Assembly (NCBI GenBank): GCA_032718475.1
Contig: JAUCBJ010006705.1
Location: 1 to 64,000 of the forward strand
DNA: 64,000 nucleotides
Source: Nemertoderma westbladi
Taxonomy: Eukaryota; Animalia; Xenacoelomorpha
Direction of reading: 5' to 3'
The position numbers were made by a program, and so were the translations under genes. Numbering within the stretch: the first letter of the stretch is position 1; each line of letters opens with the position of its first letter. Shown here piece after piece: positions 1 through 64,000 of the stretch. The notes under the pieces are model-generated. The model made no database searches and was not told the origin of the DNA. It saw nothing but the letters and a program-made list of their open reading frames with translations.

Positions 1-107
1 ATAAACTGATTTTGTGATACAGTCGCACAATTTTAATTTGTATCTCATAACTGGGCCTCGTGCTGCGCGAAGGCCCCACGAACGTGTTATTAAATCCGTT
101 GATATTC

Positions 108-916
108 TCAAATCAGAGTAAATTCTGGAGACATTAGAATGTCGTCAGTAACCAATTGGAAGAATTTATTGGAATTCGCTGCTAGATACCGAGTATTGAG
201 AGGGAAGTGAATAGTTTGTGAGCAGGCATCCGCATAGAGCCCCTTAAAACCATCCTGTGGAAGAGATTCATCTTTCTCGAATTCGAGATTACCTTCGAAG
301 TTTGGAAATCTACTGCCACTTCCAAATTGTAATATCTCCGCAAGAAATAAGTATTTCCTGATGGTGTCTTCAAAATCCGTCTTTAGGTAGTCGGAATCAC
401 ATGATGGTATATGAGGTTGATTATTTCCAATTTTAACGAGAAAACGTTGAAATTTGAAGGCCATTTGAGTTTCTCTTTCATGTTCAACAGTCCCTGGGTG
501 TGATTTATACACAGGCTCAAAACAGTTCTTTACATCTTCTGCAGAAATAACTCTTTGTGTTAATAACGCCTTGGCATCCTCGGGATGCTGCTTTAACACA
601 TCAAACACACCAAACAATTTCAACCCTTTCCTGAAATTATATATTTCTTCGGCAGTCGAACTAACTAATATATGTTTATAAACAAGCTGCAGAAAACTAT
701 GCTTTTCTTGAATATCAAAATCAGCGGTTGCTATTCCCATATCAAACCGTTCCTCAAATAGGCCTAAGTTAGCCTTAAAATCTTGCAGAGTAATGGAATT
801 CACAATTGCTTTAATTTTACTGAGTCGATCATCATCTGCAGGAAGTTCTTCAAAATTGGAAGTATGGGGGATTTCCAGTACAGCAGCAGCTAGTGTCGGA
901 GACAAACAATGTGGAC
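108..916 (-). CDS. Terminal exon encoding the C-terminal part of a HECT E3 ubiquitin-ligase domain (G2E3-like)
   Basis: HECT-like motifs: IYNFRKGLKLFGVFDVLKQHP, LAEILQFGSGS..P and the catalytic-Cys region YADACSQTIHFP. A phase-1 acceptor (tttaccag|GT CCA CAT TGT) at 916 extends the ORF to GPHCLSP. Stop at 108. Upstream exons not found. Confidence 0.7.
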
Positions 917-924
917 CTGGTAAA

Positions 925-1379
925 TTATTAATAATTTATAATTATTTATTTATAATTAATTAATTATAATAATTCGCCTAAAGGCGAAAGGCCTCCATTG
1001 TCCATTCTGCCAGTTCAAATTTCCCTCTCTGCTGTTTTTGGCCCAAACGGCAAGATAAAAAAACATACCATTACAACTTTTGGCCCAAACGGCAAGATAA
1101 AAAACATACCATTATAACTTTTTAATATAATATGTTTTTTTTATTTTTGGCCCAAATGGCGCCCCATACATTGACGCCTATTCCGCAAACCTAATCTTCC
1201 CAGATGAAACTGGTACTCATTTAGCTAACAATTAAGGATGCAAGAGATGCACCCTGGCTAGTCCCTTTAAAGCATCGTGCCGAAACGAAAACTGCCCTAG
1301 CCCCATGCGGGAATCGAACCCACGACCTCTGAGAGACTTGAATTCAAGGCAACGTATTAAACCACTACACCAAGGTGGG
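925..1379 (-). mobile_element. tRNA-derived SINE
   Basis: On the minus strand: A box TGGTGTAGTGG (1372-1362), B box GGTTCGATTCC (1320-1310), a central segment CATCCTT...TAAATGAGTACCAG resembling conserved SINE core domains, and an AT-rich (ATT/AAT) tail at ~975-925. Internal ~45-bp duplication at 1036-1120. Confidence 0.7.
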
Positions 1380-2265
1380 ATGGGAATATTTGTTTGTTTA
1401 TAGCTCTCTTTTTAGTTAATCATTGAAACTGTTATAGAGAGGCATGGATAACTCAACACGCAGCGAAATATTTGGAAATAAACTATATTGTCTTTGATTG
1501 TTTGTTTGTTAATGTTGTCTAGTAACCACCATGTTTCTCCAAGTCTAATTACATCTATTTTATCTAAGTACATCTACAGTATTATGATTTCGGTACACTG
1601 GTACAAGTACACAATAGAGGAATCAGTATAGGCCTAATTAATTTGCAATCATAATAAAGACAGTGAATCATACAGTCTTGCATTCTTACTTTTTATATCA
1701 AGCGAGTTAATGTAATGGAACAATGCCTGGCATGTAAGCATACTCAAATTATAAATATATATTACGAGTTGGCCAACTGCATCGTGTCACCGAAGTCCCT
1801 GTAGCATCAAACACTTCTGCTACTCCTAAGGTTAGTACTGCCACGTAACTATCTCATACTCGCTCGCAACCAACAACGGCCCGCAAAGAACTATTCCCAC
1901 CTGTGAATACGAATGTTTATGAACCAACACCATACCATCTGTTTAATTATTACGGGCGTTGAACATAGCGAATCCACAGCCGGCTCCACTGACCCGACCC
2001 CGGTCAGACTGCAGTTTGCACCCAGATTTTCCTTTGCAACTCGACCGCCGCGCTGGGGTTTTCATTCCTGACACACCTTCTTCGCGCACCCGGTCGAGAA
2101 CAGCACAGGACTCAGTTAACCACAATCTGCGAGGTAAGAGTAATTCTAGACTTAACGCCATCCCACAGTCACCCCCTATAGCTGTTAAACCTCCTGATCC
2201 CCCGGCATCCCAGGTGGGTAGCGTCATCTGTAGATGGTGTTTCTGTTGAGAATATTATTTCTGGC

Positions 2266-3585
2266 TTGCACAGAGCATTTCGAAGGGTCAATGTAGATAA
2301 CCTTGATGAGGATGTGCGCCCTAATATCACCCCAGCACAGCAGTTGGCTCTCAAACAGCTCCGAAATAACAAGAATTTAGCATTCCTTAAAGGAGACAAA
2401 ACTGGTAATATTATTTTATTGGATAAATCTGCTAAGGAATATGAGATCCTTCGAATCTTGGGTGATAAGAAAACATATGAGAAACTACGCAAAGACCCTA
2501 CTGCACGTTTTCGTGGTGAGTGCCGATCGTTATTAGATTCCCTTGCTATTGGGAACCAACGGCTTTGCCATCACCTCTTCCCTAATACCTTCACTACAGG
2601 CCATATCTTTATAACTCTTAAAGACCATAAACTACGTGACGAGTTGGTAACCCACCCTAATGGTAGACCTATTATATCTAATTCGGACGCATTTTTTAAA
2701 CCTTTATCCAAAATGATGCACCACTACAACAAACACACACAAACCATGCCTACAACAACTAATAATTCCCATTTTACTTTAGTCACTATTGATGTAATCG
2801 ACATGTTTACCGTCATCCCTCATGAATTGGGTATTGAGGCTACCATGCATGCACCTTCTGAGGATACAACATTATCTGAACATTCTACTCAACTCGCAGC
2901 AATTTTACGGTTTCTTCTATACCACAACTTTTTCTTTTACCAGAATATGTACTACCTGCAAATCGCAGGTGCACCTACGGGCGGTCACCACAGTAGTGAT
3001 TATTCTATAATCAGTTCATACAAAGTACTCAAGAGGGCGATAACTATTTCGCTACGGACTCCTTCATTCTTTCGTACTCTGGTGGATGATAGTTTCGCCA
3101 TTTACAATGAGCGACTAACCGATGAGCCTTTCGAGTTCATGAAGATTGCATTCAACTCAGCTTGTAGGAATCTATATAATAGTGATGCCATCCAATTTAC
3201 TATGGAGTACTCCCATGCTAGTGTCGACTACCTTGATCTTATGATTGCTACTAATGCCTGCACACTTAGAACTTGTTTATTTAGAAAACCAATGGCTAAT
3301 AATAAACTACCTATTATGTACTCTCGTTTCCACCATAAACTGACGTTACAGGCAGTGGTGAAATCGGAAAATTTGCGTATTCGCCGTTTAACTGACTCAA
3401 ACTATTTGTTCACATGTTATAAACACCAGTACCTCGAGTTGTGTGAGAATCGAGGCTATCCGCTGGATTCCCACCTCTCCCTCCAATGCGTCGAACCCAA
3501 CACCTCTTGGTCCAGTGCCGATCACGCACCAGCCGTATTTACCAACGGAGGCGAATGGTTCATCAACACCCCAAAATTTAAGTAA
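2266..3585 (+). pseudogene. Penelope-like reverse transcriptase, degenerate
   Basis: Motifs KGDKTGNIILLD, GRPIISNS, LVTIDVIDMFTVIPH, YYLQIAGAPTGG, RTLVDD, VDYLDL and LFRKP. The PIIS-to-LVTID spacing looks short (internal deletion), and the frame shifts before the endonuclease. Confidence 0.85.
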
Positions 3586-3596
3586 GACTACAGCGA

Positions 3597-4304
3597 ATGG
3601 GCCAAAATACACCTCTATATATCTCCCTACGACCCCACAGTTCCGTTATCCGCAAAGATAATGCTGACTTGCGTTCGCTAGGTATTAGTGTCCAAATGGT
3701 GCCGCGTAAGCTCCCAAAGTTAGGAAAACTGTTAATCACCAAGTCCGAGCCAACTCTGCCTCTTGGTAACCACTCTTGCAATGGGCCTCGTTGCAAATGC
3801 TGCTCGGCCATTCTAGACCAGCGCCAGACACCATGGGGTGACCCCATCCATGGGAGATTTAACTGCAAATCATTTAATGCGATTTATTTTATTAAATGTA
3901 AACTGCATCCACACTTGTGGTACCTCGGTCAGACAGAACAGCGTTTACATGAGCACCTCCGAGGTCACCGTAGTGCCATAAATGACGCTGCTGGCAAGGG
4001 GCTAGGAGTCGATTTATCGAGTCCTGAAGTCTTGCTACTGCAACACTTTGTTATTTGTGGGATCGGTGCGCTCAATATTACATGTTCTAAAAGGTTTACT
4101 AACCACGAGCGTAGGATTCATTCTGAAGCGGTTCTAATTAACTTGCATCGCCCCCCACTCAACACTGTAGTTCCCATTGTTTTGTTAACTATGTGGCTCG
4201 CCCCACATGCCCGCCTTTATGATAATTTAAACTTCAGTCATACAACTATTATTTGCTTTTGTATAGTTGGTCCCCTCTGGATATTTACCCTATGGCGTAG
4301 TTAG
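3597..4304 (+). pseudogene. GIY-YIG endonuclease of the Penelope-like element
   Basis: CNGPRCKCC linker, then FNCKSFNAIYFIKC...YLGQTEQRLHEHLRGH...SEAVLI...PLN, typical of Neptune-type PLE endonucleases. Confidence 0.85.
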
Positions 4305-4341
4305 TATTACTTAATCATACTGTTAGTTCTCTGTACAAATT

Positions 4342-5565
4342 TAAACTTCATATATTTGTGTATATCCGGGATCCCAATGAAATAAACGAGCATAAACTTC
4401 ATATATTTGTGTATATCCGGGATCCCAATGAAATAAACGAGCATAAACTTCATATATTTGTGTATATCCGGGATCCCAATGAAATAAACGTGCATAAACT
4501 TCATATATTTGTGTATATCCGGGATCCCAATGAAATAAACGTGCATAAACTTCATATATTTGTGTATATCCGGGATCCCAATGAAATAAACGAGCATAAA
4601 CTTCATATATTTGTGTATATCCGGGATCCCAATGAAATAAACGAGCATAAACTTCATATATTTGTGTATATCCGGGATCCCAATGAAATAAACGAGCATA
4701 AACTTCATATATTTGTGTATATCCGGGATCCCAATGAAATAAACGAGCATAAACTTCATATATTTGTGTATATCCGGGATCCCAATGAAATAAACGAGCA
4801 TAAACTTCATATATTTGTGTATATCCGGGATCCCAATGAAATAAACGAGCATAAACTTCATATATTTGTGTATATCCGGGATCCCAATGAAATAAACGTG
4901 CATAAACTTCATATATTTGTGTATATCCGGGATCCCAATGAAATAAACGAGCATAAACTTCATATATTTGTGTATATCCGGGATCCCAATGAAATAAACG
5001 AGCATAAACTTCATATATTTGTGTATATCCGGGATCCCAATGAAATAAACGAGCATAAACTTCATATATTTGTGTATATCCGGGATCCCAATGAAATAAA
5101 CGTGCATAAACTTCATATATTTGTGTATATCCGGGATCCCAATGAAATAAACGTGCATAAACTTCATATATTTGTGTATATCCGGGATCCCAATGAAATA
5201 AACGTGCATAAACTTCATATATTTGTGTATATCCGGGATCCCAATGAAATAAACGTGCATAAACTTCATATATTTGTGTATATCCGGGATCCCAATGAAA
5301 TAAACGTGCATAAACTTCATATATTTGTGTATATCCGGGATCCCAATGAAATAAACGTGCATAAACTTCATATATTTGTGTATATCCGGGATCCCAATGA
5401 AATAAACGTGCATAAACTTCATATATTTGTGTATATCCGGGATCCCAATGAAATAAACGTGCATAAACTTCATATATTTGTGTATATCCGGGATCCCAAT
5501 GAAATAAACGTGCATAAACTTCATATATTTGTGTATATCCGGGATCCCAATGAAATAAACGAGCA
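4342..5565. repeat. 51-bp minisatellite, 24 copies
   Basis: Unit taaacttcatatatttgtgtatatccgggatcccaatgaaataaacg(a/t)gca. Only the a/t site was seen to vary. Contains the palindrome GGGATCCC. Confidence 0.97.
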
Positions 5566-5976
5566 TGTATGAGCTCAACTGATGATAGTTTTATTTCATT
5601 AATTTTAAAGATTTTATTACTGCTTTTATTTCTGATGTTTTTTATCTGTTTTTATATACATGTCATTCGTATACACTATATCACTGTGTTTTATTATTTC
5701 ATTACCTTTATTTATACGTTTTTATAGATATTCTACTGAATAGCATGATAGTGTATGTACATCATTTGTTTAGTTTTTATTTACTATTATTATTTTAAAT
5801 TTAAAAAAAAAGTTTTTAACATTTTAATTTAGGAGTTAGTTTTGGTGCATTATGAATTTCCGTCAACCAAACCTAATTTCTACCAGTCTGCCACTTTACA
5901 CAGCTAATATCTTTATTCATAGGCTTTGAATTGTTTTTTTTAGTTAAATTTTATTAATATTGTGTTTAAAATAATA

Positions 5977-6019
5977 TAACACTGAAGACGCGCGGGAAGC
6001 GTGAAATAGCTATGTGGTA
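5977..6019 (+). ncRNA. Minimal type-I hammerhead ribozyme-like motif (probably degenerate)
   Basis: TAACA-CTGAAGA-C-GCGC(GGGAA)GCGT-GAAA-TAGCTA-T-G-TGGTA. It has both conserved cores, a 4-bp stem II, a palindromic stem III and a 4/5-bp stem I. The cleavage-site base is G (non-canonical). Confidence 0.6.
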
Positions 6020-6152
6020 AACTAACAATATTTATATTAGCCGTGGCTCAAGACCCTTACTCGTCATATATATTTATAGTTTTTATATATTTCTGAAGAC
6101 TTTATATCACCATTGAGAGCAGTTATAACTTATATTATATATATTAACATAT

Positions 6153-6249
6153 ATGGGTTGTGGAGGGAGCTCTCCGGTAGTGCAGTACACCATAGAAGAC
6201 AAGGAAGAAGAAGAAAACAATGTCCCGGAGGACGTAGATGGCGATGAAG
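6153..6249 (+). CDS. First coding exon of a putative N-myristoylated CAP/SCP-domain (GAPR-1/GLIPR2-like) gene
   Basis: ATG at 6153 reads MGCGGSSPVVQYTIEDKEEEENNVPEDVDGDE (MGxxxS myristoylation motif, Cys3). It ends in a phase-1 donor G|gtaact that matches the phase-1 acceptor at 13759. Confidence 0.7.
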
Positions 6250-6486
6250 GTAACTAATATTGTAGTTCTGTTTGTTTGTTACAAGAAACACCGCATAGGC
6301 TTACAATAGTTAAAAATATGGCCAACAAACCTTTCCGATCTATTGGACAATTTACTATATTGTTAAACTTTTTACTACATTATTATATCTTTTTATTACA
6401 ATATAATTTGTATTTCTAAAAATAACTGCAGTAAATTATGGTGGCCCTGAACCGCCACTGCAAGAAAAAAAAAAATCTAAAGCAAA

Positions 6487-6897
6487 ACAACTTGTCCAGA
6501 CGAGATGTGGTATACAACAACTCGTCTGGACGAGATGTTGTATGCGAACAACTCGTCCGGACGAGATGTTGTATGTGAACAAACTCGTCCGGACGAGATG
6601 TTGGAGTAAGAACTCGTCCGGACAAGTTGTTGTAGCAACATCAACAACTCGTCTGGACAAGATGTTGCAGCAACAACTCGTCCGGACGAGATGTTGTAGC
6701 AACAACTCGTCCAGACGAGGTGTTGTAGCAACAACTCGTCCGGACAAGATGTTGTAGCAACAACTCGTCCGGACAAGAAGTTGTAGCAACAACTCGTCCG
6801 GACAAGATGTTGTAGCAACAACTCGTCCGGACAAGATGTTGTAGCAACAACTCGTCCGGACGAGTTGTTGCTACAACAACTCGTCCGGACGAGATGT
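6487..6897. repeat. ~29-bp palindromic minisatellite (~14 copies), subterminal repeat of the IS3EU-like element
   Basis: Unit caacaactcgtccggacgagatgttgtag containing the perfect palindrome CTCGTCCGGACGAG. Confidence 0.9.
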
Positions 6898-7039
6898 ACA
6901 ATAGTATGTAAATATATGTTTATACTGTATGGAAATTTATGAGTGGAGGCCTATTGTAGGTTGTCACCTTATTACCAGATTAGTGTTGTGTATTTCACTA
7001 CAGGTATCGTAAATACCCTTCTGTTATTACAGAATTCCC

Positions 7040-7484
7040 GTGGTGTTTGCTATGAGTCAGTCAGACTATAATCCTTGCTTTTGCCTATCCAATGTAATTT
7101 TAAATACTGAAGATTTAATATTAATTTATCATTACCTGCGGTACACGGCTAAAGAAATTAAACTAATTTTAAACACCAATCATAGCCTTACTATCTCAAC
7201 CCGTACTATAGAGCGATTCAAATCAAAATTGGTGCTGCGCAGCCGAGATTATGAAACATCACTACAAAGAATCATTGAAAAGACAGCGAAAGAACTCTTC
7301 GAGTTTGGGGGTTCCCATTGTGGATATAGAGCAATGCGACAAAGATTGTGGAGCCGTCATTGTATTAACATTTCCAAAGAAACCATGCGTGTTGTACTTA
7401 AGTGCTTAGACCCCGAAGGAGTCGACTACAGACTCATAAAATCACTTAGACGACGGAGTCTTTTTTATTCAGACGGTCCGAATC
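7040..7484 (+). pseudogene. N-terminal part of an IS3EU-like DDE transposase
   Basis: ISTRTIER, CGYRAMRQRL, LDPEGVDYR...LRRR..YSDGPN. The expected WHxDG catalytic segment is missing because TGTAAAGG (LTR start) follows directly. Confidence 0.8.
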
Positions 7485-8350
7485 TGTAAAGGCTTTTGCG
7501 GAATTAGCTAGTCATTTTCCCCGCAAAGTGCTCTGTAGGTGTTTTAGCAGACATAAAAAGCCGTTTCCTTACTGTACCGGTGTTTTAGTGGACATAAAAA
7601 GCCATTTCTTCTGTATGTGTACTTTAGCGGACATAACTAGCGATTTTATGTCGCAATACGCCAAAATACTCTTGATACAGTTTAGTTCAGATGACGACAT
7701 CTATCAGCTGATATGTCGATGTGGAGCTTTTTGGCTTTCTTTGTTCAGGCTCACTCACTCGACCAATCAGAGCGATTTTCATTTTATTTGTACAGAAGCC
7801 TCCGGGAAATCGCGCAATGCATTATGGTCTTTGTTTACCTTTTTTCCTGAGCCCAGAACATCGGCTGTGGAATTATTCTGTGTTTCAGACTTTAGCCAAA
7901 CATTAGAACGGCTTTGATTATAGAAACGTATAACTGTTATCACAAATCAACTCATAATTTGTATCTATCTACCACCTATCATATCATAACTATACGTACC
8001 TTTCACCGCATTATTTTACTGCTATTTACTGTCGGTTATTAATTGTTATCAGTTGATGGATATATTTGGAGAATATCGATAAATAATCATAAAACCCCAA
8101 TCTTCTTGATATACAAAAGGTTAGAGAGACTGGTTACATATAGCAATTGCGACTTACATTATAGTGGTTTTGGAGTGAATTGAATGCTATTTCATAGACC
8201 CTACATGTGTCAGTTGCTGTTCTCTTTATATATGACTAAAATTAGTGAAGGTCGGCAGATCAGTGTGCAGCAGTGTGCGGTAGTGTGCATGAGTGTGATA
8301 GATAACAAAGCATTTCCTAAAGAATGCGCTTTATACGTAAATCATTAGCC
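7485..8350 (+). mobile_element. Diverged LTR related to the LTRs of the BEL element at 32812-51479 (its first ~830 nt)
   Basis: Starts TGTAAAGGCTTTTGCG versus TGTAAAAGCTTTTGCG in the BEL LTR. Collinear shared blocks: gaccaatcagagcg, cttcttgatata..aaggttagagagac, ttagtgaaggtcggcagat and cctaaagaatgcgc, ending at tagcc ~8350. Confidence 0.9.
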
Positions 8351-8360
8351 ATATATAATT

Positions 8361-11230
8361 ATGGATTACGGAAACAATGATGGCCGTGTTCCCAAATTCC
8401 GGATGAAAGATCTTGATCCATCCCATATCCATGCAACGAACCCCTTCCCACAAGCCCAGGTCCCGGTCAATAACTTATCCAGTGTGACACTTAACGAAAA
8501 CCAATTGAACCTGCTAGGGTTAGGGTTTAACTTCATCCCGTTTTATGGTCTCACCGAAGCAGACCGCGTAGAAGCGAGAGTCGACATATCCACGGCGGCA
8601 TCAAAACTCCGCTATAAGAGACGCGACTTATGCAACATGGGACAGACACGCCTCTCCAAACCAAACACTCCACGCGCAACGCGCCCCCCACCATCCCCAC
8701 TCACCCGATGCCACAACCCCAACCCTCCCTTAAAAATGCAGCAGCAATGCAGCATGCCGATCCTAGTAGTATATTCACCATTCCATGCAGCACAAGGTCT
8801 TCAGCACCAAGCAACCATGCATCTTTGGCAAACCCGCTGAAACCACTTGTGCTATCACTGATGTTCCGATTTTAAAGACACCCTACTTTGGAAACGTTAT
8901 GTGTGAATGGTGAATTAGTTCCCCCTTCCTGCACTCGTGCCGACGTAATTCGAGAAAGGGTCCATGGCATAAATGTATCGCGTCGCCCTTTACATTATCC
9001 TTTCTACGGAATCAAAGACCATCCTTGGTTTGTGATGCTCAAACAAAACTACGTCATATAACCAGAACACCCTGGATGGGACATGCGATTCTTGCCATTG
9101 GTGAACCCTTTGGACCTCGTAGAATTGGAGGCTTTACATCAACATTTAGATTATTTGGTGAAATTAAACTCATTTAAAAAAAACGTATAATATAGTAACA
9201 ATAGAAGCCAGTTCACATCCACCCTTTAACTTGGAGACGTTTATGGATTACCATCGCCTCGTACACTGGAACTTATATATAACTATATATAAATAGAATA
9301 ATTTGAAATATATCAAACCAAATGCAAATACTAATGAAATGCCTAGCTATGAATCTATAAGAATAGAGCATGGAGAACCTGGTTCGTTGGATACTTTATG
9401 GAAGCCAGTAGAACTGACCACCGAAGTGGCTAATGCTGAATGGTTACATACAGTTAATGCTATTCACAGTCACGACGTTATGATTTACGACAACGAAGGC
9501 TCAGTGCCAGATCATGAGCTCGGTTGAACTCGGTTGATTTATATCCGTGGCCTCACTAGAACCACGCACGTTTTTACGCGTACTTGTGGCAGCACCAACA
9601 GCGTTTTCCCAGCCTTGACAGCCTATCAACGCCGTGCGAGACATCAACAGTTTGTTAAAGCATTGGCTTATGTTAATGACACGAACCGACACCCGGCCAT
9701 GGAAATAGATGCAGCATTAGCCGCGACCCGTACTGGACATCCTCTTGGACGAATCAGTTTATAAACTCGGTTCAGCCATATATTGGGATTTGACAGACAA
9801 TTTCCCTATCGTCCATGACATACCATATCCCTTTGTCGACACCCAAGTCATCCTTCCTTGGGCGCAATCCTGTGGCATTTTCCGGGTTATGTATCAACGC
9901 TACACCAATGATACATATAGCAGAGTTGACCGTACGTCCTCTGGCCACATTGCGTTTCAAGAGTATGGTTGGAACTTTAAAGAAACCGATCGCGAGACGT
10001 ATTCCAAAGTATGGTGATTCATATTCACCTTATTACTTTCAAGGACCACTCACCGCCCCTGGCGCTGTATATAGCTCTATGAGCGTTCCCTTGCACCCCT
10101 CATTAGCGATATACCTCATATTTGAAAACCAAGCATTATCAGGATGGCTTGTGGATGTCTGGAGCCGCACGCTGAGAGCACACCCATTGTTGTTGGGAAC
10201 ACAACTCGCCAAACTCGATGAACTTGGTAAATTCCTGAACACATTTCCTAACCCTTTTCGCCAACATTGATGGTCAGTTTCGCATGAAATCACTGTCTCA
10301 GTGAGAGCTACGTCGCTCCGCAGCGGATGAGCTAGCCAGCAGTAGATTTGCTATATTCCGAGACGTACGTATTTCCAATCTCCATCAATCGGTGATCGAG
10401 AGACCCATTATTAAACCTGGTTTCTCGGTTGGACAAGTACAGACTGATGTTATGGATCAAGCGGAGGAACCAATCCACCTAGAAGTGACCTCAGTAGCCG
10501 CCCCTGTCATGCTCACCCCTGACAATGAGTCCGCCTTGATTGATTGGTATCGCGGGACCGAGTGGTTCACGGTTTGAGGTTTCCGCTATGTGTTATTTCG
10601 TAAACATGTCCATTGTGCGAATTGCGGTCTTCGCACACACAAGGCTCACACCTAACCTGGAGTCCTTTGTGAGCACCTCACTGATAATTGTATCGAACTT
10701 TATTGTCCCTACTGCCGTGTTAATAACGACCATATCTTCTTCTCCTGTTTGATCTTTGCTACCCATTGCGAACTTTGCCAACTCAAGGTAGTCCAAACTG
10801 CCCCTTTGGCCCCGACATCGAGATAGAAGATGAAACAAATGTCACCCAACATATTAGATCGTTGGAAGGATGCGCAGATCTCAATGCGATTACCATGTCC
10901 CGATACGCCGCAGCGAAAGCTCACCTCGGTGTATACGCATTTGCCCCCTTCACCTGCGCAACAGATATTCGGTGTGCTCGGCTACTGAGTTATGAGCTCC
11001 TCAACCGTGTAGCCTCCTGTACAAATACCCGCTTCATCCAACGCTTCCTTCGAGAGATACATCCAGAGTGCATGACGTCCTATGACATAATAAAGTTTAT
11101 TAGTGACTCTCCACTTTATGGTTCACAGTTCCTGGAAGTATATTCCGAGCTGCTCCCACAGGTCAAGTTTTCAGTGAACACGCTCAATGCAAAAGACCAA
11201 TTCTCCACACTCATGCTGATCATTTGCTAA
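8361..11230 (+). pseudogene. Decayed homolog of the BEL accessory gene (DEDDy exonuclease + zinc knuckles), with a Penelope-like N-terminal segment
   Basis: Frameshifted or stop-broken fragments match 34050-38303: FYGIKDHP, FLPLVNPLDLVELE, RLVHWNL, YDNEGSVP..ELG, IPYPFVDTQ, GHIAFQEYGWNFK, GPLTAPGAVYS.MSVPLHPSLAIY, AHPLLLGTQLAKLDE and SYELLNRV. Confidence 0.9.
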
Positions 11231-11979
11231 GTTTTCTAAGTTTATTAGTTTAGCCTTTCTATGTTTTTCCCTATGACAAGATAGATTGTCTTGTCTGATT
11301 TCTTTATTACAAACCAAACATCTTTCATCTCTATGCATTATATAGCAATCTCAATTGATAGTATTGAATTTTCGCTAAATGATTTTACAAAATTTTAAAT
11401 AAATAAAACTTTTATGAGGATGAAATGGAATGCGGTGAACGGGCTATTATAAAGGGAGGTTAGAATGGATTATCCAATCAGAGCGCGAGGGTGAGTTAGG
11501 CAGCCAATGAGAGAGCCAGAGCAGATGCGAGTACACGCTTAATTTCTTTACCCGTTTTTCGTTTCAGTGGTAAAACCCATACATGGTGAGATAACGTCAC
11601 ACTAACTCTCAAGGATAGTTATACTCACCATTCAAATATCCCTCGCAAACCAGATTCCCCCAGCATCTAAAGTATTCCACTTCAGTGCAAAATATATAGA
11701 GCTTTAGTTGGATTTGAACCTGCGCTTGCAAACTCTTTTGTAATGTTAAGAAGAGTGAACCAACAGAGGCAACCTGAAGTCTAATCTCTTGGCCTTTACT
11801 CATAAGACAGCGCATTAACTCCCAAGGTTGCATACTATCACTAGCTGGGAGATTAAAAGCTAGTGTATAATAAAGCCAGCAAAGAGCTAGGAAAAAAGAA
11901 TAATGCTATTCTAGGGTTCGACCTCACGACCTTCTAAGTAGAAAACTAAGCAAATGATCAGCTTGAAGCTTGAAGCTTA

Positions 11980-13135
11980 ATCTGAGCCTGAGTGCCTCAC
12001 TGAGGCATAGTCTGTGTCTCAGTTCCTCAGTGAGGGATAGTCTGAGCCTCAGTGAGGCATAGTCTGTGCCTCAGTGAGGCATAGTTTATGCCTCAGTGAG
12101 GCATAGTCTGTGCCTCAATGCATCAGTGAGGCATAGTCTGTGCCTCAGTGAGGCATAGTCTATGCCTCAGTGCCTCAGTGAGGCATAGTCTGTGCCTCAG
12201 TGAGGCATAGTCTGTGCCTCAGTGAGGCATAGTCTATGCCTAGGTGAGGCATAGTCTGTGCCTCAGACCTAAAACTCGAGACTTTAGGAGTGCCTCAGGT
12301 CTTGAATCCGAGTCTTTTCTGTCAGTTCCTCAGTGAGGGATAGTCTGAGCCTCAGTGAGGCATAGTCTGTGCCTCAATGCCTCAGTGAGGCATAGTCTGT
12401 GCCTCAATGCCTCAGTGAGGCATAGTCTGTGCCTCAGTAAGGCATAGTCTATGCCTCAGTGAGGCATTGTCTATGCCACAGTGCCTCAGTGAGGCATAGT
12501 CTGTGGCTCAGGGAGGGATAGTATGTGCCTTAGTGAAGCAGTCTGTGCCTCAGTGAGGCATAGTCTATGCCTAGGTGAGGCATAGTCTGTGCCTCAGACC
12601 TAAAACTCGAGACTTTAGGAGTGCCTCAGGTCTTGAATCCGAGTCTTTTCTGTCAGTTCCTCAGTGAGGGATAGTCTGAGCCTCAGTGAGGCATAGTCTG
12701 TGCCTCAATGCCTCAGTGAGGCATAGTCTGTGCCTCAGAAGGCATAGTCTATGCCTCAGTGAAGCATAGTCTATGCCTCAGTGCCCCAGTGAGGCATAGT
12801 CCATGCCTCAGTGCCTCAGTAAGGCATAGTCTGTGTCTCAGTGCCTCAGTGAGGCATAGTCTGTGCCTCAGTGAGGCATAGTCTTTGCCTCAGTGCCTCA
12901 GTGAGGCATAGTCTATGTCCCAGTGCCTCAGTGAGGCATAGTCTGAGCCTCAACGAGGCATAGTCTGTGCCTCAGTGAGGCATAGTCTGTGCCTCAGTGA
13001 GGCATAGTCTGTGCCTTAGTGAGGCAGTCTGTGCCTCAGTGAGGCATAGTCTATGCCTCAGTGAGGCATAGTCTGTGCCTCAGACCTAAAACTCGAGTCT
13101 TTAGGAGTACCTCAGGTCTTGAATCCGAGTCTTTA
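11980..13135. repeat. ~22-bp palindromic minisatellite with three interspersed ~55-bp blocks, probably the interior of a non-autonomous DNA element (~11941-13380)
   Basis: Unit tgcctcagtgaggcatagtctg (inverted repeat TGCCTCA-G-TGAGGCA). The block agacctaaaactcgag...gaatccgagtcttt occurs at ~12266, ~12596 and ~13082. Confidence 0.85.
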
Positions 13136-13485
13136 GCAGCACACTGAAGAACTGCGAGTCGATCAACCTCCTCTGTAAAGTATAGCCTATGCCATAGTAG
13201 ATGTCTACCAAGTTTCAGCCTCAATGAATTAAAAACAATCAAATGAGATCAGGTTTTTACTTTGATACATTTCGCCCTCTAGGGGCAAAATGGGGAACTT
13301 CAGACTACTCTACGACTCCGTAAAAGATATAGCCTAAGCCGTAGTAGATGCCTACCGAGATGCTTACCGAGTTTATAACAATAATAATATTATTGTTATA
13401 GAATATTTGACCAGTTGTTAATCAATAATTTATTATTCATTTTAAAATAACTTATAATTGTAATAGAATTAATTGTATTAATTAA

Positions 13486-13735
13486 TTGATTGTAATTATT
13501 GTAATTGATTTATTGTAATTGATTGTTATTGTAATTGATTGTTATTGTAATTGATTGTTATTGTAATTGATTGTTATTGTAATTGATTGTTATTGTAATT
13601 GATTTATTGTAATTGATTTATTGTAATTGATTGTTATTGTAATTGATTGTTATTGTAATTGATTGTTATTGTAATTGATTGTTATTGTAATTGATTTATT
13701 GTAATTGATTGTATTTATTGTAATTGATTGGAATT
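13486..13735. repeat. AT-rich 14/16-bp tandem repeat
   Basis: (gtaattgattgttatt)n with gtaattgatttatt variants, directly upstream of the exon-2 acceptor. Confidence 0.9.
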
Positions 13736-13758
13736 AATTGTATTTCCGTTAATCGTAG

Positions 13759-13847
13759 AAAATGAAGAAATAGAACCGGTAGTCGATGACATCGAGGAAC
13801 CCGTAGAACTAACATTTTCGGAGGAAGCCTTGTTCTGGCACAATAAG
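13759..13847 (+). CDS. Second coding exon of the putative GAPR-1/GLIPR2-like gene (start of the CAP domain)
   Basis: Acceptor tatttccgttaatcgtag|AA, open frame (E)NEEIEPVVDDIEEPVELTFSEEALFWHNK, donor AAG|gtaagg. FSEEALFWHNK fits the first CAP helix pattern F..e.L..HN.(YR). Confidence 0.75.
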
Positions 13848-16800
13848 GTAAGGTAGGAGGAAGCCTTGTTCTGGCACAATAAGGTAAGGTAGGAGGAAGC
13901 CTTGTTCCTTCACAATAAGGTAAGGTAGGAGGAAGCCTTGTTCTGGCACAATAAGGTAAGGTAAGGTAGGAGGAAGCCTTGTTCTGGCACAATAAGGTAA
14001 GGTAGGAGGAAGCCTTGTTCTGGCACAATAAGGTAAGGTAGGAGGAAGCCTTGTTCTGGCACTATAAGGTAAGGTAGGAGGAAGCCTTGTTCTGGCACAA
14101 TAAGGTAAGGTAAGGTAGGAGGAAGCCTTGTTCTGGCACAATAAGGTAAGGTAGGAGGAAGCCTTGTTCTGGCACAATAAGGTAAGGTAGGAGGAAGCCT
14201 TGTTCTGGCACAATAAGGTAAGGTAGGAGGAAGCCTTGTTCTGGCACAATAAGGTAAGGTAGGAGGAAGCCTTGTTCTGGTACAATAAGGTAAGGTAGGA
14301 GGAAGCCTTGTTCTGGCACAATAAGGTAAGGTAGGAGGAAGACTTGTTCTGGCACAATAAGGTAAGGTAAGGTAGGAGGAAGCCTTGTTCTGGCACAATA
14401 AGGTAAGGTAAGGTAGGAGGGAGCCTTGTTCTGGCACAATAAGGTAAGGTAAGGTAGGAGGAACCCTTGTTCTGGCACAATAAGGTAGGTTAGGAGGCAG
14501 CCTAGTTCTGGCACAATAAGGTAAGGTAGGAGGAAGCCTTGTTCTGGCACAATAAGGTAAGGTAGGAGGAAGCCTTGTTCTGGCACAATAAGGTAAGGTA
14601 GGAGGAAGCCTTGTTCTGGCACAATAAGGTAAGGTAGGAGGAAGCCTTGTTCTGGCACAATAAGGTAAGGTAGGAGGAAGCCTTGTTCTGGCACAATAAG
14701 GTAAGATAGGAGGAAGCCTTGTTCTGGCACAATAAGGTAAGGTAGGAGGAAGCCTTGTTCTGGCACAATAAGGTAAGGTAGGAGGAAGCCTTGTTCTGGC
14801 ACAATAAGGTAAGGTAGGAGGAAGCCTTGTTCTGGCACAATAAGGTAAGGTAGGAGGAAGCCTTGTTCTGGCACAATAAGGTAAGGTAGGAGGAAGCCTT
14901 GTTCTGGCACAATAAGGTAAGGTAGGAGGAAGCCTTGTTCTGGCACAATAAGGTAAGGTAGGAGGAAGCCTTGTTCTGGCACAATAAGGTAAGGTAGGAG
15001 GAAGCCTTGTTCTGGCACAATAAGGTAAGGTAGGAGGAAGTCTTGTTCTGGCACTATAAGGTAAGGTAGGAGGAAGCCTTGTTCTGGCACAATAAGGTAA
15101 GGTAAGGTAGGTGGAAGCCTTGTTCTGGCACAATAAGGTAAGGTAGGAGGAAGCCTTGTTCTGGCACAATAAGGTAAGGTAGGAGGAAGCCTTGTTCTGG
15201 CACAATAAGGTAAGGTAGGAGGAAGCCTTGTTCTGGCACAATAAGGTAAGGTAGGAGGAAGCCTTGTTCTGGCACAATAAGGTAAGGTAGGAGGAAGCCT
15301 TGTTCTGGCACAATAAGGTAAGGTAGGAGGAAGTCTTGTTCTGGCACTATAAGGTAAGGTAGGAGGAAGCCTTGTTCTGGCACAATAAGGTAAGGTAAGG
15401 TAGGTGGAAGCCTTGTTCTGGCACAATAAGGTAAGGTAGGAGGAAGTCTTGTTCTGGCACTATAAGGTAAGGTAGGAGGAAGCCTTGTTCTGGCACAATA
15501 AGGTAAGGTAAGGTAGGTGGAAGCCTTGTTCTGGCACAATAAGGTAAGGTAGGGGGAAGCCTTGTTCTGGCACAATAAGGTAAGGTAGGAGGAAGCCTTG
15601 TTCTGGCACAATAAGGTAAGGTAAGGTAGGGGGAAGCCTTGTTCTGGCACAATAAGGTAAGGTAGGAGGAATCCTTGTTCTGACACAATAAGGTAAGGTA
15701 GGAGGAAGCCTTGTTCTGGCACAATAAGGTAAGGTAGGAGGAAGTCTTGTTCTGGCACAATAAGGTAAGGTAGGAGGAAGCCTTGTTCTGGCACAATAAG
15801 GTAAGGTAGGAGGAAGCCTTGTTCTGACACAATAAGGTAAGGTAGGAGGAAGCCTTGTTCTGGCACAATAAGGTAAGGTAAGGTAGGAGGAAGCCTTGTT
15901 CTGGCCCAATAAGGTAAGGTAGGAGGAAGCCTTGTTCTGGCACAATAAGGTAAGGTAAGGTAGGAGGAAGCCTTGTTCTGGTACAATAAGGTAAGGTAGG
16001 AGGAAGCCTTGTTCTGGCACAATAAGGTAAGGTAGTAGGAAGCCTTGTTCTGGCACAATAAGGTAAGGTAGGAGGAAGCCTTGTTCTGGCACAATAAGGT
16101 AAGGTAGGAGGAAGCCTTGTTCTGGCACAATAAGGTAAGGTAGGAGGAAGCCTTGTTCTGGCACAATAAGGTAGGTTAGGAGGAAGCCTTGTTCTGGCAC
16201 AATAAGGTAAGGTAGGAGGAAGCCTTGTTCTGGCACAATAAGGTAAGGTAGGAGGAAGCCTTGTTCTGGCACAATAAGGTAAGGTAAGGTAGGAGGAAGC
16301 CTTGTTCTGGCCCAATAAGGTAAGGTAGGAGGAAGCCTTGTTCTGGCACAATAAGGTAAGGTAGGAGGAAGCCTTGTTCTGGCACAATAAGGTAAGGTAA
16401 GGTAGGAGGAAGCCTTGTTCTGGCCCAATAAGGTAAGGTAGGAGGAAGCCTTGTTCTGGCACAATAAGGTAAGGTAAGGTAGGAGGAAGCCTTGTTCTGG
16501 TACAATAAGGTAAGGTAGGAGGAAGCCTTGTTCTGGCACAATAAGGTAAGGTAGTAGGAAGCCTTGTTCTGGCACAATAAGGTAAGGTAGGAGGAAGCCT
16601 TGTTCTGGCACAATAAGGTAAGGTAGGAGGAAGCCTTGTTCTGGCACAATAAGGTAAGGTAGGAGGAAGCCTTGTTCTGGCACAATAAGGTAGGTTAGGA
16701 GGAAGCCTTGTTCTGGCACAATAAGGTAAGGTAGGAGGAAGCCTTGTTCTGGCACAATAAGGTAAGGTAGGAGGAAGCCTTGTTCTGGTACAATAAGGTA

Positions 16801-19800
16801 AGGTAGGAGGAAGCCTTGTTCTGGCACAATAAGGTAAGATAAAGTTGGAGGAAGCCTTGTTCTGGCACAATAAGGTAAGGTAGGAGGAAGCCTTGTTCTG
16901 GCACAATAAGGTAAGGTAGGAGGAAGCCTTGTTCTGGCACAATAAGGTAAGGTAGGAGGAAGCCTTGTTCTGGTACAATAAGGTAAGGTAGGAGGAAGCC
17001 TTGTTCTGGCACAATAAGGTAAGGTAGGAGGAAGCCTTGTTCTGGTACAATAAGGTAAGGTAGGAGGAAGCCTTGTTCTGGCACAATAAGGTAAGGTAGG
17101 AGGAAGCCTTGTTCTGGCACAATAAGGTAAGGTAGGAGGAAGCCTTGTTCTGGCACAATAAGGTAAGGTAGGAGGAAGCCTTGTTCTGGCACAATAAGGT
17201 AAGGTAGGAGGAAGCCTTGTTCTGGCACAATAAGGTAAGGTAGGAGGAAGCCTTGTTCTGGCACAATAAGGTAAGGTAGGAGGAAGCCTTGTTCTGGCAC
17301 AATAAGGTAAGGTAGGAGGAAGCCTTGTTCTGGTACAATAAGGTAAGGTAGGAGGAAGCCTTGTTCTGGCACAATAAGGTAAGGTAGGAGGAAGCCTTGT
17401 TCTGGCACAATAAGGTAAGGTAGGAGGAAGCCTTGTTCTGGCACAATAAGGTAAGGTAGGAGGAAGCCTTGTTCTGGCACAATAAGGTAAGGTAGGAGGA
17501 AGCCTTGTTCTGGCACAATAAGGTAAGGTAGGAGGAAGCCTTGTTCTGGCACAATAAGGTAAGGTAGGAGGAAGCCTTGTTCTGGCACAATAAGGTAAGG
17601 TAGGAGGAAGCCTTGTTCTGGCACAATAAGGTAAGGTAGGAGGAAGCCTTGTTCTGGCACAATAAGGTAAGGTAGGAGGAAGCCTTGTTCTGGCACAATA
17701 AGGTAAGGTAGGAGGAAGCCTTGTTCTGGCACAATAAGGTAAGGTAGGAGGAAGCCTTGTTCTGGCACAATAAGGTAAGGTAGGAGGAAGCCTTGTTCTG
17801 GCACAATAAGGTAAGGTAGGAGGAAGCCTTGTTCTGGCACAATAAGGTAAGGTAGGAGGAAGCCTTGTTCTGGCACAATAAGGTAAGGTAGGAGGAAGCC
17901 TTGTTCTGGCACAATAAGGTAAGGTAGGAGGAAGCCTTGTTCTGGCACAATAAGGTAAGGTAGGAGGAAGCCTTGTTCTGGCACAATAAGGTAAGGTAGG
18001 AGGAAGCCTTGTTCTGGCACAATAAGGTAAGGTAGGAGGAAGCCTTGTTCTGGCACAATAAGGTAAGGTAGGAGGAAGCCTTGTTCTGGCACAATAAGGT
18101 AAGGTAGGAGGAAGCCTTGTTCTGGCACAATAAGGTAAGGTAGGAGGAAGCCTTGTTCTGGCACAATAAGGTAAGGTAGGAGGAAGCCTTGTTCTGGTAC
18201 AATAAGGTAAGGTAGGAGGAAGCCTTGTTCTGGCACAATAAGGTAAGGTAGGAGGAAGCCTTGTTCTGGCACAATAAGGTAAGGTAGGAGGAAGCCTTGT
18301 TCTGGCACAATAAGGTAAGGTAGGAGGAAGCCTTGTTCTGGCACAATAAGGTAAGGTAGGAGGAAGCCTTGTTCTGGCACAATAAGGTAAGGTAGGAGGA
18401 AGCCTTGTTCTGGCACAATAAGGTAAGGTAGGAGGAAGCCTTGTTCTGGCACAATAAGGTAAGGTAGGAGGAAGCCTTGTTCTGGCACAATAAGGTAAGG
18501 TAGGAGGAAGCCTTGTTCTGGCACAATAAGGTAAGGTAGGAGGAAGCCTTGTTCTGGCACAATAAGGTAAGGTAAGGGAGGAGGAAGCCTTGTTCTGGCA
18601 CAATAAGGTAAGGTAGGAGGAAGCCTTGTTCTGGCACAATAAGGTAAGGTAGGAGGAAGCCTTGTTCTGGCACAATAAGGTAAGGTAGGAGGAAGCCTTG
18701 TTCTGGCACAATAAGGTAAGGTAGGAGGAAGCCTTGTTCTGGCACAATAAGGTAAGGTAAGGTAGGAGGAAGCCTTGTTCTGGCACAATAAGGTAAGGTA
18801 AGGTAGGAGAAGCCTTGTTCTGGCACAATAAGGTAAGGTAAGGGAGGAGGAAGCCTTGTTCTGGCACAATAAGGTAAGGTAGGAGGAAGCCTTGTTCTGG
18901 CACAATAAGGTAAGGTAAGGAGGAGGAAGCCTTGTTCTGGCACAATAAGGTAAGGTAGGAGGAAGCCTTGTTCTGGCACAATAAGGTAAGGTAGGAGGAA
19001 GCCTTGTTCTGGCACAATAAGGTAGGTTAGGAGGAAGCCTTGTTCTGGCACAATAAGGTAAGGTAGGAGGAAGCCTTGTTCTGGCACAATAAGGTAAGGT
19101 AGGAGGAAGCCTTGTTCTGGCACAATAAGGTAAGGTAGGAGGAAGCCTTGTTCTGGCACAATAAGGTAAGGTAGGAGGAAGCCTTGTTCTGGCACAATAA
19201 GGTAAGGTAGGAGGAAGCCTTGTTCTGGCACAATAAGGTAAGGTAGGAGGAAGCCTTGTTCTGGCACAATAAGGTAAGGTAGGAGGAAGCCTTGTTCTGG
19301 TACAATAAGGTAAGGTAGGAGGAAGCCTTGTTCTGGCACAATAAGGTAAGGTAAGGTAGGAGGAAGCCTTGTTCTGGCACAATAAGGTAAGGTAGGAGGA
19401 AGCCTTGTTCTGGCACAATAAGGTAAGGTAGGAGGAAGCCTTGTTCTGGCACAATAAGGTAAGGTAGGAGGAAGCCTTGTTCTGGCACAATAAGGTAAGG
19501 TAAGGTAGGAGGAAGCCTTGTTCTGGCACAATAAGGTAAGGTAGGAGGAAGCCTTGTTCTGGCACAATAAGGTAAGGTAAGGTAGGAGGAAGCCTTGTTC
19601 TGGTACAATAAGGTAAGGTAGGAGGAAGCCTTGTTCTGGCACAATAAGGTAAGGTAGGAGGAAGCCTTGTTCTGGCACAATAAGGTAAGGTAAGGTAGGA
19701 GGAAGCCTTGTTCTGGCACAATAAGGTAAGGTAGGAGGAAGCCTTGTTCTGGCACAATAAGGTAAGGTAAGGTAGGAGGAAGCCTTGTTCTGGTACAATA

Positions 19801-22800
19801 AGGTAAGGTAGGAGGAAGCCTTGTTCTGGCACAATAAGGTAAGGTAGGAGGAAGCCTTGTTCTGGCACAATAAGGTAAGGTAGGAGGAAGCCTTGTTCTG
19901 GCACAATAAGGTAAGGTAAGGTAGGAGGAAGCCTTGTTCTGGCACAATAAGGTAAGGTAGGAGGAAGCCTTGTTCTGGCACAATAAGGTAAGGTAAGGTA
20001 GGAGGAAGCCTTGTTCTGGCACAATAAGGTAAGGTAGGAGGAAGCCTTGTTCTGGCACAATAAGGTAAGGTAGGAGGAAGCCTTGTTCTGGTACAATAAG
20101 GTAAGGTAGGAGGAAGCCTTGTTCTGGCACAATAAGGTAAGGTAGGAGGAAGCCTTGTTCTGGCACAATAAGGTAAGGTAGGAGGAAGCCTTGTTCTGGC
20201 ACAATAAGGTAAGGTAGGAGGAAGCCTTGTTCTGGCACAATAAGGTAAGGTAAGTAGGAGGAAGCCTTGTTCTGGCACAATAAGGTAAGGTAGGAGGAAG
20301 CCTTGTTCTGGCACAATAAGGTAAGGTAGGAGGAAGCCTTGTTCTGGAACAATAAGGTAAGGTAGGAGGAAGCCTTGTTCTGGCACAATAAGGTAAGGTA
20401 AGGTAGGAGGAAGCCTTGTTCTGGCACAATAAGGTAAGGTAGGAGGAAGCCTTGTTCTGGCACAATAAGGTAAGGTAAGGTAGGAGGAAGCCTTGTTCTG
20501 GTACAATAAGGTAAGGTAGGAGGAAGCCTTGTTCTGGTACAATAAGGTAAGGTAGGAGGAAGCCTTGTTCTGGCCCAATAAGGTAAGGTAGGAGGAAGCC
20601 TTGTTCTGGCACAATAAGGTAAGGTAAGGTAGGAGGAAGCCTTGTTCTGGCACAATAAGGTAAGGTAGGAGGAAGCCTTGTTCTGGCACAATAAGGTAAG
20701 GTAGGAGGAAGCCTTGTTCTGGCACAATAAGGTAAGGTAGGAGGAAGCCTTGTTCTGGCACAATAAGGTAAGGTAGGAGGAAGCCTTGTTCTGGCACAAT
20801 AAGGTAAGGTAGGAGGAAGCCTTGTTCTGGCACAATAAGGTAAGGTAGGAGGAAGCCTTGTTCTGGCACAATAAGGTAAGGTAGGAGGAAGCCTTGTTCT
20901 GGCACAATAAGGTAAGGTAAGGTAGGAGGGAGCCTTGTTCTGGCACAATAAGGTAAGGTAAGGTAGGAGGAGCCTTGTTCTGGCACAATAAGGTAAGGTT
21001 AGGTAGGAGGAAGCCTTGTTCTGGTACAATAAGGTAAGGTAGGAGGAGGCCTTGTTCTGGAACAATAAGGTAAGGTAGGAGGAAGCCTTGTTCTGGTACA
21101 ATAAGGTAAGGTAGGAGGAAGCCTTGTTCTGGAACAATAAGGTAAGGTAGGAGGAAGCCTTGTTCTGGCACAATAAGGTAAGTTAGGAGGAAGCCTTGTT
21201 CTGGCACAATAAGGTAAGGTAGGAGGAAGCCTTGTTCTGGCACAATAAGGTAAGGTAGGAGGAAGCCTTGTTCTGGTACAATAAGGTAAGGTAGTAGGAA
21301 GCCTTGTTCTGGCACAATAAGGTAAGGTAGGAGGAAGCCTTGTTCTGGTACAATAAGGTAAGGTAGGAGGAAGCCTTGTTCTGGCACAATAAGGTAAGGT
21401 AGGAGGAAGCCTTGTTCTGGCACAATAAGGTAAGGTAGGAGGAAGCCTTGTTCTGGCACAATAAGGTAAGGTAGGAGGAAGCCTTGTTCTGGCACAATAA
21501 GGTAAGGTAAGGTAGGAGGGAGCCTTGTTCTGGCACAATAAGGTAAGGTAAGGTAGGAGGGAGCCTTGTTCTAGCACAATAAGGTAAGGTAAGGTAGGAG
21601 GAAGCCTTGTTCTGGCACAATAAGGTAAGGTAGGAGGAAGCCTTGTTCTGGCACAATAAGGTAAGGTAGGAGGAAGCCTTGTTCTGGTACAATAAGGTAA
21701 GGTAGGAGGAAGCCTTGTTCTGGCACAATAAGGTAAGGTAGTAGGAAGCCTTGTTCTGGCACAATAAGGTAAGGTAGGAGGAAGCCTTGTTCTGGTACAA
21801 TAAGGTAAGGTAGGAGGAAGCCTTGTTCTGGCACAATAAGGTAAGGTAGGAGGAAGCCTTGTTCTGGCACAATAAGGTAAGGTAGGAGGAAGCCTTGTTC
21901 TGGCACAATAAGGTAAGGTAGGAGGAAGCCTTGTTCTGGCACAATAAGGTAAGGTAAGGTAGGAGGGAGCCTTGTTCTGGCACAATAAGGTAAGGTAAGG
22001 TAGGAGGGAGCCTTGTTCTGGCACAATAAGGTAAGGTAAGGTAGGAGGAAGCCTTGTTCTGGTACAATAAGGTAAGGTAGGAGGAGGCCTTGTTCTGGAA
22101 CAATAAGGTAAGGTAGGAGGAAGCCTTGTTCTGGTACAATAAGGTAAGGTAGGAGGAAGCCTTGTTCTGGCACAATAAGGTAAGGTAGGAGGAAGCCTTG
22201 TTCTGGCACAATAAGGTAAGGTAGGAGGAAGCCTTGTTCTGGTACAATAAGGTAAGGTAGGAGGAAGCCTTGTTCTGACACAATAAGGTAAGGTAGGAGG
22301 AAGCCTTGTTCTGGCACAATAAGGTAAGGTAGGAGGAAGCCTTGTTCTGGTACAATAAGGTAAGGTAGGAGGAAGCCTTGTTCTGGTACAATAAGGTAAG
22401 GTAGGAGGAAGCCTTGTTCTGGCACAATAAGGTAAGGTAGGAGGAAGCCTTGTTCTGGCACAATAAGGTAAGGTAGGAGGAAGCCTTGTTCTGGCACAAT
22501 AAGGTAAGGTAGGAGGAAGCCTTGTTCTGGCACAATAAGGTAAGTTAGGAGGAAGCCTTGTTCTGGCACAATAAGGTAAGGTAGGAGGAAGCCTTGTTCT
22601 GGCACAATAAGGTAAGGTAGGAGGAAGCCTTGTTCTGGTACAATAAGGTAAGGTAGGAGGAAGCCTTGTTCTGGCACAATAAGGTAAGGTAGGAGGAAGC
22701 CTTGTTCTGGCACAATAAGGTAAGGTAGGAGGAAGCCTTGTTCTGGCACAATAAGGTAAGTTAGGAGGAAGCCTTGTTCTGGCACAATAAGGTAAGGTAG

Positions 22801-25800
22801 GAGGAAGCCTTGTTCTGGCACAATAAGGTAAGGTAGGAGGAAGCCTTGTTCTGGTACAATAAGGTAAGGTAGTAGGAAGCCTTGTTCTGGCACAATAAGG
22901 TAAGGTAGGAGGAAGCCTTGTTCTGGTACAATAAGGTAAGGTAGGAGGAAGCCTTGTTCTGGCACAATAAGGTAAGGTAGGAGGAAGCCTTGTTCTGGCA
23001 CAATAAGGTAAGGTAGGAGGAAGCCTTGTTCTGGCACAATAAGGTAAGGTAGGAGGAAGCCTTGTTCTGGCACAATAAGGTAAGGTAAGGTAGGAGGGAG
23101 CCTTGTTCTGGCACAATAAGGTAAGGTAAGGTAGGAGGGAGCCTTGTTCTAGCACAATAAGGTAAGGTAAGGTAGGAGGAAGCCTTGTTCTGGCACAATA
23201 AGGTAAGGTAGGAGGAAGCCTTGTTCTGGCACAATAAGGTAAGGTAGGAGGAAGCCTTGTTCTGGTACAATAAGGTAAGGTAGGAGGAAGCCTTGTTCTG
23301 GCACAATAAGGTAAGGTAGTAGGAAGCCTTGTTCTGGCACAATAAGGTAAGGTAGGAGGAAGCCTTGTTCTGGTACAATAAGGTAAGGTAGGAGGAAGCC
23401 TTGTTCTGGCACAATAAGGTAAGGTAGGAGGAAGCCTTGTTCTGGCACAATAAGGTAAGGTAGGAGGAAGCCTTGTTCTGGCACAATAAGGTAAGGTAGG
23501 AGGAAGCCTTGTTCTGGCACAATAAGGTAAGGTAAGGTAGGAGGGAGCCTTGTTCTGGCACAATAAGGTAAGGTAAGGTAGGAGGGAGCCTTGTTCTGGC
23601 ACAATAAGGTAAGGTAAGGTAGGAGGAAGCCTTGTTCTGGTACAATAAGGTAAGGTAGGAGGAGGCCTTGTTCTGGAACAATAAGGTAAGGTAGGAGGAA
23701 GCCTTGTTCTGGTACAATAAGGTAAGGTAGGAGGAAGCCTTGTTCTGGCACAATAAGGTAAGGTAGGAGGAAGCCTTGTTCTGGCACAATAAGGTAAGGT
23801 AGGAGGAAGCCTTGTTCTGGTACAATAAGGTAAGGTAGGAGGAAGCCTTGTTCTGACACAATAAGGTAAGGTAGGAGGAAGCCTTGTTCTGGCACAATAA
23901 GGTAAGATAAGGTAGGAGGGATCCTTGTTCTGGCACAATAAGGTAAGATAAGGTAGGAAGGATCCTTGTTCTGGCACAATAAGGTTATTGTAGGAGGCAG
24001 CCTTGTTCTGGCACAATAATGTAAGGTAGGAGGAAGCCTTGTTCTGGTACAATAAGGTAAGGAAGGAGGAAGCCTTGTTCTGGCACAATAAGGTAAGGTA
24101 AGGTAGGAGGAAGCCTTGTTCTGACACAATAAGGTAAGGTAGGAGGAAGCCTTGTTCTGGCACAATAAGGTAAGATAAGGTAGGAGGGATCCTTGTTCTG
24201 GCACAATAAGGTAAGATAAGGTAGGAAGGATCCTTGTTCTGGCACAATAAGGTTATTGTAGGAGGCAGCCTTGTTCTGGCACAATAATGTAAGGTAGGAG
24301 GAAGCCTTGTTCTGGCACAATAAGGTAAGGTAGGAGGAAGCCTTGTTCTGGCACAATAAGGTAAGATAAGGTAGGAGGAAGCCTTGTTCTGGCACAATAA
24401 GGTAAGATAAGGTAGGAGGGATCCTTGTTCTGGAACAATAAGGTAAGGTAGGAGGAAGCCTTGTTCTGGCACAATAAGGTAAGGTAGGAGGAAGCCTTGT
24501 TCTGGCAAAATAAGGTAAGATAAAGTTGGAGGAAGCCTTGTTCTGGCACAATAAGGTAAGATAAGGTAGGAGGAAGCCTTGTTCTGGCACAATAAGGTAA
24601 GGTAAGGTAGGAGGAAGCCTTGTTCTGGCACAATAAGGTAAGGTAGGAGGAAGCCTTGTTCTGGCACAATAAGGTAAGATAAGGTAGGAGGGATCCTTGT
24701 TCTGGCACAATAAGGTAAGATAAGGTAGGAAGGATCCTTGTTCTGGCACAATAAGGTTATTGTAGGAGGCAGCCTTGTTCTGGCACAATAATGTAAGGTA
24801 GGAGGAAGCCTTGTTCTGGCACAATAAGGTAAGGTAGGAGGAAGCCTTGTTCTGGCACAATAAGGTAAGATAAGGTAGGAGGAAGCCTTGTTCTGGCACA
24901 ATAAGGTAAGATAAGGTAGGAGGGATCCTTGTTCTGGCACAATAAGGTAAGGTAGGAGGAAACCTTGTTCTGGCACAATAAGGTAAGATAAGGTAGGAGG
25001 GATCCTTGTTCTGGCACAATAAGGTAAGGTAGGAGGAAACCTTGTTCTGGCACAATAAGGTAAGGTAGGAGGAAGCCTTGTTCTGGCACAATAAGGTAAG
25101 GTAGGAGGAAGCCTTGTTCTGGCACAATAAGGTAAGGTAGGAGGAAGCCTTGTTCTGGCACAATAAGGTAAGGTAGGAGGAAGCCTTGTTCTGGCACAAT
25201 AAGGTAAGGTAGGATGAAGCCTTGTTCTGGCACAATAAGGTAGGGTAGGAGGAAGCCTTGTTCTGGCACAATAAGGTAAGGTAGGAGGAATCCTTGTTCT
25301 GGCACAATAAGGTAAGGTAAGGTAGGAGGAAGCCTTGTTCTGGCACAATAAGGTAAGGTCGGAGGAAGCCTTGTTCTGGCACAATAAGGTAAGGTAAGGT
25401 AGGATGAAGCCTTGTTCTGGCACAATAAGTTAAGGTAGGAGGAAGCCTTGTTCTGGCACAATAAGGTAAGGTAGGAGGAAGCCTTTTTCTGGCACAATAA
25501 GGTAAGGTAAGGTAGGAGGAAGCCTTGTTCTGGCACAATAAGGTAGGGTAGGAGGAAGCCTTGTTCTGGCACAATAAGGTAAGGTAGGAGGAAGCCTTGT
25601 TCTGGCATAATAAGGTAATGTTGGAGGAAGCCTTGTTCTGGCACAATAAGGTAAGGTAGGAGTAAGCCTTGTTCTGGCCCAATAAGGTAAGGTAGGAGGA
25701 AGCCTTGTTCTGGCACAATAAGGTAAGGTAAGGTAGGAGGAAGCCTTGTTCTGGCACAATAAGGTAAGGTAGGAGGAAGCCTTGTTCTGGCACAATAAGG

Positions 25801-28800
25801 TAAGATAAGGTAGGAGGGATCCTTGTTCTGGAACAATAAGGTAAGGTAGGAGGAAGCCTTGTTCTGGCACAATAAGGTAAGGTAGGAGGAAGCCTTGTTC
25901 TGGCACAATAAGGTAAGATAAGGTAGGAGGGATCCTTGTTCTGGCACAATAAGGTAAGATAAGGTAGGAAGGATCCTTGTTCTGGCACAATAAGGTTATT
26001 GTAGGAGGCAGCCTTGTTCTGGCACAATAATGTAAGGTAGGAGGAAGCCTTGTTCTGGCACAATAAGGTAAGGTAGGAGGAAGCCTTGTTCTGGCACAAT
26101 AAGGTAAGATAAGGTAGGAGGAAGCCTTGTTCTGGCACAATAAGGTAAGATAAGGTAGGAGGGATCCTTGTTCTGGCACAATAAGGTAAGGTAGGAGGAA
26201 ACCTTGTTCTGGCACAATAAGGTAAGATAAGGTAGGAGGGATCCTTGTTCTGGCACAATAAGGTAAGGTAGGAGGAAACCTTGTTCTGGCACAATAAGGT
26301 AAGGTAGGAGGAAGCCTTGTTCTGGCACAATAAGGTAAGGTAGGAGGAAGCCTTGTTCTGGCACAATAAGGTAAGGTAGGAGGAAGCCTTGTTCTGGCAC
26401 AATAAGGTAAGGTAGGAGGAAGCCTTGTTCTGGCACAATAAGGTAAGGTAGGATGAAGCCTTGTTCTGGCACAATAAGGTAGGGTAGGAGGAAGCCTTTT
26501 TCTGGCACAATAAGGTAAGGTAAGGTAGGAGGAAGCCTTGTTCTGGCACAATAAGGTAGGGTAGGAGGAAGCCTTGTTCTGGCACAATAAGGTAAGGTAG
26601 GAGGAAGCCTTGTTCTGGCATAATAAGGTAATGTTGGAGGAAGCCTTGTTCTGGCACAATAAGGTAAGGTAGGAGTAAGCCTTGTTCTGGCCCAATAAGG
26701 TAAGGTAGGAGGAAGCCTTGTTCTGGCACAATAAGGTAAGGTAAGGTAGGAGGAAGCCTTGTTCTGGCACAATAAGGTAAGGTAGGAGGAAGCCTTGTTC
26801 TGGCACAATAAGGTAAGATAAGGTAGGAGGGATCCTTGTTCTGGAACAATAAGGTAAGGTAGGAGGAAGCCTTGTTCTGGCACAATAAGGTAAGGTAGGA
26901 GGAAGCCTTGTTCTGGCACAATAAGGTAAGATAAGGTAGGAGGGATCCTTGTTCTGGCACAATAAGGTAAGATAAGGTAGGAAGGATCCTTGTTCTGGCA
27001 CAATAAGGTTATTGTAGGAGGCAGCCTTGTTCTGGCACAATAATGTAAGGTAGGAGGAAGCCTTGTTCTGGCACAATAAGGTAAGGTAGGAGGAAGCCTT
27101 GTTCTGGCACAATAAGGTAAGGTAGGATGAAGCCTTGTTCTGGCACAATAAGGTAAGGTAGGAGGAAGCCTTTTTCTGGCACAATAAGGTAAGGTAAGGT
27201 AGGAGGAAGCCTTGTTCTGGCACAATAAGGTAGGGTAGGAGGAAGCCTTGTTCTGGCACAATAAGGTAAGGTAGGAGGAAGCCTTGTTCTGGCATAATAA
27301 GGTAATGTTGGAGGAAGCCTTGTTCTGGCACAATAAGGTAAGGTAGGAGTAAGCCTTGTTCTGGCCCAATAAGGTAAGGTAGGAGGAAGCCTTGTTCTGG
27401 CACAATAAGGTAAGGTAAGGTAGGAGGAAGCCTTGTTCTGGCACAATAAGGTAAGGTAGGAGGAAGCCTTGTTCTGGCACAATAAGGTAAGATAAGGTAG
27501 GAGGGATCCTTGTTCTGGAACAATAAGGTAAGGTAGGAGGAAGCCTTGTTCTGGCACAATAAGGTAAGGTAGGAGGAAGCCTTGTTCTGGCACAATAAGG
27601 TAAGATAAGGTAGGAGGGATCCTTGTTCTGGCACAATAAGGTAAGATAAGGTAGGAAGGATCCTTGTTCTGGCACAATAAGGTTATTGTAGGAGGCAGCC
27701 TTGTTCTGGCACAATAATGTAAGGTAGGAGGAAGCCTTGTTCTGGCACAATAAGGTAAGGTAGGAGGAAACCTTGTTCTGGCACAATAAGGTAAGATAAG
27801 GTAGGAGGAAGCCTTGTTCTGGCACAATAAGGTAAGATAAGGTAGGAGGGATCCTTGTTCTGGCACAATAAGGTAAGGTAGGAGGAAACCTTGTTCTGGC
27901 ACAATAAGGTAAGATAAGGTAGGAGGGATCCTTGTTCTGGCACAATAAGGTAAGGTAGGAGGAAACCTTGTTCTGGCACAATAAGGTAAGGTAGGAGGAA
28001 GCCTTGTTCTGGCACAATAAGGTAAGGTAGGAGGAAGCCTTGTTCTGGCACAATAAGGTAAGGTAGGAGGAAGCCTTGTTCTGGCACAATAAGGTAAGGT
28101 AGGAGGAAGCCTTGTTCTGGCACAATAAGGTAAGGTAGGATGAAGCCTTGTTCTGGCACAATAAGGTAGGGTAGGAGGAAGCCTTGTTCTGGCACAATAA
28201 GGTAAGGTAGGAGGAATCCTTGTTCTGGCACAATAAGGTAAGGTAAGGTAGGAGGAAGCCTTGTTCTGGCACAATAAGGTAAGGTCGGAGGAAGCCTTGT
28301 TCTGGCACAATAAGGTAAGGTAAGGTAGGATGAAGCCTTGTTCTGGCACAATAAGTTAAGGTAGGAGGAAGCCTTGTTCTGGCACAATAAGGTAAGGTAG
28401 GAGGAAGCCTTTTTCTGGCACAATAAGGTAAGGTAAGGTAGGAGGAAGCCTTGTTCTGGCACAATAAGGTAGGGTAGGAGGAAGCCTTGTTCTGGCACAA
28501 TAAGGTAAGGTAGGAGGAAGCCTTGTTCTGGCATAATAAGGTAATGTTGGAGGAAGCCTTGTTCTGGCACAATAAGGTAAGGTAGGAGTAAGCCTTGTTC
28601 TGGCCCAATAAGGTAAGGTAGGAGGAAGCCTTGTTCTGGCACAATAAGGTAAGGTAAGGTAGGAGGAAGCCTTGTTCTGGCACAATAAGGTAAGGTAGGA
28701 GGAAGCCTTGTTCTGGCACAATAAGGTAAGGTGAGGTAGGAGGAAGCCTTGTTCTGGCACAATAAGGTAAGGTAGGAGGAAGCCTTGTTCTGGCACAATA

Positions 28801-31800
28801 AGGTAAGGTAAGGTAGAAGGAAGCCTTGTTCTGGCACAATAAGGTAAGGTAGGAGGAAGCCTTATTCTGGCACAATAAGGTAAAGTAGGAGGAAGCCTTG
28901 TTCTGGCCCAATAAGGTAAGGTAGGAGGAAGCCTTGTTCTGGCACAATAAGGTAAGGTAGGACGAAGCCTTGTTCTGGCACAATAAGGCAAGGTAGGAGG
29001 AGGCCTTGTTCTTGCACAATAAGGTAAGGTAAGGTAGGAGGAAGCCTTGTTCTGGCACAATAAGGTAAGGTAGGAGGAAGCCTTGTTCTGGCACAATAAG
29101 GTAAGGTAGGAGGAAGCCTTGTTCTGGCACAATAACGTAAGGTAGGAGGAAGCCTTGTTCTGGCACAATAAGGTAAGGTAGGAGGAGGCCTTGTTCTTGC
29201 ACAATAAGGTAAGGTAAGGTAGGAGGAAGCCTTGTTCTGGCACAATAAGGTAAGGTAGGAGGAAGCCTTGTTCTGGCACAATAAGGCAAGGTAGGAGGAG
29301 GCCTTGTTCTTGCACAATAAGGTAAGGTAAGGTAGGAGGAAGCCTTGTTCTGGCACAATAAGGTAAGGTAGGAGGAAGCCTTGTTCTGGCACAATAACGT
29401 AAGGTAGGAGGAAGCCTTGTTCTGGCACAATAAGGTAAGGTAGGAGGAAGCCTTGTTCTGGCACAATAAGGTAAGTTAGGAGGAAGCCTTGTTCTGGTAC
29501 AATAAGGTAAGGTAGGAGGAAGCCTTGTTCTGGCACAATAAGGTAAGTTAGGAGGAAGCCTTGTTCTGGTACAATAAGGTAAGGTAGGAGGAAGCCTTGT
29601 TCTAGCACAATAAGGTAAGGTAGGAGGAAGCCTTGTTCTGGCACAATAAGGTAAGGTAGGAGGAAGCCTTGTTCTGGCACAATAAGGTAAGGTAGGAGGA
29701 AGCCTTGTTCTGGCACAATAAGGTAAGGTAGGAGGAAGCCTTGTTCTGGCACAATAAGGTAAGGTAGGAGGAAGCCTTGTTCTGGCACAATAAGGTAAGG
29801 TAGGAGGAAGCCTTGTTCTGGCACAATAAGGTAAGGTAGGAGGAAGCCTTGTTCTGGCACAATAAGGTAAGGTAGGAGGAAGCCTTGTTCTGGCACAATA
29901 AGGTAAGGTAAGGTAGGAGGAAGCCTTGTTCTGGCACAATAAGGTAAGGTAGGAGGAGGCCTTGTTCTGGCACAATAAGGTAAGGTAAGGTAGGAGGAAG
30001 CCTTTGTTCTGGTCCAATAAGGTAAGGTAAGGTAGGAGGAAGCCTTGTTCTGGCACAATAAGGTAAGGTAAGGTAGGAGGAAGCCTTGTTCTGGCACAAT
30101 AAGGTAAGGTAGGAGGAAGCCTTGTTCTGGTACAATAAGGTAAGGTAGGAGGAAGCCTTTTTCTGGCACAATAAGGTAAGGTAAGGTAGGAGGAAGCCTT
30201 GTTCTGGCACAATAAGGTAAGGTGAGGTAGGAGGAAGCCTTGTTCTGGCACAATAAGGTAAGGTAGGAGGAAGCCTTGTTCTGGCACAATAAGGTAAGGT
30301 AAGGTAGAAGGAAGCCTTGTTCTGGCACAATAAGGTAAGGTAGGAGGAAGCCTTATTCTGGCACAATAAGGTAAAGTACGGTAGGAGGAAGCCTTGTTCT
30401 GGCACAATAAGGTAAGGTAGGAGGAAGCCTTGTTCTGGCACAATAAGGTAAGGTAAGGTAGGAGGAAGCCATGTTCTGGCACAATAAAGTAAGGTAAGGT
30501 AGGAGGAAGCCTTGTTCTGGCACAATAAGGTAAGGTAGGAGGAAGCCTTGTTCTGGCACAATAAGGTAAGGTAAGGTAGGAGGAAGCCTTGTTCTGGCAC
30601 AATAAGGTAAGGTAGGAGGTAGCCTTGTTCTGGCACAATAAGGTAAGGTAGGAGGAAGCCTTGTTCTGGCACAATAAGGTAAGGTAGGAAGAAGACTTGT
30701 TCTGGCACAATAAGGTAAGGTAGGAGGAAGCCTTGTTCTGGCACAATAAGGTAAGGTAGGAGGAAGCCTTGTTCTGGCCCAATAAGGTAAGGTAAGGTAG
30801 GAGGAAGCCTTGTTCTGGCACAATAACACAATAAGGTAAGGTAGGAGGAAGCCTTGTTCTGGCACAATAAGGTAAGGTAGGAGGAAGCCTTGTTCTGGCA
30901 CAATAAGGTAAGGTAGGAGGAAGCCTTGTTCTGGCACAATAAGGTAAGGTAGGAGGAAGCCTTGTTCTGGCACAATAAGGTAAGGTAAGGTAGGAGGAAG
31001 CCTTGTTCTGGCACAATAAGGTAAGGTAGGAGGAAGCCTTGTTCTGGCACAATAAGGTAAGGTAGGAGGAAGCCTTGTTCTGGCACAATAAGGTAAGGTA
31101 GGACGAAGCCTTGTTCTGGCACAATAAGGCAAGGTAGGAGGAAGCCTTGTTCTTGCACAATAAGGTAAGGTAAGGTAGGAGGAAGCCTTGTTCTGGCACA
31201 ATAAGGTAAGGTAGGAGGAAGCCTTGTTCTGGCACAATAAGGTAAGGTAAGGTAGGAGGAAGCCTTGTTCTGGCACAATAAGGTAAGGTAGGAGGAGGCC
31301 TTGTTCTGGCACAATAAGGTAAGGTAAGGTAGGAGGAAGCCTTTGTTCTGGTCCAATAAGGTAAGGTAAGGTAGGAGGAAGCCTTGTTCTGGCACAATAA
31401 GGTAAGGTAAGGTAGGAGGAAGCCTTGTTCTGGCACAATAAGGTAAGGTAGGAGGAAGCCTTGTTCTGGTACAATAAGGTAAGGTAGGAGGAAGCCTTTT
31501 TCTGGCACAATAAGGTAAGGTAAGGTAGGAGGAAGACTTGTTCTGGCACAATAAGGTAAGGTAAGGTAGGAGGAAGCCTTGTTCTGGCACAATAAGGTAA
31601 GGTAGAAGGAAGCCTTGTTCTGGCACAATAAGGTAAGGTAGGAGGAAGCCTTGTTCTGGCACAATAAGGTAAGGTAGGAGGAAGCCTTGTTCTGGCACAA
31701 TAAGGTAAGGTAGGAGGAAGCCTTGTTCTGGCACAATAGGGTAAGGTAAGAGGAAGCCTTGTTCTGGCACAATAAGGTAAGGTAGGAGGAAGCCTTGTTC

Positions 31801-32811
31801 TGGCCCAATAAGGTAAGGTAGGAGGAAGCCTTGTTCTGGCACAATAAGGTAAGGTAGGAGGAAGCCTTGTTCTGGCACAATAAGGTAAGGTAGGAGGAAG
31901 CCTTGTTCTGGCACAATAAGGTAAGGTAGGAGGAAGCCTTGTTCTGGCACAATATGGTAAGGTAGGAGGAAGCCTTGTTCTGGCACAATAAGGTAAGGTA
32001 AGGTAAGGTAGGAGGAAGCCTTGTTCTGGCACAATAAGGTAAGATAGGAGGAATCCTTATTCTGGCACAATAAGGTAAAGTAAGGTAGGAGGAAGCCTTG
32101 TTCTGGCACAATAAGGTAAGGTAGGAGGAAGCCTTGTTCTGGCACAATAATGTAAGGTAGGAGGAAGCCTTGTTCTGGCACAATAAGGTAAGGTAAGGTA
32201 GGAGGGAGCCTTGTTCAGGCACAATAACGTAAGGTAGGAGGAAGCCTTGTTCTGGCACAATAAGGTAAGGTAGGAGGAAGCCTTGTTCTGGCACAATAAG
32301 GTAAGGTAGGAGGAAGCCTTGTTCTGGCACAATAAGGTAAGGTAGGAGGAAGCCTTGTTCTGGCACAATAAGGTAAGGTAAGGTAGGAGGAAGCCTTGTT
32401 CTGGCACAATACGGTAAAGTAAGGTAGGAGGAAGCCTTGTTCTGGCACAATAAGGTAAGGTAAGGTAGGAGGGAGCCTTGTTCAGGCACAATAAGGTAAG
32501 GTAGGAGGAAGCCTTGTTCTGGCACAATAAGGTAAGGTAGGAGGAAGCCTTGTTCTGGCACAATAAGGTAAGGTAGGAGGAAGCCTTGTTCTGGCACAAT
32601 AAGGTAAGGTAAGGTAGGAGGAAGCCTTGTTCTGGCACAATAAGGTAAGGTAGGAGGAAGCCTTGTTCTGGCACAATAAGGTAAGGTAAGGTAGGAGGAA
32701 GCCTTGTTCTGGCACAATAAGGTAAGGTAGGAGGAGGCCTTGTTCTGGCACAATAAGGTAAGGTAAGGTAGGAGGAAGCCTTGTTCTGGTCCAATAAGGT
32801 AAGGTAAGGTA
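13820..32811. repeat. 36-bp satellite, left block (~19 kb)
   Basis: Unit ggaggaagccttgttctggcacaataaggtaaggta, with 41- and 46-bp variants from extra TAAGG and regional variant families. Confidence 0.99.
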
Positions 32812-33971
32812 TGTTTGCGCTTTTGAAGACCTTTGACAGTTTAACCTGCCAAAATTAGAATGTCTTTTAGATGATAGATAGTCTTTAGCCTATGATGAGT
32901 ATTTAATACACTACATTAGCCGAAGCCAGTCTATGCGCAATCATTCACCCGTTGGATATACCCGGGAGACTGAGTTCGGAGCTTAATGATTGATGGTGTA
33001 AGCCTACTGTATTATTCGACTGATCGTAATATATAATCTCTGACAAATATTATTCACTTTCGGGAAATATCAACAGTTCCTTTAGGACGTGGTGCTCTAA
33101 ATATGTAAACAGAGTTATGACTTAAACTAGACACAACGAAAAGGCTATAGATTCACGTATATGGCGCATTCTTTAGGAGATGCTTTGTTATCAGTTACAC
33201 TCATACACAATGCTGCACAATACTGCACACTAATCTGCCGACCTTCACTAAATTTGGTCACGTATAAAGAGAGCAACAGACAATTTATGTTGGGCATATG
33301 AAATAGCATTAGATTCACTTCAAACCACTTAACATAGGTCGCAATCGTTTATCTGTAACCGGTCTCTCTAACCTTTAGTATATCAAGGCTTAACAGATAT
33401 CTGACTATTGATCAGTATTCCGATATAATATTTCATCAACAAATATAATGAATAACCGACAGCAAAAGCAGTAATATTAGTAATTTATGGATAGTGAGTG
33501 AGTAAGTAAGTAGCTCGTTAACAGATATACGTTCTATAATTAAGCCTACTAATGTAAGAGTAAAGACTGAAAACACGGAGGTGCCAAAAGCCGATGTTCT
33601 TAGGCTCTGGGCAAAAACATAACACTGAACTACTGAGTTCTGTATACACCTCCAACACAGAGACAAAAAACGCTCTGATTGGTCAACCGAACAACTAGAG
33701 AACAAAGAAACAAAGAAATGTCGACGTGGCAATATCAGCTGTTAGCCGTCGTCATGGTAGCGACACTGTTTTCAAGAGTATCTAGCTTATCGCGTCACGA
33801 GATTGCGGATTATGTCCTCTAAAGTACGAATACAGTGCAAATACAAAAGAAATGACTTTTATGTCCTCTAAAACACCAGTACAGCAAGGACACGGCCTTT
33901 TTATGCCTGGTAAACCAACTACAGAGTACTTTAAGGGAAAATAACCGGTTAATGACGCAAAAGCTTTTACA
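32812..33971 (-). repeat. 3' LTR (1160 bp)
   Basis: Minus strand TGTAAAAGC...GCGCAAACA. Differs from the 5' LTR by about 7 substitutions (counted by eye) and one 12/13-nt block. Confidence 0.97.
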
Positions 33972-33979
33972 CCGCTCCC
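33972..33979 (-). other. Polypurine tract
   Basis: GGGAGCGG immediately before the TG of the 3' LTR on the minus strand. Confidence 0.7.
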
Positions 33980-34049
33980 AGAAAATGGGATTTAAGTCTA
34001 TAAAATACAACAAATCACAGTTTCTAAAATATAAAAATACTCTAAACAG

Positions 34050-37000
34050 TTAGTCTTTCTTACGCGGATGGCGTTTACGCAGTTTTTGGAGGCTAGTAAG
34101 AGTCCTTTTCTCTTTGGGGCGAGCCACTTTACTAGGAGGGCTGTAACTCCTGGGTGAAGGGTGCAATACAATTGCATCAGAAGGTTTCGGATTGCGATCG
34201 GTATATCCGCCGGTCGAGGTACCTGGTTGATCGATATCAACTTCCGTGGAGCGAGGTCTAACAGCCTTTAGGGCGCGCCTCAGGACAGCAGCTCCTACGG
34301 GTCCTTGACGGGTTGTCTGGGCAATGGCGGTAGGCGGACCGTGAGTGGTGAGAAACTTCCTTGGTTTAATAGTTCTTTCCAGCTCGCGTTCTCGGGCTCG
34401 ATATTCGTAGGGCCGTCGAGATACTTCCTGTAACTCCGGGTGCGAGTTGATAAATAAATCGCCATACTCAGGGTCTTGATGGATATAATTGATCAAATGG
34501 TATGAAGTAATATCGTTAGGATTGATGTTCCTAAGGTATCTTCTAACAAATTTAGTGGAAATACACTCACCAACACGCTTCATTAGCTCGTAACTCGGTA
34601 CGCGTGTTTTTTGTTCCACAGACGCTAATAAATAAGGATGGAACGCGTAAACTCCCTCGTAAGAGCGTCCAGGGTAGTATCGATGACGGGACTCACAATG
34701 TAAATCCGCGTTCGCTTCCCAAGCTCGAATGTAGCGCAGGGTAATCATTTCATCTACGCTCTCTAAATCGTGATTAAAGGGGCAATTATAACTGGCATGT
34801 CCTTTAAGTTGACAGTGGTGGCATTGAGTCATAAATTGGGGGCAGACTGCAAAAATATGAGAGTTATTAATTCTGCAATACGCACAATATATCTCCATCA
34901 TTGGTTGTTCGTGGAAGTAGGAACAGGGTACGTCTGAGTCCATAGGAGTGAAATGGTCTCTCGATGCGCATAATCGACAACGTTTTCGAGAAACATAGTT
35001 AGCGTGTCGATAATCGTATGCGGTGAGACATTGTGGACCTTGATACCACTCTAAGACGTAGTCGTTATCGCTGCTCCGGGGCGCTTTAGGTTGAATCGCT
35101 TCAGCTTCTAAGCATATTGGTTCGTCTTCCAATTGCATAGCTGAGGTAGATGCGGCTGTCTCCGCAAGCGGACCCACTGTCTGAACTTCGACGACAGAAT
35201 AACCCGTGGGTATTCGGGGTCTTTGTATAACAGATGAGTGCAAGTTCTGTATACAAACGTCCTGAAAAAGGGCAAATCCCGCGCTGTTTAGCTTCTCCGC
35301 CGCTGAGTCTCTCAGGCTGAGTTTGGTCAGAGCGCGGTCCTTGAACTGACTATCCACGTTACGGAACGGAGTCAGAAAGCGCCTGAAACATTCAAAGCGG
35401 ATGAATTTATTGTGTTCATCTAGCTTGGCGAGTTTGGTTCCAAGTATTAAGGGATGGGCGCGTATGGTACGACTGCACACATCGGCTAGCCAACCGGCAA
35501 GTGCTGCGTTTTCAAAGATCGTGTATATAGCTAAGGAGGGACGAAGTGGAACACTCATAAAGCTATACACGGCGCCAGGTGCGGTCAATGGTCCATCAAA
35601 GTATAAACGAGAATAATGATCTCCGTATACTTGTTGGTAATTTATAGGATTTCCAACCTTGAAATTCCATCCGTATTCTTGAAAGGCAAGATGTCCGATG
35701 GAGGTTCGTTGTACTTTGGTAATTCCGCTGGGTGTATTGGCATACATAGTGCGGATGAAACCTCGGCCTTCTGCCCAAGGAGCAATCAGCTGAGTATCAA
35801 CGAAGGGGTATGGAATGTTCTCCATATTCCGAAAGTCGTTCTGTAGGTCTCCATAAACAGCTGAGCCGATTTTAAGGATTCCTTCGTTAAACAGCATCTC
35901 GAGCACGGGTTGGGGTAACATCGATCCATCGATACCCATGGCCGGCTTGCGCTCGGTGTCGGTGACGTAACGCTGCGCGAGTTCAAATTGTCCATGTCGG
36001 AGTTTCTTTTGTGTCTCAGTAAGAGTTTCAAAAGAATAATCAATAACGTCGGAACACGCTCGAGTAAATACGTGGGTAGAACCAGCGAGTCCTCGTATGT
36101 GTATCATCCGCGTAGTTCCAAGTTCTCCAACCGGAACGCTACCTTCGTTATCGTAAGTGACAACTCCATACATCTCGATAACGTTAAGAGTTTCGTTCCA
36201 CTCTTTAGTGGCGTTTTCGAGTGTCATTCCCACAGGATGCCACAAGGTAGCACATTCGCTAGCATTAGGCAGGTCTTTATATTTTAAATATTGTGTGGTA
36301 TGTGTTTCCTCATCTCCATATCATTGTATTCTTTCCTCCTCGAATAACACATCAAGATTCCAGTGCACTAAACGAGTTTTGATGAATCCATCAAGATTAT
36401 ATGGAGGTATTGTTTCTTTCTCTATTCTGGAAACATTATATGGTTTTCGAAACGAGTTTACTTTAACTAACTGATCCAGATGTTTCTGCAGTTGTTCGAG
36501 TTCGACAAGATCGAGAGGATTTATTAACGGTAGAAACTTCAGACTATGTGTAGGATCTTCCGGTTTTACCATGTAATATTGTTTGAGATTGACGTAATAA
36601 GGGTGATCTTTGATACCATAAAACGAGTCCGGTAAAGGTCTAGCGCGTATGTTTACATCGTGTACCATGCGACGGACAAGATCTGCTCTATTGTCCGGAG
36701 GTTCAACGAGCATACCATCGACACGAGCGGGTTTGATGGGCGGACGCTGCAACAGAGGAGCGTCGGCGATAAGATCGCGAGATCTTAGGTTGATATCAAC
36801 CGGTTGGGGTTGTGCCGTCGCAAAAAGTTTGTCTCCGAAATGGGGAACCATCGAGGGATGAAGAATGGTTTTAGAGTAGAGATCCGTCATAAGGATTTGC
36901 GCTTCGGGTTGAGCTAAAGCCGCTTCTTCTCTCTCATCCAGTTCTATATGTCTCTCCTCGAGCTGATTCTCCTCCGCTTGTTGTTGTAGACACTCATCTA

Positions 37001-38303
37001 GAAACTCTTGTAAAGAGTAGGTTCGTCCACGTTCGATGTCCTCCTCGAGATTTTGTATTTCTCTATCGAACTGGGGTAAAGCTAATTCCTTCACCGCTTG
37101 GACTTGTTGCTGCAATTTACGCTTCTCCAAACAATCGTACGTTCCCTTTCCGATTTTCTGCCGAATAGTGTCTAATGCGTTTCGTACGACGCTCTCTTCG
37201 ACTTCCGTAGCGGGTTGGATAGAGGTGAAGCCGGGACGGTTGTATGGGTTAAACGGTGATATTAGATGACCACGTCCCAATCCAGCTAGGTAGGGTTGAC
37301 GAATGTCTTGCGAGCCTACTACCGGAGTGCCACCGATCAACTGTTCGGGTAACACTAGATCTTTGAACAGTGAGTACAGTTCGGGAGGATCCGTGATACT
37401 ATTAGGGTCAAGAGTTTGAGGTCTGACTGAGGAATGCGGAGGTCTGACCGAGTATTCCGGAACTCTGATCATCGGTTTGTTCAAGGATCGCTTGAGTCGA
37501 GCGACCGCAGGGGACACGTCGAACAGGTTTCGCTCGAAACTCCCGTAAGTATATCGTGTAAAACTGTGTTTAGCGCAACGTCTCCGCGGATGTTTATGTC
37601 TTTCCGTTTGCTGATTGGGTCTAGGGCATTCGTCACAGTAATACCAAAGACGCATGTCCTGCAGAGGAAACGCGGGTGATCGTTCTCCAGTTTTACAATA
37701 TTCCTCCATCTGTTCGAAGCTATCTGGGACAACAGGTAGCGGTCGATCGGCGGTAAGATACATCATAGTAAAATAGAGTCGTTTGAGTTCTATCATAGGA
37801 TCATGATGTATACCTTGAGGATATCGAGTTTCGAGATTTTGTTGACTGGCAATATTGAGGTATGTTTCTCTCAAGAATTCCAGATAATCGTTGAAGTCGT
37901 TGCGTTTATCCGGCTCTTCAATATCTTCTCTTTCGAGTCGGTTTCGAATAGAGTTCTCGTGTTCTATTCTTGGCTTATCGTTCCGATTCCGTTGGGTATG
38001 ATATTTAAATAAAACCATTTCCCTTTCGGTATCCACATCGTCCGTATCGTGTAAATCGATAGGGTGGCCGGTAGTTAAGAAGTCCATATACGTACCATTA
38101 CGATGCGTATAGCGAGCGGTGAACTTTCTATAGTCCAATTCACGCGTAAGTTGCTCCGGGGACATCGACGATTCGATATAACGACCATCATCCTCCGTAG
38201 TAGTTGGACCAGCGTCGCCGCGTATCAAGCTATCGACAAACGCTTGTAAAGGTAGAGTATATCGCTCCCTGATGCCAAGATCATCTTCTATCAACTCAGT
38301 CAT
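34050..38303 (-). CDS. Accessory gene (~1417 codons, one in-frame TGA at 36323-36321): unknown N-terminal half + DEDDy (WRN/EXD/Mut-7-like) 3'-5' exonuclease + zinc knuckles
   Basis: ORFs 36321-38303 and 34050-36245 are in the same frame, with 25 open codons between them. ExoI VVTYDNEG, then LPQPVLEMLFNEGILKIGSAVYGD (ExoII), FVDTQL, and ExoIII-like VPLRPSLAIYTIFE. Cys/His motifs: CRLCASRDH, CAYCRINNSHIFAVC and CHHCQLKGHASYNC. Confidence 0.8.
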
Positions 38304-39948
38304 ATCTGCTATGAGTTTATCAATATTATAATGAGTCTATATATATTAGGCTAGCGGGCGTCGCTGCCTACCCCTCTTTTGCCCCCGGACAGTGTAAGAT
38401 CCTCAGCCCCGATGTACCGTCGTCGCTGTGCTTTCGTCAACGATGTAGCTACACAACGACAACGATAACCGGCACAAGTCACTTAACTGTCCGTCCCAAA
38501 GGCTTAGATGTACTGCAGGTTCTTCTTGGAGAGTTAGGGTTACTTTCACAATTGCGACTCGCTACTGTAAACACACCTTAGTAGTAACATTCACCTACAA
38601 ACGCACAAATTCAACACAACTGCAACAAACTGCACACATTCGTGCCATTTGTCCGTTAGTCAGTGCCTTCCAGAATGTCACTGTATTTATTATGTATCCT
38701 TGGATACTAGCAGTGCGCTATTTATTCCCTATGCTATTCAATGGGGCATGCTTTCTATTGTTCTTTTAACTCACTTCTAATTCTAGCGTGGTAGTTGCCA
38801 TGGTGACATTATGGAAAGCTAGCGGTAGAATTAGGGTAATTCTCATGCATACAGATCTGGGATGCTATTTAATAGTAATTCTTTAATGGTCAATATCCCC
38901 TTTATACATGATTCTATGAATTTTATCGGCTATTGACTATGCATTGGAGATTCTCGCACACAAATACACTTAATAAAGTGAATCTCCGCTCCCATGATCT
39001 ATTAATTAATGGAATTTTGGGAATGTTATAAATTGTACAAAATGACAATTTATTAAATTCATTGAAATATATGAATTTAAATTTATTCCCGTAAATTTTA
39101 TTATTTGATGTTAAAATTGACACAATTTGATTCCAGAGCAGGTCTGGGGACATAGGATCCTTAATTCTAGGAATTTTGTCCTTTTAAGAATATCGGTAAG
39201 TGCTACGATATCTTAATCGACTAGAATTTTAAAGGACCTGATATTTGACAGATTTTTGTAAATATTAATAATTAATATTTAGGATGGGCACCAGTTTATT
39301 CCAGAACTTCTCTGGGGACGTTAACCACTGATTCTAGAAATTTGTCTTTCAAGTATATCGGTGGGTGCCACGATATCTTAATCGACTAGAATTACAGATG
39401 GTCAAAGGGTTTAACAGATTTATTTGCGTTATACGCTACTGTTAAAGAGACATCACGCTACTATATGTATTACTTAATATACGGTATGAGAGCAATATCG
39501 CACGAAGCAATGTCAGTGTGAAGAGGCAAGTCGTTTCCAAGGTCTACCCAGAGCTTGGTTTAGCCGAGACACGAGGATCTGAACTTTGCATTCCTAATAC
39601 TCTGCCTACCAATAATGCTTGAATATAGTAGTGGCTTTATTGTACTTTAATAAGTACGAAGATTTCATCTTACTGTAGTCACGTATTTATAATATGATAC
39701 GGACAGTAAGGAAAGAGAAAAATAATTATTTCTCGCCATCACACTAAATATATATTATAAGTAATTACGTACGTAATAAACACTAATATATTGCACTAAT
39801 CCACTAAATGATCACTAAAATAACATGTTACTAAATAAAATTAAATAAAACGATTAAAATAAAATTACATAATAATACATACATAAATATAAAAATAAAA
39901 CAAATACAAATATAAAGTAATATGGTCACACACCCACTCCAGCCGTTG

Positions 39949-42900
39949 TTAAGTTGGGGAGTCCCTAGATGTTTGTTGGATTAGGGAGGTGGTCGTGGGA
40001 AGAGTATCTTGTCTCCCATAGTTTCCGGAGAGTTCTCTGTCTCTTTCCAGTAAACATAAACGTCCCACCGGGCGATTGAGCTGCTGCGTCTCGAAGACAA
40101 TTCCCGGTTTCTTGAAGTTACGTCGCATGACGACGAGTTCTACCGATCGCACCAAACCGTCATCCGAGATATGCGTCTCGATTATACGACCTGTCTGCCA
40201 CCTCTTACGTGGAAGATCCACATCCACAATAAGAACCATGTCTCCAGCGCTAACGTTTTCTTGCTGCGCAAACCACTTAGTTCGAAGTTGTAGCGTGGGC
40301 AGATAATGTTTTTCGAAATGGTCAGCGAAACGACGGGATAACAACTGCATGAGTTGCCAAGTTTGTCGGCAGTATTCGTCTCCGTCTGTGATTTCCGATT
40401 GTGGGAGCATGGCTACAGGTTTCTTCAGTAGGAAGTGCGCGGGTGTTAGCGCTTCCAGGGAATCGGGACTCGATGAGACTGGCATAAGCGGTCTCTCGTT
40501 GAGATAGGCGGCGATTTCTTCCATTAACGTCCGCAAAAGTTCGTCGGTGAGATAAGCGCGGCAAGGCACTATAAAATGAAATGCTGTCTTCATGCTTCTT
40601 ATTAATCTCTCCCAACTTCCTCCCCACCAAGGGGCGTCGGCGGCGTTGAAGGTCCAACTAGACGCTGTTACTCGTAGTTGGTCGTCCACCTGTCTTTGGT
40701 TCCAATCTTTGACGTAAGCTTTGATTTCATTGTTGGCACCAATGAAGTTTGTTCCCTTATCAGATCTCATCGTGTTACTAGTGCCAAAGCGAGCGATCTG
40801 TCGTCGTAAGCTTAATAGAAAGCTGTTGGTAGATAAATCGTTCACCATATCGAGATGGATGGCTCTACAAGTCATACAAACAAAGATTACACACCATCTC
40901 TTGACTATAGTTCTAGCACGATATACTTCAATAGGGCCAAATAAATACACGCCGGTATTAGTAAAGGGTGGTTCATAAAAGCTTACTCGTTCCCTAGGTA
41001 ATTCTGCCTCTCGCTGTGTTAAAGGCCTACTGAATGCTTTCCTACAGGGTATACAGTTCCTAAGAACTTGGTTCAGAGCTCTACGAGGTTTATAAAAATA
41101 ATAGCGAGTTCGAATTTCGCTAAGAACTCGTTCTCTACCAGCATGATAAAGTTTGCTGTGAACATCTACAATCATCTTGACTTGTATTTCAAGATTTCTA
41201 ATGAGTATGGGGAACTTAGTATCAAAGGATAATGGGGCGTTCGTTAATCTTCCTCCAACACGTATCAACCCATCTATCATTGTGCTAGAGAAACGATCCC
41301 TTAAGCGCATCTGTGGATTTCTCAACAACAGGAAATACTTATCGGAATCTTCATAGCATTGTAAAAGTCTCAGCATCTGTTTGTTGGTTTCATCATGCTC
41401 CTGATAACTGATCTTCTCCTTTAGAAACTTGTCGGGTAACTTATATTTGGGATTGTCTTTAATAACATGCATCTGCACTGATGTGATTGGAGCGGTATCA
41501 CCCTTTGTTTTCATCCCAGAGTAGTGACGGTGAAAACATCTCTTTAAATATGTAACGGCCTTACAGAGCCGATTCCAAGAACTATAGTGATGTATCGCTC
41601 TCTGCAGAAGAGGTGAGAGTCCTTGCGAGATGTCAGGTATGCCAGATTTCCAATCCTTATCACGGATTTCCACAACGAGTTTATTTGTGGCTGTGGGTTT
41701 CTGATCCAAAGCTTCGTCTCCGGAAGTATGTAGCACAGACAGATCTACTGTGGGTTTGAATAACTTCGATTTACTCGCCTGAGTTTTAGGTTTGACTTTC
41801 TCCGCTCCCTTGGCCTGTCTAATTTCTGCTGTAGTAAGATGAGGAGGCCATTCTTCTTCTTCTTTGTAGAGGAAGTCGGGTCCACCTAACCAGTCTGGAG
41901 TATCTACCAGTTCTTGTGGAGTTGCTCCCCTGGAAGCGATGTCCGCTGGATTAATCGTTCCTGGGCAATGTCTCCATTGATCCATCGTCGTGCGACTGAG
42001 TATAATAGCTACTCTGTTGGTAACGAAGACGCTGAACTGACAGACTTCATTGGTTATATACTCCAACACGAGTAAAGCGTCGGTCCAATAGACAGTTTTC
42101 TCCAGGGGATAGTCGATCTGTTCTGTTACATTCTGGCCGATGGCTGTAGCGTATAGAGCCGCTTTTAACTCCGCTCGAGGAACTTTCAACTTGTTGTTTA
42201 TTAATGCCTTAGAGGTAACCAAGGCGACTTTAATTCCGTCCGGAGTTTCCACCCTTAGGTAGGCTACTATACCTATTCCCATATCGCTGGCGTCTCCAAA
42301 CACATGGAGTTGATATGAATACGTAGGGAGAACATGACCAAAATAGGAACGGGAAATTATGAAGTTTTCGATGGCTGGTAGAGAATCTTCCCATTTCATC
42401 CATTTCTTTAATAATTCTCCCTTAAGTGGATCGTCCCATGAGTGGTTTTCAAGCCACATTTGTTGTACTAAACTCCGAGCAATCAATATAACTGGGCTAA
42501 TAAATCCCAATGGATCGAAATAAGTGCTCAGGATACTTAAACAAATCCGTTTAGTCCGAACTGGATTATCTCGCTGTTTTAGTTGGAAAAACAGGATATC
42601 TCTTTCTGTGTCCCATTTCAAACCAAGGGTCTTAGTTTCTGGGAGATCATCCTTTATTAGATCTAGGTCTTTTGTTCCTCGATCTTCTACCGGGATCGAC
42701 TCCAGAAACTCACGGGAGTTGCTGGTGAATTTAGTTAATCGAAATCCACCTTTCTTTAAGCATTCTACCGTTCCTTTAGCGACCTCAATGGCTTCTTCGA
42801 CTGATGGAAGGGACTTCAGATTATCGTCCATGTAGATGTCTCGTTTGATATTGTCGATCACTTCTTTAGAGAAGGCGTCTCGGTTGTCATCTGCAGTGGT

Positions 42901-43830
42901 GCGTACCACGGAACAGGCGTTTGAAGGGCTCGAGATTATCCCAAAAGCTTGGATGGTCATCCAGTACTCCACCGGTTTCTTATTGAGGTCTCCTTCAGGC
43001 CACCACAAAAATCGTAGACTATCTCGATCCCTATCCAGCGCTTTGACTTGTAAGAACATGCCTTCTATATCTGAGGCGAAAGCAATGGAGTATTGTCTTA
43101 ACCTTAATAATATTCCCAACAAGGATTGGAGTAAGTTGGGTCCGGGTAACAATTCAGAATTAAGGGATTGGCCCATATAGAGGGCGGAACCGTCAAACAC
43201 CACTCGTACTTCATGGGGTTTACCGGGTTTGGGAACGTAATGGTGAGTTAAGTAATACGTTCTCTCAGTTATAGGAGTTTCTTCAGGTACTAGCTCCGCA
43301 TATCCCTTGCTAATAAACTTCTTCAACTGTGTTTTATACATTTCTTTAGCTGAAGAATTTGCCGTAAGGCGTCGATGTAGTTGAGCAATTCTTTTCTCTG
43401 CCAAAGGTCTGTTGTTAATGAACTTTGGTTCTCGCTTTCGGAAAGGAAGTCCGATCTCATACCTACCTTGATCTTTAAGAAAACGAGTAGTTGTCGCTTG
43501 GATCTGCTTGGCTCTTTCTTCCTCCACCGATAGGGCCTTATCGTAGGAGTTGGGCTCTACGACCTCTTGAGTAAAGAATCTCACGGCGTGTTCATCCCGA
43601 GTCTTGGCATTATAACGTTCAATGACGTTATTAAGCTCGTCGTTATAGTCGTCTCGCTCAGATGGGTGAAGGAGTTGACATAAGTTCACTTGATTTTGCC
43701 AAGTCTCGCTTTCCTTAAGGAGATCGATGGCATTCTCCTCATCAAAGAGTTGATGTATATCGTCATTGTCTGAGGAGTATGGAGTTCCCTCAGTTGGATC
43801 GTCGAACTCACTGTTCTCAACTTCCCATTC
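39949..43830 (-). CDS. pol: BEL/Pao pol: RT, RNase H, integrase (in frame with gag-PR across a TGA)
   Basis: VRVVFDGS, SLNSELLPGP, SDIEGMFLQV, YMDD, LGLKWD, HVFGDAS, VPRAEL, YWTD, NPADIASRG, HSKLYHAG..CIPC, SDKGTNF, WGGSWER, LTPAHFL and DGLVRSV. Confidence 0.95.
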   Translation of the reverse strand, partial: EWEVENSEFDDPTEGTPYSSDNDDIHQLFDEENAIDLLKESETWQNQVNLCQLLHPSERDDYNDELNNVIERYNAKTRDEHAVRFFTQEVVEPNSYDKALSVEEERAKQIQATTTRFLKDQGRYEIGLPFRKREPKFINNRPLAEKRIAQLHRRLTANSSAKEMYKTQLKKFISKGYAELVPEETPITERTYYLTHHYVPKPGKPHEVRVVFDGSALYMGQSLNSELLPGPNLLQSLLGILLRLRQYSIAFASDIEGMFLQVKALDRDRDSLRFLWWPEGDLNKKPVEYWMTIQAFGIISSPSNACSVVRTTADDNRDAFSKEVIDNIKRDIYMDDNLKSLPSVEEAIEVAKGTVECLKKGGFRLTKFTSNSREFLESIPVEDRGTKDLDLIKDDLPETKTLGLKWDTERDILFFQLKQRDNPVRTKRICLSILSTYFDPLGFISPVILIARSLVQQMWLENHSWDDPLKGELLKKWMKWEDSLPAIENFIISRSYFGHVLPTYSYQLHVFGDASDMGIGIVAYLRVETPDGIKVALVTSKALINNKLKVPRAELKAALYATAIGQNVTEQIDYPLEKTVYWTDALLVLEYITNEVCQFSVFVTNRVAIILSRTTMDQWRHCPGTINPADIASRGATPQELVDTPDWLGGPDFLYKEEEEWPPHLTTAEIRQAKGAEKVKPKTQASKSKLFKPTVDLSVLHTSGDEALDQKPTATNKLVVEIRDKDWKSGIPDISQGLSPLLQRAIHHYSSWNRLCKAVTYLKRCFHRHYSGMKTKGDTAPITSVQMHVIKDNPKYKLPDKFLKEKISYQEHDETNKQMLRLLQCYEDSDKYFLLLRNPQMRLRDRFSSTMIDGLIRVGGRLTNAPLSFDTKFPILIRNLEIQVKMIVDVHSKLYHAGRERVLSEIRTRYYFYKPRRALNQVLRNCIPCRKAFSRPLTQREAELPRERVSFYEPPFTNTGVYLFGPIEVYRARTIVKRWCVIFVCMTCRAIHLDMVNDLSTNSFLLSLRRQIARFGTSNTMRSDKGTNFIGANNEIKAYVKDWNQRQVDDQLRVTASSWTFNAADAPWWGGSWERLIRSMKTAFHFIVPCRAYLTDELLRTLMEEIAAYLNERPLMPVSSSPDSLEALTPAHFLLKKPVAMLPQSEITDGDEYCRQTWQLMQLLSRRFADHFEKHYLPTLQLRTKWFAQQENVSAGDMVLIVDVDLPRKRWQTGRIIETHISDDGLVRSVELVVMRRNFKKPGIVFETQQLNRPVGRLCLLERDRELSGNYGRQDTLPTTTSLIQQTSRDSPT

Positions 43831-46800
43831 TCACGCTTGATATACCTGATCTTTAGGTAATCTTTCCATTAGAGTTCTACGGGAAGGGCCAGTAAAGTAC
43901 CAACCTACTCTAGTTCTTCCCGCATAAACTTGTAGAGGTTGCGGTTGAGCAGGTCGTTTCTCCAATGTCTCGAGCGCTTCATGCGCATTTTGACCGATGA
44001 GTATTTGCACTCCAGGATAATCTGTCTGGAATCGAGGTATCTTAAGATGTTGGATGCTCTCATCCTCGTCCCAATTATAAAGGTCTGCTTGAGTAGTAGC
44101 GAAGTTCTTTATAGCCACCATTTTCACTGACCTTATGCTATGTTCTCCTAGTTCGTCCTGGGGGGTGGACAACGCACCTACATAATAATCCGCGGTTACT
44201 GTGGATTTCCAAACTTGCATAATTCCTGACATGTTTAGCTTAGTTCGGAACTTGGGTTGTCCATCGAATATGTCTTCGGCTAGATCTTTGTCGATGAATG
44301 TTCCTGTACTACCGGAGTCAAGGAGGGCGTTCACTACATAACTCCTTTTTGGTCCGTGGACCCTTACCTGTACCACAGGAAATTCTATAATCCCTACATT
44401 GGAAGTTGGCGCTTTCCAAGATGGTTGTCGATCAGAAGTAGTTAGAGCGAGGTCAATGTCTGTATCTTTTTCATAAATGAGTGCTCGATACACTGTGGTA
44501 TTTATCATGTAACAGGATTCGTTTTCGTCGGAGAACTCGTCTGTATAGAATCCTTCCATCTCAGATTGATCAGTGTCGTTCACATCACTGAATTGGACAT
44601 GTAGTTCGGAATCACTTACCTGACTCGGACTATTTCGCTCGAATTCAGTGTGCAACAAGATATGATGTTTCGCACCGCACTTGGCACATCTTGTGTCAGA
44701 GTAACAGGTTCGCCGTTGGTGTCCTTGTCTGAGGCAATTATAGCACAACCGCTTGTCCCACATGACTTCACGTCTCTCAGTTAATGATTTCTTTAGAAAT
44801 TCATCACACATATTTAAGCGATGGGTCCCATCACATAGCGCACATTTCGGTTTGATGTTACTTACCTTACTCTGTGTAACATTATGTACACTTGCTTTTT
44901 CTTCGGGCTTTCTCGCCTGAATTCTCTTGGGAGACGTAGGAGGAGTTTTTCTTACCTGTTCTCTCCTGTCATTTGTTCGAGACTTGAATTTACTTACCTG
45001 ATCTTTAGGCATTTTATTTACGTAATAAGATCTATCAGTGTCTTTTCTGCTATCTTCTCCTTGAGAAGTCTGGCTTTCGCCATCATCTGTATAACACACT
45101 GGTATTACCTTTCTCCTAGCGACGGGTTTTTCACTTACCTTGTTTTCCGGTGTCTTCTCTCTGGACAGTTTCAGGAGCTGTAATTTCACTTCTCCATCTA
45201 GGAATGACATGAGATCAGCCATGGTAGGGTCTCGTCGTTGTTGTTCCATCATATATAGCACTTTCTTATCCCAGCGTGTACCTACTCCACCCTTCGGTAA
45301 AGTAGAAGCCACTGCTCTAATAACCATAGCATTCTGATACTCATGAGACTTACCTAGCCAATCCAATTGTCTGCAGATCTCCTGAATCTCATCGGAAAAC
45401 TCTATAATTCCGCTGCTAATAAACTTTCGGGGCGCTACCAACTTTGCATACAAATACCCAGCTATGTTATTCCTATTACCATACCTGATGTTTAGTGTAT
45501 CCCAAACTTGTCTTAATCCGTCTGGATGTCCAATAAACTTTAACGCCATTAACTTGGGAGATCCTTCCAAGCACTCGATGAGGAATCTAAGTTTCTCTCC
45601 ATTAGATAGCACAGAGTTCTGTATGTTATCTTTGTAATATTCATTAAAAGGTAACCATTTCATCTCATCTCCATTGAACTTGACGATCTCTCCCACCTTT
45701 ACCGCTTGCCGGGCTTCGGTTCTAGCCATTTGACGCGTAAAACTTTCTTGGGCCATCGTGTTATTTAATATCGAGTTATCGGTATATAAATTTCTCGGAT
45801 TATGATCCGGTCTATAGGGAATATCATTATCAACAGGTCTATAATTACCCTTAATAGGGTTCACTATAGGAGTTTCTACTTCGCTAGCAGTATAGATGCG
45901 TGTAGGTTCCACACCTTGCGCATGAGATACTTCAGACCTAACAGGTTGACACATGGTTACAGGGGGTGGTGGTATACCCTTTTGTGCATTTACTAATTTA
46001 TCGCGTTCTAGCGCGATACTTTGCTGCACTTCTTGCAACTCTAATCTACTTTCCCTTACTGTGCCCTTGAATTGCTGAACGGTCTCCTGCATCTGTCCGA
46101 GCAGGAGATCCATCCCCCGTCGTCTCTCATCCACCCATTCAACCGCCGAAGCGGGATTCGCCAACGTTCTAGTGGGCGGACGAGATACAACGGGCGACAA
46201 ATCATGAATATTTCGCTCGGAGTCCAGGGCATGAACTGTCTCATGGGCTGTTCTGCTGGGCACAGGTAGCTTAGTGCTGTGCAAAGGGAATTGAGAGGTA
46301 GGTTCAGGGAGTACCGGTGTCTCTACGACCGAAAGGGTGGCTTCGGGAACAGACCTAACTATTTCGGGCTCATCTACTATAGTAGGGAGTCTCTCTATTG
46401 TAATTATTTGGTCTGTGGGTTCTGTACTACCTAAGTTGGTGTTATTTAGTTGCCTTCTAACAGCTGGAGGCAAATCAGGCAATTTTTGACGGTGGGATGT
46501 TCTTTTACGTCTGCTTAGGCGAGATCGATTTCCTCCGCCTTCAGTGTCGGTGGTATCGCCTTCCTCAGATGATGTATAACCCTGTCTTTTGGGAGTAGAT
46601 CGATTCATCATCTGCATATTACTAGCTGTTAACTGTTTATTAAAGTTGTCTTGTTTCTCTTGAAGATTTTCCAACTCTAGTTGGGTTGTCTCTTCAGATG
46701 CCTTTCGTTCTGCTTCTGCCACTGCTATTTTTCTTTCCGCTTCGGCCGCCTTTCTTTCGGCTTCGACTGCTGCAGCTGCCACCTTTCTTTCCGCTTCGGC

Positions 46801-47214
46801 CGCCTTTCTTTCGGCTTCGACTGCTGCAGCTGCCACCTTTCTTTCCGCTTCGGCCGCCTTTTTTTTGGCTTCTACTGCCTTTCTTTCGGCTTCTACTGCT
46901 GCAGCTGCCGCTTTTGCCTCTGCCGCTGCCGCTTTTGCCTCTGCCGCTGCCTCGGCCGCTTTCTTTCTGTCTTCTATACGTTTTTTCCTTACTTGTTCTT
47001 CTTGAACCTTAGCGATGCGGATGCTTTCATTGAATTTAGCTTGGTTCGCAGCTAACCTATCCACATCGATTGCATCCAACACACGCTGGGCTCCTTCACT
47101 ATTAGGGCTAAGTCCGTCCAACCTTCTCCTCAACTCTTCATCACCTACGAAACGCTGATAGTCTGACAGATAGATGTCAATGGCATCCCTCTTATGCGGT
47201 TTCTCTGCCGTGCT
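43831..47214 (-). CDS. gag: BEL/Pao gag core + aspartic protease
   Basis: KFNGDEMKWLPF, three BEL-type knuckles (CALCDGTHRLNMC, CYNCLRQGHQRRTC, CAKCGAKHHILLH) and protease ALLDSGS. The frame is open up to ~47214, overlapping the upstream ORF. Confidence 0.93.
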   Translation of the reverse strand, partial: STAEKPHKRDAIDIYLSDYQRFVGDEELRRRLDGLSPNSEGAQRVLDAIDVDRLAANQAKFNESIRIAKVQEEQVRKKRIEDRKKAAEAAAEAKAAAAEAKAAAAAVEAERKAVEAKKKAAEAERKVAAAAVEAERKAAEAERKVAAAAVEAERKAAEAERKIAVAEAERKASEETTQLELENLQEKQDNFNKQLTASNMQMMNRSTPKRQGYTSSEEGDTTDTEGGGNRSRLSRRKRTSHRQKLPDLPPAVRRQLNNTNLGSTEPTDQIITIERLPTIVDEPEIVRSVPEATLSVVETPVLPEPTSQFPLHSTKLPVPSRTAHETVHALDSERNIHDLSPVVSRPPTRTLANPASAVEWVDERRRGMDLLLGQMQETVQQFKGTVRESRLELQEVQQSIALERDKLVNAQKGIPPPPVTMCQPVRSEVSHAQGVEPTRIYTASEVETPIVNPIKGNYRPVDNDIPYRPDHNPRNLYTDNSILNNTMAQESFTRQMARTEARQAVKVGEIVKFNGDEMKWLPFNEYYKDNIQNSVLSNGEKLRFLIECLEGSPKLMALKFIGHPDGLRQVWDTLNIRYGNRNNIAGYLYAKLVAPRKFISSGIIEFSDEIQEICRQLDWLGKSHEYQNAMVIRAVASTLPKGGVGTRWDKKVLYMMEQQRRDPTMADLMSFLDGEVKLQLLKLSREKTPENKVSEKPVARRKVIPVCYTDDGESQTSQGEDSRKDTDRSYYVNKMPKDQVSKFKSRTNDRREQVRKTPPTSPKRIQARKPEEKASVHNVTQSKVSNIKPKCALCDGTHRLNMCDEFLKKSLTERREVMWDKRLCYNCLRQGHQRRTCYSDTRCAKCGAKHHILLHTEFERNSPSQVSDSELHVQFSDVNDTDQSEMEGFYTDEFSDENESCYMINTTVYRALIYEKDTDIDLALTTSDRQPSWKAPTSNVGIIEFPVVQVRVHGPKRSYVVNALLDSGSTGTFIDKDLAEDIFDGQPKFRTKLNMSGIMQVWKSTVTADYYVGALSTPQDELGEHSIRSVKMVAIKNFATTQADLYNWDEDESIQHLKIPRFQTDYPGVQILIGQNAHEALETLEKRPAQPQPLQVYAGRTRVGWYFTGPSRRTLMERLPKDQVYQA
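46720..46960 (-). repeat. 54-bp coding repeat giving an Ala/Glu/Lys-rich helical segment in Gag
   Basis: About 3 copies of AAEAERKVAAAAVEAERK. Confidence 0.85.
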
Positions 47215-48137
47215 TCACTTTCCACTTGGGAAAAAGTAGCGTCTGTTGATTCTCCATGGGTTGAGCGCTCCTCCAGCTGAGCTTTCCACTGAGCTGTTCC
47301 TTGAACCTGGCGACTCACCCGTTGAAACCAAGTCTTTACGGCAACTTGCAACGACGTGTCTTGTCTTCTTTTAGAAGCCTCCTCAAAGGCCGATAAGATT
47401 AGTCTAATTCGCAGAATTCTTTCTCTAACTTGATAAAGCAGTTGTCCCTGCTCTTGAGGTCCTTGAGGTTGTTGAAACAGTTGTTTTTCTACTCGCTCCA
47501 TAGAGCTGAAGAATCCTTGTGCGTATCCGGCTGCAGACCTCTTCCATACAGCTGGATCGATGGTTTCCTTGGCTACTCCCATCCGGTGTATGTCTTCCCA
47601 GGCAGCTTCTGATAAATCAAACGGGAGACCGGGTCCAGGGAAGTTCCATTGCGACTCGACCATAGACTTCTGCTCTTCCCTTGTGTATCCCTCATAACTA
47701 TCTTTAGTTGATCGCTTACTTCTCGCCCAATCGATCTGGTGTTCTTCCACCGCGATCAATAACCTAGTGAGTACGGCTGCAGGAAGGATGAGAAGGGGAT
47801 CCGAATAAACCGCATCCGTCATCTTTGCTCCGCGCTCGGGTGTCAGCTCTACAGTATCTTCACTACTGGAGCTGTAGGGCCGCTGAGAAATAAGTTCTTG
47901 GCTCGCGGGTTGTTGCTGTTCCGCTGCTTCTTGGTCCCGCTTGACCTGAGCTCGAGTGCCTATGATAGACCTACGATGTCGGACCAGCCTAGGTTCTGTT
48001 ATTACTACTGGAGGGATGACCTTCCTCACAGTGGGAGGTGAACTGAACTTAGGACTAGACGGTTCTACACCTCTATCTGAGTCGCAGATAGTTACATCTA
48101 ATAAACTGTCTGACAGGTTCTGCTTAGTATCAGACAT
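47145..48137 (-). CDS. N-terminal part of gag, separated from the rest by a -1 frame change
   Basis: 330-aa ATG-initiated ORF overlapping the gag core frame by ~70 nt. Confidence 0.75.
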   Translation of the reverse strand: MSDTKQNLSDSLLDVTICDSDRGVEPSSPKFSSPPTVRKVIPPVVITEPRLVRHRRSIIGTRAQVKRDQEAAEQQQPASQELISQRPYSSSSEDTVELTPERGAKMTDAVYSDPLLILPAAVLTRLLIAVEEHQIDWARSKRSTKDSYEGYTREEQKSMVESQWNFPGPGLPFDLSEAAWEDIHRMGVAKETIDPAVWKRSAAGYAQGFFSSMERVEKQLFQQPQGPQEQGQLLYQVRERILRIRLILSAFEEASKRRQDTSLQVAVKTWFQRVSRQVQGTAQWKAQLEERSTHGESTDATFSQVESEARQRNRIRGMPLTSICQTISVS

Positions 48138-48267
48138 GTTTGTTTACACAGTTGAATGTCTACTGCTATTACAGTCTAAGTAAGTCTAGTAATTCAGTAT
48201 TAACTGCTAGCCTAGTAATTAATTACCGATACTGCTACTCAGTGTAGCGTGATATATAATATATTAG

Positions 48268-48515
48268 TATACCGGTATGCTTATAGTATATATAAGTATT
48301 ATTACAGACTAGGTTTTTCACAGAATACCGGTAGGTAATTTTAGCACAAATATATAAATATATAATAGGCCTATCGTGAATACCGGTATGCAGTTTACAC
48401 TTATAATGTATATATATAAGTATAATTACAGACTAGAATTAATTACAGAATACCGGTATGATTTCAGCACAAGTATATAAATATATAATAGGCCTATCGT
48501 AAATACCGGTATATC
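48268..48515. repeat. ~124-bp imperfect tandem duplication in the 5' leader
   Basis: taccggtatg...attacagactag...cagaataccggta...ataggcctatcgt.aataccggtat occurs twice. Confidence 0.8.
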
Positions 48516-49469
48516 AATTATTTTAAATAATTGAATTTCTGAATTTTAAAGGTTACTTGGTTACTTTAACTTACTTTATTACCGTTATTTAAGCAGTAGT
48601 CCAACTGATATTGAGACCTAATTGTTATATGGCAGGCCTACTATTTATAAATCGTTTGAGTTGATTTATAATATATATATACCCGTTTAATGGGTTTTGT
48701 CAATGTTGAAATAAATGTTATTATTTCTGGGGGAGTCACTACACATAAGCTGTGCGCTCTCAGTGGAGTGCTACTTGTTAGACACTAAAACAAATAATTC
48801 TAATTTACCTAAGTTACTTAATACTACAAATTACGTACAATTCGGGTTGAGATTACAATCTCTAAATAAACACAAAAATTTAATTACAAATACACAAATA
48901 CAAATTTTTAGGGTAATTTTACAAGAAGTCTACTAACCAGCCTAACAAAGGGTTAGAATATCTGGTTATTACAACGGACAGGTTACTACGGTATTTGAAA
49001 ATAATAAGTAGTAGTAAATATACTGCGTTGTCCAGATAGGAAAATACCACCGCCTGACGACCTATAACCGTATCGCTATAGGTACTACGTTATGTATCAC
49101 GGAGTGTCCCTACCTAGAAGTTAATTACCGCGGTCTACCAGAACCAACGTGCCTATTAACCACTTTACAACACAAATACACTGCCTACACACTAATTGCT
49201 TTCGGAAAGCACTGTACACTAAACCCTAAATTAGGTACAAGTACTTGTATAACAAATAATCAGTAGTTAAAAATACTTGAACAGCCAAAAGAACCACGGT
49301 ATCTGCTGGAGTGACCGGTGCACAAAATCACCAGTCTTTACCTACGCCGAGCAGCCCGTATAGTACCGGGGTTAGTTTAACTATAACGGTATGTATAACA
49401 AACACAATTACTGTAGGAATAAACTTGGGGATATGAATGTTGCGAATAATCGCATAAACTCTGAATAAT

Positions 49470-50040
49470 AAATATTACGCTACGCGTACAAACTACTCAA
49501 ACAAAATGCAGACCAAATACTGACAGACTACTATCAAGCTTAAACAAACTACGGTATATGTAGACTCCGAAATGGTTAAGTAGTATGCGTTCTAACCCAG
49601 TAGTACGACTTATTCTTTAGATGGGGGTTTACCTTACAGCAATGGCTGCCCCTACTTCCTAACCATTCTTTATCGGACAGATGCTTTACACACACCGAAA
49701 TTTCCTCAAACCCAACAGCAGCCAGACAACTATCCAGCCTACAAATTATCTAAATAAAATTATACGCTACCCGTACAAACTACACAAACAAAGTATAGAC
49801 CAAACGCTGGCAGACTCCTATCAAGCCTAAATAAACCACAGGACATGCAGACTCCGAAATGGTTAAGTAGTATGCGTTCTAACCCAGTAGTACGACTTAT
49901 TCTTTAGATGGGGGTTTACCTTACAGCAATGGATGCCCCTACTTCCTAACCGTTCTTTATCGGACATACACTCTACATGCACTGCAATCCGTTCAGACCT
50001 AATCAACAGTTAGCCAACAGTCAAGCCTACAAATTATCTG
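49470..50040. repeat. ~287-bp tandem duplication in the 5' leader with a near-identical ~112-bp core
   Basis: Cores at 49566-49677 and 49853-49964. The flanks are more diverged. Confidence 0.9.
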
Positions 50041-50320
50041 TACAATCTGAGCGGGCTTACACGCCTTCTGCTCAATACTGGCCTACAAATAAATAAAACT
50101 GACAGAAATAAGTAAGCTCCAAAAGAAACAAGGGGTGTACAGTCCCTAATCTCTTAAACAGCCTACCGGTATACAATACCACAATCGAATAATACTGCTG
50201 TACCTGTACCGTAAGTAGGTACCGGTCCGGATGATCAGGCAGTCAGGCCTACTGGTTACCGGTCGACCGGTACTTTCTACTAGATTGCTTACACCGCAAT
50301 CCAGAAGCAATATCTGTTAT

Positions 50321-51479
50321 TGTTTGCGCTTTTGAAGACCTTTGACAGTTTAACCTGCCAAAATTAGAATGTCTTTTGGATGATAGATAGTCTTTAGCCT
50401 ATGACGAGTATTTAATACACTACATTAGCCGAAGCCAGTCTATGCGCAATCATTCACCCGTTGGATATACCCGGGAGACTGAGTTCGGAGCTTAATGATT
50501 GATGGTGTAAGCCTACTGTATTATTCGACTGATCGTAATATATAATCTCTGACAAATATTATTCACTTTCGGGAAATATCAACAGTTCCTTTAGGACGTG
50601 GCGCTCTAAATATGTAAACAGAGTTATGACTTAAACTAGACACAACGAAAAGGCTATAGATTCACGTATATGGCGCATTCTTTAGGAGATGCTTTGTTAT
50701 CAGTTACACTCATACACAATGCTGCACAATACTGCACACTAATCTGCCGACCTTCACTAAATTTGGTCACGTATAAAGAGAGCAACAGACAATTTATGTT
50801 GGGCATATGAAATAGCATTAGATTCACTTCAAACCACTTAACATAGGTCGCAATCGTTTATCTGTAACCGGTCTCTCTAACCTTTAGTATATCAAGAAGG
50901 TGGGGTGTCTGACTATTGATCAGTATTCCGATACAATATTTCATCAACAAATATAATGAATAACCGACAGCAAAAGCAGTAATATTAGTAATTTATGGAT
51001 AGTGAGTGAGTAAGTAAGTAGCTCGTTAACAGATATACGTTCTATAATTAAGCCTACTAATGTAAGACTAAAGACTGAAAACACGGAGGTGACAAAAGCC
51101 GATGTTCTTAGGCTCTGGGCAAAAACATAACACTGAACTACTGAGTTCTGTATACACCTCCAACACAGAGACAAAAAACGCTCTGATTGGTCAACCGAAC
51201 AACTAGAGAACAAAGAAACAAAGAAATGTCGACGTGGCAATATCAGCTGTTAGCCGTCGTCATGGTAGCGACACTGTTTTCAAGAGTATCTAGCTTATCG
51301 CGTCACGAGATTGCGGATTATGTCCTCTAAAGTACGAATACAGTGCAAATACAGAAGAAATGACTTTTATGTCCTCTAAAACACCAGTACAGCAAGGACA
51401 CGGCCTTTTTATGCCTGGTAAACCAACTACAGAGTACTTTAAGGGAAAATAACCGGTTAATGACGCAAAAGCTTTTACA
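50321..51479 (-). repeat. 5' LTR (1159 bp)
   Basis: Direct repeat of 32812-33971. Contains a CCAAT box and TCAGT initiator-like motifs on the minus strand. Confidence 0.97.
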
Positions 51480-54400
51480 AGGTAGGAGGAAGCCTTGTTC
51501 TGGCACAATAAGGTAAGGTAAGGTAGGAGGAAGCCTTGTTCTGGCACAATAAGGTAAGGTAGGAGGAAGCCTTGTTCTGGTACAATAAGGTAAGGTAGGA
51601 GGAAGCCTTTTTCTGGCACAATAAGGTAAGGTAAGGTAGGAGGAAGCCTTGTTCTGGCACAATAAGGTAAGGTAAGGTAGGAGGAAGCCTTGTTCTGGCA
51701 CAATAAGGTAAGGTAGAAGGAAGCCTTGTTCTGGCACAATAAGGTAAGGTAGGAGGAAGCCTTGTTCTGGCACAATAAGGTAAGGTAGGAGGAAGCCTTG
51801 TTCTGGCACAATAAGGTCAGGTAGGAGGAAGCCTTGTTCTGGCACAATAGGGTAAGGTAAGAGGAAGCCTTGTTCTGGCACAATAAGGTAAGGTAGGAGG
51901 AAGCCTTGTTCTGGCCCAATAAGGTAAGGTAGGAGGAAGCCTTGTTCTGGCACAATAAGGTAAGGTAGGAGGAAGCCTTGTTCTGGCACAATAAGGTAAG
52001 GTAGGAGGAAGCCTTGTTCTGGCACAATAAGGTAAGGTAGGAGGAAGCCTTGTTCTGGCACAATAAGGTAAGGTAGGAGGAAGCCTTGTTCTGGCACAAT
52101 AAGGTAAGGTAGGAGGAAGCCTTGTTCTGGCACAATAAGGTAAGGTAAGGTAGGAGGAAGCCTTGTTCTGGCACAATAAGGTAAGGTAGGAGGAAGCCTT
52201 GTTCTGGCACAATAATGTAAGGTAGGAGGAAGCCTTGTTCTGGCACAATAAGGTAAGGTAAGGTAGGAGGAAGCCTTGTTCTGGCACAATAAGGTAAGGT
52301 AGGAGGAAGCCTTGTTCTGGCACAATAAGGTAAGGTAAGGTAAGGTAGGAGGAAGCCTTGTTCTGGCACAATAAGGTAAGATAGGAGGAAGCCTTGTTCT
52401 GGCACAATAAGGTAAGGTAGGAGGAAGCCTTGTTCTGGCACAATAAGGTAAGGTAAGGTAAGGTAGGAGGAAGCCTTGTTCTGGCACAATAAGGTAAGGT
52501 AGGAGGAAGCCTTGTTCTGGCACAATAAGGTAAGGTAAGGTAAGGTAGGAGGAAGCCTTGTTCTGGCACAATAAGGTAAGATAGGAGGAATCCTTATTCT
52601 GGCACAATAAGGTAAAGTAAGGTAGGAGGAAGCCTTGTTCTGGCACAATAAGGTAAGGTAGGAGGAAGCCTTGTTCTGGCACAATAATGTAAGGTAGGAG
52701 GAAGCCTTGTTCTGGCACAATAAGGTAAGGTAAGGTAGGAGGAAGCCTTGTTCTGGCACAATAAGGTAAGGTAAGGTAGGAGGAAGCCTTGTTCTGGCAC
52801 AATAAGGTAAGGTAGGAGGAGGCCTTGTTCTGGCACAATAAGGTAAGGTAAGGTAGGAGGAAGCCTTGTTCTGGTCCAATAAGGTAAGGTAAGGTAGGAG
52901 GAAGCCTTGTTCTGGCACAATAAGGTAAGGTAAGGTAGGAGGAAGCCTTGTTCTGGCACAATAAGGTAAGGTAGGAGGAAGCCTTGTTCTGGTACAATAA
53001 GGTAAGGTAGGAGGAAGCCTTTTTCTGGCACAATAAGGTAAGGTAAGGTAGGAGGAAGCCTTGTTCTGGCACAATAAGGTAAGGTAAGGTAGGAGGAAGC
53101 CTTGTTCTGGCACAATAAGGTAAGGTAGAAGGAAGCCTTGTTCTGGCACAATAAGGTAAGGTAGGAGGAAGCCTTGTTCTGGCACAATAAGGTAAGGTAG
53201 GAGGAAGCCTTGTTCTGGCCCAATAAGGTAAGGTAGGAGGAAGCCTTGTTCTGGCACAATAAGGTAAGGTAGGAGGAAGCCTTGTTCTGGCACAATAAGG
53301 TAAGGTAGGAGGAAGCCTTGTTCTGGCACAATAAGGTAAGGTAGGAGGAAGCCTTGTTCTGGCACAATAAGGTAAGGTAAGGTAGGAGGAAGCCTTGTTC
53401 TGGCACAATAAGGTAAGGTAGGAGGAAGCCTTGTTCTGGCACAATAATGTAAGGTAGGAGGAAGCCTTGTTCTGGCACAATAAGGTAAGGTAAGGTAGGA
53501 GGAAGCCTTGTTCTGGCACAATAAGGTAAGGTAGGAGGAAGCCTTGTTCTGGCACAATAAGGTAAGGTAAGGTAAGGTAGGAGGAAGCCTTGTTCTGGCA
53601 CAATAAGGTAAGATAGGAGGAAGCCTTGTTCTGGCACAATAAGGTAAGGTAGGAGGAAGCCTTGTTCTGGCACTAAGGTAAGGTAAGGTAAGGTAGGAGG
53701 AAGCCTTGTTCTGGCACAATAAGGTAAGGTAGGAGGAAGCCTTGTTCTGGCACAATAAGGTAAGGTAAGGTAAGGTAGGAGGAAGCCTTGTTCTGGCACA
53801 ATAAGGTAAGATAGGAGGAATCCTTATTCTGGCACAATAAGGTAAAGTAAGGTAGGAGGAAGCCTTGTTCTGGCACAATAAGGTAAGGTAGGAGGAAGCC
53901 TTGTTCTGGCACAATAATGTAAGGTAGGAGGAAGCCTTGTTCTGGCACAATAAGGTAAGGTAAGGTAGGAGGAAGCCTTGTTCTGGCACAATAAGGTAAG
54001 GTAAGGTAGGAGGAAGCCTTGTTCTGGCACAATAAGGTAAGGTAGGAGGAGGCCTTGTTCTGGCACAATAAGGTAAGGTAAGGTAGGAGGAAGCCTTGTT
54101 CTGGTCCAATAAGGTAAGGTAAGGTAGGAGGAAGCCTTGTTCTGGCACAATAAGGTAAGGTAAGGTAGGAGGAAGCCTTGTTCTGGCACAATAAGGTAAG
54201 GTAGGAGGAAGCCTTGTTCTGGCACAATAAGGTAAGGTAAGGTAGGAGGAAGCCTTGTTCTGGTCCAATAAGGTAAGGTAAGGTAGGAGGAAGCCTTGTT
54301 CTGGCACAATAAGGTAAGGTAAGGTAGGAGGAAGCCTTGTTCTGGCACAATAAGGTAAGGTAGGAGGAAGCCTTGTTCTGGTCCAATAAGGTAAGGTAAG

Positions 54401-57400
54401 GTAGGAGGAAGCCTTGTTCTGGCACAATAAGGTAAGGTAAGGTAGGAGGAAGCCTTGTTCTGGCACAATAAGGTAAGGTAGGAGGAAGCCTTGTTCTGGC
54501 ACAATAAGGTAAGGTAAGGTAGGAGGAAGCCTTGTTCTGGCACAATAAGGTAAGGTAGGAGGAAGCCTTGTTCTGGCACAATAAGGTAAGGTAGGAGGAA
54601 GCCTTGTTCTGGCACAATAAGGTAAGGTAGGAGGAAGCCTTGTTCTGGCACAATAAGGTAAGGTAGGAGGAAGCCTTGTTCTGGCACAATAAGGTAAGGT
54701 AGGAGGAAGCCTTGTTTTGGCACAATAAGTTAAGGTAGGAGGAAGCCTTGTTCTGGCACAATAAGGTAAGGTAGGAGGAAGCCTTGTTCTGGCACAATAA
54801 GGTAAGGTAGGAGGAAGCCTTTTTCTGGCACAATAAGGTAAGGTAAGGTAGGAGGAAGCCTTGTTCTGGCACAATAAGGTACGGTAAGGTAGGAGGAAGC
54901 CTTGTTCTGGCACAATAAGGTAAGGTAGAAGGAAGCCTTGTTCTGGCACAATAAGGTAAGGTAGGAGGAAGCCTTGTTCTGGCACAATAAGGTAAGGTAG
55001 GAGGAAGCCTTGTTCTGGCCCAATAAGGTAAGGTAGGAGGAAGCCTTGTTCTGGCACAATAAGGTAAGGTAGGAGGAAGCCTTGTTCTGACACAATAAGG
55101 TAAGGTAGGAGGAAGCCTTGTTCTGGCACAATAAGGTAAGGTAGGAGGAAGCCTTGTTCTGGCACAATAAGGTAAGGTAGGAGGAAGCCTTGTTCTGGCA
55201 CAATAAGGTAAGGTAGGAGGAAGCCTTGTTCTGGCACAGTAAGGTAAGGTAAGGTAGGAGGAAGCCTTGTTCTGGCACAATAAGGTAAGGTAGGAGGAAG
55301 CCTTGTTCTGGCACAATAATGTAAGGTAGGAGGAAGCCTTGTTCTGGCACAATAAGGTAAGGTAAGGTAGGAGGAAGCCTTGTTCTGGCACAATAAGGTA
55401 AGGTAGGAGGAAGCCTTGTTCTGGCACAATAAGGTAAGGTAAGGTAAGGTAGGAGGAAGCCTTGTTCTGGCACAATAAGGTAAGATAGGAGGAAGCCTTG
55501 TTCTGGCACAATAAGGTAAGGTAAGGTAAGGTAGGAGGAAGCCTTGTTCTGGCACAATAAGGTAAGATAGGAGGAATCCTTATTCTGGCACAATAAGGTA
55601 AAGTAAGGTAGGAGGAAGCCTTGTTCTGGCACAATAAGGTAAGGTAGGAGGAAGCCTTGTTCTGGCACAATAATGTAAGGTAGGAGGAATCCATATTCTG
55701 GCACAATAAGGTAAAGTAAGGTAGGAGGAAGCCTTGTTCTGGCACAATAAGGTAAGGTAGGAGGAAGCCTTGTTCTGGCACAATAATGTAAGGTAGGAGG
55801 AAGCCTTGTTCTGGCACAATAAGGTAAGGTAAGGTAGGAGGAAGCCTTGTTCTGGCACAATAAGGTAAGGTAAGGTAGGAGGAAGCCTTGTTCAGGCACA
55901 ATAACGTAAGGTAGGAGGAAGCCTTGTTCTGGCACAATAAGGTAAGGTAGGAGGAAGCCTTGTTCTGGCACAATAAGGTAAGGTAGGAGGAAGCCTTGTT
56001 CTGGCACAATAAGGTAAGGTAGGAGGAAGCCTTGTTCTGGCACAATAAGGTAAGGTAAGGTAGGAGGAAGCCTTGTTCTGGCACAATAAGGTAAAGTAAG
56101 GTAAGAGGAAGCCTTGTTCTGGCACAATAAGGTAAGGTAAGGTAGGAGGGAGCCTTGTTCAGGCACAATAAGGTAAGGTAGGAGGAAGCCTTGTTCTGGC
56201 ACAATAAGGTAAGGTAGGAGGAAGCCTTGTTCTGGCACAATAAGGTAAGGTAAGGTAAGGTAGGAGGAAGCCTTGTTCTGGCACAATAAGGTAAGATAGG
56301 AGGAATCCTTATTCTGGTACAATAAGGTAAAGTAAGGTAGGAGGAAGCCTTGTTCTGGCACAATAAGGTAAGGTAGGAGGAAGCCTTGTTCTGGCACAAT
56401 AATGTAAGGTAGGAGGAAGCCTTGTTCTGGCACAATAAGGTAAGGTAAGGTAGGAGGAAGCCTTGTTCTGGCACAATAAGGTAAGGTAAGGTAGGAGGAA
56501 GCCTTGTTCAGGCACAATAACGTAAGGTAGGAGGAAGCCTTGTTCTGGCACAATAAGGTAAGGTAGGAGGAAGCCTTGTTCTGGCACAATAAGGTAAGGT
56601 AGGAGGAAGCCTTGTTCTGGCACAATAAGGTAAGGTAGGAGGAAGCCTTGTTCTGGCACAATAAGGTAAGGTAAGGTAGGAGGAAGCCTTGTTCTGGCAC
56701 AATAAGGTAAAGTAAGGTAGGAGGAAGCCTTGTTCTGGCACAATAAGGTAAGGTAAGGTAGGAGGGAGCCTTGTTCAGGCACAATAAGGTAAGGTAGGAG
56801 GAAGCCTTGTTCTGGCACAATAAGGTAAGGTAGGAGGAAGCCTTGTTCTGGCACAATAAGGTAAGGTAGGAGGAAGCCTTGTTCTGGTACAATAAGGTAA
56901 GGTAGGAGGAAGCCTTGTTCTGGCACAATAAGGTAAGGTAGGAGGAAGCCTTGTTCTGGCACAATAAGGTAAGGTAGGAGGAAGCCTTGTTCTGGCACAA
57001 TAAGGTAAGGTAAGGTAGGAGGGAGCCTTGTTCTGGCACAATAAGGTAAGGTAAGGTAGGAGGGAGCCTTGTTCAGGCACAATAAGGTAAGGTAGGAGGA
57101 AGCCTTGTTCTGGCACAATAAGGTAAGGTAGGAGGAAGCCTTGTTCTGGCACAATAAGGTAAGGTAGGAGGAAGCCTTGTTCTGGTACAATAAGGTAAGG
57201 TAGGAGGAAGCCTTGTTCTGGCACAATAAGGTAAGGTAGGAGGAAGCCTTGTTCTGGCACAATAAGGTAAGGTAGGAGGAAGCCTTGTTCTGGCACAATA
57301 AGGTAAGGTAGGAGGAAGCCTTGTTCTGGCACAATAAGGTAAGGTAGGAGGAAGCCTTGTTCTGGCACAATAAGGTAAGGTAGGAGGAAGCCTTGTTCTG

Positions 57401-60400
57401 GCACAATAAGGTAAGGTAGGAGGAAGCCTTGTTCTGGCACAATAAGGTAAGGTAGGAGGAAGCCTTGTTCTGGCACAATAAGGTAAGGTAGGAGGAAGCC
57501 TTGTTCTGGCACAATAAGGTAAGGTAGGAGGGAGCCTTGTTCTGGCACAATAAGGTAAGTTAAGGTAGGAGGGAGCCTTGTTCTGGCACAATAAGGTAAG
57601 GTAGGAGGAAGCCTAGTTCTGGCACAATAAGGTAAGGTAGGAGGAAGCCTTGTTCTGGCACAATAAGGTAAGGTAGGAGGAAGCCTTGTTCTGGCACAAT
57701 AAGGTAAGGTAAGGTAGGAGGGAGCCTTGTTCTGGCACAATAAGGTAAGGTAAGGTAGGAGGGAGCCTTGTTCTGGCACAATAAGGTAAGGTAGGAGGAA
57801 GCCTTGTTCTGGCACAATAAGGTAAGGTAGGAGGAAGCCTTGTTGTGGCACAATAAGGTAAGGTAGGAGGAAGCCTTGTTCTGGCACAATAAGGTAAGGT
57901 AGGAGGAAGCCTTGTTCTGGCACAATAAGGTAAGGTAGGAGGAAGCCTTGTTTTGGCACAATAAGTTAAGGTAGGAGGAAGCCTTGTTCTGGCACAATAA
58001 GGTAAGGTAGGAGGAAGCCTTGTTCTGGCACAATAAGGTAAGGTAGGAGGAAGCCTTGTTCTGGCACAATAAGGTAAGGTAAGGTAGGAGGAAGCCTTGT
58101 TCTGGCACAATAAGGTAAGGTAAGGTAGGAGGAAGCCTTGTTCTGGCACAATAAGGTAAGGTAGGAGGAAGACTTGTTCTGGCACAATAAGGTAAGGTAG
58201 GAGGAAGCCTTGTTCTGGCACAATAAGGTAAGGTAGGAGGAAGCCTTGTTCTGGCACAACAAGGTAAGGTAGGAGGAAGCCTTGTTCTGGCACAATAAGG
58301 TAAGGTAGGAGGAAGCCTTGTTCTGGCACAATAAGGTAAGGTAGGAGGAAGCCTTGTTCTGGCACAATAAGGTAAGGTAGGAGGAAGCCTTGTTCTGGCA
58401 CAATAAGTTAAGGTAGGAGGAAGCCTTGTTCTGGCACAATAAGGTAAGGTAGGAGGAAGCCTTGTTCTGGCACAATAAGGTAAGGTAGGAGGAAGCCTTG
58501 TTCTGGCACAATAAGGTAAGGTAGGAGGAAGCCTTGTTCTGGCACAATAAGGTAAGGTAGGAGGAAGCCTTGTTCTGGCACAATAAGATAAGGTAGGAGG
58601 AAGCCTTGTTCTGGCACAATAAGGTAAGGTAGGAGGAAGCCTTGTTCTGGCACAATAAGGTAAGGTAGGAGGAAGCCTTGTTCTGGCACAATAAGGTAAG
58701 GTAGGAGGAAGCCTTGTTCTGGCACAATAAGGTAAGGTAGGAGGAAGCCTTGTTCTGGCACAATAAGGTAAGGAAAGAGGAAGCCTTGTTCAGGCACAAT
58801 AAGGTAAGGTAGGAGGAAGCCTTGTTCTGGCACAATAAGGTAAGGTAGGAGGAAGCCTTGTTCTGGCACAATAAGGTAAGGTAAGGTAGGAGCGAGCCTT
58901 GTTCTGGCACAATAAGGTAAGGTAAGGTAGGAGGGAGCCTTGTTCTGGCACAATAAGGTAAGGTAGGAGGAAGCCTTGTTCTGGCACAATAAGGTAAGGT
59001 AGGAGGAAGCCTTGTTCTGGCACAATAAGGTAAGGTAGGAGGAAGCCTTGTTCTGGCACATTAAGGTAAGGTAAGGTAGGAGGAAGCCTTGTTCTGGCAC
59101 AATAAGGTAAGGTGGGAGGAAGCCTTGTTCTGGCACAATAAGGTAAGGTAGGAGGAAGCCTTGTTCTGGCACAATAAGGTAATGTAAGGTAGGAGGAAGC
59201 CTTGTTCTGGCACAATAAGGTAAGGTAGGAGGAAGCCTTGTTCTGGCACAATAAGGTAAGGTAGGAGGAAGCCTTGTTCTGGCACAATAAGGTAAGGTAG
59301 GAGGAAGCCTTGTTCTGGCACAATAAGGTAAGGTAAGGTAGGAGGAAGCCTTGTTCAGGCACAATAAGGTAAGGTAGGAGGAAGCCTTGTTCTGGCACAA
59401 TAAGGTAAGGTAAGGTAGGAGCGAGCCTTGTTCTGGCACAATAAGGTAAGGTAAGGTAGGAGCGAGCCTTGTTCTGGCACAATAAGGTAAGGTAAGGTAG
59501 GAGGGAGCCTTGTTCTGGCACAATAAGGTAAGGTAGGAGGAAGCCTTGTTCTGGCACAATAAGGTAAGGTCGGAGGAAGCCTTGTTCTGGCACAATAAGG
59601 TAAGGTAAGGTAGGAGGGAGCCTTGTTCTGGCACAATAAGGTAAGGTAGGAGGAAGCCTTGTTCTGGCACAATAAGGTAAGGTAGGAGGAAGCCTTGTTC
59701 TGGCACAATAAGGTAAGGTAGGAGGAAGCCTTGTTCTGGCACAATAAGGTAAGGTAGGAGGAAGCCTTGTTCTGGCACAATAAGGTAAGGTAAGGTAGGA
59801 GGGAGCCTTGTTCTGGCACAATAAGGTAAGGTAAGGTAGGAGGAAGCCTTGTTCTGGCACAATAAGGTAAGGAAGGAGGAATCCTTGTTCTGGCACAATA
59901 AGGTAAGGTAGGAGGAAGCCTTGTTCTGGCACAATAAGGTAAGGTAAGAGGAAGCCTTGTTCTGGCACAATAAGGTAAGGTAAGGTAGGAGGGAGCCTTG
60001 TTCTGGCACAATAAGGTAAGGTAAGGTAGGAGGGAGCCTTGTTCTGGCACAATAAGGTAAGGTAAGGTAGGAGGAAGCCTTGTTCTGGCACAATAAGGTA
60101 AGGAAGGAGGAAGCCTTGTTCTGGCACAATAAGGTAAGGTAGGAGGAAGCCTTGTTCTGGCAATATAAGGTAAGGTAGGAGGAAGCCTTGTTCTCGCACA
60201 ATAAGGTAAGGTAAGGTAGGAGGAAGCCTTGTTCTGGCACTATAAGGTAAGGTAGGAGGAAGCCTTGTTCTGGCACTATAAGGTAAGGTAGGAGGAAGCC
60301 TTTTTCTGGCACAATAAGGTAAGGTAAGGTAGGAGGAAGCCTTGTTCTGGCACAATAAGGTAAGGTAGGAGGAAGCCTTGTTCTGGTACAATAAGGTAAG

Positions 60401-63400
60401 GTAGGAGGGAGCCTTGTTCTGGTACAATAAGGTAAGGTAGGAGGAAGCCTTGTTCTGGCACAATAAGGTAAGGTAGGAGGAAGCCTTGTTCTGGTACAAT
60501 AAGGTAAGGTAGGAGGAAGCCTTGTTCTGGTACAATAAGGTAAGGTAGGAGGAAGCCTTGTTCTGGCACAATAAGGTAAGGTAGGAGGAAGCCTTGTTCT
60601 GGTACAATAAGGTAAGGTAGGAGGAAGCCTTGTTCTGGCAATATAAGGTAAGGTAGGAGGAAGCCTTGTTCTCGCACAATAAGGTAAGGTAAGGTAGGAG
60701 GAAGCCTTGTTCTGGCACTATAAGGTAAGGTAGGAGGAAGCCTTGTTCTGGCACAATAAGGTAAGGTAGGAGGAAGCCTTGTTCTGGCACAATAAGGTAA
60801 GGTAGGAGGAAGCCTTGTTCTGGCACAATAAGGTAAGGTAGGAGGAAGCCTTATTCTGGCACAATAAGGTAAGGTAGGAGGAAGCCTTGTTCTCGCACAA
60901 TAAGGTAAGGTAAGGTAGGAGGAAGCCTTGTTCTGGCACTATAAGGTAAGGTAGGAGGAAGCCTTGTTCTGGCACAATAAGGTAAGGTAGGAGGAAGCCT
61001 TGTTCTGGCACAATAAGGTAAGGTAGGAGGAAGCCTTGTTCTGGCACAATAAGGTAAGGTAGGAGGAAGCCTTGTTCTGGTACAATAAGGTAAGGTAGGA
61101 GGAAGCCTTGTTCTGGCAATATAAGGTAAGGTAGGAGGAAGCCTTGTTCTCGCACAATAAGGTAAGGTAAGGTAGGAGGAAGCCTTGTTCTGGCACTATA
61201 AGGTAAGGTAGGAGGAAGCCTTGTTCTGGCACAATAAGGTAAGGTAGGAGGAAGCCTTGTTCTGGCACAATAAGGTAAGGTAGGAGGAAGCCTTGTTCTG
61301 GCACAATAAGGTAAGGTAGGAGGAAGCCTTATTCTGGCACAATAAGGTAAGGTAGGAGGAAGCCTTGTTCTGGCACTATAAGGTAAGGTAGGAGGAAGCC
61401 TTGTTCTGGCACAATAAGGTAAGTTAGGAGGAAGCCTTGTTCTGGCACAATAAGGTAAGGTAGGAGGAAGCCTTGTTCTGGCACAATAAGGTAAGGTAGG
61501 AGGAAGCCTTGTTCTGGCACAATAAGGTAAGTTAGGAGGAAGCCTTGTTCTGGCACAATAAGGTAAGGTAGGAGGAAGCCTTGTTCTGGCACTATAAGGT
61601 AAGGTAGGAGGAAGCCTTGTTCTGGCACAATAAGGTAAGTTAGGAGGAAGCCTTGTTCTGGCACAATAAGGTAAGGTAGGAGGAAGCCTTGTTCTGGCAC
61701 AATAAGGTAAGGTAGGAGGAAGCCTTGTTCTGGCACTATAAGGTAAGGTAGGAGGAAGCCTTGTTCTGGCACAATAAGGTAAGGTAGGAGGAAGCCTTAT
61801 TCTGGCACAATAAGGTAAGGTAGGAGGAAGACTTGTTCTGGCACAATAAGGTAAGGTAGGAGGAAGCCTTGTTCTGGCACAATAAGGTAAGGTAGGAGGA
61901 AGCCTTGTTCTGGCACAATAAGGTAAGGTAGGAGGAAGCCTTGTTCTGGCACAATAAGGTAAGTTAGGAGGAAGCCGTGTTCTGGTACAATAAGGTAAGG
62001 TAGGAGGAAGCCTTGTTCTGGCACAATAAGGTAAGTTAGGAGGAAGCCTTGTTCTGGTACAATAAGGTAAGGTAGGAGGAAGCCTTGTTCTGGCACAATA
62101 AGGTAAGGTAGGAGGAAGCCTTGTTCTGGCACAATAAGGTAAGGTAGGAGGAAGCCTTGTTCTGGCACAATAAGGTAAGGTAGGAGAAAGCCTTGTTCTG
62201 GCACAATAAGGTAAGGTAGGAGGAAGCCTTGTTCTGGCACAATAAGGTAAGGTAGGAGGAAGCCTTGTTCTGGCACAATAAGGTAAGGTAGGAGGAAGCC
62301 TTGTTCTGGCACAATAAGGTAAGGTAGGAGGAAGCCTTGTTCTGGCACAATAAGGTAAGGTAGGAGGAAGCCTTGTTCTGGCACAATAAGGTAAGGTAGG
62401 AGGAAGCCTTGTTCTGGCACAATAAGGTAAGGTAGGAGGAAGCCTTGTTCTGGCACAATAAGGTAAGGTAGGAGGAAGCCTTGTTCTGGCACAATAAGGT
62501 AAGTTAGGAGGAAGCCTTGTTCTGGTACAATAAGGTAAGGTAGGAGGAAGCCTTGTTCTGGCACAATAAGGTAAGTTAGGAGGAAGCCTTGTTCTGGTAC
62601 AATAAGGCAAGGTAGGAGGAAGCCTTGTTCTGGCACAATAAGGTAAGGTAGGAGGAAGACTTGTTCTGGCACAATAAGGTAAGGTAGGAGGAAGCCTTGT
62701 TCTGGCACTATAAGGTAAGGTAGGAGGAAGCCTTGTTCTGGCACAATAAGGTAAGGTAAGGTAGGAGGAAGCCTTGTTCTGGCACAATAAGGTAAGGTAG
62801 GAGGAAGCCTTATTCTGGCACAATAAGGTAAGGTAGGAGGAAGCCTTGTTCTGGCACTATAAGGTAAGGTAGGAGGAAGCCTTGTTCTGGCACAATAAGG
62901 TAAGGTAAGGTAGGAGGAAGCCTTGTTCTGGCACAATAAGGTAAGGTAGGAGGAAGCCTTATTCTGGCACAATAAGGTAAGGTAGGAGGAAGCCTTGTTC
63001 TGGCACAATAAGGTAAGGTAGGAGGAAGCCTTGTTCTGGCACAATAAGGTAAGGTAGGAGGAAGCCTTGTTCTGGCACTATAAGGTAAGGTAGGAGGAAG
63101 CCTTGTTCTGGCACAATAAGGTAAGGTAAGGTAGGAGGAAGCCTTGTTCTGGCACAATAAGGTAAGGTAGGAGGAAGTCTTGTTCTGGCACTATAAGGTA
63201 AGGTAGGAGGAAGCCTTGTTCTGGCACAATAAGGTAAGGTAAGGTAGGAGGAAGCCTTATTCTGGCACAATAAGGTAAGGTAAGAGGAAGCCTTGTTCTG
63301 GCACAATAAGGTAAAGTAAGGGAGGAGGAAGCCTTGTTCTGGCACAATAAGGTAAGGTAGGAGGAAGCCTTATTCTGGCACAATAAGGTAAAGTAAGGGA

Positions 63401-64000
63401 GGAGGAAGCCTTGTTCTGGTACAATAAGGTAAGGTAGGAGGAAGCCTTGTTCTGGCACAATAAGGTAAGGTAAGGTAGGAGGAAGCCTTGTTCTGGCACA
63501 ATAAGGTAAGGTGGGAGGAAGCCTTGTTCTGGCACTATAAGGTAAGGTAAGGTAGGAGGAAGCCTTGTTCTGGCACAACATGGTAAGGTAGGAGGAAGCC
63601 TTGTTCTGGCACAATAAGGTAAGGTAGGAGGAAGCCTTGTTCTGGCACAATAAGGTAAGGTAAGGTAGGAGGAAGCCTTGTTCTGGCACAATAAAGTAAG
63701 GTAAGGTAGGAGGAAGCCTTGTTCTGGCACAATAAGGTAAGGTAGGAGGAAGCCTTGTTCTGGCCCAATAAGGTAAGGTAGGAGGAAGCCTTGTTCTGGC
63801 ACAATAAGGTAAGGTTGGAGGAAGCCTTGTTCTGGCACAATAAGGTAAGGTAGGAGGAAGCCTTGTTCTGGCACAATAAGGTAAGGTCGGAGGAAGCCTT
63901 GTTCTGGCACAATAAGGTAAGGTAAGGTAGGAGGAAGCCTTGTTCTGGCACAATAAGGTAAGGTAAGGTAGGAGGAAGCCTTGTTCTGGCACAGGTGGGA
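51480..64000. repeat. 36-bp satellite, right block (at least 12.5 kb; probably continues beyond the window)
   Basis: Same unit and variant pattern as the left block, resuming in register after the TSD. Confidence 0.99.

What the first reader, a model, noticed from the sequence alone, without database searches (positions are those of the whole stretch)
13759..64000. A >31-kb satellite made of a host exon's 3' end plus its 5' splice site
Seen: the first satellite unit is the end of an 89-nt open exon (...TTT TCG GAG GAA GCC TTG TTC TGG CAC AAT AAG|gtaaggta). Every unit is therefore 27 nt of coding sequence (EEALFWHNK) plus GTAAGGTAG. From array length there are roughly 800-850 copies, each with 2-4 donor-like sites (AAG|GTAAGG, AAG|GTAGGA, and perfect AAG|GTAAGT in some variants). 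Only the first donor keeps the frame. The donor 5 nt downstream frameshifts, and any later one includes the in-frame TAG in GTA AGG TAG. Inference: the gene has an intron of more than 50 kb packed with decoy donors identical to the real one. This could act as a U1 snRNP sink, a recursive-splicing ladder (each unit has a CCTTGTTCT pyrimidine run before an AG|GT junction), or an NMD-based expression dial set by copy number. It may also simply have killed the gene.
Basis: partly seen in the sequence, partly recalled or inferred. Interest (0 to 1): 0.9.

Follow-up and report, generated by a model that had tools for sequence, protein, structure and literature searches.

The report
Giant splice-donor satellite in animal gene
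A 36-base piece that likely spans the end of an exon and its splice signal is repeated at least 842 times in a row (over 31 kb, later split by a retrotransposon); it is a very large example of a repeat type known from human and lancelet genes, and the cell likely still splices at the first copy.

Summary
The repeat is real: 842 units of 36/41/46 bp at 13820-32811 and 51480-64000 (31.5 kb, running off the window). Unit 1 equals the array consensus and ends an 89-nt open segment, 13759-13847. That segment is likely exon 2 of a myristoylated GAPR-1/CAP-like gene. It ranks first of 234 phase-compatible acceptors by acidity, and its tail ranks 2 of 32,854 against a CAP helix-1 matrix. HMM searches found no homolog and no RNA run was listed, so splicing is untested. 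The 18.7-kb gap is one BEL/Pao LTR element (5-bp target duplication, LTRs 98.5% alike) inserted into an already continuous array. The kind is known: human F7, CBS, 6-16, LMNB2, PDGFA and lancelet 'mirage' repeats. This scan's notes hold eight look-alikes on other DNA (up to about 377 copies). The proposed functions get no support: donor bases mutate as often as the rest (1.36% vs 1.45%), and the internal AG|GT is a poor acceptor. Best reading: neutral runaway expansion, first donor used. A dead gene is the main rival. What is new is the size and the internal time marker.

The parts
6153..6249 (+). Likely first coding exon: MGCGGSS N-myristoylation-type start, then an acidic stretch; phase-1 donor AAG|GTAACT at 6250
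   Evidence: GC 0.51 against 0.28 on both flanks; the only MGCxxS start among 1,099 ATGs scanned; donor matches 7 of 9 consensus bases. Splicing not observed.
7485..11152 (+). Decayed, internally deleted relative of the LTR element inside candidate intron 1 (part of the LTR plus pieces of the accessory ORFs)
   Evidence: 71% DNA identity to the LTR over 892 columns; tblastn 39-71% to the accessory ORFs in several frames
13457..13753 (.). Unrelated AT-rich 16-bp minisatellite that ends just before the candidate acceptor
13759..13847 (+). Likely coding exon 2 (89 nt, phase 1 to phase 0): acidic linker, then the probable first helix of a CAP domain ending in HNK
   Evidence: top of 234 phase-compatible acceptors by D/E content; one of only two AG|GTRAG donors among the candidates; rank 2 of 32,854 on a CAP helix-1 matrix. 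No HMM-level homolog.
13820..13856 (+). First repeat unit: exon end, donor at 13847|13848, weaker donor 5 nt on, in-frame TAG at 13854
13820..32811 (+). Satellite, part 1: 509 units, 18,992 bp, with multi-unit duplications of up to 31 units
32812..51479 (-). BEL/Pao LTR retrotransposon, 18,668 bp, antisense to the host gene, inserted inside one 41-bp unit with a 5-bp target duplication. LTRs at 32812-33971 and 50321-51479. Its gag-pol (about 47214 to 39949) has one in-frame stop at 43831-43833; its accessory coding region (38336 to 34050) has one at 36321-36323
   Evidence: TG..CA ends, target duplication, 98.5% LTR identity; Peptidase_A17, DUF1759, DUF5641, Integrase_H2C2; (empty-site copy)
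51480..64000 (+). Satellite, part 2: 333 units, 12,521 bp, runs off the window

Best explanation
The array is a tandem repeat of a 36-bp piece that likely began as a duplication of an exon end plus its splice donor, grew by repeated multi-unit copying, was later split by a BEL/Pao retrotransposon, and is likely spliced out as one intron of more than 50 kb from the first donor, with no function of its own. Shown: the unit, its identity with the open segment's end, block duplications, the order array first and insertion second, no extra conservation of donor bases. Inferred: that 13759-13847 is exon 2 of a myristoylated GAPR-1/CAP-like gene whose remaining exons lie beyond 64000. Also inferred: only unit 1 sits at normal exon distance from a real acceptor, so exon definition and 5'-to-3' donor choice pick it, as shown experimentally for human F7. 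Any transcript using a later donor would carry a frameshift or the TAG at 13854 and would be degraded. The array could grow because extra copies land on the intron side and leave the mRNA unchanged.
For: Unit 1 equals the consensus and the array's left edge is sharp. The candidate exon ranks first of 234 acceptors by acidity and is phase-compatible with an acidic, myristoylation-type first exon. Its tail scores 10.4 bits on a CAP helix-1 matrix, rank 2 of 32,854; one real CAP protein, P0115, also has W-H-N there. Human GAPR-1 has the same E-x-L-x-x-H-N spacing (alignment) and is N-myristoylated (PMC13690689, start of abstract). The rest of a CAP domain is not detected in the window (best E 2.8). 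A 12-unit run across the insertion, with 5 rare variants, matches an uninterrupted copy at 52742-53203. Donor bases are not more conserved than the rest. Precedent: F7, LMNB2 and PDGFA use only the first donor (PMC1557585), and lancelet mirages do not disturb splicing (PMC3087553). The stretch upstream of the array holds seven other tandem arrays, so the genome is repeat-prone.
Against: No transcript evidence for either junction. No homolog of either exon by Pfam, PDB or two large protein searches with exon 2. In a full-length CAP profile search the exon-2 segment was not among the top 8 of 1,312 segments. The matrix score is at the 14th percentile of true CAP motifs, a chance peptide from the retrotransposon scores higher (11.6), and without the H and N columns the rank falls to 449. 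The CAP idea was chosen after seeing the sequence. CBS and 6-16 use two further pseudo-donors, and one earlier scan note reports use of the last donor only, so first-donor use is not universal. All precedents have 26 copies or fewer, against 842 or more here.
Confidence: 0.6

Rival explanations
1. Same origin, but the gene is now dead or nearly silent: a 50-kb-plus intron with hundreds of donors and an 18.7-kb retrotransposon stops productive transcripts, and the array drifts in a pseudogene.
For: The inserted element carries 23 AATAAA hexamers on the host's sense strand. Intact exons prove little: at the 0.6% divergence seen between the LTRs outside one patch, 186 coding bases would mostly stay intact without selection. 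Read-through of the donor stops after two codons. CAP genes are often multi-copy (recalled).
Against: Both exons keep open frames, matching phase and canonical sites beside a frameshifted older insertion in intron 1. The element is antisense to the gene. Satellite-filled giant introns are expressed in Drosophila (PMC6508621, search listing only).
Confidence: 0.17
2. The array acts as an attenuator: the first few decoys, or sheer intron length, divert part of the transcripts to decay, so expression falls as the array grows.
For: Every alternative donor gives a frameshift or stop. Thirteen AAG|GT sites lie within 300 nt of the acceptor. CBS and 6-16 use nearby pseudo-donors. ABCA7 VNTR length correlates with lower expression and exon skipping (PMC6660495, passages).
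Against: Distal copies are out of exon-definition range, so copy number should not tune donor choice. No conservation of donor bases. The first perfect donor is 6.4 kb into the array.
Confidence: 0.08
3. The 89-nt exon is an illusion, and the satellite arose or landed here with a unit that merely resembles a donor.
For: No HMM-level homolog and no RNA support. The motif F-x-E-E-A-L-x-W-H-N matched 16 places in two collections and none read as a CAP protein. The acceptor's pyrimidine content is modest (0.65).
Against: The acidity ranking, phase match, myristoylation-type first exon and CAP-matrix rank all point to the same place.
Confidence: 0.08
4. The unit is wholly exonic. The frame reads H-N-K-V-R, which fits the CAP motif H-N-x-hydrophobic-R, so the duplication of an AG|GT inside the exon would itself have created the intron (Rogers model), removed from the first GT to the last AG, possibly in recursive steps.
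For: Read-through gives HNKVR before the stop. Tandem duplication of exonic AGGT is a demonstrated route of intron gain (PMC3443670, passages). Splicing donor 1 to any unit's AAG would rebuild the same junction.
Against: Any GTAAG(A/G) donor reads V-R, so the fit is expected under the ordinary model. It needs V before R (3 of 101 CAP motifs) and Y after R (1 of 101). The acceptor would be AAG without a tract next to it, and every AG but the last leads into the stop.
Confidence: 0.05
5. The array is kept as a U1 snRNP sink or a recursive-splicing ladder.
For: 829 of 842 first donors keep GT and 715 are AAG|GTAAGG, 7 of 9 consensus matches.
Against: That uniformity is the same at non-donor positions. 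A at -3 and the displaced pyrimidine run argue against a recursive site. About 2,000 sites on one transient pre-mRNA are few against the nuclear U1 pool (recalled, not computed).
Confidence: 0.02

Closest known systems
Human F7 intron 7 37-bp VNTR, and the CBS, 6-16, LMNB2 and PDGFA minisatellites (PMC1557585: abstract, Introduction and Results passages, whole Discussion)
   Same: First monomer spans the exon-intron border, so identical pseudo-donors follow the real one; similar unit size
   Different: 5-26 copies there, 842 or more here. The unit here is mostly exonic (27-28 of 36 nt; F7 has 4 of 37). Each unit has 2-4 donor-like sites and an in-frame stop. Splicing was measured there and not here.
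Lancelet 'mirage' repeats in Adh3 and globin genes (PMC3087553: passages)
   Same: Invertebrate tandem duplications of an exon-intron boundary, units of 10-160 bp, block-wise turnover, reported not to disturb splicing
   Different: 3-6 units in the globin case against a 31.5-kb array; no retrotransposon inside; somatic instability reported for Adh3 and untested here
ABCA7 intron 18 VNTR (PMC6660495: passages)
   Same: Large intronic tandem repeat (to more than 10 kb) whose length can affect splicing and expression
   Different: The passages read do not say its unit copies the donor; a length effect is shown there and untested here
Satellite-filled giant introns of Drosophila Y genes (PMC6508621: search listing and start of abstract only)
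   Same: Intron made huge by satellite DNA
   Different: Megabase scale; nothing in the listing ties those satellites to the gene's own splice site
Intron gain by tandem genomic duplication of AGGT (PMC3443670: passages)
   Same: The unit contains AG|GT and the frame reads through it for two codons
   Different: Requires a wholly exonic unit and use of the last AG; the residue frequencies and weak acceptor argue against it here

Membership tests
Exon-intron-boundary minisatellite (F7-type / mirage) | Head-to-tail tandem array | tested here: met
Exon-intron-boundary minisatellite (F7-type / mirage) | First monomer spans a real exon-intron border | tested here: inconclusive
   Sequence signals favour it; no transcript or ortholog found
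Exon-intron-boundary minisatellite (F7-type / mirage) | Later units repeat the donor sequence exactly | tested here: met
   715 of 842 have the same 9 bases as unit 1; 829 keep GT
Exon-intron-boundary minisatellite (F7-type / mirage) | First (or first few) donors are the ones used | not testable with these tools
Exon-intron-boundary minisatellite (F7-type / mirage) | Copy number varies between alleles | not testable with these tools
   One haplotype only; no genome held
CAP superfamily, GAPR-1/GLIPR2-like host gene | Full CAP domain (PF00188) | not testable with these tools
   Only about 13 residues could lie in the window; Pfam and a custom profile give no hit
CAP superfamily, GAPR-1/GLIPR2-like host gene | Helix-1 motif ending H-N | tested here: inconclusive
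   Rank 2 of 32,854; 14th percentile of 106 true motifs; rank 449 without the H and N columns
CAP superfamily, GAPR-1/GLIPR2-like host gene | N-myristoylation start and no signal peptide | tested here: met
   MGCGGSS followed by acidic residues; 18 of 1,099 ATGs fit a loose recalled motif, 1 fits MGCxxS. Met for the candidate exon; its link to exon 2 is inferred.
Recursive splice site | YAG|GT with an adjacent pyrimidine tract (definition recalled) | tested here: not met
   Junction is AAG|GT; the tract ends 9 nt upstream; the unit's only YAG is followed by GA, with pyrimidine fraction 0.24
BEL/Pao LTR retrotransposon (the insert) | TG..CA LTRs with a 5-bp target duplication | tested here: met
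BEL/Pao LTR retrotransposon (the insert) | Pao-type gag-pol domains | tested here: met
   Peptidase_A17 1.6e-36, DUF5641 1.3e-19, DUF1759 1.2e-10, Integrase_H2C2 4.4e-07

The most novel reading that the evidence does not exclude
The satellite is the intron. A tandem duplication of an AG|GT inside a CAP-domain exon (H-N-K|V-R) created a new intron, which then grew to more than 50 kb and is removed from the first GT to the last unit's AG, perhaps stepwise because each step rebuilds the same junction. That would be intron birth and intron gigantism caught in one young locus.
Probability: 0.05. Interest if true: 0.75.

Novelty: new member of a known kind. Interest (0 to 1): 0.3.

Why it matters
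If the gene is expressed, this is a natural stress test of 5' splice-site choice: one real donor followed by more than 800 identical ones, about thirty times the largest case in the papers read and over twice the largest in this scan's notes. The retrotransposon, with near-identical LTRs and an empty-site copy, gives an internal time marker for how fast such an array grows and homogenises. It does not reveal a new mechanism, and nothing here shows a function.

Tried and rejected
No genome is held, so the array's far end, the next exon and other loci of the 36-mer could not be examined. RNA run search on 5650-13856: no RNA holder listed; this is not evidence either way, and no reads could be laid. 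Exon-2 homolog searches: none at E<=10 among 4 candidates; one hit among 1.84 billion representatives, a repeat-derived junk ORF; none in PDB or Pfam. Exon 1 was scanned only against Pfam and the 120 CAP proteins. The protein atlas did not complete. The satellite core has 0 exact matches in metagenome contigs, which says little about an animal genome. A degenerate exon-2 motif gave 10 + 6 matches, 0 of 16 CAP. G-quadruplex idea: two-tier GG motifs are dense (22 per kb) but G4Hunter peaks at 0.84 and folding with G4 allowed changes nothing; rejected. Hairpin masking the donor: an 8-bp stem is predicted in each unit but is no better than shuffles (z -0.44 as RNA, +0.28 as DNA); the dimer's z of -2.19 uses shuffles that do not keep the repeat, so it is not counted. 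The minus-strand ORFs of up to 1,883 aa over the array arise because that strand of the unit has no stop; rejected as genes. Rfam: nothing in 1-14200. A nested-element reading of the gap was rejected: no second LTR pair inside it. Literature searches listed no boundary array of this size; the library lacks most subscription papers, and no supplements were read.

Full report
Observation. TRF reports a 36-bp array at 13820-32806 and 51479-63993. A script finds 842 unit cores at up to 5 mismatches, 509 and 333 in the two parts, 31,513 bp in all, with the second part running off the window. Most units are 36 bp; 41- and 46-bp units carry one or two extra AAGGT pentamers. The core of the first unit is the array consensus, and no core lies elsewhere in the window on either strand. 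The segment 13759-13847 is 89 nt, open, follows a TAG and ends AAG|GTAAGG; the first in-frame stop after it is TAG at 13854.

Is 13759-13847 an exon? There is no direct proof. The RNA search listed no run, no genome is held, and exon 2 found no homolog in Pfam, PDB or two large protein searches. The indirect evidence agrees with itself. A candidate first exon at 6153-6249 starts MGCGGSS, the only MGCxxS among 1,099 ATGs scanned, has GC 0.51 against 0.28 on both sides, and ends in a phase-1 donor. Among 1,181 open, phase-compatible AG..GT segments from 234 acceptors downstream, the most acidic begins at 13759, and only two donors (13847 and 12574) have the form AG|GTRAG. The acidity criterion was chosen after seeing both exons.

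To test the CAP idea I collected 120 CAP proteins (the query alignment held the exon-2 peptide as a misaligned row) and built a 13-column matrix from 106 distinct helix-1 motifs found in 102 of them. The exon's last 13 residues score 10.4 bits, rank 2 of 32,854 stop-free 13-mers outside the array. Against this: true motifs have a leave-one-out median of 17.2, the exon sits at their 14th percentile, a retrotransposon peptide scores 11.6, and the rank drops to 449 without the H and N columns. A full-length profile does not place the exon among the top 8 of 1,312 segments and finds no CAP domain anywhere in the window (best E 2.8). One real CAP protein, P0115, has W-H-N at this place. Human GAPR-1 shows the same E-x-L-x-x-H-N spacing and is myristoylated (PMC13690689, start of abstract). 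I put the exon at about 0.85-0.9 likely and the GAPR-1-like identity somewhat lower. If both hold, the intron is at least 50,153 nt.

The gap. 32812-51479 is one element. It has 1,160- and 1,159-bp terminal repeats with TG..CA ends and a 5-bp target duplication; they are 98.5% alike, with 7 isolated substitutions and one 14-column patch. Pfam gives Pao-type domains on the minus strand, and no second LTR pair lies inside. With the element set aside, the interrupted unit is an ordinary 41-bp variant with four intact copies in part 2, and a run of 12 units across the site, 5 of them rare variants, matches 52742-53203. So the array was continuous and already duplicating in blocks before the insertion. 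Thirteen repeated runs of 8 to 31 units show block-wise growth. Mean core divergence from the consensus is 0.2-3.1% per 50 units. Array and insertion are both young; no rate is available to date them. BEL/Pao and Penelope-like elements point to an animal (recalled); I did not identify it further.

Function. If decoy donors were selected for or against, their bases should vary less or more than the rest. In the 622 36-bp units the 9 donor positions differ from consensus at 1.36% and the other 27 at 1.45% (p=0.93); copies are not independent, so this test is coarse. For recursion the junction should be YAG|GT next to a pyrimidine tract (recalled). Here it is AAG|GT, the tract ends 9 nt earlier, and the unit's only YAG is not followed by GT. 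Thirteen AAG|GT sites lie within 300 nt of the acceptor; the site 5 nt downstream of the real donor is weaker (6 of 9 against 7 of 9), and the first perfect donor is at 20247. G-quadruplex and hairpin ideas failed their controls.

The frame reads HNKVR before the stop, like the CAP motif H-N-x-hydrophobic-R, so the unit could be wholly exonic and the array a new intron made by tandem duplication of AG|GT (PMC3443670, passages). But any GTAAG(A/G) donor reads V-R, and this reading needs V before R and Y after it, seen in 3 and 1 of 101 motifs. I give it 0.05; the far end of the array would decide it.

What is known. PMC1557585 (abstract, passages, whole Discussion) describes F7 intron 7, where a 37-bp unit spans the border and only the most upstream donor is used unless a perfect site competes. 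It lists LMNB2 and PDGFA (first donor only) and CBS and 6-16 (two more donors used). PMC3087553 (passages) calls such repeats 'mirages' in lancelets and reports that they do not disturb splicing. PMC6660495 (passages) gives ABCA7 as a case where intronic repeat length tracks expression and exon skipping. This scan's notes list eight look-alikes on other genomes, six on the donor side, up to about 377 copies; these are unchecked notes, and I checked only the papers they led to. Searches listed no boundary array of this size.

Verdict. Observation confirmed; origin likely as proposed; function not supported. Best reading, 0.6: neutral runaway expansion on the intron side of a real donor, with the first donor used. 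Rivals: dead gene 0.17, attenuator 0.08, no exon 0.08, intron birth 0.05, U1 sink or ladder 0.02. New member of a known kind, notable for size and for the insertion that orders its history. Interest 0.3.

Noticed in passing
window 34050-38336 (minus strand): The BEL/Pao element carries a large accessory coding region after pol (671 aa and 756 aa, separated by one in-frame stop). No Pfam or PHROG family above cut-off; the 756-aa piece has no relative at E<=0.001 among 6,593 candidates of similar length and only a weak zinc-knuckle hint. A decayed relative at 8876-11152 shares it. An uncharacterised cargo gene of a retrotransposon family; possibly more novel than the satellite.
   Followed up: partly
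window 43831-43833 and 36321-36323 (minus strand): Both long coding regions of the young element are each broken by a single in-frame TGA with the frame open on both sides. Mutation or programmed read-through; not tested.
   Followed up: no
window 7485-11152: Decayed, internally deleted relative of the same LTR family in candidate intron 1, in the opposite orientation; no second LTR detected.
   Followed up: partly
window 2182-4304 and 4342-5566: Penelope-like element (RT-like ORF recognised by eye; GIY-YIG E=0.0055, below cut-off) followed by 24 near-perfect copies of a 51-bp unit, open in frame on both strands.
   Followed up: no
window 6486-6897 and 11986-13083: Two palindromic minisatellites (29-bp and 22/52-bp units) that match their own reverse complement.
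   Followed up: no
window 108-935 (minus strand): 275-aa open frame with no Pfam hit; by eye it resembles HECT-like ORFs of invertebrate mobile elements (recalled, untested).
   Followed up: no
window 7013-7489: 158-aa ORF with a weak HTH_21 match (E=0.0056), likely a transposase fragment cut by the LTR relative at 7485.
   Followed up: no
window 49460-50039, 48287-48512, 39091-39393: Internal tandem duplications (about 290, 123 and 140-170 bp) in the non-coding parts of the retrotransposon.
   Followed up: no
L018-L030, L034, L035: Giant-virus-type contigs of the viral collection encode GAPR-1/PR-1-like CAP proteins.
   Followed up: no

Follow-up and report, generated by a model that had tools for sequence, protein, structure and literature searches.

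Belpaoviridae (BEL/Pao) retroelements have genomes of 4.2 to 10 kb, LTRs of 0.2 to 1.2 kb, and a primer site complementary to tRNA-Arg or tRNA-Gly, and most BEL/Pao elements need gag and pol alone for replication (ICTV profile, PMC8742986). The upper bound for full-length BEL/Pao elements was set at 15 kb by de la Chaux and Wagner 2011 (PMC3118150). According to Rodriguez et al. 2017 (PMC5408684), the bdelloid LTR retrotransposons Juno and Vesta carry a DEDDy ORF3 after pol, and Penelope-like Athena/Terminon elements have accessory DEDDy ORFs (PMC5408684; PMC6431247), precedents that an earlier note on this DNA had also named. No account of a BEL/Pao element with an exonuclease gene was found in the open-access literature (Repbase and GyDB lie outside this scope), which agrees with the earlier note's remark that the architecture was not recognizable from described BEL families.

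The DNA studied here, referred to as the window, is a 64,000-nt stretch of Nemertoderma westbladi (GCA_032718475.1, contig JAUCBJ010006705.1, positions 1 to 64,000). It contains an 18,668-bp BEL/Pao-type element with LTRs of about 1.16 kb and the following features, listed from the 5' LTR to the 3' LTR:

50321 to 51479, minus strand: 5' LTR, 1,159 bp, TG...CA
50310 to 50320, minus strand: primer-binding position, with no TGG start; a tRNA-type primer site is absent
47145 to 48137, minus strand: upstream frame, 330 aa, sharing 70 nt with the gag frame; Pfam assigns it no family above threshold
43831 to 47214, minus strand: gag-protease frame with DUF1759, two CCHC knuckles, and an aspartic protease motif
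39949 to 43830, minus strand: pol frame with RT, Pao-type RNase H (PF05380), integrase zinc finger and core, and DUF5641
38304 to 39948, minus strand: noncoding spacer from pol to the third frame, 1,645 nt, 35% GC, eight AATAAA
33972 to 33979, minus strand: purine-rich tract, 8 nt, abutting the 3' LTR
32812 to 33971, minus strand: 3' LTR, 1,160 bp, TG...CA

The two LTRs are 98.5% identical (17 columns differ, nine of them clustered in one patch), and the element has recently inserted. Identical 5-base sequences flank both ends but are weak as a target duplication, because a 36-bp satellite unit contains them. The order protease, RT, RNase H (PF05380), integrase is that of a Pao-type Pol, and the Pfam matches (PF05380, E 1.6e-36; DUF5641, E 1.3e-19) uphold the BEL/Pao-type assignment previously made from the letters. 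The LTR sizes and the purine tract before the 3' LTR also fit BEL/Pao, whereas the length exceeds the ICTV range, and there is no primer site complementary to tRNA-Arg or tRNA-Gly directly after the 5' LTR. Because that ICTV feature is absent, our class assignment is to BEL/Pao-type Pol and not to formal membership of Belpaoviridae. The gag-protease frame terminates at an in-frame TGA and pol continues in the same frame; the upstream frame is likely a Gag N terminus or an accessory ORF. The first catalytic position of the integrase is nonacidic in this copy, and no Rfam match was found anywhere in the element.

Downstream of the integrase and on the same strand is a third frame (38303-34050) of 1,418 codons including two stops, an internal TGA (36323-36321) and the terminal one, across which the remaining five frames have 55 to 100 stops. 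It begins 1,645 nt past the pol stop, ends 70 nt before the purine-rich tract, and has no introns; these counts and coordinates match the earlier description of a single frame with one TGA preceding the polypurine tract. Its parts, and a relic elsewhere in the window, are as follows:

36321 to 38303, minus strand: first half, 660 aa, with acidic stretches and no known family, ending at the internal TGA
35451 to 36248, minus strand: exonuclease domain, DnaQ/PF01612-like, with a D-E-D-E tetrad and the ExoIII Tyr
34782 to 34979, minus strand: three tandem Cys/His knuckles (34979-34923, 34886-34842, and 34823-34782)
34431 to 34781, minus strand: conserved post-knuckle domain with no assigned fold, aligning with the relic and both distant relatives
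34050 to 34430, minus strand: C-terminal tail and stop; low-complexity and basic, the last 36 aa with a net charge of +11
8876 to 11152, plus strand: relic copy of this third gene, belonging to a distant family, 39 to 71% aa identity, in seven pieces

The first half has a Cys/His cluster near residues 223 to 246, and its residues 519 to 650 are kept in the relic. No transmembrane segment is indicated by a simple window scan (peak 19-residue hydropathy means of 0.82 for the first half and 1.19 for the second), and Pfam reports no exonuclease or env family above threshold in either half, consistent with the prior view that this is not env. The only PDB sequence match for the first half, malate dehydrogenase (E at least 0.23), was rejected.

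The label of a gene of about 1,400 aa holds for the span of 1,417 codons, whereas a single protein of that size is presumptive, this copy encoding 660 aa and a naturally open 756 aa (36320-34050). In our view the internal TGA is more probably damage specific to this copy than the border between two genes. The relic remains in one frame over the junction, three listed contigs of family copies span it without gaps, and conservation with the relic starts upstream of the second half's first Met. A less favored but serious possibility is a pair of genes in the span, or a single gene translated by programmed read-through, yielding a 660-aa protein and an exonuclease-knuckle protein of about 730 to 750 aa. 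The distant relatives described below (648 and 769 aa) begin 60 to 96 residues before ExoI with no match to the first half, the gag-pol junction is likewise an in-frame TGA, and in the relic a stop lies four codons away from the place aligned with the TGA; however, the relic carries several further stops, the window copy shows other signs of decay, and there is no Met between the TGA and the first conserved residues, a later Met not being kept in the relic. We note that this alternative concerns gene structure and is compatible with any proposed function.

The second half includes the exonuclease motifs reported earlier: YDNEG (ExoI, 36155-36141), KIGSAVYGD (ExoII, 35873-35847), FVDTQ (35804-35790), and YTIFE, an ExoIII variant (from 35525). 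The relic has YDNEG, an ExoII Asp, FVDTQ, and YLIFE. ExoIII is Y-x-x-x-E, not Y-x-x-x-D, in the window, the relic, and two distant relatives (P0003 and P0004), and by these residues the domain reads as DEDE, a departure from canonical DEDDy; it also carries about 30 inserted aa following the third strand. The exonuclease scores under every Pfam threshold, and the motif reading therefore needed further tests. HMMER against 1.84 billion representatives gave a single match, P0003 (E 1.3e-6), in which exonuclease, linker, and knuckles follow one another as in the window protein, and a search with P0003 gave P0004 and its cluster. Both are 21 to 30% identical to the window protein and share with it the D-E-D-E exonuclease, three Cys/His knuckles, and the post-knuckle domain, without the 660-aa first half. 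The three lineages retain ExoI D-x-E, the ExoII D, and Y-x-x-x-E-N at 20 to 24% identity over the domain, with the ExoII Asp lost in one of three full-length P0004-type copies examined. The P0003 and P0004 genes may lie on elements other than BEL; tblastn with the P0003 domain gave no plasmid matches and five weak phage rows (E 3 to 9), and no P0003- or P0004-type loci were present in the viral contigs or JGI metagenomes searched.

Sequence comparison gives good support for the domain's homology to DnaQ/PF01612 3'-5' exonucleases, bearing out the earlier reading. A family profile run against 301 bacterial genomes (E≤0.1) gave 20 matches, 17 of them within PF01612 domains that belong to RNase D, to Pol I, or to exonucleases that stand alone, and its sole match in the E. 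coli genome is RNase D (E 0.69). Profile-profile comparison with an alignment of these 17 and E. coli RNase D scored 96.9% (E 2e-10) with ExoI and ExoII in register, a result not independent of the first, as the aligned bacterial members were picked by the same family profile; the alignment stops short of ExoIII, which rests on position and conservation. PF01612 clusters also account for 24 of 30 ESM Atlas matches (best, 0.93). A single-sequence PDB search with the exonuclease domain gave no matches, nor did a word search with the second half among 7,996 candidates. AlphaFold models (pLDDT of 30.5, single-sequence; 41.6, mean) lack the quality needed to establish an RNase H-like DnaQ fold, with which the strand and helix order of the 41.6 model is in keeping. 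Foldseek with this poor model places DnaQ-fold proteins (Egalitarian and EXD2) in its best rows at E 0.05 or worse, and in VIA-align of the same model against 48,161 chains no Z exceeded 5.7 and DnaQ proteins were missing from the list, an outcome that, with a model of this quality, counts neither for nor against the fold. ETS-domain rows (E about 0.02, 36 to 40 residues) were dismissed as chance, EXD2 scoring alike (E 0.023 to 0.027).

The three Cys/His clusters noticed previously are present, with the patterns CX2CX4HX9C, CX2CX5HX4C, and CX2CX4HX4C in order, of which only the third is canonical. A knuckle profile matches Lin28, Air2, and HIV nucleocapsid (E 0.001 to 0.03), and an Atlas search of the region (best, 0.86) provides a lead only.

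The relic has frameshifts and five stops in aligned codons, and comparison of the window frame with it over 725 codons gives a pN of 0.34 against a saturated pS of 0.82, with constraint before as well as after the TGA. For the family copies, the listing covers 40 of 1,778 substitutions and 12 of 108 indels; of 32 substitutions listed, 20 are synonymous versus 28% expected (p 6e-5), and all 12 indels, the best-supported ones, fall outside the third frame, within the spacer. These patterns indicate that the frame is under purifying selection and that the family carries and conserves the ORF. A frame that does nothing for the element, whether host DNA captured passively or a chance resemblance of motifs, is highly improbable; the lack of a Pfam match and some copies listed with deletions inside the frame would fit, but synonymous sites are saturated against the relic while half of the residues are kept, the copies show a synonymous excess, introns are absent, and most bacterial profile matches lie within PF01612. 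This reading is largely refuted.

Position, homology, conservation, and selection are directly supported, and they lead us to propose, tentatively and with a probability of about 0.4, that a BEL/Pao-type family keeps this third gene under selection as an accessory gene, whose product couples a DnaQ-type exonuclease domain with three zinc knuckles, probably attaches to single-stranded RNA and, by prediction, trims the 3' ends of RNA, host small silencing RNAs or their precursors being the likeliest targets. Because 1.65 kb of noncoding DNA separates it from pol, the gene would be made from its own message, subgenomic or spliced. The four carboxylates would coordinate a pair of metal ions in the manner of other DnaQ enzymes, a Glu replacing the last Asp, the knuckles would grip RNA as in nucleocapsid, Air2, and Lin28, and trimming would counter silencing.

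The same exonuclease could instead act in the particle on element nucleic acid (the 3' end of its RNA, its primer, or the ends of cDNA not yet integrated), which we regard as possible but rather unlikely. The knuckles are nucleocapsid-like, and priming may be unusual given the missing tRNA-type site and 10 nt at the primer-binding position complementary to an LTR-internal motif (51036-51027). A complement that long occurs in 72 of 5,000 simulated LTRs and is a possible self-priming match; no report of self-priming in BEL/Pao was found in the open-access literature. Element RNA 3'-end processing is proposed by Rodriguez et al. 2017 (PMC5408684), and a DEDDy domain carried by Dada transposons is proposed to process cleaved ends. 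However, gag and pol suffice for most BEL/Pao elements (PMC8742986), the third gene is unfused to Pol, and similar cargo rides LTR and Penelope-like elements that differ in priming (PMC5408684). Because such cargo is found on retroelements with different replication chemistry, a host-facing, counter-silencing target is by analogy narrowly preferred over element RNA.

It is unlikely, in our view, that the domain serves as a scaffold that binds RNA and catalyzes little or nothing, like Egalitarian or EXD1, routing or shielding element RNA in the germ line. The Glu in place of the ExoIII Asp would suit such a role. Egalitarian is reported to bind RNA without needing its putative catalytic residues, and the top three Foldseek rows are Egalitarian (E 0.05 to 0.08, poor model), a rank that is not significant. 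Moreover, the four carboxylates and the Tyr persist over the diverged lineages, and dead domains seldom retain catalytic residues across such divergence. Similarly doubtful is a broader extension of the silencing-RNA reading, in which DEDE exonucleases with triple knuckles, borne by retroelements and invisible to Pfam, would form a widespread family of animal transposon-encoded suppressors of piRNA/siRNA silencing that trim small-RNA 3' ends, carried here on a giant BEL/Pao lineage that self-primes without tRNA.

These observations extend exonuclease cargo from rotifer elements to a third retroelement class, on a carrier family that is abundant and recently active. The architecture is invisible to Pfam, so others have likely been missed, and elements this large would tend to fall outside BEL/Pao surveys with a 15-kb bound. 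The open 756-aa half bears on the standing question of whether enzymes of animal LTR elements act against small-RNA silencing or only finish the element's own RNA.

Among cellular PF01612 proteins, EXD2, Egalitarian, and RNase D align with the window domain in the ExoI and ExoII regions; the window protein differs in its ExoIII Glu, the insertion after strand 3, and the triple knuckle, and no HRDC was found by Pfam. WRN, Mut-7/Nibbler, and EXD1 are further cellular proteins of the PF01612 type. With Belpaoviridae the element shares 1.16-kb LTRs, the PR-RT-RH-IN order, PF05380, DUF1759, DUF5641, and the position of the third gene, and it is unlike them in its 18.7-kb length, a third gene that is not env-like, and the lack of a tRNA-Arg/Gly primer site. 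Athena/Terminon elements similarly have exonuclease cargo on a giant retroelement, but are Penelope-like, telomeric, and without LTRs or integrase. Juno and Vesta have a gypsy-like Pol, which bears dUTPase and GPY/F, whereas that of the window is Pao-type. Their ORF3 and the window gene have in common a DnaQ-type exonuclease after pol, no transmembrane segment, and a changed tetrad, which is DEED in Juno/Vesta (PMC5408684) and D-E-D-E here; compared by description only, the window gene adds three knuckles, a further domain, and a length of up to 1,417 codons.

The third gene (38303-34050) lies downstream of pol in an element with the following features.

51479-32812, minus strand: LTR element of 18,668 bp, embedded in a 36-bp satellite
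51036-51027, minus strand: LTR motif complementary to the primer position, in a block conserved with the relic LTR (the relic gene is a decayed copy of the third gene from a distant family)
50320-50310, minus strand: position after the 5' LTR, not tRNA-type, with 10 nt complementary to that LTR motif

The LTRs (1,159 and 1,160 bp, with TG...CA termini) differ at just 17 columns, nine in a single patch and eight scattered, which points to a recent insertion. Pfam searches of the gag-protease and pol frames detect DUF1759 and DUF5641, along with the zinc finger of an integrase and PF05380 (E 1.6e-36). PF05380 is described in PMC3985635 as the RNase H of BEL/Pao Pol, which supports a BEL/Pao-type Pol, in line with the earlier note. 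According to the ICTV description (PMC8742986), members of this family measure 4.2 to 10 kb, may have a third gene resembling env, and carry a primer site for tRNA-Arg or tRNA-Gly; this element is almost double that length and has neither primer site. The window copy looks damaged, with an in-frame TGA at the gag-protease/RT boundary, a non-acidic residue at the first catalytic position of integrase, and a TGA in the third frame. We note an internal duplication of about 250 bp (50000-49480, minus strand) within the 2.2-kb leader.

The 10-nt complement would fit an element that primes itself in a Tf1-like manner; as long a match occurred in 72 of 5,000 simulations, and the complement is paired in the predicted fold of a stretch whose starting point was chosen by the analyst. 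Self-priming is described for the Tf1/Sushi, Tcn1, and TAR lineages in the available portion of PMC6317226. The nine-column patch (33400-33391 in the 3' LTR and 50908-50897 in the 5' LTR) possibly reflects a template switch or recombination: in the 3' LTR the patch repeats the primer-complementary motif, some 30 nt past a TATA-like run, and the 5' version matches the relic.

Following a 1,645-nt spacer, the third frame runs from an ATG at 38303 to 34050 with one internal stop, the TGA at 36323-36321, as the earlier note described; the other five frames have 55 to 100 stops. All of the motifs named there are present, as are the three Cys/His clusters (one of them canonical), and neither half contains a transmembrane-like stretch, in agreement with the view that this is not env. 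The proposed single product of about 1,400 amino acids is a probable reading, although the window copy itself encodes 660 and 756 amino acids. The less probable arrangement, two proteins split at the TGA, draws on the distant database relatives of the P0003 and P0004 type, which lack the first half, and on a stop in the relic close to the aligned junction, but the relic has five other stops in the aligned codons, its reading frame is kept across the junction, three listed contigs span it without gaps, and in the second half conserved residues already precede the first Met. Pfam, a PDB sequence search, and comparison with P0003/P0004-type proteins identify no relative of the first half other than the relic.

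Selection on the third gene is evident in the relic (8876-11152, plus strand), which aligns over 725 codons on either side of the TGA with pN 0.34 and pS 0.82. Further copies come from contigs of four public runs in four studies, three of organism A and one of organism B; the first run may be the source of the window itself. The contigs cover 30 of 30 bins of 33990-40200 (43,300, 12,689, 519, and 251 records). Among the substitutions listed (40 of 1,778), 32 are in the third frame and 20 of these are synonymous, compared with 28% expected (p 6e-5), and all 12 of the indels listed (of 108) are in the spacer; some listed copies carry deletions within the frame. The third gene is thus a retained part of a large family and not a single capture event.

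The relic follows, in plus-strand order, an LTR fragment (7485-8350) with 71% identity to the element LTR, which may or may not derive from the same element as the relic gene, and a fragment at 8349-8840 that has no Pfam match and which, by its motif, we take to be Penelope-like. Decayed Penelope-like RT and GIY-YIG frames (2182-4304, plus strand; GIY-YIG E 0.005) adjoin a tandem repeat at 4301-5650. Frames at 108-935 (minus) and 7013-7917 (plus) have no Pfam match above threshold and by eye resemble a HECT tail and a piece of a transposase. The satellite, which has 5-bp subunits and a strong strand skew, flanks the element at 13700-32800 and 51480-64000.

The predicted exonuclease domain has no match in Pfam or PDB sequence searches, and HMMER against 1.84 billion representatives gave a single match, P0003 (E 1.3e-6); a search with P0003 found P0004, and a domain profile then added four P0004-type proteins. 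The P0004 family (P0004-P0018, ENA) includes two clusters of six members, with fragments on equal-length contigs, as expected of a multi-copy decaying mobile gene. In the window protein and its relatives alike, ExoI D-x-E is followed by ExoII D, then by a DTQ/DTH motif and Y-x-x-x-E-N; a long and variable linker leads from there to the three knuckles, and a further conserved domain lies beyond them. Of 301 bacterial genomes, 20 gave a match (E<=0.1) to a profile built solely from the window, the relic, and these relatives; 17 of the 20 matches fall inside domains of the 3'-5' exonuclease family PF01612, and the remaining three hit a Clp ATPase, an adenosylhomocysteinase, and a 50-aa frame. Alignment of the profile with the matched PF01612 domains gives 96.9% (E 2e-10) and brings ExoI and ExoII, but not ExoIII, into register; the window sequence alone scores 88%. 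In the ESM Atlas, 24 of 30 matches are in PF01612 clusters (best 0.93), and two unnamed clusters reach 0.94 and 0.93. A low-quality predicted structure (nine-row alignment, pLDDT 41.6) gave weak Foldseek rows with Egalitarian and EXD2 at the top, and no Z above 5.7 in VIA-align. We put the probability of homology to the DnaQ/PF01612 group at about 0.93; the predicted enzyme would be a D-E-D-E variant.

Given the spacer that separates it from pol, the third gene probably has a message to itself; rotifer ORF3s are separate spliced units in the available text of PMC5408684. The knuckles resemble those of Lin28, Air2, and nucleocapsid in profile matches and would hold single-stranded RNA, the 3' end of which the exonuclease would trim. 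Host small RNAs are a tentative target, favored because similar cargo is common to LTR and Penelope-like elements despite their different priming. Only a little less likely is action on nucleic acids of the element itself (RNA, primer, or cDNA), a reading on which the self-priming-like complement 3' of the 5' LTR bears; a noncatalytic RNA scaffold like Egalitarian (as described in the accessible part of PMC13186709) is somewhat less likely again.

DEDDy third genes are known from Terminons and from the Juno and Vesta elements of bdelloids (available text of PMC5408684, PMC6431247, and PMC6338049), and a DEDDy domain is present in some Dada DNA transposons (PMC3706591, in part). The bdelloid and Terminon genes have a DEED tetrad, with no activity demonstrated in the available text of PMC5408684, in contrast to the D-E-D-E of the window gene. 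The word BEL is absent from that text, and third genes reported in BEL/Pao are envelope-like in the accessible sources (including PMC8742986). Searches of the open-access literature listed no exonuclease cargo in BEL/Pao, although Repbase entries, subscription papers, or supplements could hold one. Overall, the third gene is real and under selection, and its predicted product is well placed as a DnaQ-type exonuclease with three knuckles. Cargo of this kind is already known; what appears to be new is the carrier, a giant BEL/Pao-type element, together with the size, the domain architecture, and the D-E-D-E tetrad.
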